From positions 1-39,099 of the forward strand of contig DATINN010000160.1 of NCBI GenBank assembly GCA_035474175.1: a stretch of 39,099 nucleotides of DNA, in the 5' to 3' direction. The DNA comes from Mycobacteriales bacterium. Lineage in GTDB: Bacteria > Actinomycetota > Actinomycetes > Mycobacteriales > CADCTP01. This document shows positions 1 to 39,099 of this stretch, in pieces. The position numbers and the translations under genes were made by a program. Under the pieces are notes generated by a model, which did not search any database, was not told the DNA's origin, and was given only the letters and a program-made list of their open reading frames with translations. How positions within the stretch are numbered: the stretch's first letter is position 1; every line of letters starts with the position of its first letter.

Positions 1-1230
1 GACGCCGGCGGAGCAGCCGTGGATGTCGGTGCGCAGGATGGTGGGTCTGGTGTCGCCGATGTTCAGCACGCAGGCGATGTCCTGTGGTGAACCGGCGGGG
101 GTCTGCAGCTCCGAGTCCTCGATCCGCAGGTTCGCCGCGCCGGGGCGCACGATGACGACCCAGTCGCCGCCGCCGGTGACCCTGGTGTTCTTGATCGTGA
201 CGTTGGAGGCGGTCACGTTGATCTCGCCGGTGATGTCGAGGCCGTCGATGACCTGACCGGTCTTGTCCGCCGTCACCGAGCGGGAGGCCTTCAGGCCGAC
301 CCCGTCCGGGATGCCGGTGTTGGAGGCGTCGGGGTAGCCGCAGGCGGACGGGGAGGCGGCGCAGTTGGTCTTGCCGTTCCCGCCGGGAGGGGTGGGGGCG
401 GGCGCCGGCGCGGTGGGAGTCGGGGCGGGCGCGGGCGTGGTGGTCGTGGGGGCCGGCGCCGGCTTCGTCGTGGTGGGGGCGGGGGCCGGCTTCGTCGCGG
501 TCGGCTTCGGCGCCACCGTCGTGGTCGGGGCCGGGACCGGGGCGCCGGCCGACGGCCGGAAGGCCACGTCGACGTAGTACGCCGAGCCGTTCCAGGTCGA
601 GGTCGGGAACCGGGCCGCGCGACCGTACGCGTACACGCCGGCGGTCGCGGTCAGCGGCCCGGCGGTCCTGGTCCGGCCGGCGCCGAAGACGCCGGTGTCG
701 TCGGCGTACCGGCCCTGGGGTGCGTGGTAGGAGACGACGTAGTCGGCGTTGGCGGTGACCCGGACCGGGGTGGCCAGCCGGGCGACCTGCCAGCCGCTGG
801 CCGTCTCGGCCGTGAAGCGCACGCCGGCCAGCTTCCGGCCGGAGCGGTCCCAGAGCGTGCCGGTGTGGACGCCGGTGTTGGCCTTGTCCTTGTAGAACAT
901 GATCGCCGAGACGGCCCCGGGCACGCTGGTGCGGAACCGGGTGCCGAGCTCGACCGAGTCGGTGTCGGGGTCGGCCGTGGTCCGCGGGACCGCGGTCGTG
1001 CCCCACAGCGATGCCTCGCCGGCCGGCAGCAGCGAGCCGGGCGCGTCGGTGCCGGCGGTGCGGGCGCTGGCGTACGTGACCCCGGCCGTGAGGGCGGCGG
1101 CCACGGCCAGCCCGGTGCCCAGCGCCATCCGGCGGCCGAGCGACCGGGGCCTGGATCCGGCCGGCGCGGGGGCGGAATGGCGCGGCCCGGAGGCGTGCTC
1201 GGCCGGGCGGCGGCGACGGTAAGTGTTCAT
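1..1230 (-). CDS. Secreted DUF4082-domain protein with a Pro/Thr linker and a right-handed beta-helix-like C-terminal region; partial, the 3' end runs off the window
   Basis: Absent from the ORF track because there is no stop inside the window. I read the minus strand in the frame whose codons end at position 1 and found no stop from 1230 down to 1. ATG 1230-1228 is the only start codon after the upstream in-frame stop. Translation: MNTYRRRRPAEH...RRMALGTGLAVAAALTAGVTYASA (signal-like), then SVELGTRFRTSVPGAVSAIMFYKDKANTGVHTGTLWDRSGRKLAGVRFTAETASGWQVARLATPVRVTANADYVVSYHAPQGRYA (DUF4082 signature), a PT linker with TKPAPAPTT repeats (27-nt DNA period, ccggcttcgtcg at 459 and 486), then ITGEINVTASNVTIKNTRVTGGGDWVVIVRPGAANLRIEDSEL (parallel beta-helix-like). 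Confidence 0.8.
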   Translation of the reverse strand, partial: MNTYRRRRPAEHASGPRHSAPAPAGSRPRSLGRRMALGTGLAVAAALTAGVTYASARTAGTDAPGSLLPAGEASLWGTTAVPRTTADPDTDSVELGTRFRTSVPGAVSAIMFYKDKANTGVHTGTLWDRSGRKLAGVRFTAETASGWQVARLATPVRVTANADYVVSYHAPQGRYADDTGVFGAGRTRTAGPLTATAGVYAYGRAARFPTSTWNGSAYYVDVAFRPSAGAPVPAPTTTVAPKPTATKPAPAPTTTKPAPAPTTTTPAPAPTPTAPAPAPTPPGGNGKTNCAASPSACGYPDASNTGIPDGVGLKASRSVTADKTGQVIDGLDITGEINVTASNVTIKNTRVTGGGDWVVIVRPGAANLRIEDSELQTPAGSPQDIACVLNIGDTRPTILRTDIHGCSAGV

Positions 1231-1419
1231 CGGCCGACGACCATAGACGAACGCGGTGCTGGTGCAAGGTCCGCTTTGCCCGGTCTGGGCGTCCCGAAGG
1301 GCTTTGCCGGTGGTTCTCGGCGTCAGATGTGTCGCGGTGTCCGGAAAACAGTTTCTCCGTCACGGCGTGTCGCCGAGTGTGGCCCTCCCCGTGTCGTCAC
1401 GGTACGAAGTCGGACTGCG

Positions 1420-3021
1420 TCACGCGGGTGAGGACGCGAGGTGCCGCATCGGGTGCACGACGGCGAGGTACGCCACCATCACGGCCGTCCCGCCGACGGC
1501 CAGCTCGGCGAACCGGCCGGGTACGAACGCCAGCACCGCGGCCGCGACGAGGCCGCCCAGGACCAGGCCCAGGGCCGGCCGGGCGCACCGGGCCACGATC
1601 TGCCCGGCCGGCACCCCCACCCGCCGCAGCATCACCAGGTATGTCGGGATGATCACCAGCACGGCGATCCCGGCGTGCCCGATCGCCACCCCGCGGATGC
1701 CGTCCAGCTGCGACCCCACCGGCAGCGCGACCGCGAGCGAGCCGAACCACAGCCCCTGGATGGCCAGGTTGATCCGGGACCGGCCCAGCGCGACGAAGTA
1801 GTCGTACGCGAGCTCGGAGAAGACCCGGACCACGGCCAGCGCGGCCAGGAACGGCAGGGCCTGCGCGGCCGGCAGCCACTTGTCGCCGTAGACGAAGCCG
1901 ACCAGCTGCACCGCGAACGCGCTGAGCAGGAACGACGCCGGCAGCGCGGCGGCCAGCAGCAGCGCGCTGGCCCGCACGAACCCGTCGCCGGCCCGCCGCG
2001 GGTCCTCCTGCAACCGGGAGAAGGCGGCCAGCGACACCCGCCGGACCGGGGCCGAGAACAGGTTCACCGGCCAGGCCGAGAGGTTGAAGGCCAGCAGGTA
2101 GAAGCCGAGCTGGACCGGGCCGAGCCAGTGGCCGACGACGATGTAGTCGAGGTTGAGCATGGCGAAGAACAGGACGCTGGCCGCGGCCAGCGGCAGGCCG
2201 AAGGCGAGCAGCTCGCGGGCGACGTCGCGGCGGAAGCCGGGCCAGTGCCGGGCCGGCGCCCACAGCAGGATCAGCACGCCGTTGGCGATGTTGCCGAGGA
2301 TCGCGCCCCAGGCCAGGCTCCACGCGCCCGCGCCGCTCACGGCCAGGCCGATCGACACCCCGGAGACCACGGCGAAGCCGACCGAGTCGACGATCAGCCG
2401 GCGCCCCTGCATGAACTCGCGCACCATCAGCGCGGCCGGCACGGCGGTGGCGGCGTCGATGAGCACGCCCGCGGCGAGCAGGCGGAGCACGCCGATGGCG
2501 TCCGGGGCGTTGAGGGCGGCGCAGATGGCGGGGGCGGCGAGGAAGCAGCCGGCGTAGAGCAGGGCGCTGAAGCCGAGGGACAGGGACACCACGGTCGGGG
2601 CGATCCGGTCGACCTTGCCGGGCCAGCGCACGATCGCCAGCGAGACGCCGAGCTCGTTGACGCTGAGCAGCGCGTTGAAGACGACCAGGGCGACGGCGTA
2701 GACGCCGTAGTCCTCCGGCACCAGGATCCGGGCCAGGATGATCGCGGTCAGCGAGGAGCCGACCCGGCCCACGATGTTGTTGAGGAAGCTCCAGCCCAGC
2801 GCCCGCTTGGTCCGCTTCCCCAGGTTCTGCTGACCGTCGTCCTCGGGCAGCGGGCCGCCGGCCGGTTCCGCCGCGGGTGACTCCAGCACGGCCGGTGGGG
2901 CGGCCGAGGGCCGGTTCCGCACGTCGGCGCGGTGCCGGCCACCCGACGGCGCGCCCGGGGACCGCACGGGCCGGTACGCCGTGGCGCCGCTCCCGCGCGG
3001 CAGCGCGTGCTGAGCCGTCAT
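1420..3021 (-). CDS. wzx: Wzx-type polysaccharide/oligosaccharide-lipid flippase (MOP superfamily), copy 1
   Basis: Track ORF is 1420..3270. I trimmed the start to ATG 3021-3019, which overlaps the wecB stop as ATGA (3018-3021); the longer ORF would overlap wecB by about 250 nt. MTAQHALPRG..., then KRTKRALGWSFLNNIVGRVGSSLTAIILARILVPEDYGVYAVALVVFNALL followed by many hydrophobic helices. This is the typical Polysacc_synt / lipopolysaccharide biosynthesis flippase pattern. Confidence 0.85.
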   Translation of the reverse strand: MTAQHALPRGSGATAYRPVRSPGAPSGGRHRADVRNRPSAAPPAVLESPAAEPAGGPLPEDDGQQNLGKRTKRALGWSFLNNIVGRVGSSLTAIILARILVPEDYGVYAVALVVFNALLSVNELGVSLAIVRWPGKVDRIAPTVVSLSLGFSALLYAGCFLAAPAICAALNAPDAIGVLRLLAAGVLIDAATAVPAALMVREFMQGRRLIVDSVGFAVVSGVSIGLAVSGAGAWSLAWGAILGNIANGVLILLWAPARHWPGFRRDVARELLAFGLPLAAASVLFFAMLNLDYIVVGHWLGPVQLGFYLLAFNLSAWPVNLFSAPVRRVSLAAFSRLQEDPRRAGDGFVRASALLLAAALPASFLLSAFAVQLVGFVYGDKWLPAAQALPFLAALAVVRVFSELAYDYFVALGRSRINLAIQGLWFGSLAVALPVGSQLDGIRGVAIGHAGIAVLVIIPTYLVMLRRVGVPAGQIVARCARPALGLVLGGLVAAAVLAFVPGRFAELAVGGTAVMVAYLAVVHPMRHLASSPA

Positions 3022-4139
3022 CGTGCGGCGACCACCGGCTCGAGGTCGGTCGGGCGGAGCCGGTCCGCCGCGGTCCCTCCGGACACGATCACCTCGGCGA
3101 TCCGCGTCCCGGCCTGCCCGTCCCACAGCGCCGGCCGCCGTGGCGCCGGCGGCGCCGCCAGCACGTCGAGCGCCGCGGCCGCGATCCGGGCCGGGTCGCG
3201 ACCGACGAGCCGGTTGGTCCCCTCGGTCACGGTGATCGGGCGCTCGGTGTTGTCCCGCAGCGTCAGGCACGGCACCCCGAGCACCGTGGTCTCCTCCTGG
3301 ATGCCGCCGGAGTCGGTCAGCACCAGCCGGGCCGAGGCCTCCAGCGCGACGAAGTCCAGGTAGCCGGCCGGCGGCACCAGCCGCACGCCGGACGGCAGGC
3401 CGAGCCGCTCCAGCAGCGGCCGGGCCCGCGGGTGCGCGGGCAGGACCAGCGGCAGCTCGCGGGCCGGCACGGCCAGCCCGGCCAGGATCCCGCCCAGCAC
3501 GGCCGGGTCGTCCACGTTGGCCGGCCGGTGCAGCGTGACCAGGCCGTACCCGCCGGCCTCCAGCCCGAGCCGGGACAGCACGTCGGACGTCAGCGCCCGG
3601 TCCAGGTTGGCCAGCAGCGTGTCCACCATGACGTTGCCGACGAGGTGGACCTGGTCGGGCCGGTAGCCCTCGGCGCGCAGGTTCGCCACGGCGTCCTCGG
3701 ACGGGGCCAGCAGGTAGTCGCTGATCCGGTCGGTGACGACCCGGTTGACCTCCTCCGGCATCGACCAGTCGCGGCTGCGCAGCCCGGCTTCGACGTGCGC
3801 GACCAGGCCGCCGGCCTTGGCCGCGACCAGCGCGCAGGCCACGGTCGAGTTGACGTCGCCGACGACCACGACCACGTCCGGCCGCTCGACGGCGACCAGC
3901 GCCTCGAACGCGGCCATCACCGCGCCGGTCTGCGCCGCGTGGCTGCCCGAGCCGACCTCCAGGTGCCGGTCCGGCGGGCGGATCCCGAGGTCGGTGAAGA
4001 ACACGTCGCTCATCGCCGCGTCGTAGTGCTGCCCGGTGTGCACCAGCACCAGCTCGACGCCGCGCTGCTCCAGCGCGTCCATCACCGGCTTGATCTTCAT
4101 GAAGTTGGGCCGGGCGCCGGCCACGCAGACCGCGCGCAT
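3018..4139 (-). CDS. wecB: UDP-N-acetylglucosamine 2-epimerase (non-hydrolysing)
   Basis: Start ATG 4139-4137: MRAVCVAGARPNFMKIKPVMDALEQRGVELVLVHTGQHYD... and C-terminal LVLTDSGGIQEETTVLGVPCLTLRDNTERP. These are hallmark Epimerase_2 motifs (ARPNFxK, HTGQHYD, DSGGxQEE). The start shares 1 nt with the wecC stop (TGATG, 4137-4141). The 795-aa track ORF is an upstream read-through artefact. Confidence 0.95.
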   Translation of the reverse strand: MRAVCVAGARPNFMKIKPVMDALEQRGVELVLVHTGQHYDAAMSDVFFTDLGIRPPDRHLEVGSGSHAAQTGAVMAAFEALVAVERPDVVVVVGDVNSTVACALVAAKAGGLVAHVEAGLRSRDWSMPEEVNRVVTDRISDYLLAPSEDAVANLRAEGYRPDQVHLVGNVMVDTLLANLDRALTSDVLSRLGLEAGGYGLVTLHRPANVDDPAVLGGILAGLAVPARELPLVLPAHPRARPLLERLGLPSGVRLVPPAGYLDFVALEASARLVLTDSGGIQEETTVLGVPCLTLRDNTERPITVTEGTNRLVGRDPARIAAAALDVLAAPPAPRRPALWDGQAGTRIAEVIVSGGTAADRLRPTDLEPVVAAR

Positions 4140-5395
4140 CACAGGTGCTCGACGTTCGCGCCGGACATCCGGTGCCGGGTGTCGAGCACCAGCGTCCCGG
4201 CCGCGGCCACCATGTCCAGGTCGAACGTGTCGTGGTCGGTCAGCAGCACGACCGCGTCCGCGGCCGCGACCTCCTGCGGGGTCAGCTCGACCCGGGTCAT
4301 CCGCTCGTCCAGCCCGTGCCCCTCGACCACGAACGGGTCGGCCCCGCGCACCTGGGCGCCCATGTCGGCCAGCAGCGTCACGACCCGCGCGGCCGGGGAC
4401 TCCCGGGCGTCGCCGGTGTTCTTCTTGTACGCCAGCCCCAGCACCAGCACCCGGCTGCCGCGCATGGCCTTGGACCGGTCGTTGAGGCTCAGCACCAGCC
4501 GCTGCACGACGTAGTCGGGCATGTGGTTGTTGATGTCGTTGGCCAGCTCGACGAACCGGAAGCTCTGCCCCAGCGCCCGCTCCACCCGCCAGGACAGGTA
4601 CGACGGGTCGATCGGCAGGCAGTGCCCGCCGACCCCCGGGCCGGGCGTGAACCGCATGAACCCGAACGGCTTGGTCGAGGCGGCGTCGATCGCCTCCCAG
4701 ACGTCGATGCCGAGCCCGTGCGCGAACACCGCGATCTCGTTGACCAGCGCGATGTTCACGTGCCGGAACGTGTTCTCCAGCAGCTTGGCCAGCTCGGCCG
4801 CCTTGCACGAGGACACCGGCACGGTCCGCTCGACCACCGTGGAGTAGAAGGCCTCGACCGCCTTGAGCGACATCTCGTCGATGCCGGAGACGACCTTGGG
4901 CGTGTTCTCCACCGTCCAGGTCTCGTTGCCGGGGTCGATCCGCTCGGGGGAGTAGCCGAGGTGGAAGTCCTCCCCGGCGGTCATGCCCGAGCCCTCCTCC
5001 AGGATCCGGGCGACCACGTCCTCGGTCGTGCCCGGGTACGTCGTGGACTCCAGCACCACCGTCGCCCCCGGCCGCAGGAAGCGGGCCAGGGTCCGGGCCG
5101 AGGACTCGATGTAGGACAGGTCCGGCACGCCCTCGCGCAGCGGCGTCGGCACCGTGATCACCGCGACGTCGAAGCCGCCCAGCGACTTCGCCTCCGTCGA
5201 GGCCCGGTACGACCCGCTCGCCAGCACCTCGGCCAGCAGCTCCGACGGGACATCGTCCACATAGGACCGTCCCGCCTGCAGCCGGCCGATCCGGTCGGTG
5301 TCGACGTCGTAGCCGACGACCTGGTGGCCGGCCCGGGCGGCCCGGACGGCCAGCGGCAGGCCGACGTAGCCCTGGCCGCAGATCACGACGCGCAT
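4139..5395 (-). CDS. wecC: UDP-N-acetyl-D-mannosamine (UDP-HexNAc) 6-dehydrogenase, UDP-glucose/GDP-mannose dehydrogenase family
   Basis: ATG 5395-5393: MRVVICGQGYVGLPLA (Rossmann GxGxxG), ...PGPGVGGHCLPIDPSYL (the catalytic Cys context GGHC is typical of the WecC/Cap5O/WbpA subgroup rather than Ugd). It is adjacent and coupled to wecB, and shares 1 nt (TGATG, 5393-5397) with the upstream stop. Confidence 0.88.
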   Translation of the reverse strand: MRVVICGQGYVGLPLAVRAARAGHQVVGYDVDTDRIGRLQAGRSYVDDVPSELLAEVLASGSYRASTEAKSLGGFDVAVITVPTPLREGVPDLSYIESSARTLARFLRPGATVVLESTTYPGTTEDVVARILEEGSGMTAGEDFHLGYSPERIDPGNETWTVENTPKVVSGIDEMSLKAVEAFYSTVVERTVPVSSCKAAELAKLLENTFRHVNIALVNEIAVFAHGLGIDVWEAIDAASTKPFGFMRFTPGPGVGGHCLPIDPSYLSWRVERALGQSFRFVELANDINNHMPDYVVQRLVLSLNDRSKAMRGSRVLVLGLAYKKNTGDARESPAARVVTLLADMGAQVRGADPFVVEGHGLDERMTRVELTPQEVAAADAVVLLTDHDTFDLDMVAAAGTLVLDTRHRMSGANVEHL

Positions 5396-6381
5396 CAGAC
5401 CGCACCTCCGGCCCGCACGGCCGGCACGGGCACCGGCACCGGGGTCGGGCGCCGCCGCTCGGCCAGGGTCAGCCGGACGAACCGGCTGTTGGTCTTCAGG
5501 TAGCGCGGCCCGAGCCGGAACGGCTCCTGCAGCACCCGGTAGAGCCACTCCATCCCGATCACCTGCCACAGCCGCGGCGCCCGCCGGACCACGCCGGCCA
5601 GCACGTCGAAGGAGCCGCCCACGCCGTGCGTCACCCGGGCCCCGGTGGCCTGGCCGTACCGGGCGCAGAACGTCTCCTTCTTCGGCGACGTCATGCCCAG
5701 GAAGAGCAGCTCCGCGCCGGTCGCCCGGATGGCGGCGGCGACCGCCGGTGCCTCGTCGTCGCCGAAGTAGCCGTCCCGGGAGCCGGCGATGCGCAGCAGC
5801 GGGTGCCGGCGCCGGACCTCGGCGACGGTCCGGGCCAGCACGTCGGGCTTGGCGCCGAGCAGGTAGACCGAGCGGCCGTCCCGCTCGGCCGCGGCCAGCA
5901 GCGCGGTGAACAGGTCGATGCCGGCCACCCGGCACGGCAGCGGCTGGCCCAGGAACCGGCTGGCCCAGACCACGGACTGGCCGTCGGCGAGCAGCAGGTC
6001 GGCGCTGGAGACCGCGTCGGACAGCGCCCGGTTGGTCCGCATCAGCACGAGCTTGGCCGCGTTGAGCACGCCGACCTCGATGGCCGGGCCGTACGCGACC
6101 GCGTGCATGCAGCGCTGCACCGCCTCGTCCAGGTCGAGCGCGTCCATCGGCAGGCCGAACAGCGGCCGCCGCTCGATGCCGGGCGGCGCGACCGCGGCCG
6201 GCACCAGGCTCAGGGCCGCGGCCGGCACGGTGCGGACCGGCGCCGGCCCGACCTCCACCGGCAGGCCGCGGGAGGCGACCTCGGGTCCCACGCTCGGGAC
6301 GGGCACCGCCTTCAGCGCGGTCCCCGCCGTCGCGGGTTCGGGCAGTTCCTCGATCCGGCTGACCCCGTTCATCCCCGTCAT
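5395..6381 (-). CDS. tagA: WecG/TagA/CpsF-family (GT26) glycosyltransferase, probable ManNAc(A) transferase
   Basis: ATG 6381-6379 overlaps the stop of the upstream ORF (ATGA 6378-6381); an alternative ATG lies at 6372. After an approximately 75-aa Pro/Ala-rich N-terminal extension: LNAAKLVLMRTNRALSDAVSSADLLLADGQSVVWASRFLG...VYLLGAKPDVL...GSRDGYF...LLFLGMTSPKKETF...HGVGGSFDVLAGVVRRAP.LWQVIGMEWLYRVLQEPFR. This is the canonical GT26 pattern. Confidence 0.88.
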   Translation of the reverse strand: MTGMNGVSRIEELPEPATAGTALKAVPVPSVGPEVASRGLPVEVGPAPVRTVPAAALSLVPAAVAPPGIERRPLFGLPMDALDLDEAVQRCMHAVAYGPAIEVGVLNAAKLVLMRTNRALSDAVSSADLLLADGQSVVWASRFLGQPLPCRVAGIDLFTALLAAAERDGRSVYLLGAKPDVLARTVAEVRRRHPLLRIAGSRDGYFGDDEAPAVAAAIRATGAELLFLGMTSPKKETFCARYGQATGARVTHGVGGSFDVLAGVVRRAPRLWQVIGMEWLYRVLQEPFRLGPRYLKTNSRFVRLTLAERRRPTPVPVPVPAVRAGGAV

Positions 6382-7601
6382 CCCCTCGTCCCGTCGATAC
6401 CGCCGGTGGGGGCGGTCGGCCGCCCGCCCGTGGTCAGGCCGCCCAGCCAGCAGTCGAGCAGCCAGCCGAACTCGTACGGCCGGCACTCCCGGTCCAGCGC
6501 GACCGCCGGCCAGACCAGGTCCAGCGCACCCAGCCGCAACCCGGGCCGCAGCCCCGTGGTCGCCGCGCGGATGCCGCGCACGAGCTTGCGCGGGTCGCGC
6601 CGCGCCACCTTCCGTACGGTCAGGCCCTGCTTGTCGAGGATCAGCGGCTCGTCCGTCTCCGGCGCCGCCACCATCCAGGACAGGCCGCGCCCGATCGCGT
6701 CCAGGTCGACCTGCCCGCCCGCGTCGGCCAGGTCGAGCAGCGCCATCGGCGCCATCGCGTGCTGGTGCACGCTGTAGACGGGGTAGCCCTCGACCACCTC
6801 GCCGGTGCGGGCGTCGTAGTGCCACCACCACTGGCCGGCCGGGCCCTGCAGCGCGCAGATCCGCTCGGCCGCCCGCTCGGCCGCGGCCAGCGCCTCGGCG
6901 TCCGGGGCGGAGGCGTGCAGCCGGGCCAGGGCCTGGATCGGGTAGACCTGGTCGGCGAAGCAGCCGACGTGGTCGCGGTAGCGGGGCACCAGGCCCGGAC
7001 CGGTGACGTGGCCGAACAGCTGCCGGGTGCCGGTCAGCGAGCGGAGCAGGCGGGACCGGGCCCGGTCCAGCTGCCGCTCCACGTCGGCCACCGGCCGGGC
7101 CGCCACCAGGGCGGACACCACCCAGGCGAGGTCGACCACGAAGCGGGAGCCGCCCAGCGCGTCCAGCGTCTCCAGCCGGTCCAGCGCCCGGTCCAGGCCG
7201 TCGTGCCCGCAGGCGGCCGCGGCCCAGACGGCCAGCGCGGCGTCCCCGACCGAGTCGGTGCTGGGCAGCCGGCCGACGAGCACGTCGCAGACCTCGGCCA
7301 CGGTCCGCCCGGCCAGCAGCTCGCGCTGCCCGTCCGGGTCCAGGTGCCGCACCCCGAGCAACGTGATCGCGGTGTAGCGCAGGCTCCAGCCCTCCGGCCC
7401 GGCCACCACCCCGGCCGGCGAGAACCGCCGGGTGAAGCAGGCCGTCCCCTCGGCCATCTGCATTCCGGGCAGCCCGGTGCGGGCCACCCCCAGCAGCCGG
7501 TCGACCAGGGCGGCCGACCCCTCGTCGATCCCCCGAAGCCGGTCGATGCGTGGCGCCGCCTGTTTCAAGGCAGGCTCGCGCACAACACCCTGCTCGCCCA
7601 T
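6378..7601 (-). CDS. Hypothetical protein, first gene of the ManNAcA operon; possibly an (alpha/alpha)-toroid fold
   Basis: ATG 7601-7599 is preceded by GGGGGGGAAC. Codon usage is GC3-rich and the stop is coupled to tagA (ATGA). There is no signal peptide or TM segment. Helix-hairpin-like periodicity and a QW-like segment, ALQGPAGQWWWHYDARTGEVVEGYPVYSVHQHAMAPMALLDL, suggest a six-hairpin/terpenoid-cyclase-like or C5-epimerase-C-like barrel. This fold call is weak. Confidence 0.7.
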   Translation of the reverse strand: MGEQGVVREPALKQAAPRIDRLRGIDEGSAALVDRLLGVARTGLPGMQMAEGTACFTRRFSPAGVVAGPEGWSLRYTAITLLGVRHLDPDGQRELLAGRTVAEVCDVLVGRLPSTDSVGDAALAVWAAAACGHDGLDRALDRLETLDALGGSRFVVDLAWVVSALVAARPVADVERQLDRARSRLLRSLTGTRQLFGHVTGPGLVPRYRDHVGCFADQVYPIQALARLHASAPDAEALAAAERAAERICALQGPAGQWWWHYDARTGEVVEGYPVYSVHQHAMAPMALLDLADAGGQVDLDAIGRGLSWMVAAPETDEPLILDKQGLTVRKVARRDPRKLVRGIRAATTGLRPGLRLGALDLVWPAVALDRECRPYEFGWLLDCWLGGLTTGGRPTAPTGGIDGTRG

Positions 7602-7780
7602 GTTCCCCCCCGCACAGCGTCAACGCTGGCGTGAATCCCCCATCGACCCCACCCGAGGACCGAGCCGCAGATTCCCCGCGACGGCACCCAAGCTAGCCAC
7701 CTCGGGCAGGCTGCGTAGGGAGTTCGAAACAAATCCTACTGACGCGGTCGTGAACAGATCATCGCCGTGGGCCAAGTGGT

Positions 7781-10561
7781 TCAGCCGGTGTTACGCAGCC
7801 CGGCGGCAATTCCGTTGACCGTCAGCAGCAACGCCCGCCGCAGCTCCGGGTCGACGTCCCCGGCCTCCTGCACCCGCTGCAACAGTGCGACCTGCAGGTA
7901 CGAGATCGGATCGAGGTACGCGTCCCGGACGGAGAGGGTCCGCTTCAACGACGGCTGGGTGTCCAGCAGATCCGTCTCCCCGGTCAACCGGAGTACTTCG
8001 GCCACCGTGCGGGCGTGTTCGGCCCGGATCCGGTCGAAGACGTGCCGCAGCTCCGGCGGCACCAGCGACTCGACGTAGTGCCCGGCGATGCCGAGGTCGG
8101 TCTTGGCCAGCGTCATCTCCACGTTGGACACGAACGCCCGGAAGAAGTGCCACTCGGCCACCATCTCGTCGATCACCGCGCCCAGGCCGGCCCCGCGGGC
8201 CGCGGCCAGCCCCGCGCCCACCCCGTACCAGCCGGGGACGATCTGGCGGGACTGGGTCCAGCCGAAGACCCACGGGATCGCCCGCAGCCCGCCCAGGCCG
8301 GCCCCGCTGTCGGGGCGCTTGGCCGGCCGGGAGCCGATGTTCATCCCGCCCAGCTGCTCCACCGGCGTGGAGGCGAGGAAGTAGGCCGGCAGGTCCGGGT
8401 CGTCGACCAGCTCGCGATAGGCCGCGTACGCCCCCGCGGACACGACGTCCATGGCCGCGTCCCAGCGCGCGATCACCTCCGGCGGCTGCCGCGACTGCAC
8501 GTGCAGCACCGAGGCCCGCAGCACCGCGGCCACGGTCAGCTCCAGGTTGTCCCGGGCCAGCACCGGCAGCGAGTACTTGTCGGAGATGACCTCGCCCTGC
8601 TCGGTCAGCTTCATCTCCCCGTCCAGCGTCCCGTACGGCTGGGCCAGGATCGCCTCGTGGGTCGGGCCGCCGCCGCGCCCGACCGTGCCGCCGCGGCCGT
8701 GGAAGAGCCGCAGCCGCACCCCGTGCGCGGCCGCGACGTCGCGCAGCCGCCGCTGGGCCTTGTGGATCTCCCACTGCGAGGTGGCGATGCCGGCCTCCTT
8801 GTTGGAGTCGGAGTAGCCCAGCATCACCTCCTGCACGTCCCCGCGCAGCCGCACCAGCTCCCGGTACGTCGGGTCGTCGAGCAGCCCGCCGACCAGCGCG
8901 TCGGCCGAGCGCAGCTCCGCCACCGTCTCCAGCAGCGGCACGAACCCGAGCCGGGCCACCCCGGAGTGCACGTCGACCAGCCCGGCCTCCCGGGCCAGCA
9001 CGACCGCGGCCAGCACGTCGTCGGGGCCGCGGGTCATCGAGATCACGTACGACTCGATGACCTCGGGGCCGAAGCGGTCCAGCGCGTCCCGGATCGTGGT
9101 GAAGACCGCGAACGTCCGGGCCGCGGTCCCCTCCAGCGGCGGGGGATAGGGCGACAGCGGCCGGCGGCCGGCCAGCTCCCGGGACAGCAGCCGCTTGCGG
9201 TACTCGCGGGGCAGGTCGTCGTAGCGCCAGGACTCGGTGCCGAGCCGGTCGACCAGCTGCCCGACGGCCTCGTGGTGGGCGTCGGCGTGCTCGCGGATGT
9301 CCATCGTGGCCAGGTGCAGCCCGAACGCGGCCACCGTGCGCTGCAGCGTGGCCAGCGGGCCGTCGGCGACCAGCTCGCCGCGGTGGGCCCGCAGCGACTC
9401 GCCGATCAGGGCCAGCTCGGCCAGCAGCTCGGCGCTGCCCAGGTAGTCGACGCCGGGCTCGTGCCGGGTGCCGCCGGCCAGCCGCTCCCGGGTCGCCACC
9501 AGCTTGGCCCGGATCGCGCTGGTCTTCAGCCGGTACGGCTCCTCGGCGTTGAAGCGCAGGCTGCGCTCGTCCAGGCCGCGCACGGTGGCCAGGTCGGCGT
9601 CGATCGAGGCGCGCAGCTCGGCGCTGATCCCGACGATGCGCGAGGACGAGGACAGCTCGCCGGTGAGCCGGTCGACCGCCCGCACCAGCACGTCGATGCC
9701 GTGCCCGTGCATGATCCGCAGCACCTGGTCGGTGACCGCGGCGGTGACGTTGGGGTTGCCGTCCCGGTCGCCGCCGGTCCAGTTGCCGAAGCTCAGCGGC
9801 CGGGCCGCGGGCGCGATCGTGCCGCCGTGCGCGGCCGCCTCGTCGGCCAGGTCGGCCAGCAGCCGCGGCACCGTGCCCTCGGCCAGGCCCTCCAGGTAAT
9901 AGGTGGCGTTGCGGGCCTCGTCGACCGGGTCGGGCCGGTCCAGCCGCAGCTCGTCGCTCTGCCAGATCAGGTCGACCACGGTGGCCAGCCGGCGGTCGTG
10001 CCGGCGCCGGGTCGTCTCCGACCGGTCGTCCGCCAGCAGCACGTCGCCGACCTCGCGCAGCTTGGTCAGGATCGTGCGCCGGCTGGCCTCGGTCGGGTGC
10101 GCGGTGAACACCGGCCGGATCGCCAGCGCGGCCAGCGCCTCGGTCAGCCCGTCCGGGCCGACCCGGTCGGCGACGGCGGTGACGGCCTCGGCCAGCCAGC
10201 CGCGCTCCGGCGGCCGGTCGGCCAGCCCGCGCACCCGGTGCACCTGCTCGGCCAGGTTGGCCAGGTAGAAGTACGCCGAGAAGGCCCGGACGAGCGAGAT
10301 CGCGGTCGGCAGCGGGGCCTCGCCGAGCAGCCGGCGCAGCTCGCGCAGTGCCTCGGGGTCGCCCGAGCCGTCGGCGGCGCCGGCGCTGCCGGTCGAGGCC
10401 CTCGGCGAGCTCGCCTTGGACGCCTTGGTCAGCCCGCGGACGCGTTCGACCAGGTCGAGCAGCTGCTGCCCCTCCTGCCGGACCAGGGACTCGCCGAGCA
10501 GCGCGCCCACCCGCCGCACGTCCGCCCGCAGGGCCGCGTCGTCCGCGGTCCCGTGGTCCAT
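7781..10561 (-). CDS. ppc: Phosphoenolpyruvate carboxylase
   Basis: Canonical motifs: [38 protein letters not shown] and the C-terminal AAGLRNTG. The track ORF starts at GTG 10660. I prefer ATG 10561-10559 ([31 protein letters not shown]), which gives the usual short N-terminus before the LRxDxRxLG motif. The start is uncertain by 33 codons. Confidence 0.93.
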
Positions 10562-11022
10562 CGGGTCCAGGTCGTCCTGCGCCGCCGGACGCCGTGCGGC
10601 CTCCGACGCGCGTTCGTCATCGACTCGCACCGGGACAGTCTCCTCGACACCGGCGGTCACCCGCGACCGCCCGGACGGTCACGGAACGCGGTGAGGCCGA
10701 GACCGCCTCTGTGGCTGTGAGTGGCTATCGGTAAGGTCCTTTCGGCCAGGTGGAGCAGTTACATGACATGCCCGGCCGTCCTGCGTCCGATGCACCAAGT
10801 CCCGACTACAGACAGTAACCAAATTGCCCTGACGGACAGTGTTCTCCGGCCGTCACGGGGATTTTCTTTCGAAGTCTTCACACTGCGTGACCTAAGCCGC
10901 TATGTTTGGCATCGCTTCTGGGGGGACCCGACGCACCGTCATCACGGTTCGCCGGGCCGGGGGCTTCTACGAAAGCTGGTCCGGCTGTGCGCCTGCACCG
11001 CCGGATGGGGGGTGGGGTGCGA
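10562..11022. promoter_or_regulatory. Divergent intergenic region (ppc <-> priming transferase) with lower GC; promoters presumed, not mapped
   Basis: About 360-460 nt without a GC3-biased ORF. There is a local GC drop around 10720-10900. It is flanked by divergently oriented starts. Confidence 0.35.
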
Positions 11023-12489
11023 ATGAGCGTCCTCGACCGGTCGCCCCGGTTCGTCGACGACGGGATCGGTGCGGGCGTTGCCCGGCGCCGGAGTTGGGAA
11101 CGTCGCTACGCGCGGCTGCTCGTCGGCTACGACGGGCTGGTCGGCATCGTCGCCGCTGTCGCGGCTTACACGCTCCGGTTCTCGGACGGCTCCTTCCGCT
11201 GGACGTACGGCTACGCCGTGGCCAGCTTCGCCGCCCCGGTCCTCTGGGTCTGCGCGGTCGCGCTGGCCGGCGGCTACGAGTCCCGGATCCTCGGCCTCGG
11301 GTCGGAGGAGTTCCAGCGGATCTTCCGGGCCTTCGTGGGCATGACCGCCACCGTCGGCTTCGTGTCGTACGCGTTGAAGGCGGACGTCGCCCGCGGCTAC
11401 ATCGTGCTGGCGCTGCCACTGGCCATGGTGCTGTCCTTCCTGGGGCACTACGCGGCCCGCAAACGGCTGCACCGCGGCCGCTCCCGCGGCCGCTTCACCT
11501 ACCGGGTGATCGCGGTCGGCGGCGAGGAGTCGGTCGCCGACCTGACCGCCCAGCTCCGGCAGGAGCGCTACGCGGGCATGCAGGTCGTCGGCGCGTGCCT
11601 GTCCTCCGGGGACGGCGCCCGGCTGGTCGGCCTGGGCGTGCCGCTGCTCGGCGGGCTGGACGACGTCGCCGACGCGGTCCGCGCCTCCAACGCCGACACC
11701 GTCGCGGTGGCCGCCGGCGCGAGCGTCGGACCGGCCCGGCTGCGCCGGCTGTCCTGGCAGCTGGAGGGCACCGACACCGACCTGGTGGTGGCGCCCGGCC
11801 TGATGGAGGTGGCCGGTCCGCGGCTGCACATCCGGCCGATGACCGGCCTGCCGCTGCTGCACGTGGAGGAGCCGGAGTTCGCCGGCGCCCGCCGGGTGGC
11901 GAAGGCGGTCGTGGACCGCTCGCTGGCCGTGTTCAGCGTGCTGATGTTCCTGCCGCTGATGATCGGCCTCTGGCTCGCCGTCCGGCTGAGCAGCCCCGGG
12001 CCGGCGGTGTTCAAGCAGACCCGCACCGGCCAGGACGGCCGCGAGTTCACCCTGCTGAAGTTCCGCTCCATGTACGTGGACGCGGAGAAGCGCAAGGCCG
12101 AGCTCGAGCACCGCAACGAGCGGGCCGAGGGGCTGCTGTTCAAGATCCGGGACGACCCGCGCGTCACCCCGGTCGGCCGCTTCCTCCGGCGTTACTCGCT
12201 CGACGAGCTGCCGCAGCTGATCAACGTCGTGCAGGGCAAGATGTCGCTGGTCGGCCCGCGCCCGCCGCTGCCGGCCGAGGTCGCGCTCTACCAGGACGAC
12301 GTCCGCCGCCGGCTGCTGGTCAAGCCCGGCCTGACCGGCCTCTGGCAGATCAGCGGGCGCAGCGACCTGGACTGGGACGAGTCCGTCCGGCTCGACCTGC
12401 GCTACGTGGAGAACTGGTCCTTCACCCTGGACCTGATGATCCTGTGGAAGACGATGTCCACCGTCGTCCGCGGCCGGGGCGCGTACTGA
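11023..12489 (+). CDS. Exopolysaccharide-type polyprenyl-phosphate sugar-phosphate transferase (WbaP/CpsE-like, Bac_transf domain), the priming enzyme
   Basis: ATG 11023 follows GGGGTGGGG. N-terminal TM helices and a central Rossmann-like segment (YRVIAVGGEESV...) precede the C-terminal PGPAVFKQTRTGQDGREFTLLKFRSM...LFKIRDDPRVTPVGRFLRRYSLDELPQLINVVQGKMSLVGPRPPLP...KPGLTGLWQISGRSDL. This is the classic bacterial sugar transferase domain. Confidence 0.9.
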   Translation: MSVLDRSPRFVDDGIGAGVARRRSWERRYARLLVGYDGLVGIVAAVAAYTLRFSDGSFRWTYGYAVASFAAPVLWVCAVALAGGYESRILGLGSEEFQRIFRAFVGMTATVGFVSYALKADVARGYIVLALPLAMVLSFLGHYAARKRLHRGRSRGRFTYRVIAVGGEESVADLTAQLRQERYAGMQVVGACLSSGDGARLVGLGVPLLGGLDDVADAVRASNADTVAVAAGASVGPARLRRLSWQLEGTDTDLVVAPGLMEVAGPRLHIRPMTGLPLLHVEEPEFAGARRVAKAVVDRSLAVFSVLMFLPLMIGLWLAVRLSSPGPAVFKQTRTGQDGREFTLLKFRSMYVDAEKRKAELEHRNERAEGLLFKIRDDPRVTPVGRFLRRYSLDELPQLINVVQGKMSLVGPRPPLPAEVALYQDDVRRRLLVKPGLTGLWQISGRSDLDWDESVRLDLRYVENWSFTLDLMILWKTMSTVVRGRGAY

Positions 12490-12578
12490 GCGCGTCCGCG
12501 TCCCGTTCGTCCCACCGGTCGGCTGGCAGGAGAATCCGGTCCCGGAAGAAATCCGAGACCGGAGAGGTAGACCTTCAC

Positions 12579-13325
12579 GTGGATGACGCCCTGCTGGCCG
12601 AGGAGCTGGCCGACCGGGCCGGCGCGCTGCTGCTCGGGCTGCGCGCCGGCGGCGCCGACGGCAAGACCGGCGACGCCGAGTCCGACCGGTTCCTGCTGGC
12701 CGAGCTGGCCGCGCGCCGGCCCGGCGACGCGGTGCTGTCCGAGGAGAGTCCCGACCCGGCCGCCCGGCACACCGCCGAGCGGGTCTGGATCGTCGACCCG
12801 CTGGACGGCACCCGCGAGTTCGGCGAGGCCGGCCGCACCGACTGGGCCGTGCACGTCGCGCTCTGGGTGTCCGGCGAGCTGGCCGCGGGCGCGGTCGCGC
12901 TGCCCGCGCTCGGCACGGTGCTCTCCTCCCGCACGCCGCCCGCGGTGCCGGCCCGGGACGGGGTCCGGCGGATCGCGGTCAGCCGCACCCGCCCGCCCGC
13001 CTGGGCCTACCCGGTGGCCGAGGAGCTGGGCGCCGAGCTGGTCGGGATGGGCTCGGCCGGGGCCAAGGTCGCGGCCGTGCTGCGCGGCGAGGTCGACGCC
13101 TACCTGCACGACGGCGGCCAGTACGAGTGGGACTCGGCCGCCCCGGTGGCCGTCGCGCACGCCGCCGGGCTGCACGCGAGCCACGTCGACGGGTTGCCGT
13201 TGGGTTATAACCGGCCCGATCCGTGGTCGCCCGATCTGCTCGTCTGCGACGCTGGGGTTGCGGACCGGATCGTGGGCCTGATCGGCCGGCACCGCACGAC
13301 CACCGAGGGAGCTCCATCGCGATGA
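12579..13325 (+). CDS. cysQ: 3'(2'),5'-bisphosphate nucleotidase (PAP phosphatase), inositol monophosphatase family
   Basis: This is the C-terminal part of track ORF 10902..13325. GTG 12579 is preceded by GGAGAGG (12561-12567). Motifs: SEES...VWIVDPLDGTREF (metal-binding E / DPxDGT) and YEWDSAAPVAVAHAAG (WD motif). The stop overlaps the cysD start as ATGA (13322-13325). Confidence 0.85.
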   Translation: MDDALLAEELADRAGALLLGLRAGGADGKTGDAESDRFLLAELAARRPGDAVLSEESPDPAARHTAERVWIVDPLDGTREFGEAGRTDWAVHVALWVSGELAAGAVALPALGTVLSSRTPPAVPARDGVRRIAVSRTRPPAWAYPVAEELGAELVGMGSAGAKVAAVLRGEVDAYLHDGGQYEWDSAAPVAVAHAAGLHASHVDGLPLGYNRPDPWSPDLLVCDAGVADRIVGLIGRHRTTTEGAPSR

Positions 13326-14233
13326 CCGAACCCCAGCGCTACCAGCTCAGCCAGCTGAGGACCCTCGAAGCCGAGGCCGTCTTCATCATGCGCGAGGTGG
13401 TGGCCGAGTTCGAGCGGCCGGTGCTGCTGTTCTCCGGCGGCAAGGACTCGATCGTCATGCTGCGGCTGGCGGAGAAGGCCTTCTACCCGGCCCGGATCCC
13501 GTTCCCGGTGATGCACGTCGACACCGGCCACAACTTCGCCGAGGTCCTCGCCTTCCGCGACGCCGCCGTCGAGCGGTTCGGGGTGCGACTGGTGGTGGCG
13601 AGCGTGCAGGAGGCCATCGACAACGGCACGGTCACCCAGCCGCCGGACGGCACCCGCAACCGGATCCAGACCCCGGTCCTGCTCGACGCGCTGGAGAAGC
13701 ACCGGTTCACCGCGATCTTCGGCGGCGCCCGCCGGGACGAGGACAAGGCCCGGGCCAAGGAGCGGATCTTCTCCTTCCGGGACGACTTCGGCCAGTGGGA
13801 CCCGAAGAACCAACGCCCGGAGCTGTGGAGCCTCTACAACGCCCGCATCCACGACGGCGAGAGCATCCGCGTCTTCCCGCTGTCCAACTGGACCGAGCTC
13901 GACATCTGGCAGTACATCGAGCAGGAGGGCATCGAGCTGCCCTCGATCTACTTCGCGCACGACCGCGAGGTCTTCTCCCGGCGCGGCATGCTCTTCGGCG
14001 TCCACCCGCACTGCCAGCCGCGGGCCGGCGAGGAGGTCGTGGTCCGGCGGGTGCGCTACCGGACCGTCGGCGACGCCAGCCTGACCGCGGCCGTCGAGTC
14101 CGACGCCGACACCGTGGCCAAGGTGATCGACGAGGTCGCCACCACCCGGATCACCGAGCGCGGCGCCACCCGGGGCGACGACAAGTTCAGCGAGGCCGCC
14201 ATGGAAGACCGCAAGCGTGAGGGCTACTTTTAG
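13322..14233 (+). CDS. cysD: Sulfate adenylyltransferase subunit 2
   Basis: MTEPQRYQLSQLRTLEAEAVFIMREV...LLFSGGKDSIVMLRLA (PP-loop SGGKDS)...FGGARRDEDKARAKERIFSFRD...and C-terminal MEDRKREGYF. This is a full-length CysD pattern. Confidence 0.95.
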   Translation: MTEPQRYQLSQLRTLEAEAVFIMREVVAEFERPVLLFSGGKDSIVMLRLAEKAFYPARIPFPVMHVDTGHNFAEVLAFRDAAVERFGVRLVVASVQEAIDNGTVTQPPDGTRNRIQTPVLLDALEKHRFTAIFGGARRDEDKARAKERIFSFRDDFGQWDPKNQRPELWSLYNARIHDGESIRVFPLSNWTELDIWQYIEQEGIELPSIYFAHDREVFSRRGMLFGVHPHCQPRAGEEVVVRRVRYRTVGDASLTAAVESDADTVAKVIDEVATTRITERGATRGDDKFSEAAMEDRKREGYF

Positions 14234-14397
14234 GGCGTCCCTCCCAGCCATCTGGCGGCGCGGACGACGCCCAGACGACGACCGGCTGCGTTGTCGGGGC
14301 GCGACCGATACAACAGAGGTATCGGCCGACCCCTCCGTCTTGCCGGACGCCGCCTGGACGCCGCCCGCATCCACCGACGACTGAGAGGCACGCCCTA

Positions 14398-15645
14398 ATG
14401 GACATCCTTCGGTTCGCCACGGCCGGCTCGGTCGACGACGGCAAGAGCACGCTGATCGGCCGGCTCCTGTACGACACCAAGACCGTGTTCGCCGACCAGA
14501 TCGAGGCGGTCGAGCGGGTCAGCAAGGAGCGCGGCGACGAGCACGTCAACCTGGCGCTGCTGACCGACGGCCTGCGGGCCGAGCGCGAGCAGGGCATCAC
14601 GATCGACGTCGCGTACCGCTACTTCGCCACGCCCAAGCGCAAGTTCATCATCGCCGACACCCCGGGCCACATCCAGTACACCCGGAACATGGTCACCGGC
14701 GCCTCCACCGCCGACCTGGCCCTGATCCTGGTCGACGCCCGCAACGGGCTGGTCGAGCAGAGCCGGCGGCACGCGTTCCTGGCCACCCTGCTCGCGGTGC
14801 CGCACCTGGTGCTGTGCGTCAACAAGATGGACCTCGTCGGCTACGACCAGGCCGTCTACGACCGCATCCACGAGGAGTTCATCGCGTTCGCGACCAAGCT
14901 GCGGGTGCCGGACCTGACCGTGATCCCGGTGTCCGCGCTGCAGGGCGACAACGTGGTCACGCGCTCGGACAACATGCCCTGGTACGACGGGCCCAGCCTG
15001 CTGCACCACCTGGAAAACGTGCACGTCGCCAGCGACCGCAACCTGATCGACGTCCGCTTCCCCGTGCAGTACGTGATCCGGCCCCAGTCCGACGCCTGGC
15101 ACGACTACCGCGGCTACGCCGGGCAGGTCGCCGGTGGCGTGCTCAAGCCCGGCGACGACGTGATGGTGCTGCCCAGCGGGCTCACCACCCGGATCGCCTC
15201 GATCGACACGGCCGACGGCCCGGTCGAGGAGGCGTACGCGCCGATGTCGGTGACGGTGCGGCTGGAGGACAACCTCGACGTCTCCCGCGGCGACCTGATC
15301 TGCCGGCCGCACAACGCGCCCACGGTCACCCAGGACGTCGAGGCGATGGTCTGCTGGATGACCGACAAGCCGCTGCGGCCCGGGGCCAAGCTGGCGATCA
15401 AGCACACCACCCGCTCGGCCCGGGCCGTGGTCCGCGACCTGCGCTACCGGCTGGACGTCAACACGCTGCACCGGGACGAGGACGCGAGCGAGCTGACGCT
15501 CAACGACATCGGCCGGGTGAAGCTGCGCACGACGCAGCCGCTGTTCGCCGACGAATACCGCCGCAACCGCACCACCGGTGGGTTCATCCTCGTCGACGAG
15601 GCGACCAACGCCACCGCCGGCGCCGGGATGATCCTCGAGGGCTGA
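14398..15645 (+). CDS. cysN: Sulfate adenylyltransferase subunit 1 (GTPase), stand-alone with no APS-kinase domain
   Basis: MDILRFATAGSVDDGKSTLIGRLL (G1), IADTPGH (G3), VNKMD (G4) and EF-Tu-like domains II/III. It ends at GFILVDEATNATAGAGMILEG after 415 aa, so no CysC extension is present. The RBS GAGAGG lies upstream of ATG 14398. Confidence 0.95.
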   Translation: MDILRFATAGSVDDGKSTLIGRLLYDTKTVFADQIEAVERVSKERGDEHVNLALLTDGLRAEREQGITIDVAYRYFATPKRKFIIADTPGHIQYTRNMVTGASTADLALILVDARNGLVEQSRRHAFLATLLAVPHLVLCVNKMDLVGYDQAVYDRIHEEFIAFATKLRVPDLTVIPVSALQGDNVVTRSDNMPWYDGPSLLHHLENVHVASDRNLIDVRFPVQYVIRPQSDAWHDYRGYAGQVAGGVLKPGDDVMVLPSGLTTRIASIDTADGPVEEAYAPMSVTVRLEDNLDVSRGDLICRPHNAPTVTQDVEAMVCWMTDKPLRPGAKLAIKHTTRSARAVVRDLRYRLDVNTLHRDEDASELTLNDIGRVKLRTTQPLFADEYRRNRTTGGFILVDEATNATAGAGMILEG

Positions 15646-16069
15646 ACCCGTCTTTCCGGGCTTTCCGGGCTCCACCCGGTCGTGTGAATTTCGCCCCGCA
15701 GGGTGGGTCCGGAGCGTGACAGGGCATGTGGTATGCGTTGCGGCGGCTGGGCCGTGCGACCGTGCCCGCATCGTCCGGACGGCTCAACGTACACAGCGTT
15801 GTGGTACGCAGCGTTGCCTTCCGACCGCCACGAGATACTCAGGGTGACTCGTACGGTACTGAGCCGTGTCCTCCTTGTGACTGCGCGTGTAAGGGGCTAT
15901 GGTCCCGCAAGCCCTTCGGGAGACCCTCCCGTCGGGCTAGCCGTGACGATCACGGGGGTCGGTGCCCCCAAGATCCTCGCGGCGGACTGTGAACGTGAAC
16001 GACGCAACGTTGCGGCTCCTCTGCAACGCTCCGGAAAACCGGCGGACCTCCCGTCGGGAGAGGACACGG

Positions 16070-17641
16070 ATGCAGCACGGCTCCCGCCACAGACGCCCCG
16101 ACCTCCGTCGGGGGCGGACCGCCAAGGCGGTCGGCGCCACGGTCGCCGTCTCACTGGCAGTAGGTGTCGTCGCGGTGGTCACCGCCGGCGCCGCGGACAA
16201 GAATGCAGCTCCCACCAGCCTCTCGGTCTCCCCAGCCGAGGACACGTACGTCTACCAGGAGTATCCGGACCAGAACCGCGCCACCAGCACCAAGCTCACC
16301 GCGAGCAACCAGGACTCGCTGCACACCCGCAGCTACCTGCGCTTCGCCGTGAAGGGGGTGCCGGCGGGAGTCTCCGGGCTCACCGCCCACCTGACCTTCA
16401 CCTCCGACCGCAACCAGCCCGCGCTGGTCGAGCTGCACCGGGTCGCCTCGTCGGCCTGGAGCGCCGCCACCACGACGATGAAGAACGCGCCGGCGGTCGG
16501 CGAGACGGTCGCCACGGCCCGCCCCGCGGCCAAGCAGAAGACGCTCGACTTCGACCTGTCCCGGGTGGTCACCGCTGACGGCGACTACTCGTTCGCGCTG
16601 GTCGCCCCGCTGGCCGGCACCGTCTCGGCGGTCTACGCCTCCGAGCACGGCACCGACGGCCCCACGCTGGCGCTCAACTGGAGCGGCGACCCCGCCCCGG
16701 GCCGCCCCGGGCCGACCGCGCCCAACCCGAGCGCACCCGGCCTGCCGAGCATGTCGCCGGTGACGCCGTCGGCCTCGCCGACCAAGCCGGCCCCGACCAC
16801 GCCGGCGCCGACCAGCTCCTCCAACCCGGCGCCGCCGCCGTCCAACCCGTCCGGCGGCACCATGTTCGGCGCGACCGTGTGGACCGGCAGCGGCCTCAGC
16901 CAGGCCCAGGCGCTGGCCCAGGCCAACGCGCGCTACGGCAAGCTCGAGGTCGTCCGGGTGTTCTACCCCGGCCTCCCGCCGGCCTGGCCCGGCGCGGCCG
17001 GCACCAGCGGCGGCCCGGTCGTGGTCTCGTTCAAGGCCAACCCGAAGGACGTCCTGTCCGGCTCGCTGGACAGCCGGCTCGGCAGCTGGTTCGCCACCGC
17101 GCCCAAGGACCGCCAGGTCATCTGGTCCTACTACCACGAGCCCGAGGACGACATCGCCCGCGGATCGTTCAGCGCGGCGGACTACCGGTCGGCCTGGGCG
17201 CACCTGCGCCAGCTGGCCAACAAGGCCGGCAACCCGCAGCTGAAGTCCTCGCTGATCCTCATGGGCTGGAGCCTCAAGTCGGCCTGCGGTCGCAACCGGA
17301 AGGACTACTACCCGGGCTCCAGCGTGATCGACATCCTCGGGTGGGACGTCTACAACCTGATCTACAGCAAGGGCCAGTACAGCGACACCGCCTCGATCGT
17401 GGCGCCGGTCGTCGCCGCCTCCAAGGCCGAGGGCAAGCCGTGGGGCATCGCGGAGCTCGGGGCCAAGCTGGTGCCGGGTGACGACGGGACCCGCCGGGCG
17501 GCGTGGTTGACGTCGATGGGTGCGTACAGCAAGGCGAACGGTGCGCTGTACGTGACGTACTTCGATGCGCCTGTGGGTGGGGAGTTCCGGTTGTTGGATG
17601 CGCCTTCGCAGGCAGCGTGGCGATCGGTGATCGCCAGTTAG
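16070..17641 (+). CDS. Secreted protein: N-terminal DNRLRE-type domain, PT linker, C-terminal clan GH-A (GH26-like) glycoside hydrolase domain
   Basis: ATG 16070 follows GGGAGAGGA. Signal/TM: RRGRTAKAVGATVAVSLAVGVVAVVTAGA. PAEDTYVYQEYPDQNRATSTKLTASNQDSLHTRSYLRF resembles the DNRLRE domain. The PT linker is PTKPAPTTPAPTSSSNPAPPPSNPS. The TIM-barrel-like part has WSYYHEPEDD (acid/base Glu context) and KPWGIAELG (nucleophile Glu context). Confidence 0.8.
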   Translation: MQHGSRHRRPDLRRGRTAKAVGATVAVSLAVGVVAVVTAGAADKNAAPTSLSVSPAEDTYVYQEYPDQNRATSTKLTASNQDSLHTRSYLRFAVKGVPAGVSGLTAHLTFTSDRNQPALVELHRVASSAWSAATTTMKNAPAVGETVATARPAAKQKTLDFDLSRVVTADGDYSFALVAPLAGTVSAVYASEHGTDGPTLALNWSGDPAPGRPGPTAPNPSAPGLPSMSPVTPSASPTKPAPTTPAPTSSSNPAPPPSNPSGGTMFGATVWTGSGLSQAQALAQANARYGKLEVVRVFYPGLPPAWPGAAGTSGGPVVVSFKANPKDVLSGSLDSRLGSWFATAPKDRQVIWSYYHEPEDDIARGSFSAADYRSAWAHLRQLANKAGNPQLKSSLILMGWSLKSACGRNRKDYYPGSSVIDILGWDVYNLIYSKGQYSDTASIVAPVVAASKAEGKPWGIAELGAKLVPGDDGTRRAAWLTSMGAYSKANGALYVTYFDAPVGGEFRLLDAPSQAAWRSVIAS

Positions 17642-17654
17642 GTTCGGTTCGCTT

Positions 17655-17690
17655 GTGAGGGGCCCCGGGTTGTTGTCCGGGGCCCCTCAC
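17655..17690. terminator. Perfect 14-bp stem hairpin (gtgaggggccccgg / ccggggcccctcac, 8-nt loop) between convergent genes
   Basis: The inverted repeat was read directly from the sequence. It lies 14 nt after the stop at 17639-17641 and is followed by gtttgtgt on the plus strand. Confidence 0.7.
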
Positions 17691-17713
17691 GTTTGTGTGG
17701 TGGTCGGGACGGG

Positions 17714-17762
17714 GGGCTTCGCCCCTCCACCCCAGCCCTGCCGGGGTGGAGGGGCGGAGCCC
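17714..17762. terminator. Second long hairpin (20-bp stem with one mismatch, 9-nt loop) immediately downstream of the minus-strand GT2 stop
   Basis: gggcttcgcccctccacccc agccctgcc ggggtggaggggcggagccc. It lies 8 nt from the TAA stop of the GT2 gene (17771-17773). Confidence 0.6.
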
Positions 17763-17770
17763 TCCGATCT

Positions 17771-18679
17771 TTAGATCCCGCGCCCCCGGGAATTGAGCGT
17801 GCGAACGACCCGTTCGCCGGTCACCGCTCGGGACGCGACCGCGAGAGCGAGAACCGAGCGCGGCTCGGACGGCCGCAACCGGACCGTCCGCGCCGCCCAG
17901 CGCACTGCCTCGCGCCGGTGGCCGAGCGCCGCCTCCGCGAAGGCGATCTGGCCGGTGAGGCGCGCCGCCCCGACCGGCTCCTGGTAGAAGTCGGGATAGC
18001 TGTCCAGCAGACGCTGCAGCGCCTCCGACACCGTCGCCCAGCGCCCGGTGAAGTACGACTTCCGGTGCCACAGCACCTCGACGTACACGTCCGGCAGCGA
18101 CCGGATCGGCGCGACCTTCGCCGCCCGCAGCAGCAGCTCGTAGTCCTCGGCGTAGCTGCCCGGCAGCTCCTCGTCGACGAGCCCGATCTCCTCCAGCAGC
18201 GAGCGCTGGAACAGGAACGTCGACGGGTGCAGCTCGGTCAGCCGGTCCCGCAGCAGGTCCGCGAACGTGACCTGGCCGGCCGGCAGGGTGCGCGGCACCA
18301 CCTTGTCCCCGTACCGGACCTGGATGCCGCAGGACACGAACCGGGCCGCCGGGTCGGCGCGCAGCACCGCGACCTGGGCCGCCAGCTTGCCCGGCAGCCA
18401 GCGGTCGTCGTCGTCGCAGAACGCCACCAGCTCGGTGCCGGCCAGCTCGATGCCGGTGTTGCGGGTGCCGGCCAGGCCGGGGGAGCGGACGTTGCTGGTG
18501 ACCGTGACCCGGTCCCCGGCCAGCGCGGTGTCCGGCTCGGTGCCGTCGTGCACGATGACGCAGCGGACCTCGCCCGGGTAGTCCTGGGCCAGGACGGCCG
18601 CGACCGCGGTCCGCAGCAGCTCCGGCCGGTCCCGGGTCGGGATGACCACGGTCACCCCGGGCTGGGGCTGTCCGGTCAC
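17771..18679 (-). CDS. Family 2 glycosyltransferase
   Basis: This is the C-terminal part of track ORF 17771..20074. GTG 18679-18677 overlaps the upstream stop as GTGA (18676-18679). VTVVIPTRDRPELLRTAVAAVLAQDYPGEVRCVIVHDG...NTGIELAGTELVAFCDDDDRW (GT-A fold, DxD). Confidence 0.88.
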   Translation of the reverse strand: MTGQPQPGVTVVIPTRDRPELLRTAVAAVLAQDYPGEVRCVIVHDGTEPDTALAGDRVTVTSNVRSPGLAGTRNTGIELAGTELVAFCDDDDRWLPGKLAAQVAVLRADPAARFVSCGIQVRYGDKVVPRTLPAGQVTFADLLRDRLTELHPSTFLFQRSLLEEIGLVDEELPGSYAEDYELLLRAAKVAPIRSLPDVYVEVLWHRKSYFTGRWATVSEALQRLLDSYPDFYQEPVGAARLTGQIAFAEAALGHRREAVRWAARTVRLRPSEPRSVLALAVASRAVTGERVVRTLNSRGRGI

Positions 18680-20148
18680 TTCGGCCCCCGCACGGGGTAT
18701 CCGTAGCTGGCCAGCGGCCAGGCGGTCAGGGCCGAGACCTCCCGGCGGGCCCGGGACGGCATCTCCCGCTGCCAGGCGTCGTCGGCCCGCAGCGTCAGCC
18801 GCCCGGTGGAGAACCGCATCGGGTTGCCGCCGATCGTGTGGCTGGTCCCCAGCTCGGCGCTGTCGGAGCGGAGGAACCGCAGCGTCTCCTCGTCCGCCGG
18901 CAGCCCCAGGAAGGACAGCACCTCGCCCAGCACGCCGGCCGGCGAGGCCACCAGGTCCTCGTACCGGAAGCGGTGCACGGCGGTGCCGAGCCGGCCGAGC
19001 AGGTCGAAGAGCGTGTTGTTGGCCGTCCAGAGCAGGGCGGCCCGGGCCGGCGAGTAGCGCGGCATGTAGACGTCGCCCTCGGTGACCTCCGTGCGCCGCA
19101 CCGTCTTCGACCACGAGTACGCCACGCCGCGGCTGTCGCGGACCATGTGCAGCACCCGCAGGTCCAGGTCGGCCGCCCGCCGCAGCGCGAACGCCAGCGA
19201 CGCGTGCTTGCTCGCGTCGACCAGCACCGCGTCGCCGGTGACCTCGGCCACCCCGCGGTAGAGCCGCCGGTAGAGGTCGCAGTATTCGTCGACCGCGCGG
19301 GCGTGCTTGGCCGACGCGGCCGGGCCGGCCAGCCGGGGCACGTACCGGGTCCGGTCGACCGCGTCCTTCAGCGCCAGCACCTGCTCGACGTCGAGGGTGT
19401 CCCAGCCGCCGAAGGCGACCCGGCCGACCTCCTGCCAGTGCGGACAGCGGGAGAACGGCTCGCCGCAGCCGCAGCGCTCGTCGTCGCGCAGCCCGCGCTC
19501 CCACAGGTGCACGGACTCGCCGATCGCGGTCACGCCCGGGATCTCGGCCAGCATCCGCTCCAGCAGCGTGGAGCCGGACCGGCCGAAGCCGCCCAGGAAC
19601 GCGATCCGGGGCCGGGTCACGTCGGCCGGCGGCGGCACCGGGGTCGGCAGCAGCCCGTCGACCAGCACGCCGAGCCGGCGGGTGGTCTCGGCGGTGGCCG
19701 CCGGCACGGTCCCGGCCGGACCGCGCCCGGTCGCGGCCGCGGCCGCCAGCGCCGCCCGCAGGGTGGACTCGGTCTCGGCCAGCACGACCAGGCCGCTGGC
19801 CCCGAGCCGGCGGGAGAACTGCTGCTGGTGCTGGTCGACGTGCTCGTCCCGGGTCGGGTCGCGCGGCACCACGACCGGCAGGTGACCGGCCTTGCGGGCC
19901 TCGGAGATCGTGGCCGGGCCGCCGTGGCTCACGACCACGTCGGCGACGGCCAGCTCCGACTGCAGCTTGTTCCAGTCGAGGTAGGGCAGGCCGGCGGCGA
20001 CCTGCGGCGGCCGCGACGTGCCGAACTGCACCAGCACGTCGGCGCCGGTGTCGGCGGCCCAGCTGTCGATCCACCCGACGAGGCGGTCGAACCGGTGGAA
20101 GTCCGTCCCCACCAGCACGAGCACGCGGGGCGCGGTCCCTGTGCCCAT
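18676..20148 (-). CDS. Fusion protein: Alg13/PssE/Cps14G-like glycosyltransferase C-terminal-half domain (aa ~1-130) plus a Sulfotransfer_3-like sulfotransferase domain (aa ~180-490)
   Basis: ATG 20148-20146 is preceded by GGGAGG. N-terminal domain: RVLVLVGTDFHRFDRLVGWIDSW...VVVSHGGPATISEARKAGHLPVVVPRDPTRDEHVDQHQQQF (Glyco_tran_28_C / Alg13 pattern). An Ala/Pro linker follows. Then RIAFLGGFGRSGSTLLERML (5'-PSB-like loop), CGCGEPFSRCPHW and LRVLHMVRDSRGVAYS (3'-PB-like). Both domains are in one uninterrupted frame. Confidence 0.85.
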   Translation of the reverse strand: MGTGTAPRVLVLVGTDFHRFDRLVGWIDSWAADTGADVLVQFGTSRPPQVAAGLPYLDWNKLQSELAVADVVVSHGGPATISEARKAGHLPVVVPRDPTRDEHVDQHQQQFSRRLGASGLVVLAETESTLRAALAAAAATGRGPAGTVPAATAETTRRLGVLVDGLLPTPVPPPADVTRPRIAFLGGFGRSGSTLLERMLAEIPGVTAIGESVHLWERGLRDDERCGCGEPFSRCPHWQEVGRVAFGGWDTLDVEQVLALKDAVDRTRYVPRLAGPAASAKHARAVDEYCDLYRRLYRGVAEVTGDAVLVDASKHASLAFALRRAADLDLRVLHMVRDSRGVAYSWSKTVRRTEVTEGDVYMPRYSPARAALLWTANNTLFDLLGRLGTAVHRFRYEDLVASPAGVLGEVLSFLGLPADEETLRFLRSDSAELGTSHTIGGNPMRFSTGRLTLRADDAWQREMPSRARREVSALTAWPLASYGYPVRGPK

Positions 20149-20237
20149 CGGTTCGCCTCCCGGCTCGCTCCGCTCCTCGGGCGGTGGTAGCCCGGTGCCA
20201 TCCTGCGCAGCCCTGCGATGCTCACTCCCCGGTCGGC

Positions 20238-20741
20238 TCACAGCAGCGGCCCGACGACGACGGCACCGGGGTAGAACTTCTTCTGCTCTTCCCACTGCAC
20301 CAGGAACAGCCGGGTGAACGGCCGGCACAGCCGCCCGGTCAGCGTGGGCGAGTCGATGCGGTCGTACACCTCCAGATACACGGTCGGAATTCGCCGCAGC
20401 CAGGCCAGCACGAAGAACGGCACGGCCACACCGGCCCCGGTGGAAATCACCACCGACGGCTTTTCCTTGCGCAACAGACGGAATGCCAACCACAGGTTGC
20501 GAATCAGGTTGGGAATGTTGCGGGTCGTCGGGTAATAGGCCCACGTGGCGCGCTCGTCCATCAGCTGCGACTTGGCGTCCGCTGTGGGGAACGTCACCCA
20601 GGCCCGGTCCCGGTCGCCCCACCAGGACCGCAGCGCCAGCAGCTGGGCCAGGTGCCCGCCGCTCGACCCGACCAGCAACACCGGCCCGTCACCCCCCGGC
20701 AACCGGCGTGTTCCGTTCGCCGCCATTCCGGCAGCCCTCAT
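20238..20741 (-). CDS. Alg14/PssD/Cps14F-like membrane-anchoring half of a split glycosyltransferase
   Basis: ATG 20741-20739 is preceded by GGGGGAG (6-nt spacer). VLLVGSSGGHLAQLLALRSWW...NIPNLIRNLWLAFRLLRKEKPSVVISTGAGVAVPFFVLAWLRRIPTVYLEVYDRIDSPTLTGRL. It lies directly upstream of the Alg13-like gene. Confidence 0.85.
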   Translation of the reverse strand: MRAAGMAANGTRRLPGGDGPVLLVGSSGGHLAQLLALRSWWGDRDRAWVTFPTADAKSQLMDERATWAYYPTTRNIPNLIRNLWLAFRLLRKEKPSVVISTGAGVAVPFFVLAWLRRIPTVYLEVYDRIDSPTLTGRLCRPFTRLFLVQWEEQKKFYPGAVVVGPLL

Positions 20742-20883
20742 CGCACACTCCCCCTGCACAGCCCACCGGACCGGAACCCCGACCGATCCTGGGGCGACCA
20801 CCTGCTTCCCCCGACCCGAAATCTACCGGCCCGGACGTACGGTCGGGGTCGTACGGAGAAACGGACGGTGAACGACGTCGGTG

Positions 20884-21966
20884 TCACGGTGTGACCGGCA
20901 GCCGTCGCGGGTTGAAGTACGGCACGGCCAGCAGATCGCGGAACCGGCCGACCGCGGCGCCCCGCAGGGCCAGCTGCGCCCGCGGTCCCTGCGTCCGGTC
21001 GTCGGCGTCGAAGTAGACCAGCGCCTTGATCTCCGGGTTGGCCTCGGTGGTCTGCTGGGCCTGGGCCACCCAGGCCGCCTGCCCGCCCGGGAACCGGTCC
21101 GAGGTGCCGGTCTCGCCGATCATGATCGGCTTGTCCGGGTGACCCTTGGCCCAGTCCAGGAACGGGGCCGCGGCCACGCCGAAGGTGTTGAAGTCCTGGC
21201 CGGTGTAGACGTCCGCGCACAACCAGTCGACGTCCGAGTCGCCCGGGTAGTACGGCGCGGCCCGGTTGTTCCCGTCTGCGGAGAAGCCGGCGCCCAGCGG
21301 GCACCACACCCAGGACGCGTTCGTGACCTTCTCGGCGGTGAAGATCGCGCGGATGTGCCGCCAGGCCGCGATGTAGTCCTGCGGGCTCCAGATGCTGGCC
21401 TGCAGGTTGGGCCGGTCCATCTCCCAGCGCCAGCGCAGGAAGATCGGCTTGCCCAGCGCCTTGACCGCCCGGGCCCGGGTCCGGATCAGGTCGTCGTAGC
21501 GGCCGGACTGGATCACCCGGGTGTCGGTGCCGGCCCAGGACAGCAGCAGCATCCGGCCGCTGTCGACCGTCCACTCGTCCACCGGGTCGGGGAACTCGTC
21601 GTCCCACGGGTGGTAGGTCTGCACGATGTCGAGCTGCCGCCCGGTGTCCTTCTCGAACCCGGTCACCGCGGCGATCCGCCCCTGCGGGGTGTAGTCGGAC
21701 TCCGGCTGCACGTACGCGCCGACGTACGCGCCGCGGGCCGGCGGCCTGGGTCCGCCGCCACCCGGCTGCCGGCCGGCGGACGGGCTGCCGAGCTGGGTCG
21801 GCGCGCCGCCGAGCCCGGACGCGGGCGGGGTGCCGTCGTGGTTGACCACGGCCAGCAGCGCCCCGACGACCGCGGCGATCGCGACGACGACCCCGAGGAC
21901 GACGACCAGCCGCCAGTGTCGGGTGCCCCGGCCGACGTCGTGGTTCAGCCGATGCCCTGCGCTCAC
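20884..21966 (-). CDS. Membrane-anchored GH26-family glycoside hydrolase
   Basis: I prefer GTG 21966-21964, preceded by GAGGAG (21974-21979, 7-nt spacer); the track start GTG 22020 is an alternative. N-terminal TM: WRLVVVLGVVVAIAAVVGALLAVV. Then GKPIFLRWRWEMDRPN (GH26 acid/base context) and KPIMIGETGT (nucleophile context). Confidence 0.83.
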   Translation of the reverse strand: MSAGHRLNHDVGRGTRHWRLVVVLGVVVAIAAVVGALLAVVNHDGTPPASGLGGAPTQLGSPSAGRQPGGGGPRPPARGAYVGAYVQPESDYTPQGRIAAVTGFEKDTGRQLDIVQTYHPWDDEFPDPVDEWTVDSGRMLLLSWAGTDTRVIQSGRYDDLIRTRARAVKALGKPIFLRWRWEMDRPNLQASIWSPQDYIAAWRHIRAIFTAEKVTNASWVWCPLGAGFSADGNNRAAPYYPGDSDVDWLCADVYTGQDFNTFGVAAAPFLDWAKGHPDKPIMIGETGTSDRFPGGQAAWVAQAQQTTEANPEIKALVYFDADDRTQGPRAQLALRGAAVGRFRDLLAVPYFNPRRLPVTP

Positions 21967-22059
21967 TACCGATCTCCTCAGTCGTCCAGGCTCCCCGTGC
22001 CGCACCCGGAAGCCTTCCACATGTGCAAGGCAGTGTCGCGGACGGCCTAACCGGTGCGG

Positions 22060-23871
22060 CTACTTGCGGTGCCGCCCCTTCCCTCTGACGTCGCCCGGGG
22101 TGGCTGCCGGCGCTGTCCCGGCCGGCGCCGGCGGTGGGGTCTTCTTCCCGCGGCCGCGGCGGAGCGCGCCGAAGGAGTCCAGCCGCAGCGGCCGGCGGAA
22201 CCGCCAGATCGCGGCCGCCCACAGCCCGGCCGCGACCACCGACGCGAGCAGCGCCCAGACCAGGTGGTCGCCGCCGAGCACCCGGGCCAGCGCCGCCGGC
22301 GGCAGCACGCACCCGAGGCAGATCAGCACGGCCAGCGTGCTGGAGCGGCCGAAGGGGTGCAGCCCGGTCGAGAGCAGCAGCTGCGTCAGCGGCACCAGGT
22401 TGGCGACGACGATCGCGATCGCCCAGCCCGTCGCCGCGCCCAGGATGCCCATCCGCGGGATCAGCACCAGGTCCAGGCCGACCTGCACGGCGAGCGCGAG
22501 CAGGGCGTTGCCGAGGTTCCAGGTGCTCCGGCCGGCCATCATCAGCACGATGTCGACCTGGCCGCAGGCCGTCGCCAGCAGCATCGCCGCGCAGAGCACG
22601 ACGACGACGTCGGTGGCGCTGGCGTACCGGGAGCCGAAGATGCCCAGCAGCGCGCTCGGGAACGCGCCCACGAGCAGGTAGAGCGGCCAGGTGGTGAGCA
22701 CCAGCCAGCCGGTGGTGGTCCGGTAGAGCAGGCCGGCCTCCTGCTTGTCGTCGCGGGCCAGGGCGGCCGACAACCGCGGTTGCAGCGCGATCGAGATGGC
22801 CTGGTTGCCGAGCTGGCCGACGACCAGGAAGCGGGTCGCCGCCGCGTAGAGCGCGGCCGGGGCCGGGCCGAGCAGCGCCACGACCAGCACCACGTCCAGC
22901 CGCTGCAGCGCGACCTGGGCCAGCAGGGTGAGCGCGCGGGGGGCGGTGAAGCGCCAGTACTGCCCGCGGTCGAAGCCGGAGTCCGGCGCGCCGGCCTTGG
23001 CCCGGCGCTCGGCCGCGAGCAGCCGCCGGGCCGGCAGCCAGGACAGCAGCGCGGCCGGCAGGTAGGGCAGGGTCCAGGCCAGCACCAGCAGCCCGACCTC
23101 GTGCGTCGCCGCGGCCAGCCCGATCAGCACCACCTGGGCCAGCGGCCGGGCGATCCGCTCGATCAGCACGGTCGTCCGCATCCGGCCGAAGCCGCGGGTC
23201 ACCGACTGCAGCACGTCCCCGACCGCGGCGAACGGCAGCGCCAGCCCGCACAGCCGCAGCACCAGCACCGCGTCGTCGGAGGCGCCACCGACGAACCGGT
23301 CGGCCAGCTGCGGGGCGAACAGCAGCAGCCCGAGCCCGAGCAGCCCGGAGGCGAGCAGGGTCGGCCGGATCGAGAGCCGGACGGCCCGGTCGATCTCGGC
23401 GGCGGAGCCCAGCACCCGCAGCCGGGGCAGGAAGTAGACCGCGCCGCCGTTGGTGCCGAGCCGGCCCAGCGTGGCCAGCAGCAGGAGCAGCGAGGTGATG
23501 GAGAAGAAGATGCCGGCGTCGGCGGTGCTCACCGCCCGGGCGACGACCACGGACAGCAACAGGTTGGCGACCGTGGTCACGGCGGCGCCGACCAGGTTCA
23601 CGCTGCCGCCGCGGGCGACGGCCTGCAGGCTGTCCCGCTTCGGCGCGGCCGCGCCGTCCGCCGCGGCTCCCGGGGCTCCCGCTCCGGCGTGGTCTCGCGC
23701 GGACGCGGCCACCGGCGGGGGAGCGATGCCGAGCCAGACCGTCGCCTCCGGGTCGGAGGGGTCCAGCTGCACCGTGGCCTCGGGATCGAAGCCGTTCAGC
23801 TGCACGGTCGCCTCCGGGTCGGAGGCGGAACGGTGCGGGCTGATCACGCCCCAGCCTGTCACACGGCCCAT
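22060..23871 (-). CDS. wzx: Wzx-type polysaccharide flippase (MOP superfamily), copy 2, with a repeat-containing cytoplasmic N-terminus
   Basis: ATG 23871-23869. Sequence upstream of it (23872-23973) has low GC3 and reads as intergenic. SLQAVARGGSVNLVGAAVTTVANLLLSVVVARAVSTADAGIFFSITSLLLLLATLGRLG... is followed by about 12-14 TM helices and a basic C-terminal tail. Confidence 0.85.
   Translation of the reverse strand: MGRVTGWGVISPHRSASDPEATVQLNGFDPEATVQLDPSDPEATVWLGIAPPPVAASARDHAGAGAPGAAADGAAAPKRDSLQAVARGGSVNLVGAAVTTVANLLLSVVVARAVSTADAGIFFSITSLLLLLATLGRLGTNGGAVYFLPRLRVLGSAAEIDRAVRLSIRPTLLASGLLGLGLLLFAPQLADRFVGGASDDAVLVLRLCGLALPFAAVGDVLQSVTRGFGRMRTTVLIERIARPLAQVVLIGLAAATHEVGLLVLAWTLPYLPAALLSWLPARRLLAAERRAKAGAPDSGFDRGQYWRFTAPRALTLLAQVALQRLDVVLVVALLGPAPAALYAAATRFLVVGQLGNQAISIALQPRLSAALARDDKQEAGLLYRTTTGWLVLTTWPLYLLVGAFPSALLGIFGSRYASATDVVVVLCAAMLLATACGQVDIVLMMAGRSTWNLGNALLALAVQVGLDLVLIPRMGILGAATGWAIAIVVANLVPLTQLLLSTGLHPFGRSSTLAVLICLGCVLPPAALARVLGGDHLVWALLASVVAAGLWAAAIWRFRRPLRLDSFGALRRGRGKKTPPPAPAGTAPAATPGDVRGKGRHRK
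23722..23820 (-). repeat. In-frame 3 x 33-nt tandem repeat encoding DPEATVQLNGF / DPEATVQLDPS / DPEATVWLGIA in the N-terminus of Wzx2
   Basis: Read directly: gacccggaggcgaccgtgcagctg..., gatcccgaggccacggtgcagctg..., gacccggaggcgacggtctggctc (minus strand). Confidence 0.85.
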
Positions 23872-24062
23872 GATCACCGCGCCCGTTCGCCGTATCGTCG
23901 GATCAACGCTTACATCGTTCCGGAACGTGTTCGAATTACTCCGGTTAGTGAACAAAGGATTTGTCAAGGCCACCTGTGACGCGGTGTCCGTCCACTAGGT
24001 TTGGCCGTGACTCGCTCGGACGTGCCCGTCGGCTCCCGAGCCTTTACTGGGGGAATTCAGAA
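23872..24062. promoter_or_regulatory. Divergent intergenic region (Wzx2 operon <-> propeller paralog 1); promoters presumed
   Basis: A low-GC stretch (cgtatcgtcggatcaacgcttacatcgttccggaacgtgttcgaattactccggttagtgaacaaaggatttgtcaagg) lies between divergent starts. It contains the TTACTC hexamer shared with the other two paralog leaders. Confidence 0.4.
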
Positions 24063-26993
24063 TTGTCTGGAAAGCGCTTCGTGTCCGCGGTCGCTGCGGC
24101 CGCCGTCACCCTCGCGGGCGTCACCGCCGCCTCGCTGTCGTTGTTCGTCGACCACGCCGGTGCCGTGAGCACCCAGCAGCCGAGCCTGGTCAGCGCCGTG
24201 CCGATGGCCGGCACGCCGAACATCACCGACGGCACGGTCCGCACGTTCGTGCAGGTCGGCAACAAGGTGTTCGTCGGCGGCAGCTTCACCTCGGCCACCC
24301 CGTCCGGCTCCGCCACCGCGGTCCCGCGGACGTACGTGCTGGCGGTCGACGCGGCCACCGGAGCCCTGGACACCGGGTTCGCCCCGACCCTCGACGGTGA
24401 GGTCGACGCCCTGCTGCCCGGGCCGACGCCCGGCAGCGTCTACCTCGGCGGCGCGTTCAACAACGTCAACGGCGTGAAGAGCAAGAGCCTGGCGCTGCTG
24501 GACGTCAACACCGGCCTGGCCGTGTCCGGCTTCAAGGCCCCGCCGATGAACGGCGTGATCAACGACCTGGCCATGGCCCAGGGCCGGCTGGTCCTGGCCG
24601 GCACGTTCACCACGCTCAACGTGAGCTCCCGGCCCGGCCTGGGCGCGCTCGCCCCGACCACCGGCGTGATCGACCCGAGCTTCATGACGATCGCGGTCGC
24701 CGGTCACCACAACTACCCGCACTTCAACTCGTCCGGGCGGCCGATCGGCGCGCAGGCCGCGGTCGGCGTCTCCAAGATCGACGTCACCCCGGACGGCAGC
24801 CGCATGGTGATGATCGGCAACTTCCTGACCGCGGCCGGCCTGGACCGCGACCAGATCGCGATGGTCAACCTGACCAGCACGACCGCGACGGTCGACCCCA
24901 ACTGGCGGACCGCGCGCTACACCGACGACTGCATCTTCAACGCGTACGACTCCTACATCCGCGACGTCGACTTCTCCGGTGACGGGGCCTACTTCGTCGT
25001 CGTCGCGACCGGCGGCCCGGCCGCCGGCTCGCTCTGCGACACCGCGGCCCGCTGGGAGACCAACGCCACCGGCACCGCGGTCCAGCCGACCTGGGTCGAC
25101 TTCACCGGCGGCGACACCCTGCTGTCCGTCGCGATCACCGGCACGGCCGTGTACGTGGGCGGTCACGAGCGCTGGATGAACAACTCCAACGGCCGCGACT
25201 CGGCCGGCGCCGGCGCGGTGCCGCGCCCGGGCGTGGCCGCGCTCGACCCGATCAACGGCATGCCGTTCTCCTGGAACCCGGGGCGCAACCCCCGCGGCGC
25301 CGGTGCCTACGCGGTCTACGCCAGCCCGACCGGCCTGTGGGTCGGCAGCGACACCGACTTCATCGGCGACTTCGCCTTCAAGCGCGGCAAGATGGCGTTC
25401 TTCCCGCTGGCCGGCGGGACCGCGGTCGGGCCCAACAGCACCGGCCGGCTGCCCGGCAACGTCATCGTCGGCTCGCCGGCGGCGGCCCCGACGACCGCGG
25501 TGTCCCTGGCGTACGACGGGACCACGGTGGGGGCGCCGGCGACGCTGCCGAGCAGCGGGCTGGACTGGAGCACGGTCCGGGGCGCGGTCATGGTCGACGG
25601 CAAGGTGTTCTACGGCTCGGCCACCGACAGCAACCTCTACTGGCGGACCTTCGACGGGACCACGCTGGGGGCGGCGAACCTGGTCGACCCGTACAACGAC
25701 CCGGCCTGGGCCACGGTGGACACCGGCTCGGGGCAGACGTACGTCGGCCGGAAGTCCGGGTTCTACGCGGAGATCCCGAGCGTGACGTCGGAGTTCTACA
25801 GCGGTGGCCGGCTCTACTACACGCTGTCCGGGCAGACGGCGATGTTCTACCGCTACTTCACGCCGCAGAGCGGGATCCTCGGCGCCGACCGGTTCACGGT
25901 CGCCGGCACCAGCAACTGGAGCGACACCGGCGGTATGTTCCTGAACGGCACCAACCTCTACCTCACCTCCCGCACCACCGGGACGCTGCGCCGGATCAGC
26001 TTCTCCGGCGGGGTGTTCGGGACGGCGTCGACGACGGTCAGCGGGCCGGCCGTGGACGGCCGGGACTGGCGCGGCAAGGCCGTGTTCCTGTCCACCGTCG
26101 GGCCCAACGCGGCGCCGCTGGCGGCCTTCACGACCAGCTGCGGCGGGTTGAGCTGCACCGTCGACGGCACCTCGTCCTCCGACCCGGACGGCACGGTCAC
26201 CTCCTACGCCTGGAACTTCGGGGACGGCACGAGCGGGACCGGGGCCACGGCCACCCACGCGTACGGGGCGGCCGGGACGTACTCGATCACGCTGACCGTG
26301 ACCGACAACCGGGGCGGGACCAACGCGACCACCCGGTCCGTCACGGTCTCGGTGCCGACGACGGCGATCGCGTTCCGCGGCGCGGCCAACAGCAACGTCA
26401 ACGCGACCACGGCGGCGGTCACCGTGCCGGCGGCCGTGCGGGCCGGTGACGCGCTGGTGCTGACCGCGACGGTCAACTCCGACACCGTGACGGTGAGCGA
26501 CCCGGCCGGGTGGGCCCGGCTGGACCGGGCCAGCACGACCGGGATCCAGACTCTCGTGTGGAGCAAGGTCGCCGCCGCGTCCGACGCGTCCTCGGCGCCG
26601 AGCATCACGCTCGGCGGGACGGTGAAGACGTCGCTGACCGTGGCGGCGTGGTCGGGGACGGCCGCGAGCGTGCCGGTGGCGTCGTTCGCACACGGCGTCG
26701 ACACGGTGACGACGGCGTCGCACACGACGCCGGCCGCGACCGTGGTCACGCCGGGCAGCTGGGTCGTGTCGTACTGGGCGGACAAGTCCTCGAGCACGAC
26801 GGCGTGGACGGCTCCGGCCGGTCAGACCGTGCGCAACGTGTCGCTCGGCACCGCGGCCGGCCGCGTGACGTCGCTGCTCACCGACGCCGGGGCGCCGACC
26901 GCGCCCGGGGCGGCCGGCGGGCTGACGGCGACCACCGACGTCGCCGGCACCAAGGCGACGACGCTGACGCTGGTGCTCGCACCGGCCTCCTGA
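24063..26993 (+). CDS. Large secreted protein, paralog 1: beta-propeller (delta-60/DUF5122-like repeats), second repeat module, PKD domain, unknown C-terminal domain
   Basis: The likely start is TTG 24063 after GGGGGAA, giving (M)SGKRFVSAVAAAAVTLAGVTAASLSLFVDHAGA as a signal peptide; GTG 24081 and the track start 23961 are alternatives. Repeats: VFVGGSFTS.../VYLGGAFNNVNGVKSKSLALLDVNTG.../LVLAGTFTTLN. PKD: CTVDGTSSSDPDGTVTSYAWNFGDGTSGTGATATHAYGAAGTYSITLTVTDNRGG. The C-terminus ends in LVLAPAS. Confidence 0.85.
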   Translation: MSGKRFVSAVAAAAVTLAGVTAASLSLFVDHAGAVSTQQPSLVSAVPMAGTPNITDGTVRTFVQVGNKVFVGGSFTSATPSGSATAVPRTYVLAVDAATGALDTGFAPTLDGEVDALLPGPTPGSVYLGGAFNNVNGVKSKSLALLDVNTGLAVSGFKAPPMNGVINDLAMAQGRLVLAGTFTTLNVSSRPGLGALAPTTGVIDPSFMTIAVAGHHNYPHFNSSGRPIGAQAAVGVSKIDVTPDGSRMVMIGNFLTAAGLDRDQIAMVNLTSTTATVDPNWRTARYTDDCIFNAYDSYIRDVDFSGDGAYFVVVATGGPAAGSLCDTAARWETNATGTAVQPTWVDFTGGDTLLSVAITGTAVYVGGHERWMNNSNGRDSAGAGAVPRPGVAALDPINGMPFSWNPGRNPRGAGAYAVYASPTGLWVGSDTDFIGDFAFKRGKMAFFPLAGGTAVGPNSTGRLPGNVIVGSPAAAPTTAVSLAYDGTTVGAPATLPSSGLDWSTVRGAVMVDGKVFYGSATDSNLYWRTFDGTTLGAANLVDPYNDPAWATVDTGSGQTYVGRKSGFYAEIPSVTSEFYSGGRLYYTLSGQTAMFYRYFTPQSGILGADRFTVAGTSNWSDTGGMFLNGTNLYLTSRTTGTLRRISFSGGVFGTASTTVSGPAVDGRDWRGKAVFLSTVGPNAAPLAAFTTSCGGLSCTVDGTSSSDPDGTVTSYAWNFGDGTSGTGATATHAYGAAGTYSITLTVTDNRGGTNATTRSVTVSVPTTAIAFRGAANSNVNATTAAVTVPAAVRAGDALVLTATVNSDTVTVSDPAGWARLDRASTTGIQTLVWSKVAAASDASSAPSITLGGTVKTSLTVAAWSGTAASVPVASFAHGVDTVTTASHTTPAATVVTPGSWVVSYWADKSSSTTAWTAPAGQTVRNVSLGTAAGRVTSLLTDAGAPTAPGAAGGLTATTDVAGTKATTLTLVLAPAS

Positions 26994-27014
26994 CCGACGC
27001 ACCGCACACGACGA

Positions 27015-27040
27015 GGGCCCGGCGCAGACGCGCCGGGCCC
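27015..27040 (+). terminator. Hairpin gggcccggcgc-agac-gcgccgggccc downstream of paralog 1
   Basis: A perfect 11-bp stem with a 4-nt loop, 22 nt after the TGA at 26991-26993. There is no clear U-tract, which is common in high-GC actinomycetes. Confidence 0.6.
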
Positions 27041-27141
27041 GCGCCGTCTGTGACTTCTGCCGGCTCCCGCCCGGTCCCGACCCGGGTGCGTGGTGCGAGC
27101 CGGGAGAGCCGGTGCGGGAGCACCGGCCCTTCGTCGATACC

Positions 27142-27164
27142 GTCCGGCGCCGTGGGCGCCGGAC
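27142..27164 (-). terminator. Hairpin gtccggcgcc-gtg-ggcgccggac just downstream of the minus-strand sulfotransferase stop
   Basis: A perfect 10-bp stem with a 3-nt loop, 4 nt from the stop at 27169-27171. Confidence 0.5.
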
Positions 27165-27168
27165 GACC

Positions 27169-28038
27169 TCAGGTGCGCCAGGTCGGGGGGTGACCGAGCC
27201 AGGACTCGAGCTCGGCGTCAGAAGCGGCGAGCTGGTCCTCCAGGGCGGCGCGCAGCGACTCCGGCATCGGCGATCGCGGCCGGGCGTTGTGCTTCTCGAA
27301 CGAGATCCCGGGCGCGGTCCCGATCCCGAGGAAGTCGGTGACCGCCGCGAACACCGGCTCCGGGTCGGTGAAGAAGCGCTGGCTGTCGACCACGTGCATC
27401 CGGTCCCGCCCGAAGATCCCCTCCAGCCGGGCCAGCTGCTCCGCGTACCGCCCGCGGGTGATGTAGGCGTGGTGCTGGTGCGAGTGCGACTGGTACGCCG
27501 GGTCGGCGATCAGCTTCGCCTCCTCGCCGGCCAGCCGCACCGGCTCCAGCTCCAGCGCCTTCTCGAACGGCTCGGTCTCGAAGCCGCGCGCGGTCTCGTG
27601 GGTGTGGGCCGAGTACGCCCGCTCGACCGGGTCGCGCAGCAGCACCAGCAGCCGCACCCCGGGCAGGTCGGCCGCGATCCGCCGCCCGGCCAGCGGGTGG
27701 AACATGTAGTACGGGCTGGACTCGCCGGTGATCGGCAGCTGCCCGTCCACCGCCGCCCGCCGGGCCGAGGCCAGCAGCGGGAAGTGCCCGCGATACCAGG
27801 CCGGCCCGTGCCCGTAGCCGGTGTCGAAGTAGTGCGCGCCCTTGTGCAGCACGGCCGGCAGCACCCGCGGGTGCTGGGCCAGCGTCTTGTACATCGACGT
27901 CGTCCCGCACCGCTGCGCCCCGACGATCAGGAACGACGGCGTCATCCGGGCCGAGGCGGTGACCCGCCCGGTCGCCCGGGCCGCCGCCCGCGCCAGCTCC
28001 TGCAGCCCGGGCCGGGCCTTGATCTGTTCCTTGAGCAC
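27169..28038 (-). CDS. Sulfotransferase, Sulfotransfer_1 type (resembles the heparan-sulfate 3-O/N-sulfotransferase family)
   Basis: This is the C-terminal part of track ORF 27169..28410. GTG 28038-28036 is preceded by GGGGGAGGAA. SFLIVGAQRCGTTSMYKTLAQHPRV (5'-PSB), HYFDTGYGHGPAWYRGHFP, ITGESSPYY (candidate catalytic Glu), VRLLVLLRDPVERAYSAHTH (3'-PB), MHVVDSQRFFTDPEPVFAAVTDFLGI. Confidence 0.88.
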   Translation of the reverse strand: MLKEQIKARPGLQELARAAARATGRVTASARMTPSFLIVGAQRCGTTSMYKTLAQHPRVLPAVLHKGAHYFDTGYGHGPAWYRGHFPLLASARRAAVDGQLPITGESSPYYMFHPLAGRRIAADLPGVRLLVLLRDPVERAYSAHTHETARGFETEPFEKALELEPVRLAGEEAKLIADPAYQSHSHQHHAYITRGRYAEQLARLEGIFGRDRMHVVDSQRFFTDPEPVFAAVTDFLGIGTAPGISFEKHNARPRSPMPESLRAALEDQLAASDAELESWLGHPPTWRT

Positions 28039-28061
28039 GAGCTCGATTCCTCCCCCTCGGT

Positions 28062-29252
28062 TCAGCGCGCCGCGACCGGGACGGCCGCCCGGGCGGCGGC
28101 CAGTACCCCTTCGGTCATCGCGCGCCAGTCGCCCCACCGGGTCTGACCGTCGCCGATGTAGCGGGTCAGGATCTCCACCAGGTAGAGCACGGCCACGGTC
28201 GCCGCGGACTCCGCCGGCACCCCCACCGGCCCCAGCACCCCGGGCGCCCGCCGGACCGAGTCCGCGAGCATCATTCCGGCCGCGCCGGCGTCGGCCGGCA
28301 ACCGCGGCTGCAGGTCGTAGTGCAGCGGGTCGAAGCCGACCGGCACCCCGGCGCCGAAGCGCTCCCAGTCCCAGGCCAGCACCGTGCCCTCGACCACCGC
28401 GGTGTTCCACGGCGTCCAGTCACCGTGCCAGGACCCGATCCGGAGGTCGGCGCCGGCCAGCGCGTCCAGCGCCGCGGCCAGCCGGTCCCGGTCGGCGCCC
28501 GGCGGCAGCGCGGCCACCCGGGCCCGCAGCCCCGTCCCGTACGGGCCGTCGAGGGGCTGGGTCGAGATCCCGCCCACGGCCGCGACCTCGGCGGTGGCCG
28601 CGACCAGCCGCCCGTCGGCCGGACGCCGGGGCTGGCGGACCGGCAGCGGCGACTGGACCAGGATCTCCAGCCCGCGCCAGGACCCGCCGGAGAGCACCTT
28701 GGGCACGGTCACCCGGGTCAGCCCGGCCCCGGCCAGCGTCCGCAGCGCCGCGGCCTCGCCGGCGACCAGCCGGCCGGTCAGCACGGTGGTGGCGACCTTG
28801 GCGTAGCCGAGCGTCCCGCCGTCCGCGCCGAGCAGCTGCAGCACCGGCTTGCGGTTGGCCCGGGCCGGCCCCAGGTGCAGGCTGACCAGCACCGGCCGGC
28901 CCAGCTCGCGGGAGAGGTGGTCCTCGATCGTGTCGCCCGCGCCGCCGACCTCGAGCCGGTCGCGCAGCAGCCGGTCGCCGGCCCCGGCGGTCAGCGCGGC
29001 CGCGGCCAGCCGGACCGCGGCCCGCCGGGCGGCCGAGGACTGCTCGCCGTAGCCGCGCACCGCGCCGCCGGCCGCGCGCCGGGTCCGCCGCGGCACCAGC
29101 AGCCGGGGGTGCTCCAGCGACGGCAGGATCAGGTACGACCGGCGGGCGCCGGCGTGCCGGGCCCGGCCGAGCGTGGCCGTGGCCGGCGCCGGCCACAGCA
29201 GCGGCACCAGCTCCCGCAGCCACGCCACCCGCTCGTCGCCGCCGGGGGTCAC
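28062..29252 (-). CDS. Phosphotransferase of the APH/choline-kinase/protein-kinase-like fold (putative glycan or sugar kinase)
   Basis: This is the C-terminal part of track ORF 28062..30575. GTG 29252-29250 overlaps the Wzy stop as GTGA (29249-29252), with GGAGG upstream. Brenner-type motif: IGSWHGDWTPWNTAVVEGTVLAWDWERFGAGVPVGFDPLHY (HGDxxxxN ... DWE ... D). Confidence 0.78.
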   Translation of the reverse strand: MTPGGDERVAWLRELVPLLWPAPATATLGRARHAGARRSYLILPSLEHPRLLVPRRTRRAAGGAVRGYGEQSSAARRAAVRLAAAALTAGAGDRLLRDRLEVGGAGDTIEDHLSRELGRPVLVSLHLGPARANRKPVLQLLGADGGTLGYAKVATTVLTGRLVAGEAAALRTLAGAGLTRVTVPKVLSGGSWRGLEILVQSPLPVRQPRRPADGRLVAATAEVAAVGGISTQPLDGPYGTGLRARVAALPPGADRDRLAAALDALAGADLRIGSWHGDWTPWNTAVVEGTVLAWDWERFGAGVPVGFDPLHYDLQPRLPADAGAAGMMLADSVRRAPGVLGPVGVPAESAATVAVLYLVEILTRYIGDGQTRWGDWRAMTEGVLAAARAAVPVAAR

Positions 29253-30661
29253 GGGCTCACCTCCGGGTGCTTCTGCCGCCACAGCAGCCCGACCGCGATC
29301 ATCTGCAGCGCCAGCGGCCAGCTGGTGGCCGAGTAGACGAACATGAACCACATCGAGACCAGGATCGTCGCCTGCGCGCCCATCCCGATGGCGGTGCGCT
29401 GCCCGCGGTAGAACCAGAGCACGGCCAGGAAGAAGCCGATGTAGAGCGACACCCCGAGGAAGCCCTGGGCGAAGACGGTCAGCCAGAACTGCCCGGTGCT
29501 GCCGATGTCGGCGTTGCCGCAGGTGTTGCAGGACGCCGACGAGCCGACGGCGATGGACTGGGAGCTGCCGATGACCTCGCGGGTGGTGCCCCAGCCGACG
29601 ATCGGCGACTCCTTCGCGCCCTGGATGGCGGCGTGCGCGAGGTTGGACCGGATGTCGTTGCTGTGCCCGTGGGCCAGCCGCTCCTGGACCACCGTCGCCA
29701 GTGGGGAGGCCAGGAAGACGACGGCCAGCGTGGACGCGGCGGCGGCCAGCCCGATCACCGTGGCCACCCGGCCGCTCATCGCCAGCCGGACCGCCAGCAG
29801 CAGCAGGGCCAGGCCGATGCCGACCCACAGCCCGCGGTTGAGCGACTGCACGATCGGGACCAGCGCGACCGCGAGCAGCGCGACGGCGAGCAGCCGGCCC
29901 CGGGCCCGGGCCAGCACCGCCCACACCACCAGCCAGATCAGCAGCAGGCCGAGGACGTTGCCCCAGGTGTTGGTGTATTCGAACGGCGCCTTCGGCCGGG
30001 GCGAGGTGAACCCGAGCACGTCCTGGTTCTGCGCCGCCCCCGGGTGCACCAGCACCCGGACGTACGCGTTGGAGCGCAGCCCCTGCGGCAGCACCATCTC
30101 CAGCGGCGAGGTGAAGTTGAAGCCGGGCGCGAGCAGGCCGAGCAGGCCGCCCGCGACGGTCACCGCGAACAGCGTGGTCAGGCAGCCGACGATGCGCCGG
30201 TCGGTCAGCCCGCGGCCGCGGCTGTTGATGACGTACAGGGCGAGCACGGCGGCGGCGGCGTAGTTGAGCCAGCGCAGGCTGAACGCGATGAGCTGGCTGG
30301 CGGCCCCGTGCGGCAGCGTGTCCGGCGCGGTCCGGCCGAGCATCAGCCCGCTGACGATGACCGCCAGCAGGAAGCACAGCCACAGCCCGAACCCGCGCGG
30401 CACCGCCAGCCGCTCCATCCGGCGCAGCTGCCACGCCATCGGCACGGCGAAGACGATCACCGCGAAGCTGCCGAGGCCGAGCGCCCACCAGACCGGGAAG
30501 AACGCGACCAGCGCGGTGAACGGCCAGTGCCCGGGCAGCACGGCGCCGCCCCGGCGCAGCGCCCGCGACAGCCACGGGCCGGTGCGGGTGACGTCCTGCG
30601 AGCTGGTGTGGCCCGGGGTCGGGTGCCGCCGGAGCGCGGGCGGGTCGAGCGTGCTGGTCAT
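29249..30661 (-). CDS. wzy: O-antigen ligase/polymerase family membrane protein (Wzy-like)
   Basis: ATG 30661-30659. It has more than 10 TM helices. The Wzy_C-like core is ALVPIVQSLNRGLWVGIGLALLLLAV, and a large extracytoplasmic loop carries AHGHSNDIRSNLAHAAI. Confidence 0.83.
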   Translation of the reverse strand: MTSTLDPPALRRHPTPGHTSSQDVTRTGPWLSRALRRGGAVLPGHWPFTALVAFFPVWWALGLGSFAVIVFAVPMAWQLRRMERLAVPRGFGLWLCFLLAVIVSGLMLGRTAPDTLPHGAASQLIAFSLRWLNYAAAAVLALYVINSRGRGLTDRRIVGCLTTLFAVTVAGGLLGLLAPGFNFTSPLEMVLPQGLRSNAYVRVLVHPGAAQNQDVLGFTSPRPKAPFEYTNTWGNVLGLLLIWLVVWAVLARARGRLLAVALLAVALVPIVQSLNRGLWVGIGLALLLLAVRLAMSGRVATVIGLAAAASTLAVVFLASPLATVVQERLAHGHSNDIRSNLAHAAIQGAKESPIVGWGTTREVIGSSQSIAVGSSASCNTCGNADIGSTGQFWLTVFAQGFLGVSLYIGFFLAVLWFYRGQRTAIGMGAQATILVSMWFMFVYSATSWPLALQMIAVGLLWRQKHPEVSP

Positions 30662-30665
30662 GGCG

Positions 30666-31661
30666 TCACCCCGTGGCGATCTTCGAGCCCGGGGGCAGCA
30701 GCAGGATCCAGGTCGGGCCGGCCGCGAACCGCAGCGGCACGCTGGCCGCGTCGACGTAGCCGGTCACCGCGGTGGCCGAGCGCTTGTACCAGGTGCAGGG
30801 CGTGACCGTGCCGCCGGAGACGGCGGTGCAGGCGCCGCGGCCGAGCACCCGGGCGCTCTGCGCGATGCGGTCCGGGTCCCGCAGCTTGACCTGCTTGTAC
30901 GGCACGGTCTGCAGGATCAGGTTGGCCACCGACACGCCGGGCGACCCGGCCCGGGACCAGCGCTTGCCGGTGGCCGAGTACGTCCACGTCTCCGCGGCCG
31001 AGCCGGGCGGGGTCACGGTGATCTTCGCCGCCTTGCCCAGGTGGCTGGTGCTGAACCGGTCCCCGGCCGCCGCGACCGGCAGCACCGCGGGCGGCGGCTT
31101 GGCCCCGGCCGGCGCGGCCGCGAGCACGGCCGCGGTCGAGGTGGTCCGCCCGGTCGCCCCGTAGGTGAACGCGGCCGCCGAGGTGACCTGGGTGACCTCG
31201 GCCGCGCGGAGCAGGCCCTCGGTGCCGCTGGCGCCGCCGACGTTCGCGTAGAGCGGGCGCAGGCTCGGCAGCACGAACGGGTCGGCCGGGCGCACCTGCC
31301 CGACCGGACCGATCTGGGCCACGTCCCGGGACTGGAACACCGCCAGCGCCCGGGCCAGGCCGGCCGTCTCCCACTCCTGGTAGACGAGGTCAGCCTGCTC
31401 CAGGCCGACACCGCCGCTGACCGGCAGCCGGACCGCGATCGCGGGCCGCGCGGCCACCGCCGCCGACACCGGCAGCCCGGTGAGCGGCGCGACCGGGCCG
31501 GCTGCCGCCGGGGTGGTCGCGGTGGCCGCGGGCGTGGTCGTCGCCGCGGCCGGGGCGGTGCTGTCGGCCTGCAGGCTGGCCGGCGGGGCACCGCCGCACC
31601 CCGCGAGGAGCAGGGCGGCGCCGAGCGGGAGGACCAGCCGCAGTGTCGTCGCTCGCGTCAC
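30666..31661 (-). CDS. DUF3048-family lipoprotein
   Basis: GTG 31661-31659. The lipobox is LLLAGC in (M)TRATTLRLVLPLGAALLLAGCGG. An Ala/Thr/Pro linker follows, then PLTGLPVSAAVAARPAIAVRL...GLEQADLVYQEWETAGLARALAVFQSRDVAQIGPVGQVRPAD, matching the DUF3048 N-terminal pattern. Confidence 0.82.
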   Translation of the reverse strand: MTRATTLRLVLPLGAALLLAGCGGAPPASLQADSTAPAAATTTPAATATTPAAAGPVAPLTGLPVSAAVAARPAIAVRLPVSGGVGLEQADLVYQEWETAGLARALAVFQSRDVAQIGPVGQVRPADPFVLPSLRPLYANVGGASGTEGLLRAAEVTQVTSAAAFTYGATGRTTSTAAVLAAAPAGAKPPPAVLPVAAAGDRFSTSHLGKAAKITVTPPGSAAETWTYSATGKRWSRAGSPGVSVANLILQTVPYKQVKLRDPDRIAQSARVLGRGACTAVSGGTVTPCTWYKRSATAVTGYVDAASVPLRFAAGPTWILLLPPGSKIATG

Positions 31662-31666
31662 CGGTC

Positions 31667-33580
31667 TCAGTCCGCCGCCGGGCGGGTGATCGTCCGGGTC
31701 GGCTCGTCCAGGTCGGCGTCGGCCGCGGTGTCGTCGGCGGGGACGGCCCGGTAGCCGGTGCCGTTCACGCCGGAGCCGTTCACGTGCCCGTTGGTGTGGC
31801 CGTTGGTCGAGCCGGGCGTGCGGCGGTTGAGCGCGGGCGCGCCGGTGCGGGCGCCGGTGGTGAGGTCGTCGGCGGCTGCGCCGTAGCGCTCGTCGTCGTA
31901 GCGTTCGTCGGTGCTGCCGTAGCGGTCCGCCCCGGACCGCGCGTCCAGCCCGGACCGCGCGCCGTACCGGTCCGGCGTGGACGGGGCCGGCGGGGCGGAG
32001 TAGGCCGAGCGGGTCGCCGTGGTCGCGGCCCCCGCGGTGGTGCTGCCCGTCGAGGGCGCCGGCGGGGTCCGCTTCTCCCGCCGCACCGGCACCCGCGGCA
32101 TGGTGACCATGCCGATGGACCGGGTGCCGACGAGGTCGATCAGCCGGGACGCGCGCAGCACCTGGTCGTTGGTGGTGGCGCCGAGCTCGACGACCAGCAC
32201 GGTGACGTGGGCCAGCCGGGCCAGCGTCTGGGCCTGCGAGCCCGAGGACATCGGCGGCGCGTCGATGACGACGAACCGGGCCGAGTGCCGGAACTGCCGG
32301 ATCGCCTGCTCGGTGAGGAAGACCTGGGTCGCCTCGCTGGTCAGCTCGGCCTCGACGCCGGGCGGGATGACCCGCAGGCCGTGCCCGGCCGCCGGCCGCT
32401 GCTCCAGGTCGGAGACGTTGATCCCGCCGTGCAGCAGCTCGGACAGGCCGGGCGCCTCCGGGTCGAGGTCGAGGATCTGCCGGCCGCTGGAGTCGGGGTC
32501 GGCGCAGACGAGCACGGTGTCCAGGTTCATCCGGGCCAGCGAGACGGCCAGGTTGGCGGCCACGATGCTGCCGGCCGGCCCGTCCGAGGCGCCGGCGACC
32601 AGGATGATCTGCTCCCGGTCGGAAACCAGCGAGACCAGCACGTTGCGCAGCTCGCTGAACGCGTTGCCCTGCCGGCTGTGGGTGCTCTGCACCATGCTGA
32701 AGTCGGTGCGCGCGCCGGTCGGCACCTCGACCAGCACCGGCACGTCGAACTCGCGCTCCAGGTCGACCGAGCGGCGGACCCGCCTGTCGGCGCGCTCGAT
32801 CGCGAAGGCCAGCATCAGCCCGAACAGCAGGCCCAGCAGCAGCCCGCTGGCGATGGCCAGGATGCCGAGCGGTCCGGACGCGGAGTCCGGCAGTACCGCG
32901 TCCGTGCTGATGTTGCCGGGCTCCACCGGGTCGTTCAGCGGGACCAGGCGTCCGGCAGCCGTGCTGATCTGATCGGTCACGTTGTTGAGCTGTGCCTGCG
33001 CGAACGCCCGGTCGGGCGAGTCGACCGGCAGGGCCGCGATCTGGCCGGTCAGCGTCTTCTGCTGGGCGACCAGGCTGGCGATCTGGGTCTTCAGGGCCTT
33101 GGCCCGGGCGGCGTTGTCGGCCTTGGCCACGTCGCCGCGGTTCTGCAGGTAGGCCTCGGCGAACGCGTGCGCGCCCTGCTGGGCCCCGGCCGGGTTGTCG
33201 GCCGTGAACGCGATCTCCATCAGCGTGGTGTTGGCCGGCACGGTCACCTTGACCGACTCACCCAGGTCCTGCGGGGAGATGCTGGTCCGCAGCAGGTCGC
33301 GGGCCTTGGTCTCGACCGCGGAGGAGCGGACCAGCTGGGCCTCGGTGTCGAGGTTGACGGTGCCGGTGGTGCGCCCGCCGGTCTGGTCGCTGTCGGTGCT
33401 GACCGGGGCGACGAGCACGGTGGCGGTCGAGGTGTATTCGGGGGACCGGGTCGCGGTGAACGCGTAACCGGCGCTCAGCCCGACCAGCAGGCCGAGCGCG
33501 ATCGCCCACCACCGCCGCCGGGCGAGGCGGAGGTAGTCGCCCAGCTGGAGCGTGTTGCCGCCGGACTGGCTCGCCACCAA
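31667..33580 (-). CDS. wzc: Wzc-like polysaccharide co-polymerase / BY-kinase homologue with a degenerate Walker A and a Tyr-rich tail
   Basis: The start is TTG 33580 or GTG 33577, after GAGGGGGAA. Wzz-like N-terminus: LGDYLRLARRRWWAIALGLLVGLSAGYAF...EYTSTATVLV. A coiled-coil region and a second TM follow. P-loop NTPase-like domain: IILVAGASDGPAGSIVAANLAVSLA (no Lys), VLVCADPDSSGR (A'), FVVIDAPP (B). The tail is DRYGARSGLDARSGADRYGSTDERYDDERYG. Confidence 0.83.
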   Translation of the reverse strand: MVASQSGGNTLQLGDYLRLARRRWWAIALGLLVGLSAGYAFTATRSPEYTSTATVLVAPVSTDSDQTGGRTTGTVNLDTEAQLVRSSAVETKARDLLRTSISPQDLGESVKVTVPANTTLMEIAFTADNPAGAQQGAHAFAEAYLQNRGDVAKADNAARAKALKTQIASLVAQQKTLTGQIAALPVDSPDRAFAQAQLNNVTDQISTAAGRLVPLNDPVEPGNISTDAVLPDSASGPLGILAIASGLLLGLLFGLMLAFAIERADRRVRRSVDLEREFDVPVLVEVPTGARTDFSMVQSTHSRQGNAFSELRNVLVSLVSDREQIILVAGASDGPAGSIVAANLAVSLARMNLDTVLVCADPDSSGRQILDLDPEAPGLSELLHGGINVSDLEQRPAAGHGLRVIPPGVEAELTSEATQVFLTEQAIRQFRHSARFVVIDAPPMSSGSQAQTLARLAHVTVLVVELGATTNDQVLRASRLIDLVGTRSIGMVTMPRVPVRREKRTPPAPSTGSTTAGAATTATRSAYSAPPAPSTPDRYGARSGLDARSGADRYGSTDERYDDERYGAAADDLTTGARTGAPALNRRTPGSTNGHTNGHVNGSGVNGTGYRAVPADDTAADADLDEPTRTITRPAAD

Positions 33581-33783
33581 TGTTCCCCCTCGTAGGCCCC
33601 GGCCGCGCGCGCCGCGCGGCTCAGGTGCGATCTCCCGGCGACGTCCCCCGCAGCCGGTCCGCGCCAACGTTAGTCCGTACGGCGGTCGACCACGGCGTGA
33701 TTGCCAAGAATCGTGGTTCGGCCACTCGACCGGAGGGTGAGGGTAGGCTCCCCTCCTTACCGGGCGGTCGATCAGGAGCACGA
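33581..33783. promoter_or_regulatory. Divergent intergenic region (wzc operon <-> GT14/paralog 2 unit); promoters presumed
   Basis: About 200 nt between divergent starts with no GC3-biased ORF. Confidence 0.35.
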
Positions 33784-34704
33784 GTGCGGGTCTGTTACCA
33801 CATCCAGTCGCATACCCTGCCCGGCCAGCTGGTCCGCCTGATCCGGACGATCCGCACCACCAGCCCCAACAGCCTCGTTGTGGTCAGTCACTCCGAGACC
33901 GGCCCCGACCTTGACCTGGGCGAGCTGGCGGCCGATCCCGCGGTGATCGTCACCCGGGTGCCCAACGGCTACGCCGACTTCTCCCACGTCGACCGCTGGC
34001 TGGAGGCCGTGGACCTGCTGGAGGAGCGCGGCGAGCCGTACGACTGGCTGTGCAACATCTCCGGCCAGGACTACCCGCTGCTGCCGCTGGCCGCGGCCGA
34101 GGCCGAGCTGGCCGCCGGCGGCGCGGACGGCTACCTGCAGTTCTTCCCGCTGCTCAACGGGCCCAAGTGGCCGGCCGCGAAGGTCCGCACCCGGTACGCC
34201 TTCGCGTACGCCAAGGTGCCGCTCTCGCCCCGGGCGCAGCGGCTGCTGCGGCCGCTGGCGGCGGTGAACCGGGTGCAGCCGCTGGTCCGGTTCAGCCCGG
34301 TGCACCGGGCCGTCGGGGTCCGCCGCCGCCGGCAGCCGATCCCGCTCGCCGACCTCTACGGCGGCTCGTTCTTCTGCTCGCTGTCCCGGGACTGCGTGCG
34401 CTACGTGCGGGAGTGGGTCGCGACCCACCCGGCCGAGGTGCGCTACCTGCGCGGCTCGCTGACCTCGGCCGAGGTGTTCTTCCAGACCGTGCTGGTCAAC
34501 GCGGGGACGTTCCGGCTGGAGAACGACAGCAAGCGCTACTTCGACTTCCGCAACAGCCGCCACAACCACCCGAAGGTGCTGACGGTGGCCGACCTGCCCC
34601 GGATGCAGAGCCGCGGCGCGCACTTCGCCCGCAAGATCGACGAGCGGGTCGACGCCGAGCTGCTCGATCGACTGGACGAGAAGCTATTCACGCTCCGTAG
34701 TTAA
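33784..34704 (+). CDS. Glycosyltransferase family 14 (Core-2/I-branching / xylosyltransferase 'Branch' domain)
   Basis: GTG 33784 follows AGGAGCACGA. (M)RVCYHIQSHTLPGQLVRLIRTIRTTSPNSLVVVSHSE...DWLCNISGQDYPL...YGGSFFCSLSRDCVRYV...SAEVFFQTVLVN...AHFARKID. This is the characteristic order of Branch-domain motifs. Confidence 0.82.
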   Translation: MRVCYHIQSHTLPGQLVRLIRTIRTTSPNSLVVVSHSETGPDLDLGELAADPAVIVTRVPNGYADFSHVDRWLEAVDLLEERGEPYDWLCNISGQDYPLLPLAAAEAELAAGGADGYLQFFPLLNGPKWPAAKVRTRYAFAYAKVPLSPRAQRLLRPLAAVNRVQPLVRFSPVHRAVGVRRRRQPIPLADLYGGSFFCSLSRDCVRYVREWVATHPAEVRYLRGSLTSAEVFFQTVLVNAGTFRLENDSKRYFDFRNSRHNHPKVLTVADLPRMQSRGAHFARKIDERVDAELLDRLDEKLFTLRS

Positions 34705-34836
34705 TTGGTTACTCAGCAATGCGTGTTCACTCACAGTTGCCAATTTCGGCTCCGGGCCGTCATCAACCCTCGTATTCTTCCTCTCACTGATCGGACGGGG
34801 GCGGCGTCGCCATCCGCCGAGTTCCTTGGGGGGAAT

Positions 34837-37800
34837 GTGACGAGACGCTTGGTGGCCGCCGCCCTGGCGGCCTTGGTGGGGACCTTGCTGGCCGTGCAGC
34901 CGGCCTGGGGGGTCAACGCGCAGCACGACAAGGTCGTGTCCGCGGTGCCGTCGGCGGCCACACCGAACGCGGTCAACGGCACCGTGTTCGGCATGGCCCA
35001 GGTCGGCACGACGATCGTCATGGGCGGCAGCTTCACGTCGGTCACCTCGCCCAACCGCGCGACGACCTACAACCTCCCGTACGTCGTGGCCTTCAACCAG
35101 GCCACCGGCGCGGTCAACACCGCGTTCGCGCCCGCCCTGGACGGTCAGGTCAACGCCGTGCTGCCGGGCCCGACGGCCGGCACCGTCTACGTCGGAGGCA
35201 GCTTCAACAACATCGGCGGCGTCAAGGCCAAGGGCCTGGTGCTGCTCAACGTCTCCAACGGCAGCCGGGTCGCCGGCTTCGCGACGCTGGCCATGAACGG
35301 CATCGTCAACACCGTCGCCCGGTCCGGCAACCGGATGTTCCTGGGCGGCACGTTCACCACGATCGGCGCCTCGCAGCGCGGCGGCATCGCCTCCTTCAAC
35401 GCGACCACCGGCGCCCTGGACTCGTTCATCACCAGCAAGGTCACGGTCAACCACAACTGGACCGCGACCAACGGCGGGGCCAAGGGCGGCGTCGGCGTCT
35501 CCAAGATCGACGTCACCCCGGACGGCTCCCGCCTGGTCGCGATCGGCAACTTCAAGCTCGTCGACGGCCTGTCCCGGGACCAGGTCGCGATGTGGGACAC
35601 CTCCGGCGCCACCGCCGCGCTGCGGCTGGACTGGCAGACCCACCGCTACGAGCCGGCCTGCTTCTACTGGGCCTACGACTCCTACATCCGGGACGTGGAC
35701 TTCTCGCCCGACGGCACGTACTTCGTGATCGGCGCGACCGGCGGCGGCAACGGCACGCTCTGCGACACCGCGGCCCGGTTCGAGACCGGTGCGGTCGGCA
35801 CCGACGTCCAGCCGACCTGGGTCGACTACGCCGGCGGCGACACCGTGCTCTCGATCGCCATCACCGGCACGGCCGTGTACGCCGGCGGCCACATGCGCTG
35901 GATGAACAACCCCAACGGCAACGACGCGCCGGGCGGCGGCGCCGTGCCGCGGCCGGGCATCGTGGCGCTCGACCCGGCCAACGGCATCCCGCTGTCCTGG
36001 AACCCGGGGCGCAACCCGCGCGGCGCCGGGGCGTACTCGCTGCTGGCCACGCCGCAGGGGCTCTACGTCGGCAGCGACACCGACTACATCGGCAACCGGA
36101 AGTACTTCCACGGCAAGATCGCGTTCTTCCCGCTGGCCGACGGGGCCGCGCCGGCCTCGACCGCGGTGCAGGCGCTGCCCGGCGGCGTCTACCTCGGCGC
36201 CTCCCAGCAGGCGGCCGCGAGCAACGTCCTCTACCGGGTCAACGCCGGCGGGGGAGCGGTGCAGGCCACCGACTCCGGTCCGGACTGGTCCGACGGCTCG
36301 GCCAACGTCAGCGGCGGCAGCACGGCCGGCTGGAGCCCCGTGGCCAACGTCAACGCCACGGTGCCGGCCAGCACGCCGCGCTCGATCTTCGACAGCGAGC
36401 GGTACGGCCAGCAGAGCTGGACGTTCCCGGTCCCGGCCGGAGCGACGGTCAAGGTCCGGCTCTACTTCGCCAACCGCTACCCCGGCACGTCGGCGCCGGG
36501 CCAGCGGGTGTTCACCGTGGCGGTCAACGGCACCGCGGTGCTGCCCTCCTACGACATCGCGGCCGACGTCGGCGACCAGACCGGCACCATGAAGGAGTTC
36601 GCCAACCTCACCGGCGCCGGGGACGGGGCGATCCACGTCGACCTGACCAACCACGTCGAGAACGCGCTCATCAACGGCATCGAGATCGTCCGCACGGACG
36701 TCCCGGAGCCGCCGGCGGGCGCGGCCGGTGCGCTGGTCGAGCGCAACTTCGACGGCAGCACCGCCGGTGCCGTGACCCAGGTCAGCTCGCCGCTGGACTT
36801 CAGCACCGTGCGCGGCGCGACCCTGGTCGGCAACCAGCTCTACTACGGCAAGACCGACGGGCTGCTCTACCGGCGGGCGTTCACCGGCACCACGTTCGGC
36901 GCCGAGTCGCTGGTCGACCCGTACAACGACCCGGCCTGGATCAACGTGGACACCGGCTCCGGGCAGACGTTCAAGGGCGCCCGGCCGTCGTTCTACAACG
37001 AGATCGTCAACGTGACCGCGATGTTCACCGACGGCAGCGGGCAGCTGTACTACAAGCTGCTCGGCGACTCCAGGCTCTACAAGCGGGCCTTCAGCGCGGA
37101 CAGCGGGATCATCCACGACGACCGGATCGCCACCGGGACCACGCTGCCCGACATCACCGGGGCGTTCTTCTCCGGCGGCAACCTCTACTACGCCACCCGT
37201 GCGGACGGGAACCTGACCAAGGTCGGCTTCTCGGCCGGCACCCTGACCGGCGCGCCCACCGTGGTCAGCGGGCCGTCGGCGGACGGCGTGGACTGGCGGT
37301 CCCGGGCCCTGTTCCTCGGCCCGCGCATCGCCGCCAACACCCCGCCGACCGCGGTCGCGGCCGTCACCTGCTCCGGGCTGGACTGCACGGCCAGCTCCGC
37401 GGGGTCCTCGGACCCGGACGGGACGATCGCCTCGACGTCGTGGGCCTGGGGTGACGGGGCCACCGGTCCGTCCGCGTCGCACACGTACGCGGCCGCCGGG
37501 ACCTACACCGTCACGCTGACCGTGACCGACAACGACGGGGCCACCGCGACGGCGACGAAGTCGGTCACCGTCACGGCCCCGCCGCCGGTGACCAACCCGA
37601 TCGCCTTCCGGGCCACCGCCGGCACCCAGGTCAACGCGACCTCGGCGTCGGTCACGGTGCCGGCCGCGGTGCAGGCCGGTGACGGCCTCGTGCTCGTGAT
37701 GACCAGCAACAGCAGCACGGTCACCTACGGCGACCCGGCCGGCTGGACGCTGGTCGACACCGCGACCACGACCGGGATCACCACCCGGGTCTACTCCCGG

Positions 37801-38226
37801 GTGGCGACGGCCTCCGACGCCGGCTCGGCGGCGACCGTCACCTCCAGCGCGATCGCGAAGCTGGACCTGCGGCTGGCGGCGTACGCCAACACCAGGACGA
37901 GCGCGCCGGTCTCGGTGCTGACCAAGGCGGTCGAGACGACCGCGGTGGCGGCGCACACCACGCCGGCGGCGACCGTGACCGGCGCGGGCTCGTGGGTGCT
38001 GTCGTACTGGGCGGACAAGTCCGGGACCACGACGGCCTGGACCGCCCCGGACGGCCAGACCGTCCGCGGGGTCACCATCGGCACCGGCACCGGGCGGGTC
38101 ACCTCGCTGCTGACCGACGCCAACGCGGCGGCCGCGGCCGGGCCCGCCGGCGGCCTGACGGCCACGACGGACGCCCCGGGCACCAAGGCCACGATGCTGA
38201 CGATCGTGCTGGCGCCCGCCAGTTAG
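34837..38226 (+). CDS. Large secreted protein, paralog 2: same architecture as paralog 1 plus an inserted malectin-like carbohydrate-binding domain
   Basis: GTG 34837 follows GGGGGGAAT. Signal peptide: (M)TRRLVAAALAALVGTLLAVQPAWG. It is collinear with paralog 1 and shares identical DNA tracts of up to 36 nt. The insert at about 36230-36690 reads LYRVNAGGGAVQATDSGPDWSDG...FDSERYGQQSWTFPVPAGATVKVRLYFANRY...QRVFTVAVNGTAVLPSYDIAADVG...NALINGIEIV (malectin pattern). PKD: CTASSAGSSDPDGTIASTSWAWGDGATGPSASHTYAAAGTYTVTLTVTDNDG. It ends in IVLAPAS. Confidence 0.87.
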   Translation: MTRRLVAAALAALVGTLLAVQPAWGVNAQHDKVVSAVPSAATPNAVNGTVFGMAQVGTTIVMGGSFTSVTSPNRATTYNLPYVVAFNQATGAVNTAFAPALDGQVNAVLPGPTAGTVYVGGSFNNIGGVKAKGLVLLNVSNGSRVAGFATLAMNGIVNTVARSGNRMFLGGTFTTIGASQRGGIASFNATTGALDSFITSKVTVNHNWTATNGGAKGGVGVSKIDVTPDGSRLVAIGNFKLVDGLSRDQVAMWDTSGATAALRLDWQTHRYEPACFYWAYDSYIRDVDFSPDGTYFVIGATGGGNGTLCDTAARFETGAVGTDVQPTWVDYAGGDTVLSIAITGTAVYAGGHMRWMNNPNGNDAPGGGAVPRPGIVALDPANGIPLSWNPGRNPRGAGAYSLLATPQGLYVGSDTDYIGNRKYFHGKIAFFPLADGAAPASTAVQALPGGVYLGASQQAAASNVLYRVNAGGGAVQATDSGPDWSDGSANVSGGSTAGWSPVANVNATVPASTPRSIFDSERYGQQSWTFPVPAGATVKVRLYFANRYPGTSAPGQRVFTVAVNGTAVLPSYDIAADVGDQTGTMKEFANLTGAGDGAIHVDLTNHVENALINGIEIVRTDVPEPPAGAAGALVERNFDGSTAGAVTQVSSPLDFSTVRGATLVGNQLYYGKTDGLLYRRAFTGTTFGAESLVDPYNDPAWINVDTGSGQTFKGARPSFYNEIVNVTAMFTDGSGQLYYKLLGDSRLYKRAFSADSGIIHDDRIATGTTLPDITGAFFSGGNLYYATRADGNLTKVGFSAGTLTGAPTVVSGPSADGVDWRSRALFLGPRIAANTPPTAVAAVTCSGLDCTASSAGSSDPDGTIASTSWAWGDGATGPSASHTYAAAGTYTVTLTVTDNDGATATATKSVTVTAPPPVTNPIAFRATAGTQVNATSASVTVPAAVQAGDGLVLVMTSNSSTVTYGDPAGWTLVDTATTTGITTRVYSRVATASDAGSAATVTSSAIAKLDLRLAAYANTRTSAPVSVLTKAVETTAVAAHTTPAATVTGAGSWVLSYWADKSGTTTAWTAPDGQTVRGVTIGTGTGRVTSLLTDANAAAAAGPAGGLTATTDAPGTKATMLTIVLAPAS

Positions 38227-38235
38227 TCCATTTCC

Positions 38236-38269
38236 GAAAAGGGGCCCGGCTTCGGCCGGGCCCCTTTTC
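38236..38269 (+). terminator. Intrinsic terminator: gaaaaggggcccggc-ttcg-gccgggccccttttc
   Basis: A perfect 15-bp stem with a ttcg tetraloop and a U-run at the 3' end of the stem, 10 nt after the TAG at 38224-38226. Confidence 0.85.
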
Positions 38270-38378
38270 CGTGTGCGGCCAATTACTCTTCGTAATCGAC
38301 GTGGACAATGCTGGAAACCCTCCCGACAATGTGTTTCGGGGGCCACTGCACATCGGTGGCTACGGGACATTCGGGGGA

Positions 38379-39099
38379 ATGAGAATGCTGTTCAGGAGTC
38401 GTCTGCTCGCGGCCGGCGTGGTGCTGGCCTTCTGCGGGCTGTTGGTGGTTCCGGCGGGCGCGTCGGCGTCCGGCGCGCTCGGCCGGGTGGTCAGCGCCAA
38501 CCCGGCCAACTACACGCCTGACGTGCGCAACGGCGCCGTCTACAAGGTGGCCGAGTATCGCGGGGTCATGTACGCGGGTGGGTCGTTCACGGCGGTGTCG
38601 GCGGCCGGCAGCGCGCGGACGGTCGCCCGCTCGCGCCTCGTCGCCTTCAACGCCGCGAACGGTGCGATCACGTCATTCGCGCCGCGAATCAACGGCACGG
38701 TGTGGGCTCTCGCCGCTTATGGCGGCTCGGTGTACGTCGGTGGGTCATTCACCACCGTGAATGGCGTCCGGCGTCCCGGACTGGTGAAACTGAATTCGGT
38801 CACCGGCGCCGTGGATCCGCGCTTCAACGCGAAACTCTCCGGCGCGGTCACGGACCTGGCCGTCGTGAACGGCCGGCTCGTCGCCAGCGGCACCTTCGGG
38901 GCACGGCTCGCGGCGCTGCGGCTGGCCACCGGGGCCAACACCGGCTACCTCAACCTGGCCGTGCGCGGGTCGGTCGCCCGCAACGCCGGGCCGACCCAGG
39001 TCTACCGGTTCGCGGTCAACCGGGCCGGCACCCGGCTGGTCGGCGTCGGCAACTTCACCAGCGTCGGCGGGAAGGCGCGCTACCGGGCCTTCATGCTCA
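38379..39099 (+). CDS. Secreted beta-propeller protein, paralog 3 (N-terminal 240 aa only; runs off the window)
   Basis: Absent from the ORF track because there is no stop in the window. ATG 38379 (or 38385) follows GGGGGAAT. Hand translation: MRMLFRSRLLAAGVVLAFCGLLVVPAGASASG (signal), then VMYAGGSFTAVSAAGSARTVARSRLVAFNAANGAITSFAPRINGTVWAL / VYVGGSFTTVNGVRRPGLVKLNSVTGAVDPRF / LVASGTF... These are the same repeats as in paralogs 1 and 2, and no stop occurs to the window end. Confidence 0.8.
   Translation, partial: MRMLFRSRLLAAGVVLAFCGLLVVPAGASASGALGRVVSANPANYTPDVRNGAVYKVAEYRGVMYAGGSFTAVSAAGSARTVARSRLVAFNAANGAITSFAPRINGTVWALAAYGGSVYVGGSFTTVNGVRRPGLVKLNSVTGAVDPRFNAKLSGAVTDLAVVNGRLVASGTFGARLAALRLATGANTGYLNLAVRGSVARNAGPTQVYRFAVNRAGTRLVGVGNFTSVGGKARYRAFML

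Follow-up and report, generated by a model that had tools for sequence, protein, structure and literature searches.

How a sulfate group is attached to a defined sugar of a bacterial exopolysaccharide is a question raised by one gene in the DNA analysed here (the window, 39,099 nt in total). In a single reading frame it joins half of a split glycosyltransferase to a sulfotransferase. Is this a genuine protein, and does the link between its two parts mean anything for the pathway? The frame is real and conserved among relatives. We consider it probable that its product is a bifunctional protein, which acts in a Wzx/Wzy/Wzz-dependent exopolysaccharide pathway and arose from the merger of two adjacent, translationally coupled genes. 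The features discussed are compiled in Table 1.

The fused reading frame and its partner

Translation of the reverse strand gives one frame of 490 codons, followed by TGA and without internal stop, in which all motifs quoted in the preliminary description are found. In a GC3 frame plot the coding frame is single and continuous over 18661–20221. A Shine-Dalgarno sequence, GGGAGG, lies 8 nt 5' of the ATG at 20148. At the other end, the TGA (18678–18676) shares bases with the GTG start codon of the GT2 gene (18679–18677), and this GTGA overlap implies translational coupling. The linker region 19560–19780 contains neither a stop, nor an N, nor a long homopolymer. In the AF2 model (pLDDT 91.9) both domains are well folded, and a helix of residues 150–164 stands apart from them between low-pLDDT linkers; the pTM is 0.69 and the mutual orientation of the domains is undefined by the model.

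That an Alg13-type domain and a sulfotransferase domain share this frame, as had been proposed, is borne out by Pfam matches above the respective cut-offs. Glyco_tran_28_C matches residues 9–137 (E 3.2e-12, 47.2 bits, cut-off 22); the NCBIfam PssE score of this half, 58.8 bits, is below the equivalog cut-off of 120. Alignments of homologues show G14, T15, D16, H18, H75, G76 and G77 to be invariant and P78, A79, T80, E83, E102, H103, D105, H107 and Q108 nearly so, and the motifs HGGPAT(I)xE and EHVDxHQ are conserved. Profile matches in the PDB are MurG and Alg13, structural matches found by Foldseek are the C-domains of GT1/UGT enzymes. The profile covers the C-terminal stretch of MurG (residues 255–364 of 365 in 7d1i), and in the split Alg13 proteins of Micromonospora the conserved helix RxGxLVDxL is the last element, with the chain ending just beyond it. 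We read this helix as the putative C-terminal crossover helix of the GT-B fold, which should dock on the Alg14-like half. The following linker of 13 residues varies among relatives in both length and sequence, and it is at this position that the stop/start overlap of the Micromonospora genes falls.

The C-terminal part matches Sulfotransfer_3 over residues 184–420 (E 3.4e-13, 50.8 bits, cut-off 27). PDB profiles matched are 4gox (2.7e-11), TPST1/2 and 4gbm, and the best structural matches in Foldseek are TPST1 (5wrj, E 7e-8, TM-target 0.60) and the CurM sulfotransferase (4gbm, E 4e-7); TPST2 and the OLS sulfotransferase are further Foldseek/HMM matches. Apart from one T194S substitution, the core residues are invariant in 95 sulfotransferase sequences, whatever their linkage state. 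This holds for R190, S191 and G192 of the 5'-phosphosulfate-binding (5'-PSB) loop (95/95; T194 in 94), for G210 and E211 (the latter in 95/95) and for R337 of the 3'-phosphate-binding (3'-PB) motif, where S345 is present in 86 of the 95. From the role of Glu in TPST, E211 is a candidate for the catalytic base. C226, C228, C235 and W238 are invariant across fused, split, free-standing and paralogous sulfotransferases, and this region possibly is a metal site. With the 5'-PSB loop, the 3'-PB motif and the predicted catalytic Glu intact, the C-terminal part is, judged by its sequence, a bona fide sulfotransferase domain.

The gene 90 nt upstream had been described as an Alg14-like membrane anchor. 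Its Alg14 type is clear from Pfam (E 6.7e-13) and from a score above the NCBIfam PssD/Cps14F cut-off (118 versus 110 bits), but the anchor is not: a hydropathy scan for an N-terminal transmembrane helix found none, and the sole hydrophobic window above 1.6 (residues 95–116) lies inside the Rossmann core, at the segment of residues 97–115. Recruitment to the membrane must therefore be peripheral or via partners. On the WelK profile this protein covers positions 2–155 and the glycosyltransferase half of the fusion 167–308, that is, both jointly span a single-chain profile.

Table 1. Position of the fused gene, its elements and the neighbouring genes in the window
Feature	Position	Strand	Basis or remark
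Fusion ORF: GT-B C-half, putative docking helix, linker, sulfotransferase	18676..20148	-	490 aa, then TGA
PssE/Cps14G/Alg13-type nucleotide-sugar-binding half (Glyco_tran_28_C), aa 1-140	19729..20148	-	Pfam, NCBIfam PssE and WelK, alignments, PDB and Foldseek matches
Conserved helix RxGxLVDxL, aa 150-167	19648..19701	-	AF2, MurG profile alignment, Micromonospora split proteins
Pro-rich interdomain linker, aa 168-180, PTPVPPPADVTRP	19609..19647	-	alignments
PAPS-type sulfotransferase domain (Sulfotransfer_3; TPST/CurM-ST-like fold), aa 181-490	18679..19608	-	Pfam, PDB profiles, Foldseek
5'-PSB loop GGFGRSGSTL, aa 186-195	19564..19593	-	alignments
E211 codon, candidate catalytic base	19516..19518	-	aligns with Glu of TPST1 GEET motif
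Possible metal site, aa 226-238, CGCGEPFSRCPHW	19435..19473	-	alignments
3'-PB motif HMVRDSRGVAYSW, aa 334-346	19111..19149	-	alignments
PssD/Cps14F/Alg14-type N-half of split GT-B enzyme, 167 aa	20238..20741	-	Pfam Alg14, NCBIfam PssD, hydropathy
GT2 glycosyltransferase	17771..18679	-	domain match; synteny
Priming polyprenyl-phosphate glycosylphosphotransferase (Bac_transf; TIGR03025 EPS_sugtrans)	10906..12489	+	domain/NCBIfam matches
CysQ-like 3'(2'),5'-bisphosphate nucleotidase (PAP removal)	12486..13325	+	below equivalog cut-off
CysD, sulfate adenylyltransferase subunit 2	13223..14233	+	mechanical ORF; true start probably ~100 nt later
CysN, sulfate adenylyltransferase subunit 1, without APS-kinase domain	14398..15645	+	domain/NCBIfam matches
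CBM96 + GH26-like secreted protein	15962..17641	+	domain match, synteny
GH26-like protein with signal-anchor segment	20884..22020	-	weak Pfam match below cut-off; synteny conserved
Wzx flippase (Polysacc_synt/MatE)	22060..23973	-	domain match
Second sulfotransferase, Sulfotransfer_1-like	27169..28081	-	start approximate
Protein-kinase-like/APH-fold protein, cf. WpsI (PMC13390465)	28062..29300	-	conserved beside second sulfotransferase
Putative Wzy polymerase	29249..30661	-	no Pfam match; 11 hydrophobic segments
Wzz/PCP chain-length determinant	31667..33781	-	domain match

Gene neighbourhood and proposed pathway

The neighbouring genes make up an exopolysaccharide cluster of the Wzx/Wzy/Wzz type, in which cysQ-cysD-cysN are also found. 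It further encodes a second sulfotransferase that is unrelated to the fused one; it belongs to another family, and only the 3'-PB motif is common to both. An APS kinase gene was sought within the window, where none is encoded; a CysC gene adjoins the related cluster in two other loci (L005 and L008). The scanned ORFs of the window gave no match to a methyltransferase or to DUF4262, and the only GT26 among them (5398–6450) is part of a separate cluster.

A polyprenyl-PP-sugar receives its second sugar from the pairs PssD/PssE, Cps14F/Cps14G and Alg14/Alg13, and by analogy the same is expected of the split pair found here. As the cluster has genes of the PAPS pathway, cytoplasmic sulfation of a lipid-linked intermediate is the natural reading. 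The likely function of the fusion would be twofold and cytoplasmic, with addition of the second sugar and sulfation of the repeat unit while this is linked to undecaprenyl-PP. Und-PP-hexose would be made by the priming phosphoglycosyltransferase, and a second sugar would be attached on the cytoplasmic side by the Alg14-like/Alg13-like heterodimer. The tethered sulfotransferase would then sulfate the nascent Und-PP-oligosaccharide with PAPS as donor, which the clustered CysD/CysN together with an APS kinase encoded elsewhere in the genome may supply, while the CysQ-like enzyme would clear PAP. The translationally coupled GT2 would extend the unit and the second, unrelated sulfotransferase might contribute another sulfate; finally, Wzx would flip the unit, and Wzy and Wzz would polymerise it. 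In this scheme the formation of the heterodimer, the sugars it uses as donor and acceptor, the sequence of reactions and any kinetic coupling between glycosyl and sulfuryl transfer are our inference, whereas the frame, its two domains, the conserved motifs, the synteny and the occurrence of fused and split forms are observed directly.

Linkage states among relatives

More than 100 protein clusters share the fused architecture at the 90% identity level; at 50% identity they are represented by about 35 sequences. RefSeq proteins of Catellatospora are among them. It is already present in sequence databases, where it is annotated automatically. A literature search found no publication that describes a fusion of a glycosyltransferase half and a sulfotransferase; the earlier remark that no description of this architecture was known applies to papers, but not to databases. 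In an alignment of 108 full-length homologues (46–90% identity) the invariant residues are G14, T15, D16, H18, H75, G76, G77, R190, S191, G192 and T194, and furthermore G210, E211, C226, C228, C235, K314, R337 and D338. Nor is the fusion confined to one assembly: at least 42 of the 80 best related genomic loci, from independent assemblies, have the uninterrupted frame. Among the carriers are five cultured Catellatospora species as well as MAGs of Acidimicrobiales, Jiangellales and Nanopelagicales. The gene order Alg14, Alg13-sulfotransferase, GT2 is conserved, with GT2 directly downstream in nearly all related loci and the Alg14-like gene immediately upstream, at a distance of −12 to +101 nt, wherever the contig of a fused or split locus extends that far.

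Other relatives show other arrangements. In Micromonospora all 17 loci are split; the two neighbouring genes are translationally coupled, with stop and start codons that overlap (GTGA/ATGA) right behind the putative docking helix, and in a rough NJ tree this clade is nested among fused ones. A large clade has a free-standing sulfotransferase; these orthologues are 52–56% identical and lie in clusters with WecG/GT26 in place of Alg13/14. Fusions of the sulfotransferase with GT2, and of Alg13, sulfotransferase and GT2, occur as well. The split, Alg13-sulfotransferase, sulfotransferase-GT2 and triple-fused forms appear as interchangeable linkage states. Covalent linkage is therefore optional, and the claim of an obligatory coupling is weakened; since in some relatives the sulfotransferase is fused to GT2, its closest functional partner is ambiguous. 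The preliminary interpretation is, overall, partly supported: given the split Micromonospora loci, fusion is not required for function, and that sulfation is mechanistically coupled to glycosyl transfer, as it proposed, is an inference.

In its strongest form, the Alg14-like protein, the fusion and GT2 would be an obligatorily channelled glyco-sulfo module, in which the sulfotransferase acts on the Und-PP-disaccharide once this is made and GT2 accepts the sulfated intermediate only. We put this forward tentatively. Alternatively, both domains could be active and their link mechanistically meaningless, brought about by drift when the frame changed by a single base where two operon neighbours overlapped, stop to start, in GTGA; the sulfotransferase would then work independently, on a sugar that need not be the Alg13/14 product. 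The Micromonospora loci, with their overlap exactly at the junction and their nested position in the tree, would fit such drift, as would the free-standing orthologues beside WecG/GT26, the alternative joining to GT2 and the variable linker. Against drift, Actinomycetes and Acidimicrobiia alike keep the fused state, even where identity falls to about 40%, the linker is short, and repeated fusion of the sulfotransferase to either flanking glycosyltransferase is a classic signature of physically interacting partners. A meaningless link appears rather unlikely to us.

It is improbable that the sulfotransferase has a target other than a glycan, be it protein tyrosine, as for TPST/RaxST-like enzymes, or a small molecule, or that it is a non-catalytic regulator of the glycosyltransferase which binds PAPS or PAP. 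Such a role could be suspected from the top structure and profile matches, TPST1/2 and the PKS-embedded CurM and OLS domains, near which carbohydrate sulfotransferases are absent. However, predicted catalytic Glu, PSB loop and 3'-PB motif are all invariant. The gene always has glycosyltransferase genes on both sides, within Wzx/Wzy clusters that contain PAPS genes, the sulfotransferase is fused to glycosyltransferase domains only (in one case accompanied by an NTP_transf_5 domain, itself uncharacterised), and no candidate gene for a peptide substrate was seen. That two genes of this MAG were joined artificially, by an indel introduced into the linker during sequencing or assembly, might be suggested by the split state in Micromonospora, which a one-base change at the junction would interconvert with the fused one, and by frameshift-like breaks in some long-read MAG loci (L004, L080), but is effectively refuted by the unbroken GC3 frame, the full-length homologues, the independent fused loci with isolate genomes among them, and linkers that vary in length and sequence yet remain in frame, and would in any case concern this contig and not the family.

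The sugar and the step targeted by bacterial polysaccharide sulfotransferases are largely unknown, according to one study (PMC11641403). The conserved fusion encoded here ties one sulfotransferase to one defined glycosyltransferase step and yields a testable acceptor hypothesis, the Und-PP-disaccharide. Together with the Alg14-like protein it offers a compact two-protein system for reconstitution in vitro, for which the split (Micromonospora) and triple-fused forms are natural controls and Catellatospora and Micromonospora cultivable carriers. In our survey the predicted sulfated-EPS pathway is widespread in Actinomycetota, which makes it relevant to soil biofilm biology and to the microbial production of sulfated glycans. 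A new enzymatic principle is not involved, as both domains and the type of cluster were already known. Should the module be channelled, the position of the sulfate would be fixed in a widespread, chemically so far uncharacterised EPS family of soil Actinomycetota (Catellatospora, Micromonospora, Acidimicrobiales and others), and the Alg13-sulfotransferase, sulfotransferase-GT2 and triple fusions would be snapshots of a single multi-enzyme complex.

Relation to known systems

With PssD/PssE of Rhizobium leguminosarum, Cps14F/Cps14G of Streptococcus pneumoniae and the eukaryotic Alg14/Alg13 the system shares the separate N-half, the adjacent genes and the C-half motifs HGG(x)xT...E and DxHQ, followed by a predicted C-terminal helix. 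It differs by the 310-residue sulfotransferase behind this helix, by a C-half that stays below the PssE equivalog cut-off and, compared to yeast Alg14, by an N-half without N-terminal transmembrane helix. Its two halves jointly correspond to one complete GT-B enzyme such as WelK/GelK/SpsK, the single-chain beta-1,4-glucuronosyltransferases of sphingan synthesis. However, they reach 77 and 59 bits against the WelK profile (319 positions), a long way short of its equivalog cut-off of 400 bits; the enzyme is here split over two genes, and WelK has no sulfotransferase.

The closest solved relatives of the fused sulfotransferase, by profile and by fold, are the domains of CurM and of the Synechococcus olefin synthase (PDB 4gbm, 4gox) and TPST1/2. 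They share with it the PSB loop, the 3'-PB motif and the Glu after the PSB strand, and like the CurM domain it is embedded in a larger assembly-line protein. Yet the identity is only 17–22%, their acceptors are beta-hydroxyacyl-ACP or protein tyrosine, and the CxC...C cluster lies outside the regions aligned to these chains.

PAPS genes and sulfotransferase genes inside a polysaccharide cluster are named as a hallmark of sulfated polysaccharide synthesis in PMC11641403. The papers on the synechan cluster xss of Synechocystis (PMC8205485) and on marine Vibrio and Cobetia (PMC11641403, PMC11766843) likewise place sulfotransferase and glycosyltransferase genes in one cluster, in Vibrio also with PAPS-supply genes. 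Systems of the Wzx/Wzy type assemble and modify their repeat unit on the lipid carrier, at the cytoplasmic face; the Vibrio CPS uses an ABC transporter, unlike the window. These organisms belong to other phyla, and the papers describe their sulfotransferases as separate proteins, with no mention of a fusion with a glycosyltransferase in the passages searched.

By its published description, the wps-1 cluster (WpsA-K) of Actinoplanes missouriensis (PMC13390465, 2026) is comparable. Sporangium formation depends on it, and its product is by prediction a sulfated EPS, with the sulfate of the Actinoplanes polymer still to be verified (PMC13390465). The differences lie in WpsB, a free-standing sulfotransferase beside the GT26 WpsC, with no Alg13/14-type pair reported, where the window has a fused one, and in the methyltransferase WpsF and the DUF4262 protein WpsD, both of which the window cluster lacks. 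The sulfotransferase-GT2-WecG loci of the free-standing clade resemble wps-1. Common to wps-1 (PMC13390465) and the window are Wzx/Wzy/Wzz, GT2, GH26, a kinase-like protein and a pair of sulfotransferases that belong to different families, and also the same order of genes, from a sulfotransferase over the kinase-like protein to Wzy.

The fused gene and its Alg14-like partner

The preliminary description had placed an Alg13-like glycosyltransferase (GT) half and a sulfotransferase (ST) in a single frame, and this holds. The gene consists of 490 codons and a TGA, contains all motifs ascribed to it, and lies within one unbroken coding frame from 18661 to 20221 in the GC3 frame plot of this contig (70–79% G+C). 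A Shine-Dalgarno sequence, GGGAGG, is found 8 nt 5' of its ATG at 20148, and its TGA (18678–18676) overlaps the GTG start (18679–18677) of the GT2 gene. Both domains exceed the Pfam gathering scores, Glyco_tran_28_C at aa 9–137 (E 3.2e-12) and Sulfotransfer_3 at aa 184–420 (E 3.4e-13); automatic database annotations of the fusion read 'glycosyltransferase', 'sulfotransferase' or 'ALG13 subunit'. An AlphaFold2 model from the homologue alignment (mean pLDDT 91.9, pTM 0.69) has two well-folded domains and, between low-confidence linkers, an isolated helix at 150–164. Foldseek returned no solved chain spanning both domains.

In the alignment of 108 full-length homologues, the invariant or nearly invariant residues of the GT half are G14, T15, D16, H18, H75, G76, G77, P78, A79, T80, E83, E102, H103, D105, H107 and Q108. 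The HGGPATxxE and DxHQ motifs we take to be the UDP-sugar-binding residues of GT28-type C-domains (MurG, Alg13). Furthermore, the N-terminal part of the family profile matches MurG and yeast Alg13, and Foldseek relates the GT half to UGT/GT1 C-domains. The MurG match reaches residue 364 of 365 (7d1i), and on this basis we read the helix of the fusion as the crossover helix at the C-terminal end of GT-B enzymes.

The adjacent Alg14-like partner is likewise present: an ORF 90 nt upstream of the fusion matches Pfam Alg14 and, with 118 bits, passes the NCBIfam PssD/Cps14F cut-off of 110. The profile of the single-chain glucuronosyltransferase WelK is covered by the Alg14-like protein at positions 2–155 and by the GT half at 167–308. 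Judged from these profiles, the two together would make up one GT-B enzyme, for which the donor sugar cannot be named because both fall well short of equivalog level against the WelK profile. The role of membrane anchor given to the Alg14-like half did not survive. This protein begins straight with the Rossmann strand VLLVGSSGGH, lacks an N-terminal hydrophobic segment and has its only hydrophobic window, aa 95–116, in the Rossmann core; a transmembrane anchor was rejected, none being found by hydropathy scan, and the same scan found no hydrophobic segment in the fusion protein. With neither protein carrying an anchor segment, membrane association of the pair would be peripheral, as for MurG, or through partners.

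In the ST half, the same 108 homologues keep, invariant or nearly so, G187, G189, R190, S191, G192 and T194 of the 5'-phosphosulfate-binding loop, G210, E211, H214, C226, C228, C235, W238, S313, K314 and H315, as well as R337 and D338 in the 3'-phosphate-binding motif. The catalytic residues and three cysteines are kept in 95 of 95 fused, split, free-standing and paralogous copies (T194 in 94 of 95). ST structures matched by the family profile include 4gox (olefin-synthase ST, E 2.7e-11), TPST1/2 and the CurM ST, and E211 aligns with the glutamate in the 'GEET' motif of TPST; Foldseek hits are TPST1 (E 7e-8), the CurM ST, Stf9 and 3-OST. H437 is nearly invariant as well (one gap among the 95 sequences). 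The CxCGxxFxxC(P)xW cluster (aa 226–238, window 19435–19473), whose C226, C228, C235 and W238 occur in all 95, is outside the regions aligning to TPST or olefin-synthase ST and may be a metal site. A paralogous relation to the second ST of the window was rejected: only the 3'-phosphate-binding motif is common to both (BLASTP E 0.39), which places them in different families.

Fused, split and free-standing forms

At all 17 Micromonospora loci, including the complete chromosome NZ_CP108775.1, the Alg13-type half and the ST have a gene each, read in different frames. The first of these ends just past the putative docking helix (...VARRVRQRxGGxRR, then stop), where a GTGA or ATGA contains both its stop codon and the start codon of the ST. 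A rough neighbour-joining tree of ST domains (BLOSUM distances, without support values, used only for this nesting) has the split clade nested among fused clades, which suggests a secondary fission. A separate clade with a free-standing ST (52–56% identity), usually in the order ST-GT2-WecG and with no Alg13/14 pair, includes Actinocatenispora, Thermomonospora, Actinoallomurus and Streptosporangiaceae, and at a Kineosporiaceae locus (L052) ST, Alg14 and Alg13 each have their own gene. Judged by these sequences, the fusion is real and long-lived, yet its covalent linkage is optional, as all these states occur among relatives.

The main rival to a functional reading is that the link is neutral, a side effect of a single-base change where a stop codon overlapped the next start; we regard this as possible, though rather doubtful. 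The ST is repeatedly fused to either flanking GT, with Alg13-ST-GT2 triple fusions (P0131, P0140), an ST-GT2 fusion (P0172) and an NTP_transf_5-ST-GT2 protein (P0196) in the protein library clustered at 50% identity, and this is the usual sign of enzymes working together. For an ST keeping such company, a non-glycan acceptor or a regulatory role is unlikely. Two further proteins of 630–665 aa, P0042 and P0044, have two ST-like stretches and may be tandem STs.

A genomic scan with one genome per species gave at least 585 relatives. Among the best 80 loci, which include none from Actinoplanes, at least 42 hold an uninterrupted in-frame Alg13-ST ORF, a lower bound since L028, L030, L035 and L080 were scored 'not fused' owing to paralogous STs or frameshifted long-read MAGs. 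Fused loci belong to Catellatospora (5 species) and to MAGs of Jiangellales, Nanopelagicales, many Acidimicrobiales and Mycobacteriales. One fused ST from a MAG labelled Verrucomicrobiales (L054, JBLIMK010000017.1) is found inside the Acidimicrobiales clade of the tree with the same synteny, which is probably explained by wrong binning of the contig or by transfer in recent times. An NCBI record from a Mycobacteriales MAG, whose contig is the window in full, has a protein identical to the fusion. The protein search listed more than 100 clusters with the same two Pfam domains at 46–90% identity, RefSeq holds fused proteins from cultured Catellatospora tritici, C. coxensis and C. bangladeshensis, and about 35 representatives of the clustered library carry the full fusion. 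That an indel in assembly or sequencing merged two genes is thus highly improbable, given this recurrence, cultured strains included, with linkers that in distant members vary in length and sequence and still keep the frame.

The surrounding polysaccharide cluster

A polysaccharide cluster of the Wzx/Wzy type lies in the window.

Genes of the cluster around the Alg13-ST fusion
Feature	Position	Strand	Remark
Priming phosphoglycosyltransferase	10906-12489	+	
CysQ-like PAP phosphatase	12486-13325	+	
CysD	13223-14233	+	
CysN	14398-15645	+	without kinase domain
CBM96/GH26-like protein	15962-17641	+	GH26 Pfam match below cut-off
GT2	17771-18679	-	
Alg13-ST fusion	18676-20148	-	
Alg14-like protein	20238-20741	-	
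GH26-like protein	20884-22020	-	GH26 Pfam match below cut-off
Wzx	22060-23973	-	
Second sulfotransferase	27169 to about 28081	-	
Kinase-like protein (protein-kinase-like/APH fold)	28062-29300	-	
Membrane protein, probably Wzy	29249-30661	-	11 segments
DUF3048 protein	30669-31661	-	
Wzz	31667-33781	-	

When the window proteins were compared with the best 80 loci by tblastn, the order Alg14, Alg13-ST, GT2 was kept and most other genes co-travelled. Both GH26-like genes are kept in the cluster; one of them has a CBM96 module. Across most loci the kinase-like gene nearly always adjoins the second ST, and it has a counterpart, WpsI, in Actinoplanes missouriensis; its product could act in sugar phosphorylation or regulation.

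No APS kinase was found in the window by P-loop motif scan or by tblastn with an approximate E. coli CysC query. CysC adjoins the homologous cluster only at L005, L008 and partly L013, the gene lying between GT2 and cysN at 13039–13569 of L005 and 13296–13859 of L008. As CysN also lacks the kinase domain, the PAPS source of this MAG is outside the contig.

Many relatives have one or two extra ST paralogues, 39–43% identical to the fused ST domain, on the opposite strand beside the Alg14-like gene; they are upstream of it at L001, L004, L006, L026, L056, L059, L061 and L080. The window has none, and between its Wzx and second ST there is instead a gene for a large PKD-domain protein (23961–26993). 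PKD domains are found in this and in a second very large predicted protein (34705–38226, also with a malectin domain); both match beta-propellers (Rax2-like) weakly, flank the export genes, and may bind or process polysaccharide. A second glycopolymer gene set at 1423–7601, separated from the sulfated-EPS cluster by a PEP carboxylase gene (7784–10660), comprises a Wzx-like protein (Polysacc_synt_3), a WecB epimerase, a WecC-type dehydrogenase, a WecG/TagA GT26 and an unknown 407-aa protein; this content suggests a ManNAc(A)-containing polymer.

Proposed pathway and known systems

Most likely, the primer transferase would make Und-PP-hexose, to which a heterodimer of the Alg14-like and Alg13-like halves would add a second sugar. 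The tethered ST would then sulfate the lipid-linked intermediate with cytoplasmic PAPS, GT2 would lengthen the unit and the second ST add another sulfate, and Wzx, Wzy and Wzz would export and polymerise it. The sequences themselves show the domains, motifs, synteny and distribution, whereas we infer the heterodimer, the sugars and this order, as well as any kinetic coupling there may be; sulfation before flipping is nearly forced, since PAPS is cytoplasmic. In Wzx/Wzy systems generally, the repeat unit is assembled and modified on its lipid linker at the cytoplasmic face, according to the synechan paper, in whose searched passages no GT-ST fusion appears (PMC8205485).

Literature searches found no paper on a fusion of an Alg13/PssE-type half with a sulfotransferase; in sequence databases such fusions are common. 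The fusion offers a way to approach which acceptor a bacterial polysaccharide sulfotransferase uses, and it marks a pathway for predicted sulfated EPS that is widespread in actinobacteria.

Sulfated capsule clusters that include PAPS genes are reported for marine Vibrio and Cobetia (PMC11641403, PMC11766843). By gene content, the closest described system is wps-1 of A. missouriensis, with GT2, the ST WpsB, GT26, GH26, Wzx, the ST WpsH, kinase-like WpsI, Wzy and Wzz; sporangium formation requires this cluster, and a sulfated EPS is its predicted product (PMC13390465). WpsB is free-standing, unlike the fused ST of the window, and Alg13 and Alg14 are unmentioned in that paper, which does remark on a GH26 enzyme within a Wzx/Wzy cluster of Actinoplanes (PMC13390465).

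Follow-up and report, generated by a model that had tools for sequence, protein, structure and literature searches.

The wps-1 cluster of Actinoplanes missouriensis is required for sporangium formation, and deletion of the flanking genes AMIS_7260 and AMIS_7270, whose products are not stated, gave no phenotype (PMC13390465). The report on this cluster mentions no propeller protein, and sulfation of any actinobacterial exopolysaccharide (EPS) is still chemically unverified (PMC13390465). Propeller proteins binding an EPS are described elsewhere: in the accessible portions of the sources, Bap1 and RbmC share a β-propeller that binds the matrix exopolysaccharide, the crystal structure of Bap1 has a single binding site on the propeller, and both proteins carry further surface- or glycan-binding domains (PMC10102183; bioRxiv 10.64898/2026.08.03.742583). 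Here we analyzed a window of 39,099 nucleotides (the whole stretch of DNA under study) that encodes three secreted propeller proteins, ORF1, ORF2 and ORF3.

The predicted polysaccharide cluster and its secreted proteins

The window is predicted to hold a wps-1-type Wzx/Wzy cluster for a sulfated, acidic exopolysaccharide, and the gene order sulfotransferase, kinase-like, Wzy, Wzz is that of wpsH-I-J-K (PMC13390465). The cluster genes, some of which are listed in Table 1, comprise those for Wzx (two in the window), Wzz, GT2, WecG, a priming transferase and two sulfotransferases. Because a UDP-GlcNAc 2-epimerase, a UDP-sugar dehydrogenase and the WecG transferase are encoded, the gene content suggests a repeat unit with a ManNAcA-type uronic acid; CysQ-like, CysD and CysN provide the supply and recycling of activated sulfate. 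The glycanase at 20884..22020 has one N-terminal hydrophobic segment and matches C. thermocellum endoglucanase H (E 1e-16, PDB phmmer), the GH26 lichenase. The C-terminal domain of the CBM96 protein shows weak GH26 matches in the PDB and homology to this glycanase, and CBM96 itself is, in the available part of the source, an alginate-specific CBM (PMC9971899). The flippase gene at 22060..23973 is divergent from ORF1 across an intergenic region of about 90 bp, and the sulfotransferase gene at 27169..28065 adjoins the kinase-like gene in an arrangement that is conserved across loci. The polytopic membrane protein, with no Pfam match, is by its position a probable Wzy polymerase, and the DUF3048 protein starts with an LLAGC motif that looks like a lipoprotein signal.

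Table 1. Coordinates of the propeller genes, their domains and the neighbouring cluster genes
Feature	Position	Strand	Size and evidence
CysQ-like, CysD, CysN	12531..15645	+	Pfam Inositol_P, PAPS_reduct, GTP_EFTU
CBM96 protein with GH26-like C-terminal domain	15962..17641	+	Pfam CBM96, E 4e-20
GT28_C glycosyltransferase-sulfotransferase fusion (start approximate)	18676..20190	-	Pfam Glyco_tran_28_C, Sulfotransfer_3, Sulfotransfer_1
Membrane-anchored GH26-family glycanase	20884..22020	-	PDB phmmer, hydrophobic segment, synteny
Wzx-type flippase	22060..23973	-	Pfam Polysacc_synt, MatE; 11 hydrophobic segments
ORF1	24063..26993	+	976 aa; translation, Pfam, AF2 models, Foldseek
ORF1 signal peptide	24063-24164	+	
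ORF1 7-bladed DUF5122-type propeller	about 24165-25430	+	AF2 model
ORF1 3-blade LYY module	about 25533-26066	+	
ORF1 PKD	26106-26354	+	Pfam
ORF1 C-terminal β-sandwich ending VLAPAS	26361-26990	+	
Sulfotransferase (start approximate)	27169..28065	-	Pfam Sulfotransfer_1, Sulfotransfer_3
Kinase-like protein	28062..29249	-	HGDWxxWN and WDWER motifs, alignment invariant residues
Polytopic membrane protein	29249..30661	-	at least 9 hydrophobic segments
DUF3048 protein	30666..31661	-	Pfam DUF3048, DUF3048_C
Wzz-type chain-length determinant	31667..33781	-	Pfam Wzz; two hydrophobic segments
ORF2	34837..38226	+	1129 aa; translation, Pfam, identity to ORF1
ORF2 propeller	about 34915-36190	+	
ORF2 Malectin domain	36226-36612	+	Pfam
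ORF2 LYY module	about 36770-37310	+	
ORF2 PKD	37336-37572	+	Pfam
ORF2 C-terminal β-sandwich	37594-38223	+	
ORF3	38379..39099	+	first 240 aa, contig end cuts rest; translation, Pfam

An earlier note on this DNA had described ORF1, ORF2 and ORF3 as three giant paralogous proteins, each with a Sec signal peptide. Coordinates and N-termini agree with this (all three are on the plus strand, with a coding-type GC3 of 0.97), and inspection of the translated N-termini gave plausible signal peptides: MSGKRFVSAVAAAAVTLAGVTAASLSLFVDHAGA in ORF1 and MTRRLVAAALAALVGTLLAVQPAWG in ORF2, each followed by V, and MRMLFRSRLLAAGVVLAFCGLLVVPAGASA in ORF3, followed by S. Paralogy is borne out by 55% identity between ORF1 and ORF2 in both halves (E 4e-159 and 4e-142) and by 36% identity between ORF3 and the N-terminus of ORF2 (E 2e-23). 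An orthologue of ORF1 (P0001) is 89% identical to it; a 1129-aa protein (P0073) is evidently ORF2 itself. The description as giant fits ORF1 and ORF2, but probably not ORF3. The known stretch of ORF3 comprises the signal peptide and the propeller as far as about blade 4. Among complete orthologues the closest one (L164:13619-14860) shares 57% identity and is a 413-aa protein that stops where the propeller ends; the set is therefore probably two giant proteins and one short one, the full ORF3 being, in all likelihood, a propeller of about 410-420 aa with no further domain. Such propeller-only forms make up 32 of 154 copies examined, and several of their genes sit between biosynthetic genes of the cluster.

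Domain anatomy and predicted glycan-binding modules

The repeats of 50-60 aa had been likened to a DUF5122-type propeller, and this assignment holds: DUF5122 scores 32.9 bits in ORF3 (Pfam cut-off 27; ORF1 and ORF2 are sub-threshold), and AlphaFold2 returns a closed propeller with pLDDT 92.8 and pTM 0.92, in which seven blades are counted from the strand pattern of the model. The conserved core, listed in the earlier note as a separate element, turned out to be blades 5-7 of the same propeller, where DSYIRDVDFSxDG is a WD40-type blade motif and GGHxRWxNNxNG...ALDPxNGxPxSWNP is a DUF5122 repeat that has diverged (blade 2 for comparison: VYLGGAFNNVNG...LALLDVNTGLAVSGFKAP). The LYY module, the PKD domain (PKD_4, E 2e-22 in ORF1 and 1e-15 in ORF2) and the C-terminal domain of about 210 aa were all seen as proposed in the two complete copies, and neither sequence has a sortase signal or TM anchor. 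The proposed layout of ORF2 was incomplete, lacking a Malectin domain at residues 464-592 (PF11721; 54 bits, cut-off 23; E 2e-14) that accounts for its extra length over ORF1. A second AlphaFold2 model of ORF1 has pLDDT 92.1; by Foldseek, the tail resembles PKD-CBM44 (2c26, E 6e-9), and the LYY and PKD part resembles the YVTN-propeller plus PKD arrangement of 1l0q, an archaeal S-layer protein (E 1e-10). From these domain and fold matches, the Malectin domain and the PKD-CBM44-like tail are direct evidence of glycan binding. Across the family the propeller is invariant, and the appendages vary from zero to two Malectin domains and from zero to three PKD plus β-sandwich units.

Searches of the modules with Pfam, NCBIfam, PDB sequence and profile methods and Foldseek found no catalytic family, as had been anticipated, and no structure search pointed to an unrelated function such as a protease or nuclease. 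By sequence, the propeller, LYY module and C-terminal domain matched no solved structure, and Foldseek on the propeller returned only generic WD40 or designed propellers (TM 0.45-0.5, about 10% identity). The missing catalytic signature is compatible with a non-catalytic matrix organizer, a 'double-sided tape' in which the propeller would bind the sulfated EPS and the remaining modules would attach to different glycans (those of the cell wall or of a spore or sporangium envelope, or polymers from plants or soil), so that the matrix is anchored and stiffened as Bap1 and RbmC of Vibrio cholerae do for VPS. We hold this as a tentative reading. Bap1 and RbmC, as far as the available source text goes, set the precedent of an EPS-binding propeller with extra binding domains; the Malectin domain, CBM44-like tail and PKD spacers would suit it, as would the likeness to an S-layer protein. 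Since the proteins have no cell anchor, their retention would need glycan binding, and since two GH26-like glycanases are already encoded, the propeller proteins would not be needed for polymer trimming. Against it, homology to Bap1 or RbmC is not detectable, and propeller-only forms, probably including ORF3, have a single pocket and lack any further binding module, so they could neither tether nor cross-link unless oligomeric.

Distribution of the family

The propeller family is widespread, actinobacterial and uncharacterized, and a very large one, with 1351 clusters at 50% identity and E 1e-30 or better. Carriers include Micromonospora, Catellatospora, Nocardioides, Phycicoccus, Kineosporia, Blastococcus, Frankiaceae and Jatrophihabitantaceae and, by a separate look-up, Actinomadura. 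Association with the cluster was assessed in both directions. Among 62 genome loci (15 kb or longer) selected by the propeller, genes for Wzz, Wzy-like, kinase-like, sulfotransferase, Wzx and GH26 proteins were each found within 10 kb in 28-30 loci, and about 24 of the 62 had no window cluster gene within that distance. Conversely, when metagenome loci (12 kb or longer) were selected by the kinase-like gene alone, which served as an independent cluster marker, 25 of the 33 had at least one propeller gene. Clusters carry two or three propeller copies, which often follow the GH26 gene directly in the same orientation (an order seen in many genomes) or adjoin the gene for the GT28_C-sulfotransferase fusion. 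The co-occurrence with sulfotransferase and Wzy genes raised in the earlier note is thus found, and the proposal of dedicated extracellular partners is strongly supported by this two-way conservation of the neighbourhood together with the Malectin domain and the PKD-CBM44-like tail. Judged from sequence and gene context, the propeller proteins are very likely partners of the cluster polymer outside the cell.

Spread of the family independently of polysaccharide loci, which would speak against this proposal, is seen in part: orphan paralogues exist, such as a second Micromonospora copy (L032) whose neighbours are thiolase, RNase D-like and protease genes, but the two-way association holds, and five Micromonospora genomes with a non-cluster copy also show a cluster-linked copy in the loci fetched. 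Secreted glycan degraders typically carry modules of the Malectin and PKD-CBM types, and the Malectin region of ORF2 matches a glucuronidase/arabinofuranosidase model. Together with the orphan copies and the size of the family, this could indicate secreted enzymes or lectins for foreign plant, fungal or soil glycans, placed near EPS genes by regulation or history. We consider this improbable, given an association that spans many actinobacterial genera and families, propeller genes that share the orientation of cluster genes, often stand right next to them and in many loci fall between biosynthetic ones, and a window in which the propeller genes are accompanied by none of the transporters or regulators usual for a catabolic locus.

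A candidate pocket and its possible role

Conservation was measured over 138 propeller domains, 23 of them at 35% identity or less (lowest about 28%), with residues numbered in a 436-aa propeller construct. His334 is conserved in 100%, Asp292, Asp317 and Tyr330 in 99%, Asn340 in 98%, Arg336 and Asp396 in 97% and Arg377 in 96%. Every one of these polar residues maps to a B-C or D-A loop at the top face of blades 5-7, and the strand and loop topology of the model thereby implies a single pocket. A conserved set of Trp, Asp, Asn, Arg and His also has the look of a lectin site, but His, Asp, Asp, Tyr, Arg and Asn hardly vary even at about 28% identity, a stronger constraint than one would expect on a lectin whose target polymers differ from order to order, which weakens the organizer reading.

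We propose that the sulfated, acidic repeat unit would be built in the cytoplasm with two sulfotransferases and CysDNQ, flipped by Wzx and polymerized by Wzy/Wzz, and that the finished polymer would meet the propeller proteins outside the membrane. Each propeller would engage it through the top-face pocket, where Trp310 and Trp337 may accompany the polar residues; the Malectin domain, LYY module and PKD plus β-sandwich tail of the long forms (ORF1, ORF2) would keep the protein on the glycan, and the short form (ORF3 type) would be the pocket-bearing propeller alone. The pocket may then cleave or modify the acidic chain after polymerization, alongside the GH26 enzymes.

Conservation across divergent clusters would also fit a pocket recognizing a common feature such as the reducing-end linkage. 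Among the window's genes, neither an LCP-type ligase nor any other release enzyme is found, and short propeller genes lie among biosynthetic genes, so the proteins might instead be assembly or release factors on the lipid-linked or nascent chain, replacing the absent LCP ligase or outer export parts (undecaprenyl-PP release, transfer to a wall acceptor or chain guidance from Wzy/Wzz). This is just as improbable as the foreign-glycan reading: the proteins have no membrane anchor to hold them near Wzy, multiple divergent paralogues in one cluster and orphan copies fit a stoichiometric machine part poorly, and no propeller is known to us in such a role. All in all, something other than a processing enzyme or an organizer seems unlikely.

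That the propeller proteins are dedicated extracytoplasmic components of wps-1-type clusters, with a single pocket more probably catalytic than purely adhesive, is on sequence and model grounds an even call, and a processing enzyme as such falls a little short of that. We lean slightly towards it over a Bap1/RbmC-like organizer because one invariant propeller is combined with a variable number of binding-type appendages, because propeller-only copies exist and one pocket alone cannot cross-link, and because the polar residues stay fixed while the content and order of neighbouring genes differ between lineages. Against an enzyme stand the lack of any match to a catalytic family by sequence, profile or fold and the two GH26-like glycanases of the cluster, which make an additional depolymerase unnecessary. 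In the accessible portion of the source, Bap1 and RbmC represent an EPS-binding propeller that works as a non-catalytic solution (PMC10102183). Relative to A. missouriensis, the window's sulfotransferase, kinase-like and Wzy genes stand in WpsH-, WpsI- and WpsJ-like positions, and its membrane-anchored GH26 glycanase is the WpsE analogue.

The polysaccharide locus surrounding the propeller genes

The genes of the window (G+C 73%) were mapped by codon-position G+C and Pfam, and by its gene content the window is a Wzx/Wzy-type polysaccharide locus. The sugar and export genes found by Pfam comprise two Wzx flippases, a UDP-GlcNAc 2-epimerase, a UDP-sugar dehydrogenase and a WecG transferase; because the last three occur together, established pathways suggest a ManNAcA-type uronic acid in the predicted polymer. 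Pfam also identified a Bac_transf priming transferase, CysQ, CysD and CysN, along with GT2, a GT28_C-sulfotransferase fusion, an Alg14-like protein and a second sulfotransferase. Further genes encode a polytopic Wzy-like protein, Wzz, a GT14-like (Branch) protein, and a DUF3048 protein that bears a lipoprotein-like LLAGC motif. ORF1 is placed between Wzx and a sulfotransferase gene, whereas ORF2 and ORF3 come after Wzz and GT14-like (Branch).

Coordinates of the features discussed (window positions; end, contig end)
Feature	Coordinates	Strand	Evidence or content
Secreted protein cut by contig start	1-1359	-	Signal-like N-terminus, DUF4082 (E 1e-48), Pro/Thr/Ala linker
407-aa ORF	6378-7601	-	Strong coding signal (GC3 0.97)
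PEP carboxylase gene, full length	7781-10660	-	
CBM96 + GH26-like C-terminal domain protein	15962-17641	+	CBM96 / DNRLRE domain, GH26-like domain
Membrane-anchored GH26 enzyme	20884-22020	-	PDB match C. thermocellum endoglucanase H, E 1e-16
ORF1, secreted propeller protein	24063-26993	+	976 aa
Kinase-like protein, 395 aa	28062-29249	-	WpsI position; invariant HGDWxxWN and WDWER..GFD..H motifs
ORF2, secreted propeller protein	34837-38226	+	1129 aa
ORF2 signal peptide	34837-34911	+	TRRLVAA, twin-arginine-like
ORF3, secreted propeller protein	38379-end	+	Cut by contig end

The membrane-anchored GH26 enzyme, which had no match in Pfam or NCBIfam, has a homologue immediately before the propeller gene, in the same orientation, in many Micromonospora loci. 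The CBM96 protein carries an N-terminal hydrophobic segment and a Pro/Thr/Ser-rich linker between its two domains, and proteins of this type recur in related loci. CBM96 is described as alginate-specific (PMC9971899). Alongside the membrane-anchored GH26 enzyme, the protein is a further candidate for a glycanase acting on an acidic polymer. The Pfam search with the kinase-like protein was without match; its motifs resemble those of aminoglycoside-phosphotransferase or choline-kinase-type kinases. Since at least 512 stretches related to it are present in metagenome contigs, the cluster type is common in that collection.

Three other genes of the window were recorded. In the protein cut by the contig start, the segment after the linker (…ITGEINVTASNVTIKNTRVTGGG…) looks like a right-handed beta-helix, and the product could be another polymer-active enzyme. 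A PEP carboxylase gene lies well inside the polysaccharide locus, and homologues were seen within 10 kb of a propeller gene in two other fetched loci (L020, L067). The product of the 407-aa ORF, for which Pfam and NCBIfam searches were without match, contains a GPAGQWWWHYD segment that we take to be reminiscent of prenyltransferase or squalene-cyclase-type repeats.

Modular anatomy of the secreted proteins

The three ORFs proposed in the earlier note were recovered with a GC3 of 0.97 and credible signal peptides on each. ORF1 and ORF2 are paralogues, 55% identical across both halves, and ORF3 is 36% identical to the N-terminus of ORF2. The description of all three as giant proteins stands for ORF1 and ORF2 and fails for ORF3, which is cut by the contig end and is probably short, because its closest complete orthologue (57% identity; 13619-14860 of the fetched locus L164) has 413 aa and stops at the end of the propeller. 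Export by Tat was considered from the TRRLV in the ORF2 signal and set aside: ORF1 has KR and ORF3 has RSR at this place, neither with RR, so that there is no consistent Tat signal.

The N-terminal 436 residues of ORF1 were modelled by AlphaFold2 as a closed propeller (pLDDT 92.8, pTM 0.92), and the Foldseek matches listed were all propellers, in line with the delta-60/DUF5122-like beta-propeller expected from the repeats. From the strand pattern of the model, the propeller would have seven four-stranded blades. DUF5122 (PF17164) scored 32.9 bits in ORF3, above the gathering score of 27, and 17.2 and 17.3 bits in ORF1 and ORF2; despite these sub-cut-off scores the repeat is readable in blades 1-4 and 6. 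A Rax2 propeller match in ORF1 and ORF2 was weak in Pfam. The earlier note had set apart a conserved core from the repeats. This was not upheld: the region represents blades 5-7 of the same propeller, in which GGHxRWxNNxNG...ALDPxNGxPxSWNP is a diverged DUF5122 repeat and DSYIRDVDFSPDG is a WD40-type blade motif, with a match to PkwA at E 0.001 in the profile search of the PDB. Following this match, DSYIRDVDFSPDG was reclassified from a candidate catalytic core to a structural blade motif.

Downstream of the propeller, residues 470-976 of ORF1 were modelled (pLDDT 92.1) as an approximately three-blade module (LYY) followed by PKD and then a beta-sandwich; the alignments behind the two AlphaFold2 models held 66 and 52 sequences. 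The PKD assignment (PF18911 / PF00801) was firm, at 79.3 bits in ORF1 and 57.7 in ORF2 against a cut-off of 27, and the PKD of ORF1 gave Foldseek TM scores of 0.8-0.97 to solved PKD domains, normalised by target length. ORF2 has in addition a Malectin domain (PF11721, residues 464-592; 54.2 bits against a cut-off of 23, E 2e-14), overlooked in the earlier note, which matches FERONIA malectin-like domains and malectin in the PDB; Pfam found no Malectin domain in ORF1.

Relatives of the proteins among PDB sequences were restricted to the PKD and Malectin modules: the propeller, the LYY module and the C-terminal domain gave nothing significant against all PDB sequences, by sequence or by profile. 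The Foldseek comparison of the propeller with the PDB, taken as the best 50 of 801 matches with E ≤ 0.001, returned generic propellers (Fbw7, G-beta and the designed Tako8/Ika8) with TM scores of 0.45-0.5 and identities near 10%. The best BFVD match was a phage 'Delta-60 repeat' protein at TM 0.52; over both databases TM did not exceed 0.54. The view that no catalytic family is recognisable was borne out, with Pfam, NCBIfam and PDB phmmer/hmmsearch searches empty and those best 50 of 801 Foldseek matches all non-enzymatic propellers. Structure searches had also been named as the place where an unrelated function might appear; among the matches listed they gave generic propellers only, which allowed no assignment to an enzyme family.

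Judged by sequence and model, the accessory parts resemble modules that bind glycans or act as spacers. The best Foldseek match of ORF1 470-976 was a Methanosarcina mazei S-layer fragment (1l0q; E 1e-10, 335 aligned columns, TM 0.2, 16% identity), a tandem YVTN beta-propeller plus PKD. Both are extracellular proteins in which a propeller-type module is followed by PKD; unlike 1l0q, ORF1 has an LYY module of only about three blades. The PKD-CBM44 of a Clostridium thermocellum endoglucanase (2c26, which we take to be Cel9D-Cel44A) resembles ORF1 in having PKD followed by a beta-sandwich module. It matched the C-terminal half of ORF1 in Foldseek (E 6e-9, 256 columns, 21% identity) and residues 853-978 of ORF2 in phmmer (E 1e-6), reaching into the beta-sandwich. 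The profile of the C-terminal domain of about 210 aa alone had no PDB match, and the 2c26 match may come largely from the PKD part. With DUF5122 (PF17164) and delta-60 propellers, including the C-terminal propeller of Rax2 (PF12768), the proteins share the motif that recurs in blades 1-4 and 6; that family is silent on the proposed conserved pocket of blades 5-7 and on cluster association, and no functional study of DUF5122 or of the delta-60 repeat was found in the literature.

Distribution of the family and its link to polysaccharide clusters

The propeller has relatives in at least 1351 clusters at the 50% identity level (E ≤ 1e-30) and occurs at no fewer than 596 loci in species-representative genomes; all 80 of the kept genome loci came from Actinomycetota. 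Family members, where named, are called only 'PKD domain-containing protein' or similar. Their architecture follows a rule of one propeller, then 0-2 Malectin domains, one LYY module and 0-3 PKD plus beta-sandwich units. Propeller plus LYY is the commonest form (31 of 140 representatives), and 32 of 154 genes in the fetched loci encode the propeller only. One representative, P0238, has 5023 aa and six propeller matches in the module search. At a Nocardioides dongkuii locus (L001; CP059903.1, 2218388-2243223), a 1611-aa propeller protein is divergently paired with a multi-PKD propeller protein of 1824 aa, followed by DUF4956 and VTC-domain genes; the sole nearby cluster gene is Wzx/MatE-like, and no sulfotransferase lies within 10 kb.

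Domain fusion among the 140 representatives involved nearly always binding or spacer partners (Malectin, PKD, fn3, Big, FG-GAP). A catalytic role argued from fusion was abandoned, the two cases being too rare to build on: P0259 combines propeller, LYY and Ig-like domains with a phosphodiesterase/sulfatase-superfamily domain, and P0134 has GT28_C N-terminal to the propeller, possibly by a mis-called start or a merged gene call.

Linkage to polysaccharide genes was analyzed in both directions. Of the genome loci selected by the propeller, 62 span 15 kb or more; in a search with the window's own proteins, 28-30 of the 62 carry each of Wzz, Wzy-like, kinase-like, sulfotransferase, Wzx and GH26 within 10 kb; many of these loci are from Micromonospora, so the counts are not phylogenetically independent. 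Cluster-linked loci, in which gene order is usually fixed and there are often two or three propeller genes, were found for example in Micromonospora, Catellatospora, Nocardioides, Phycicoccus, Kineosporia, Blastococcus, Frankiaceae, Jatrophihabitantaceae and a number of unclassified MAGs; in Micromonospora, loci L057 and L078 show the arrangement Wzz-DUF3048-Wzy-kinase-like-sulfotransferase-Wzx-GH26-propeller. In Actinomadura hallensis, which came from a separate look-up, further neighbours of the propeller are a CBM96 protein, WecG, TauE and a gene for an ATP-sulfurylase/APS-kinase (PAPS synthase). For the reverse comparison, metagenome loci were fetched by an alignment of the kinase-like protein (HGDWxxWN, WDWER) without reference to the propeller, and at least one propeller gene was present in 25 of the 33 loci of 12 kb or more. 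This two-way synteny supports the reading of the family as dedicated extracellular partners of the polymer. As to whether the family occurs independently of polysaccharide loci, some paralogues are orphans: for example, the second copy in Micromonospora, of propeller-Malectin-LYY build, has unrelated genes for neighbours. Five Micromonospora genomes with such an orphan copy also have a cluster-linked copy among the fetched loci.

A general argument that basic propellers bind a polyanion was dropped, as the median pI is 5.5-5.7 in long and short forms. Basic exceptions include the ORF3 fragment (pI 11.7, with 20 Arg among 210 residues), its L164 orthologue (9.0) and a short Actinomadura hallensis propeller (L003:15811-17082; 10.1), a sub-clade whose composition would suit electrostatic binding of a polyanion.

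A proposed conserved pocket, its possible activity and known systems

Conservation was assessed over 138 distinct propeller domains, 23 of them at or below 35% identity to ORF1 (numbering of the 436-residue ORF1 construct). His334 is conserved in 100%, Asp292, Asp317 and Tyr330 in 99%, Asn340 in 98%, Arg336, Asp396 and the Cys256/Cys291 pair, a probable disulfide, in 97%, and Arg377 in 96%. In the strand map of the model, blades 5-7 contain all the conserved polar residues, each in a B-C or D-A loop. Because standard propeller topology puts these loops on the top face, we infer that the conserved residues of blades 5-7 form a single top-face pocket.

On activity we lean slightly to a polymer-processing enzyme, because the proposed pocket is constant across lineages that differ in the content and order of neighbouring genes, because one constant core carries a variable number of binding modules, and because stand-alone propellers sit among biosynthetic genes. 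Propeller polysaccharide lyases and hydrolases (PL22, the PL24/25 ulvan lyases, PL42, GH33 sialidases, GH145) have a top-face site of His, Tyr, Arg and Asp, and their substrates are acidic, for ulvan sulfated, polysaccharides; none of these families was among the best 50 of 801 Foldseek matches or was found by sequence or profile search. By analogy, a non-catalytic organiser of the Bap1/RbmC type would be nearly as likely, given that catalytic homology was not found, that the composition of the site (Trp, Asp, Asn, Arg) is lectin-like, and that two GH26 enzymes are already in the cluster. The enzyme reading in its specific form, which we hold to be possible rather than probable, is that the propeller would be the catalytic module of a new carbohydrate-active enzyme family on a sulfated, uronic-acid-containing EPS, with Malectin and PKD-CBM-like appendages for targeting. 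The activity would be that of an extracellular lyase or hydrolase, or would be de-esterifying or epimerising, with the His/Tyr/Asp/Asp/Arg pocket on the top face of blades 5-7 as its active site, and many actinobacterial lineages would share the family as a conserved component of their sulfated-EPS pathway.

A 2026 genetic study of Actinoplanes states that cyanobacteria are so far the only bacteria with reported sulfated polysaccharides, with actinomycetes raised as a possibility (PMC13390465). Clusters like wps-1, the Actinoplanes missouriensis Wzx/Wzy cluster, occur in many actinobacterial genera and families, mostly with the secreted propeller family, which is an uncharacterised, very common family in a newly recognised actinobacterial EPS locus type. 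Should the propeller prove to be an enzyme, it would represent a new family active on sulfated or acidic glycans and might find use in glycan engineering; as a binder, it would stand, by analogy, as the actinobacterial counterpart of the Vibrio Bap1/RbmC organisers and offer a handle for polymer labelling or purification. Either way, there is a concrete gene and residue set for probing the chemistry of the polymer and its role in sporangium matrix, biofilm or soil aggregation.

The window resembles wps-1 in its order of sulfotransferase, kinase-like, Wzy and Wzz genes, which matches wpsH-I-J-K, and in GT2, WecG, GH26, Wzx, two sulfotransferases and an adjacent sulfate-activation gene; the proposed orthology is drawn from domain content and gene order. 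In A. missouriensis, wps-1 is needed for sporangium formation, and deletion of almost any one of its genes leaves sporangia distorted and spore release blocked; its product is predicted by the authors to be a sulfated EPS (Tezuka & Ohnishi 2026, PMC13390465). The paper describes no propeller/PKD protein, and the products of AMIS_7260 and AMIS_7270 are not stated in it or its supplement (PMC13390465).

Like the ORF proteins, Bap1 and RbmC of Vibrio cholerae are secreted, modular proteins that combine a beta-propeller with lectin-type domains. Both are encoded next to the vps biosynthesis clusters. The propeller of Bap1/RbmC is 8-bladed with an inserted beta-prism, whereas that of the ORF proteins is of a 7-bladed DUF5122 type, with Malectin, LYY, PKD and beta-sandwich appendages and with propeller-only forms. 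No homology to Bap1/RbmC was detected by PDB sequence or profile search, and the best 50 of 801 Foldseek matches were WD40 or designed propellers. The likeness is one of functional analogy only, to a propeller that binds the matrix exopolysaccharide, at a single site in the Bap1 crystal structure (PMC10102183; bioRxiv 10.64898/2026.08.03.742583).
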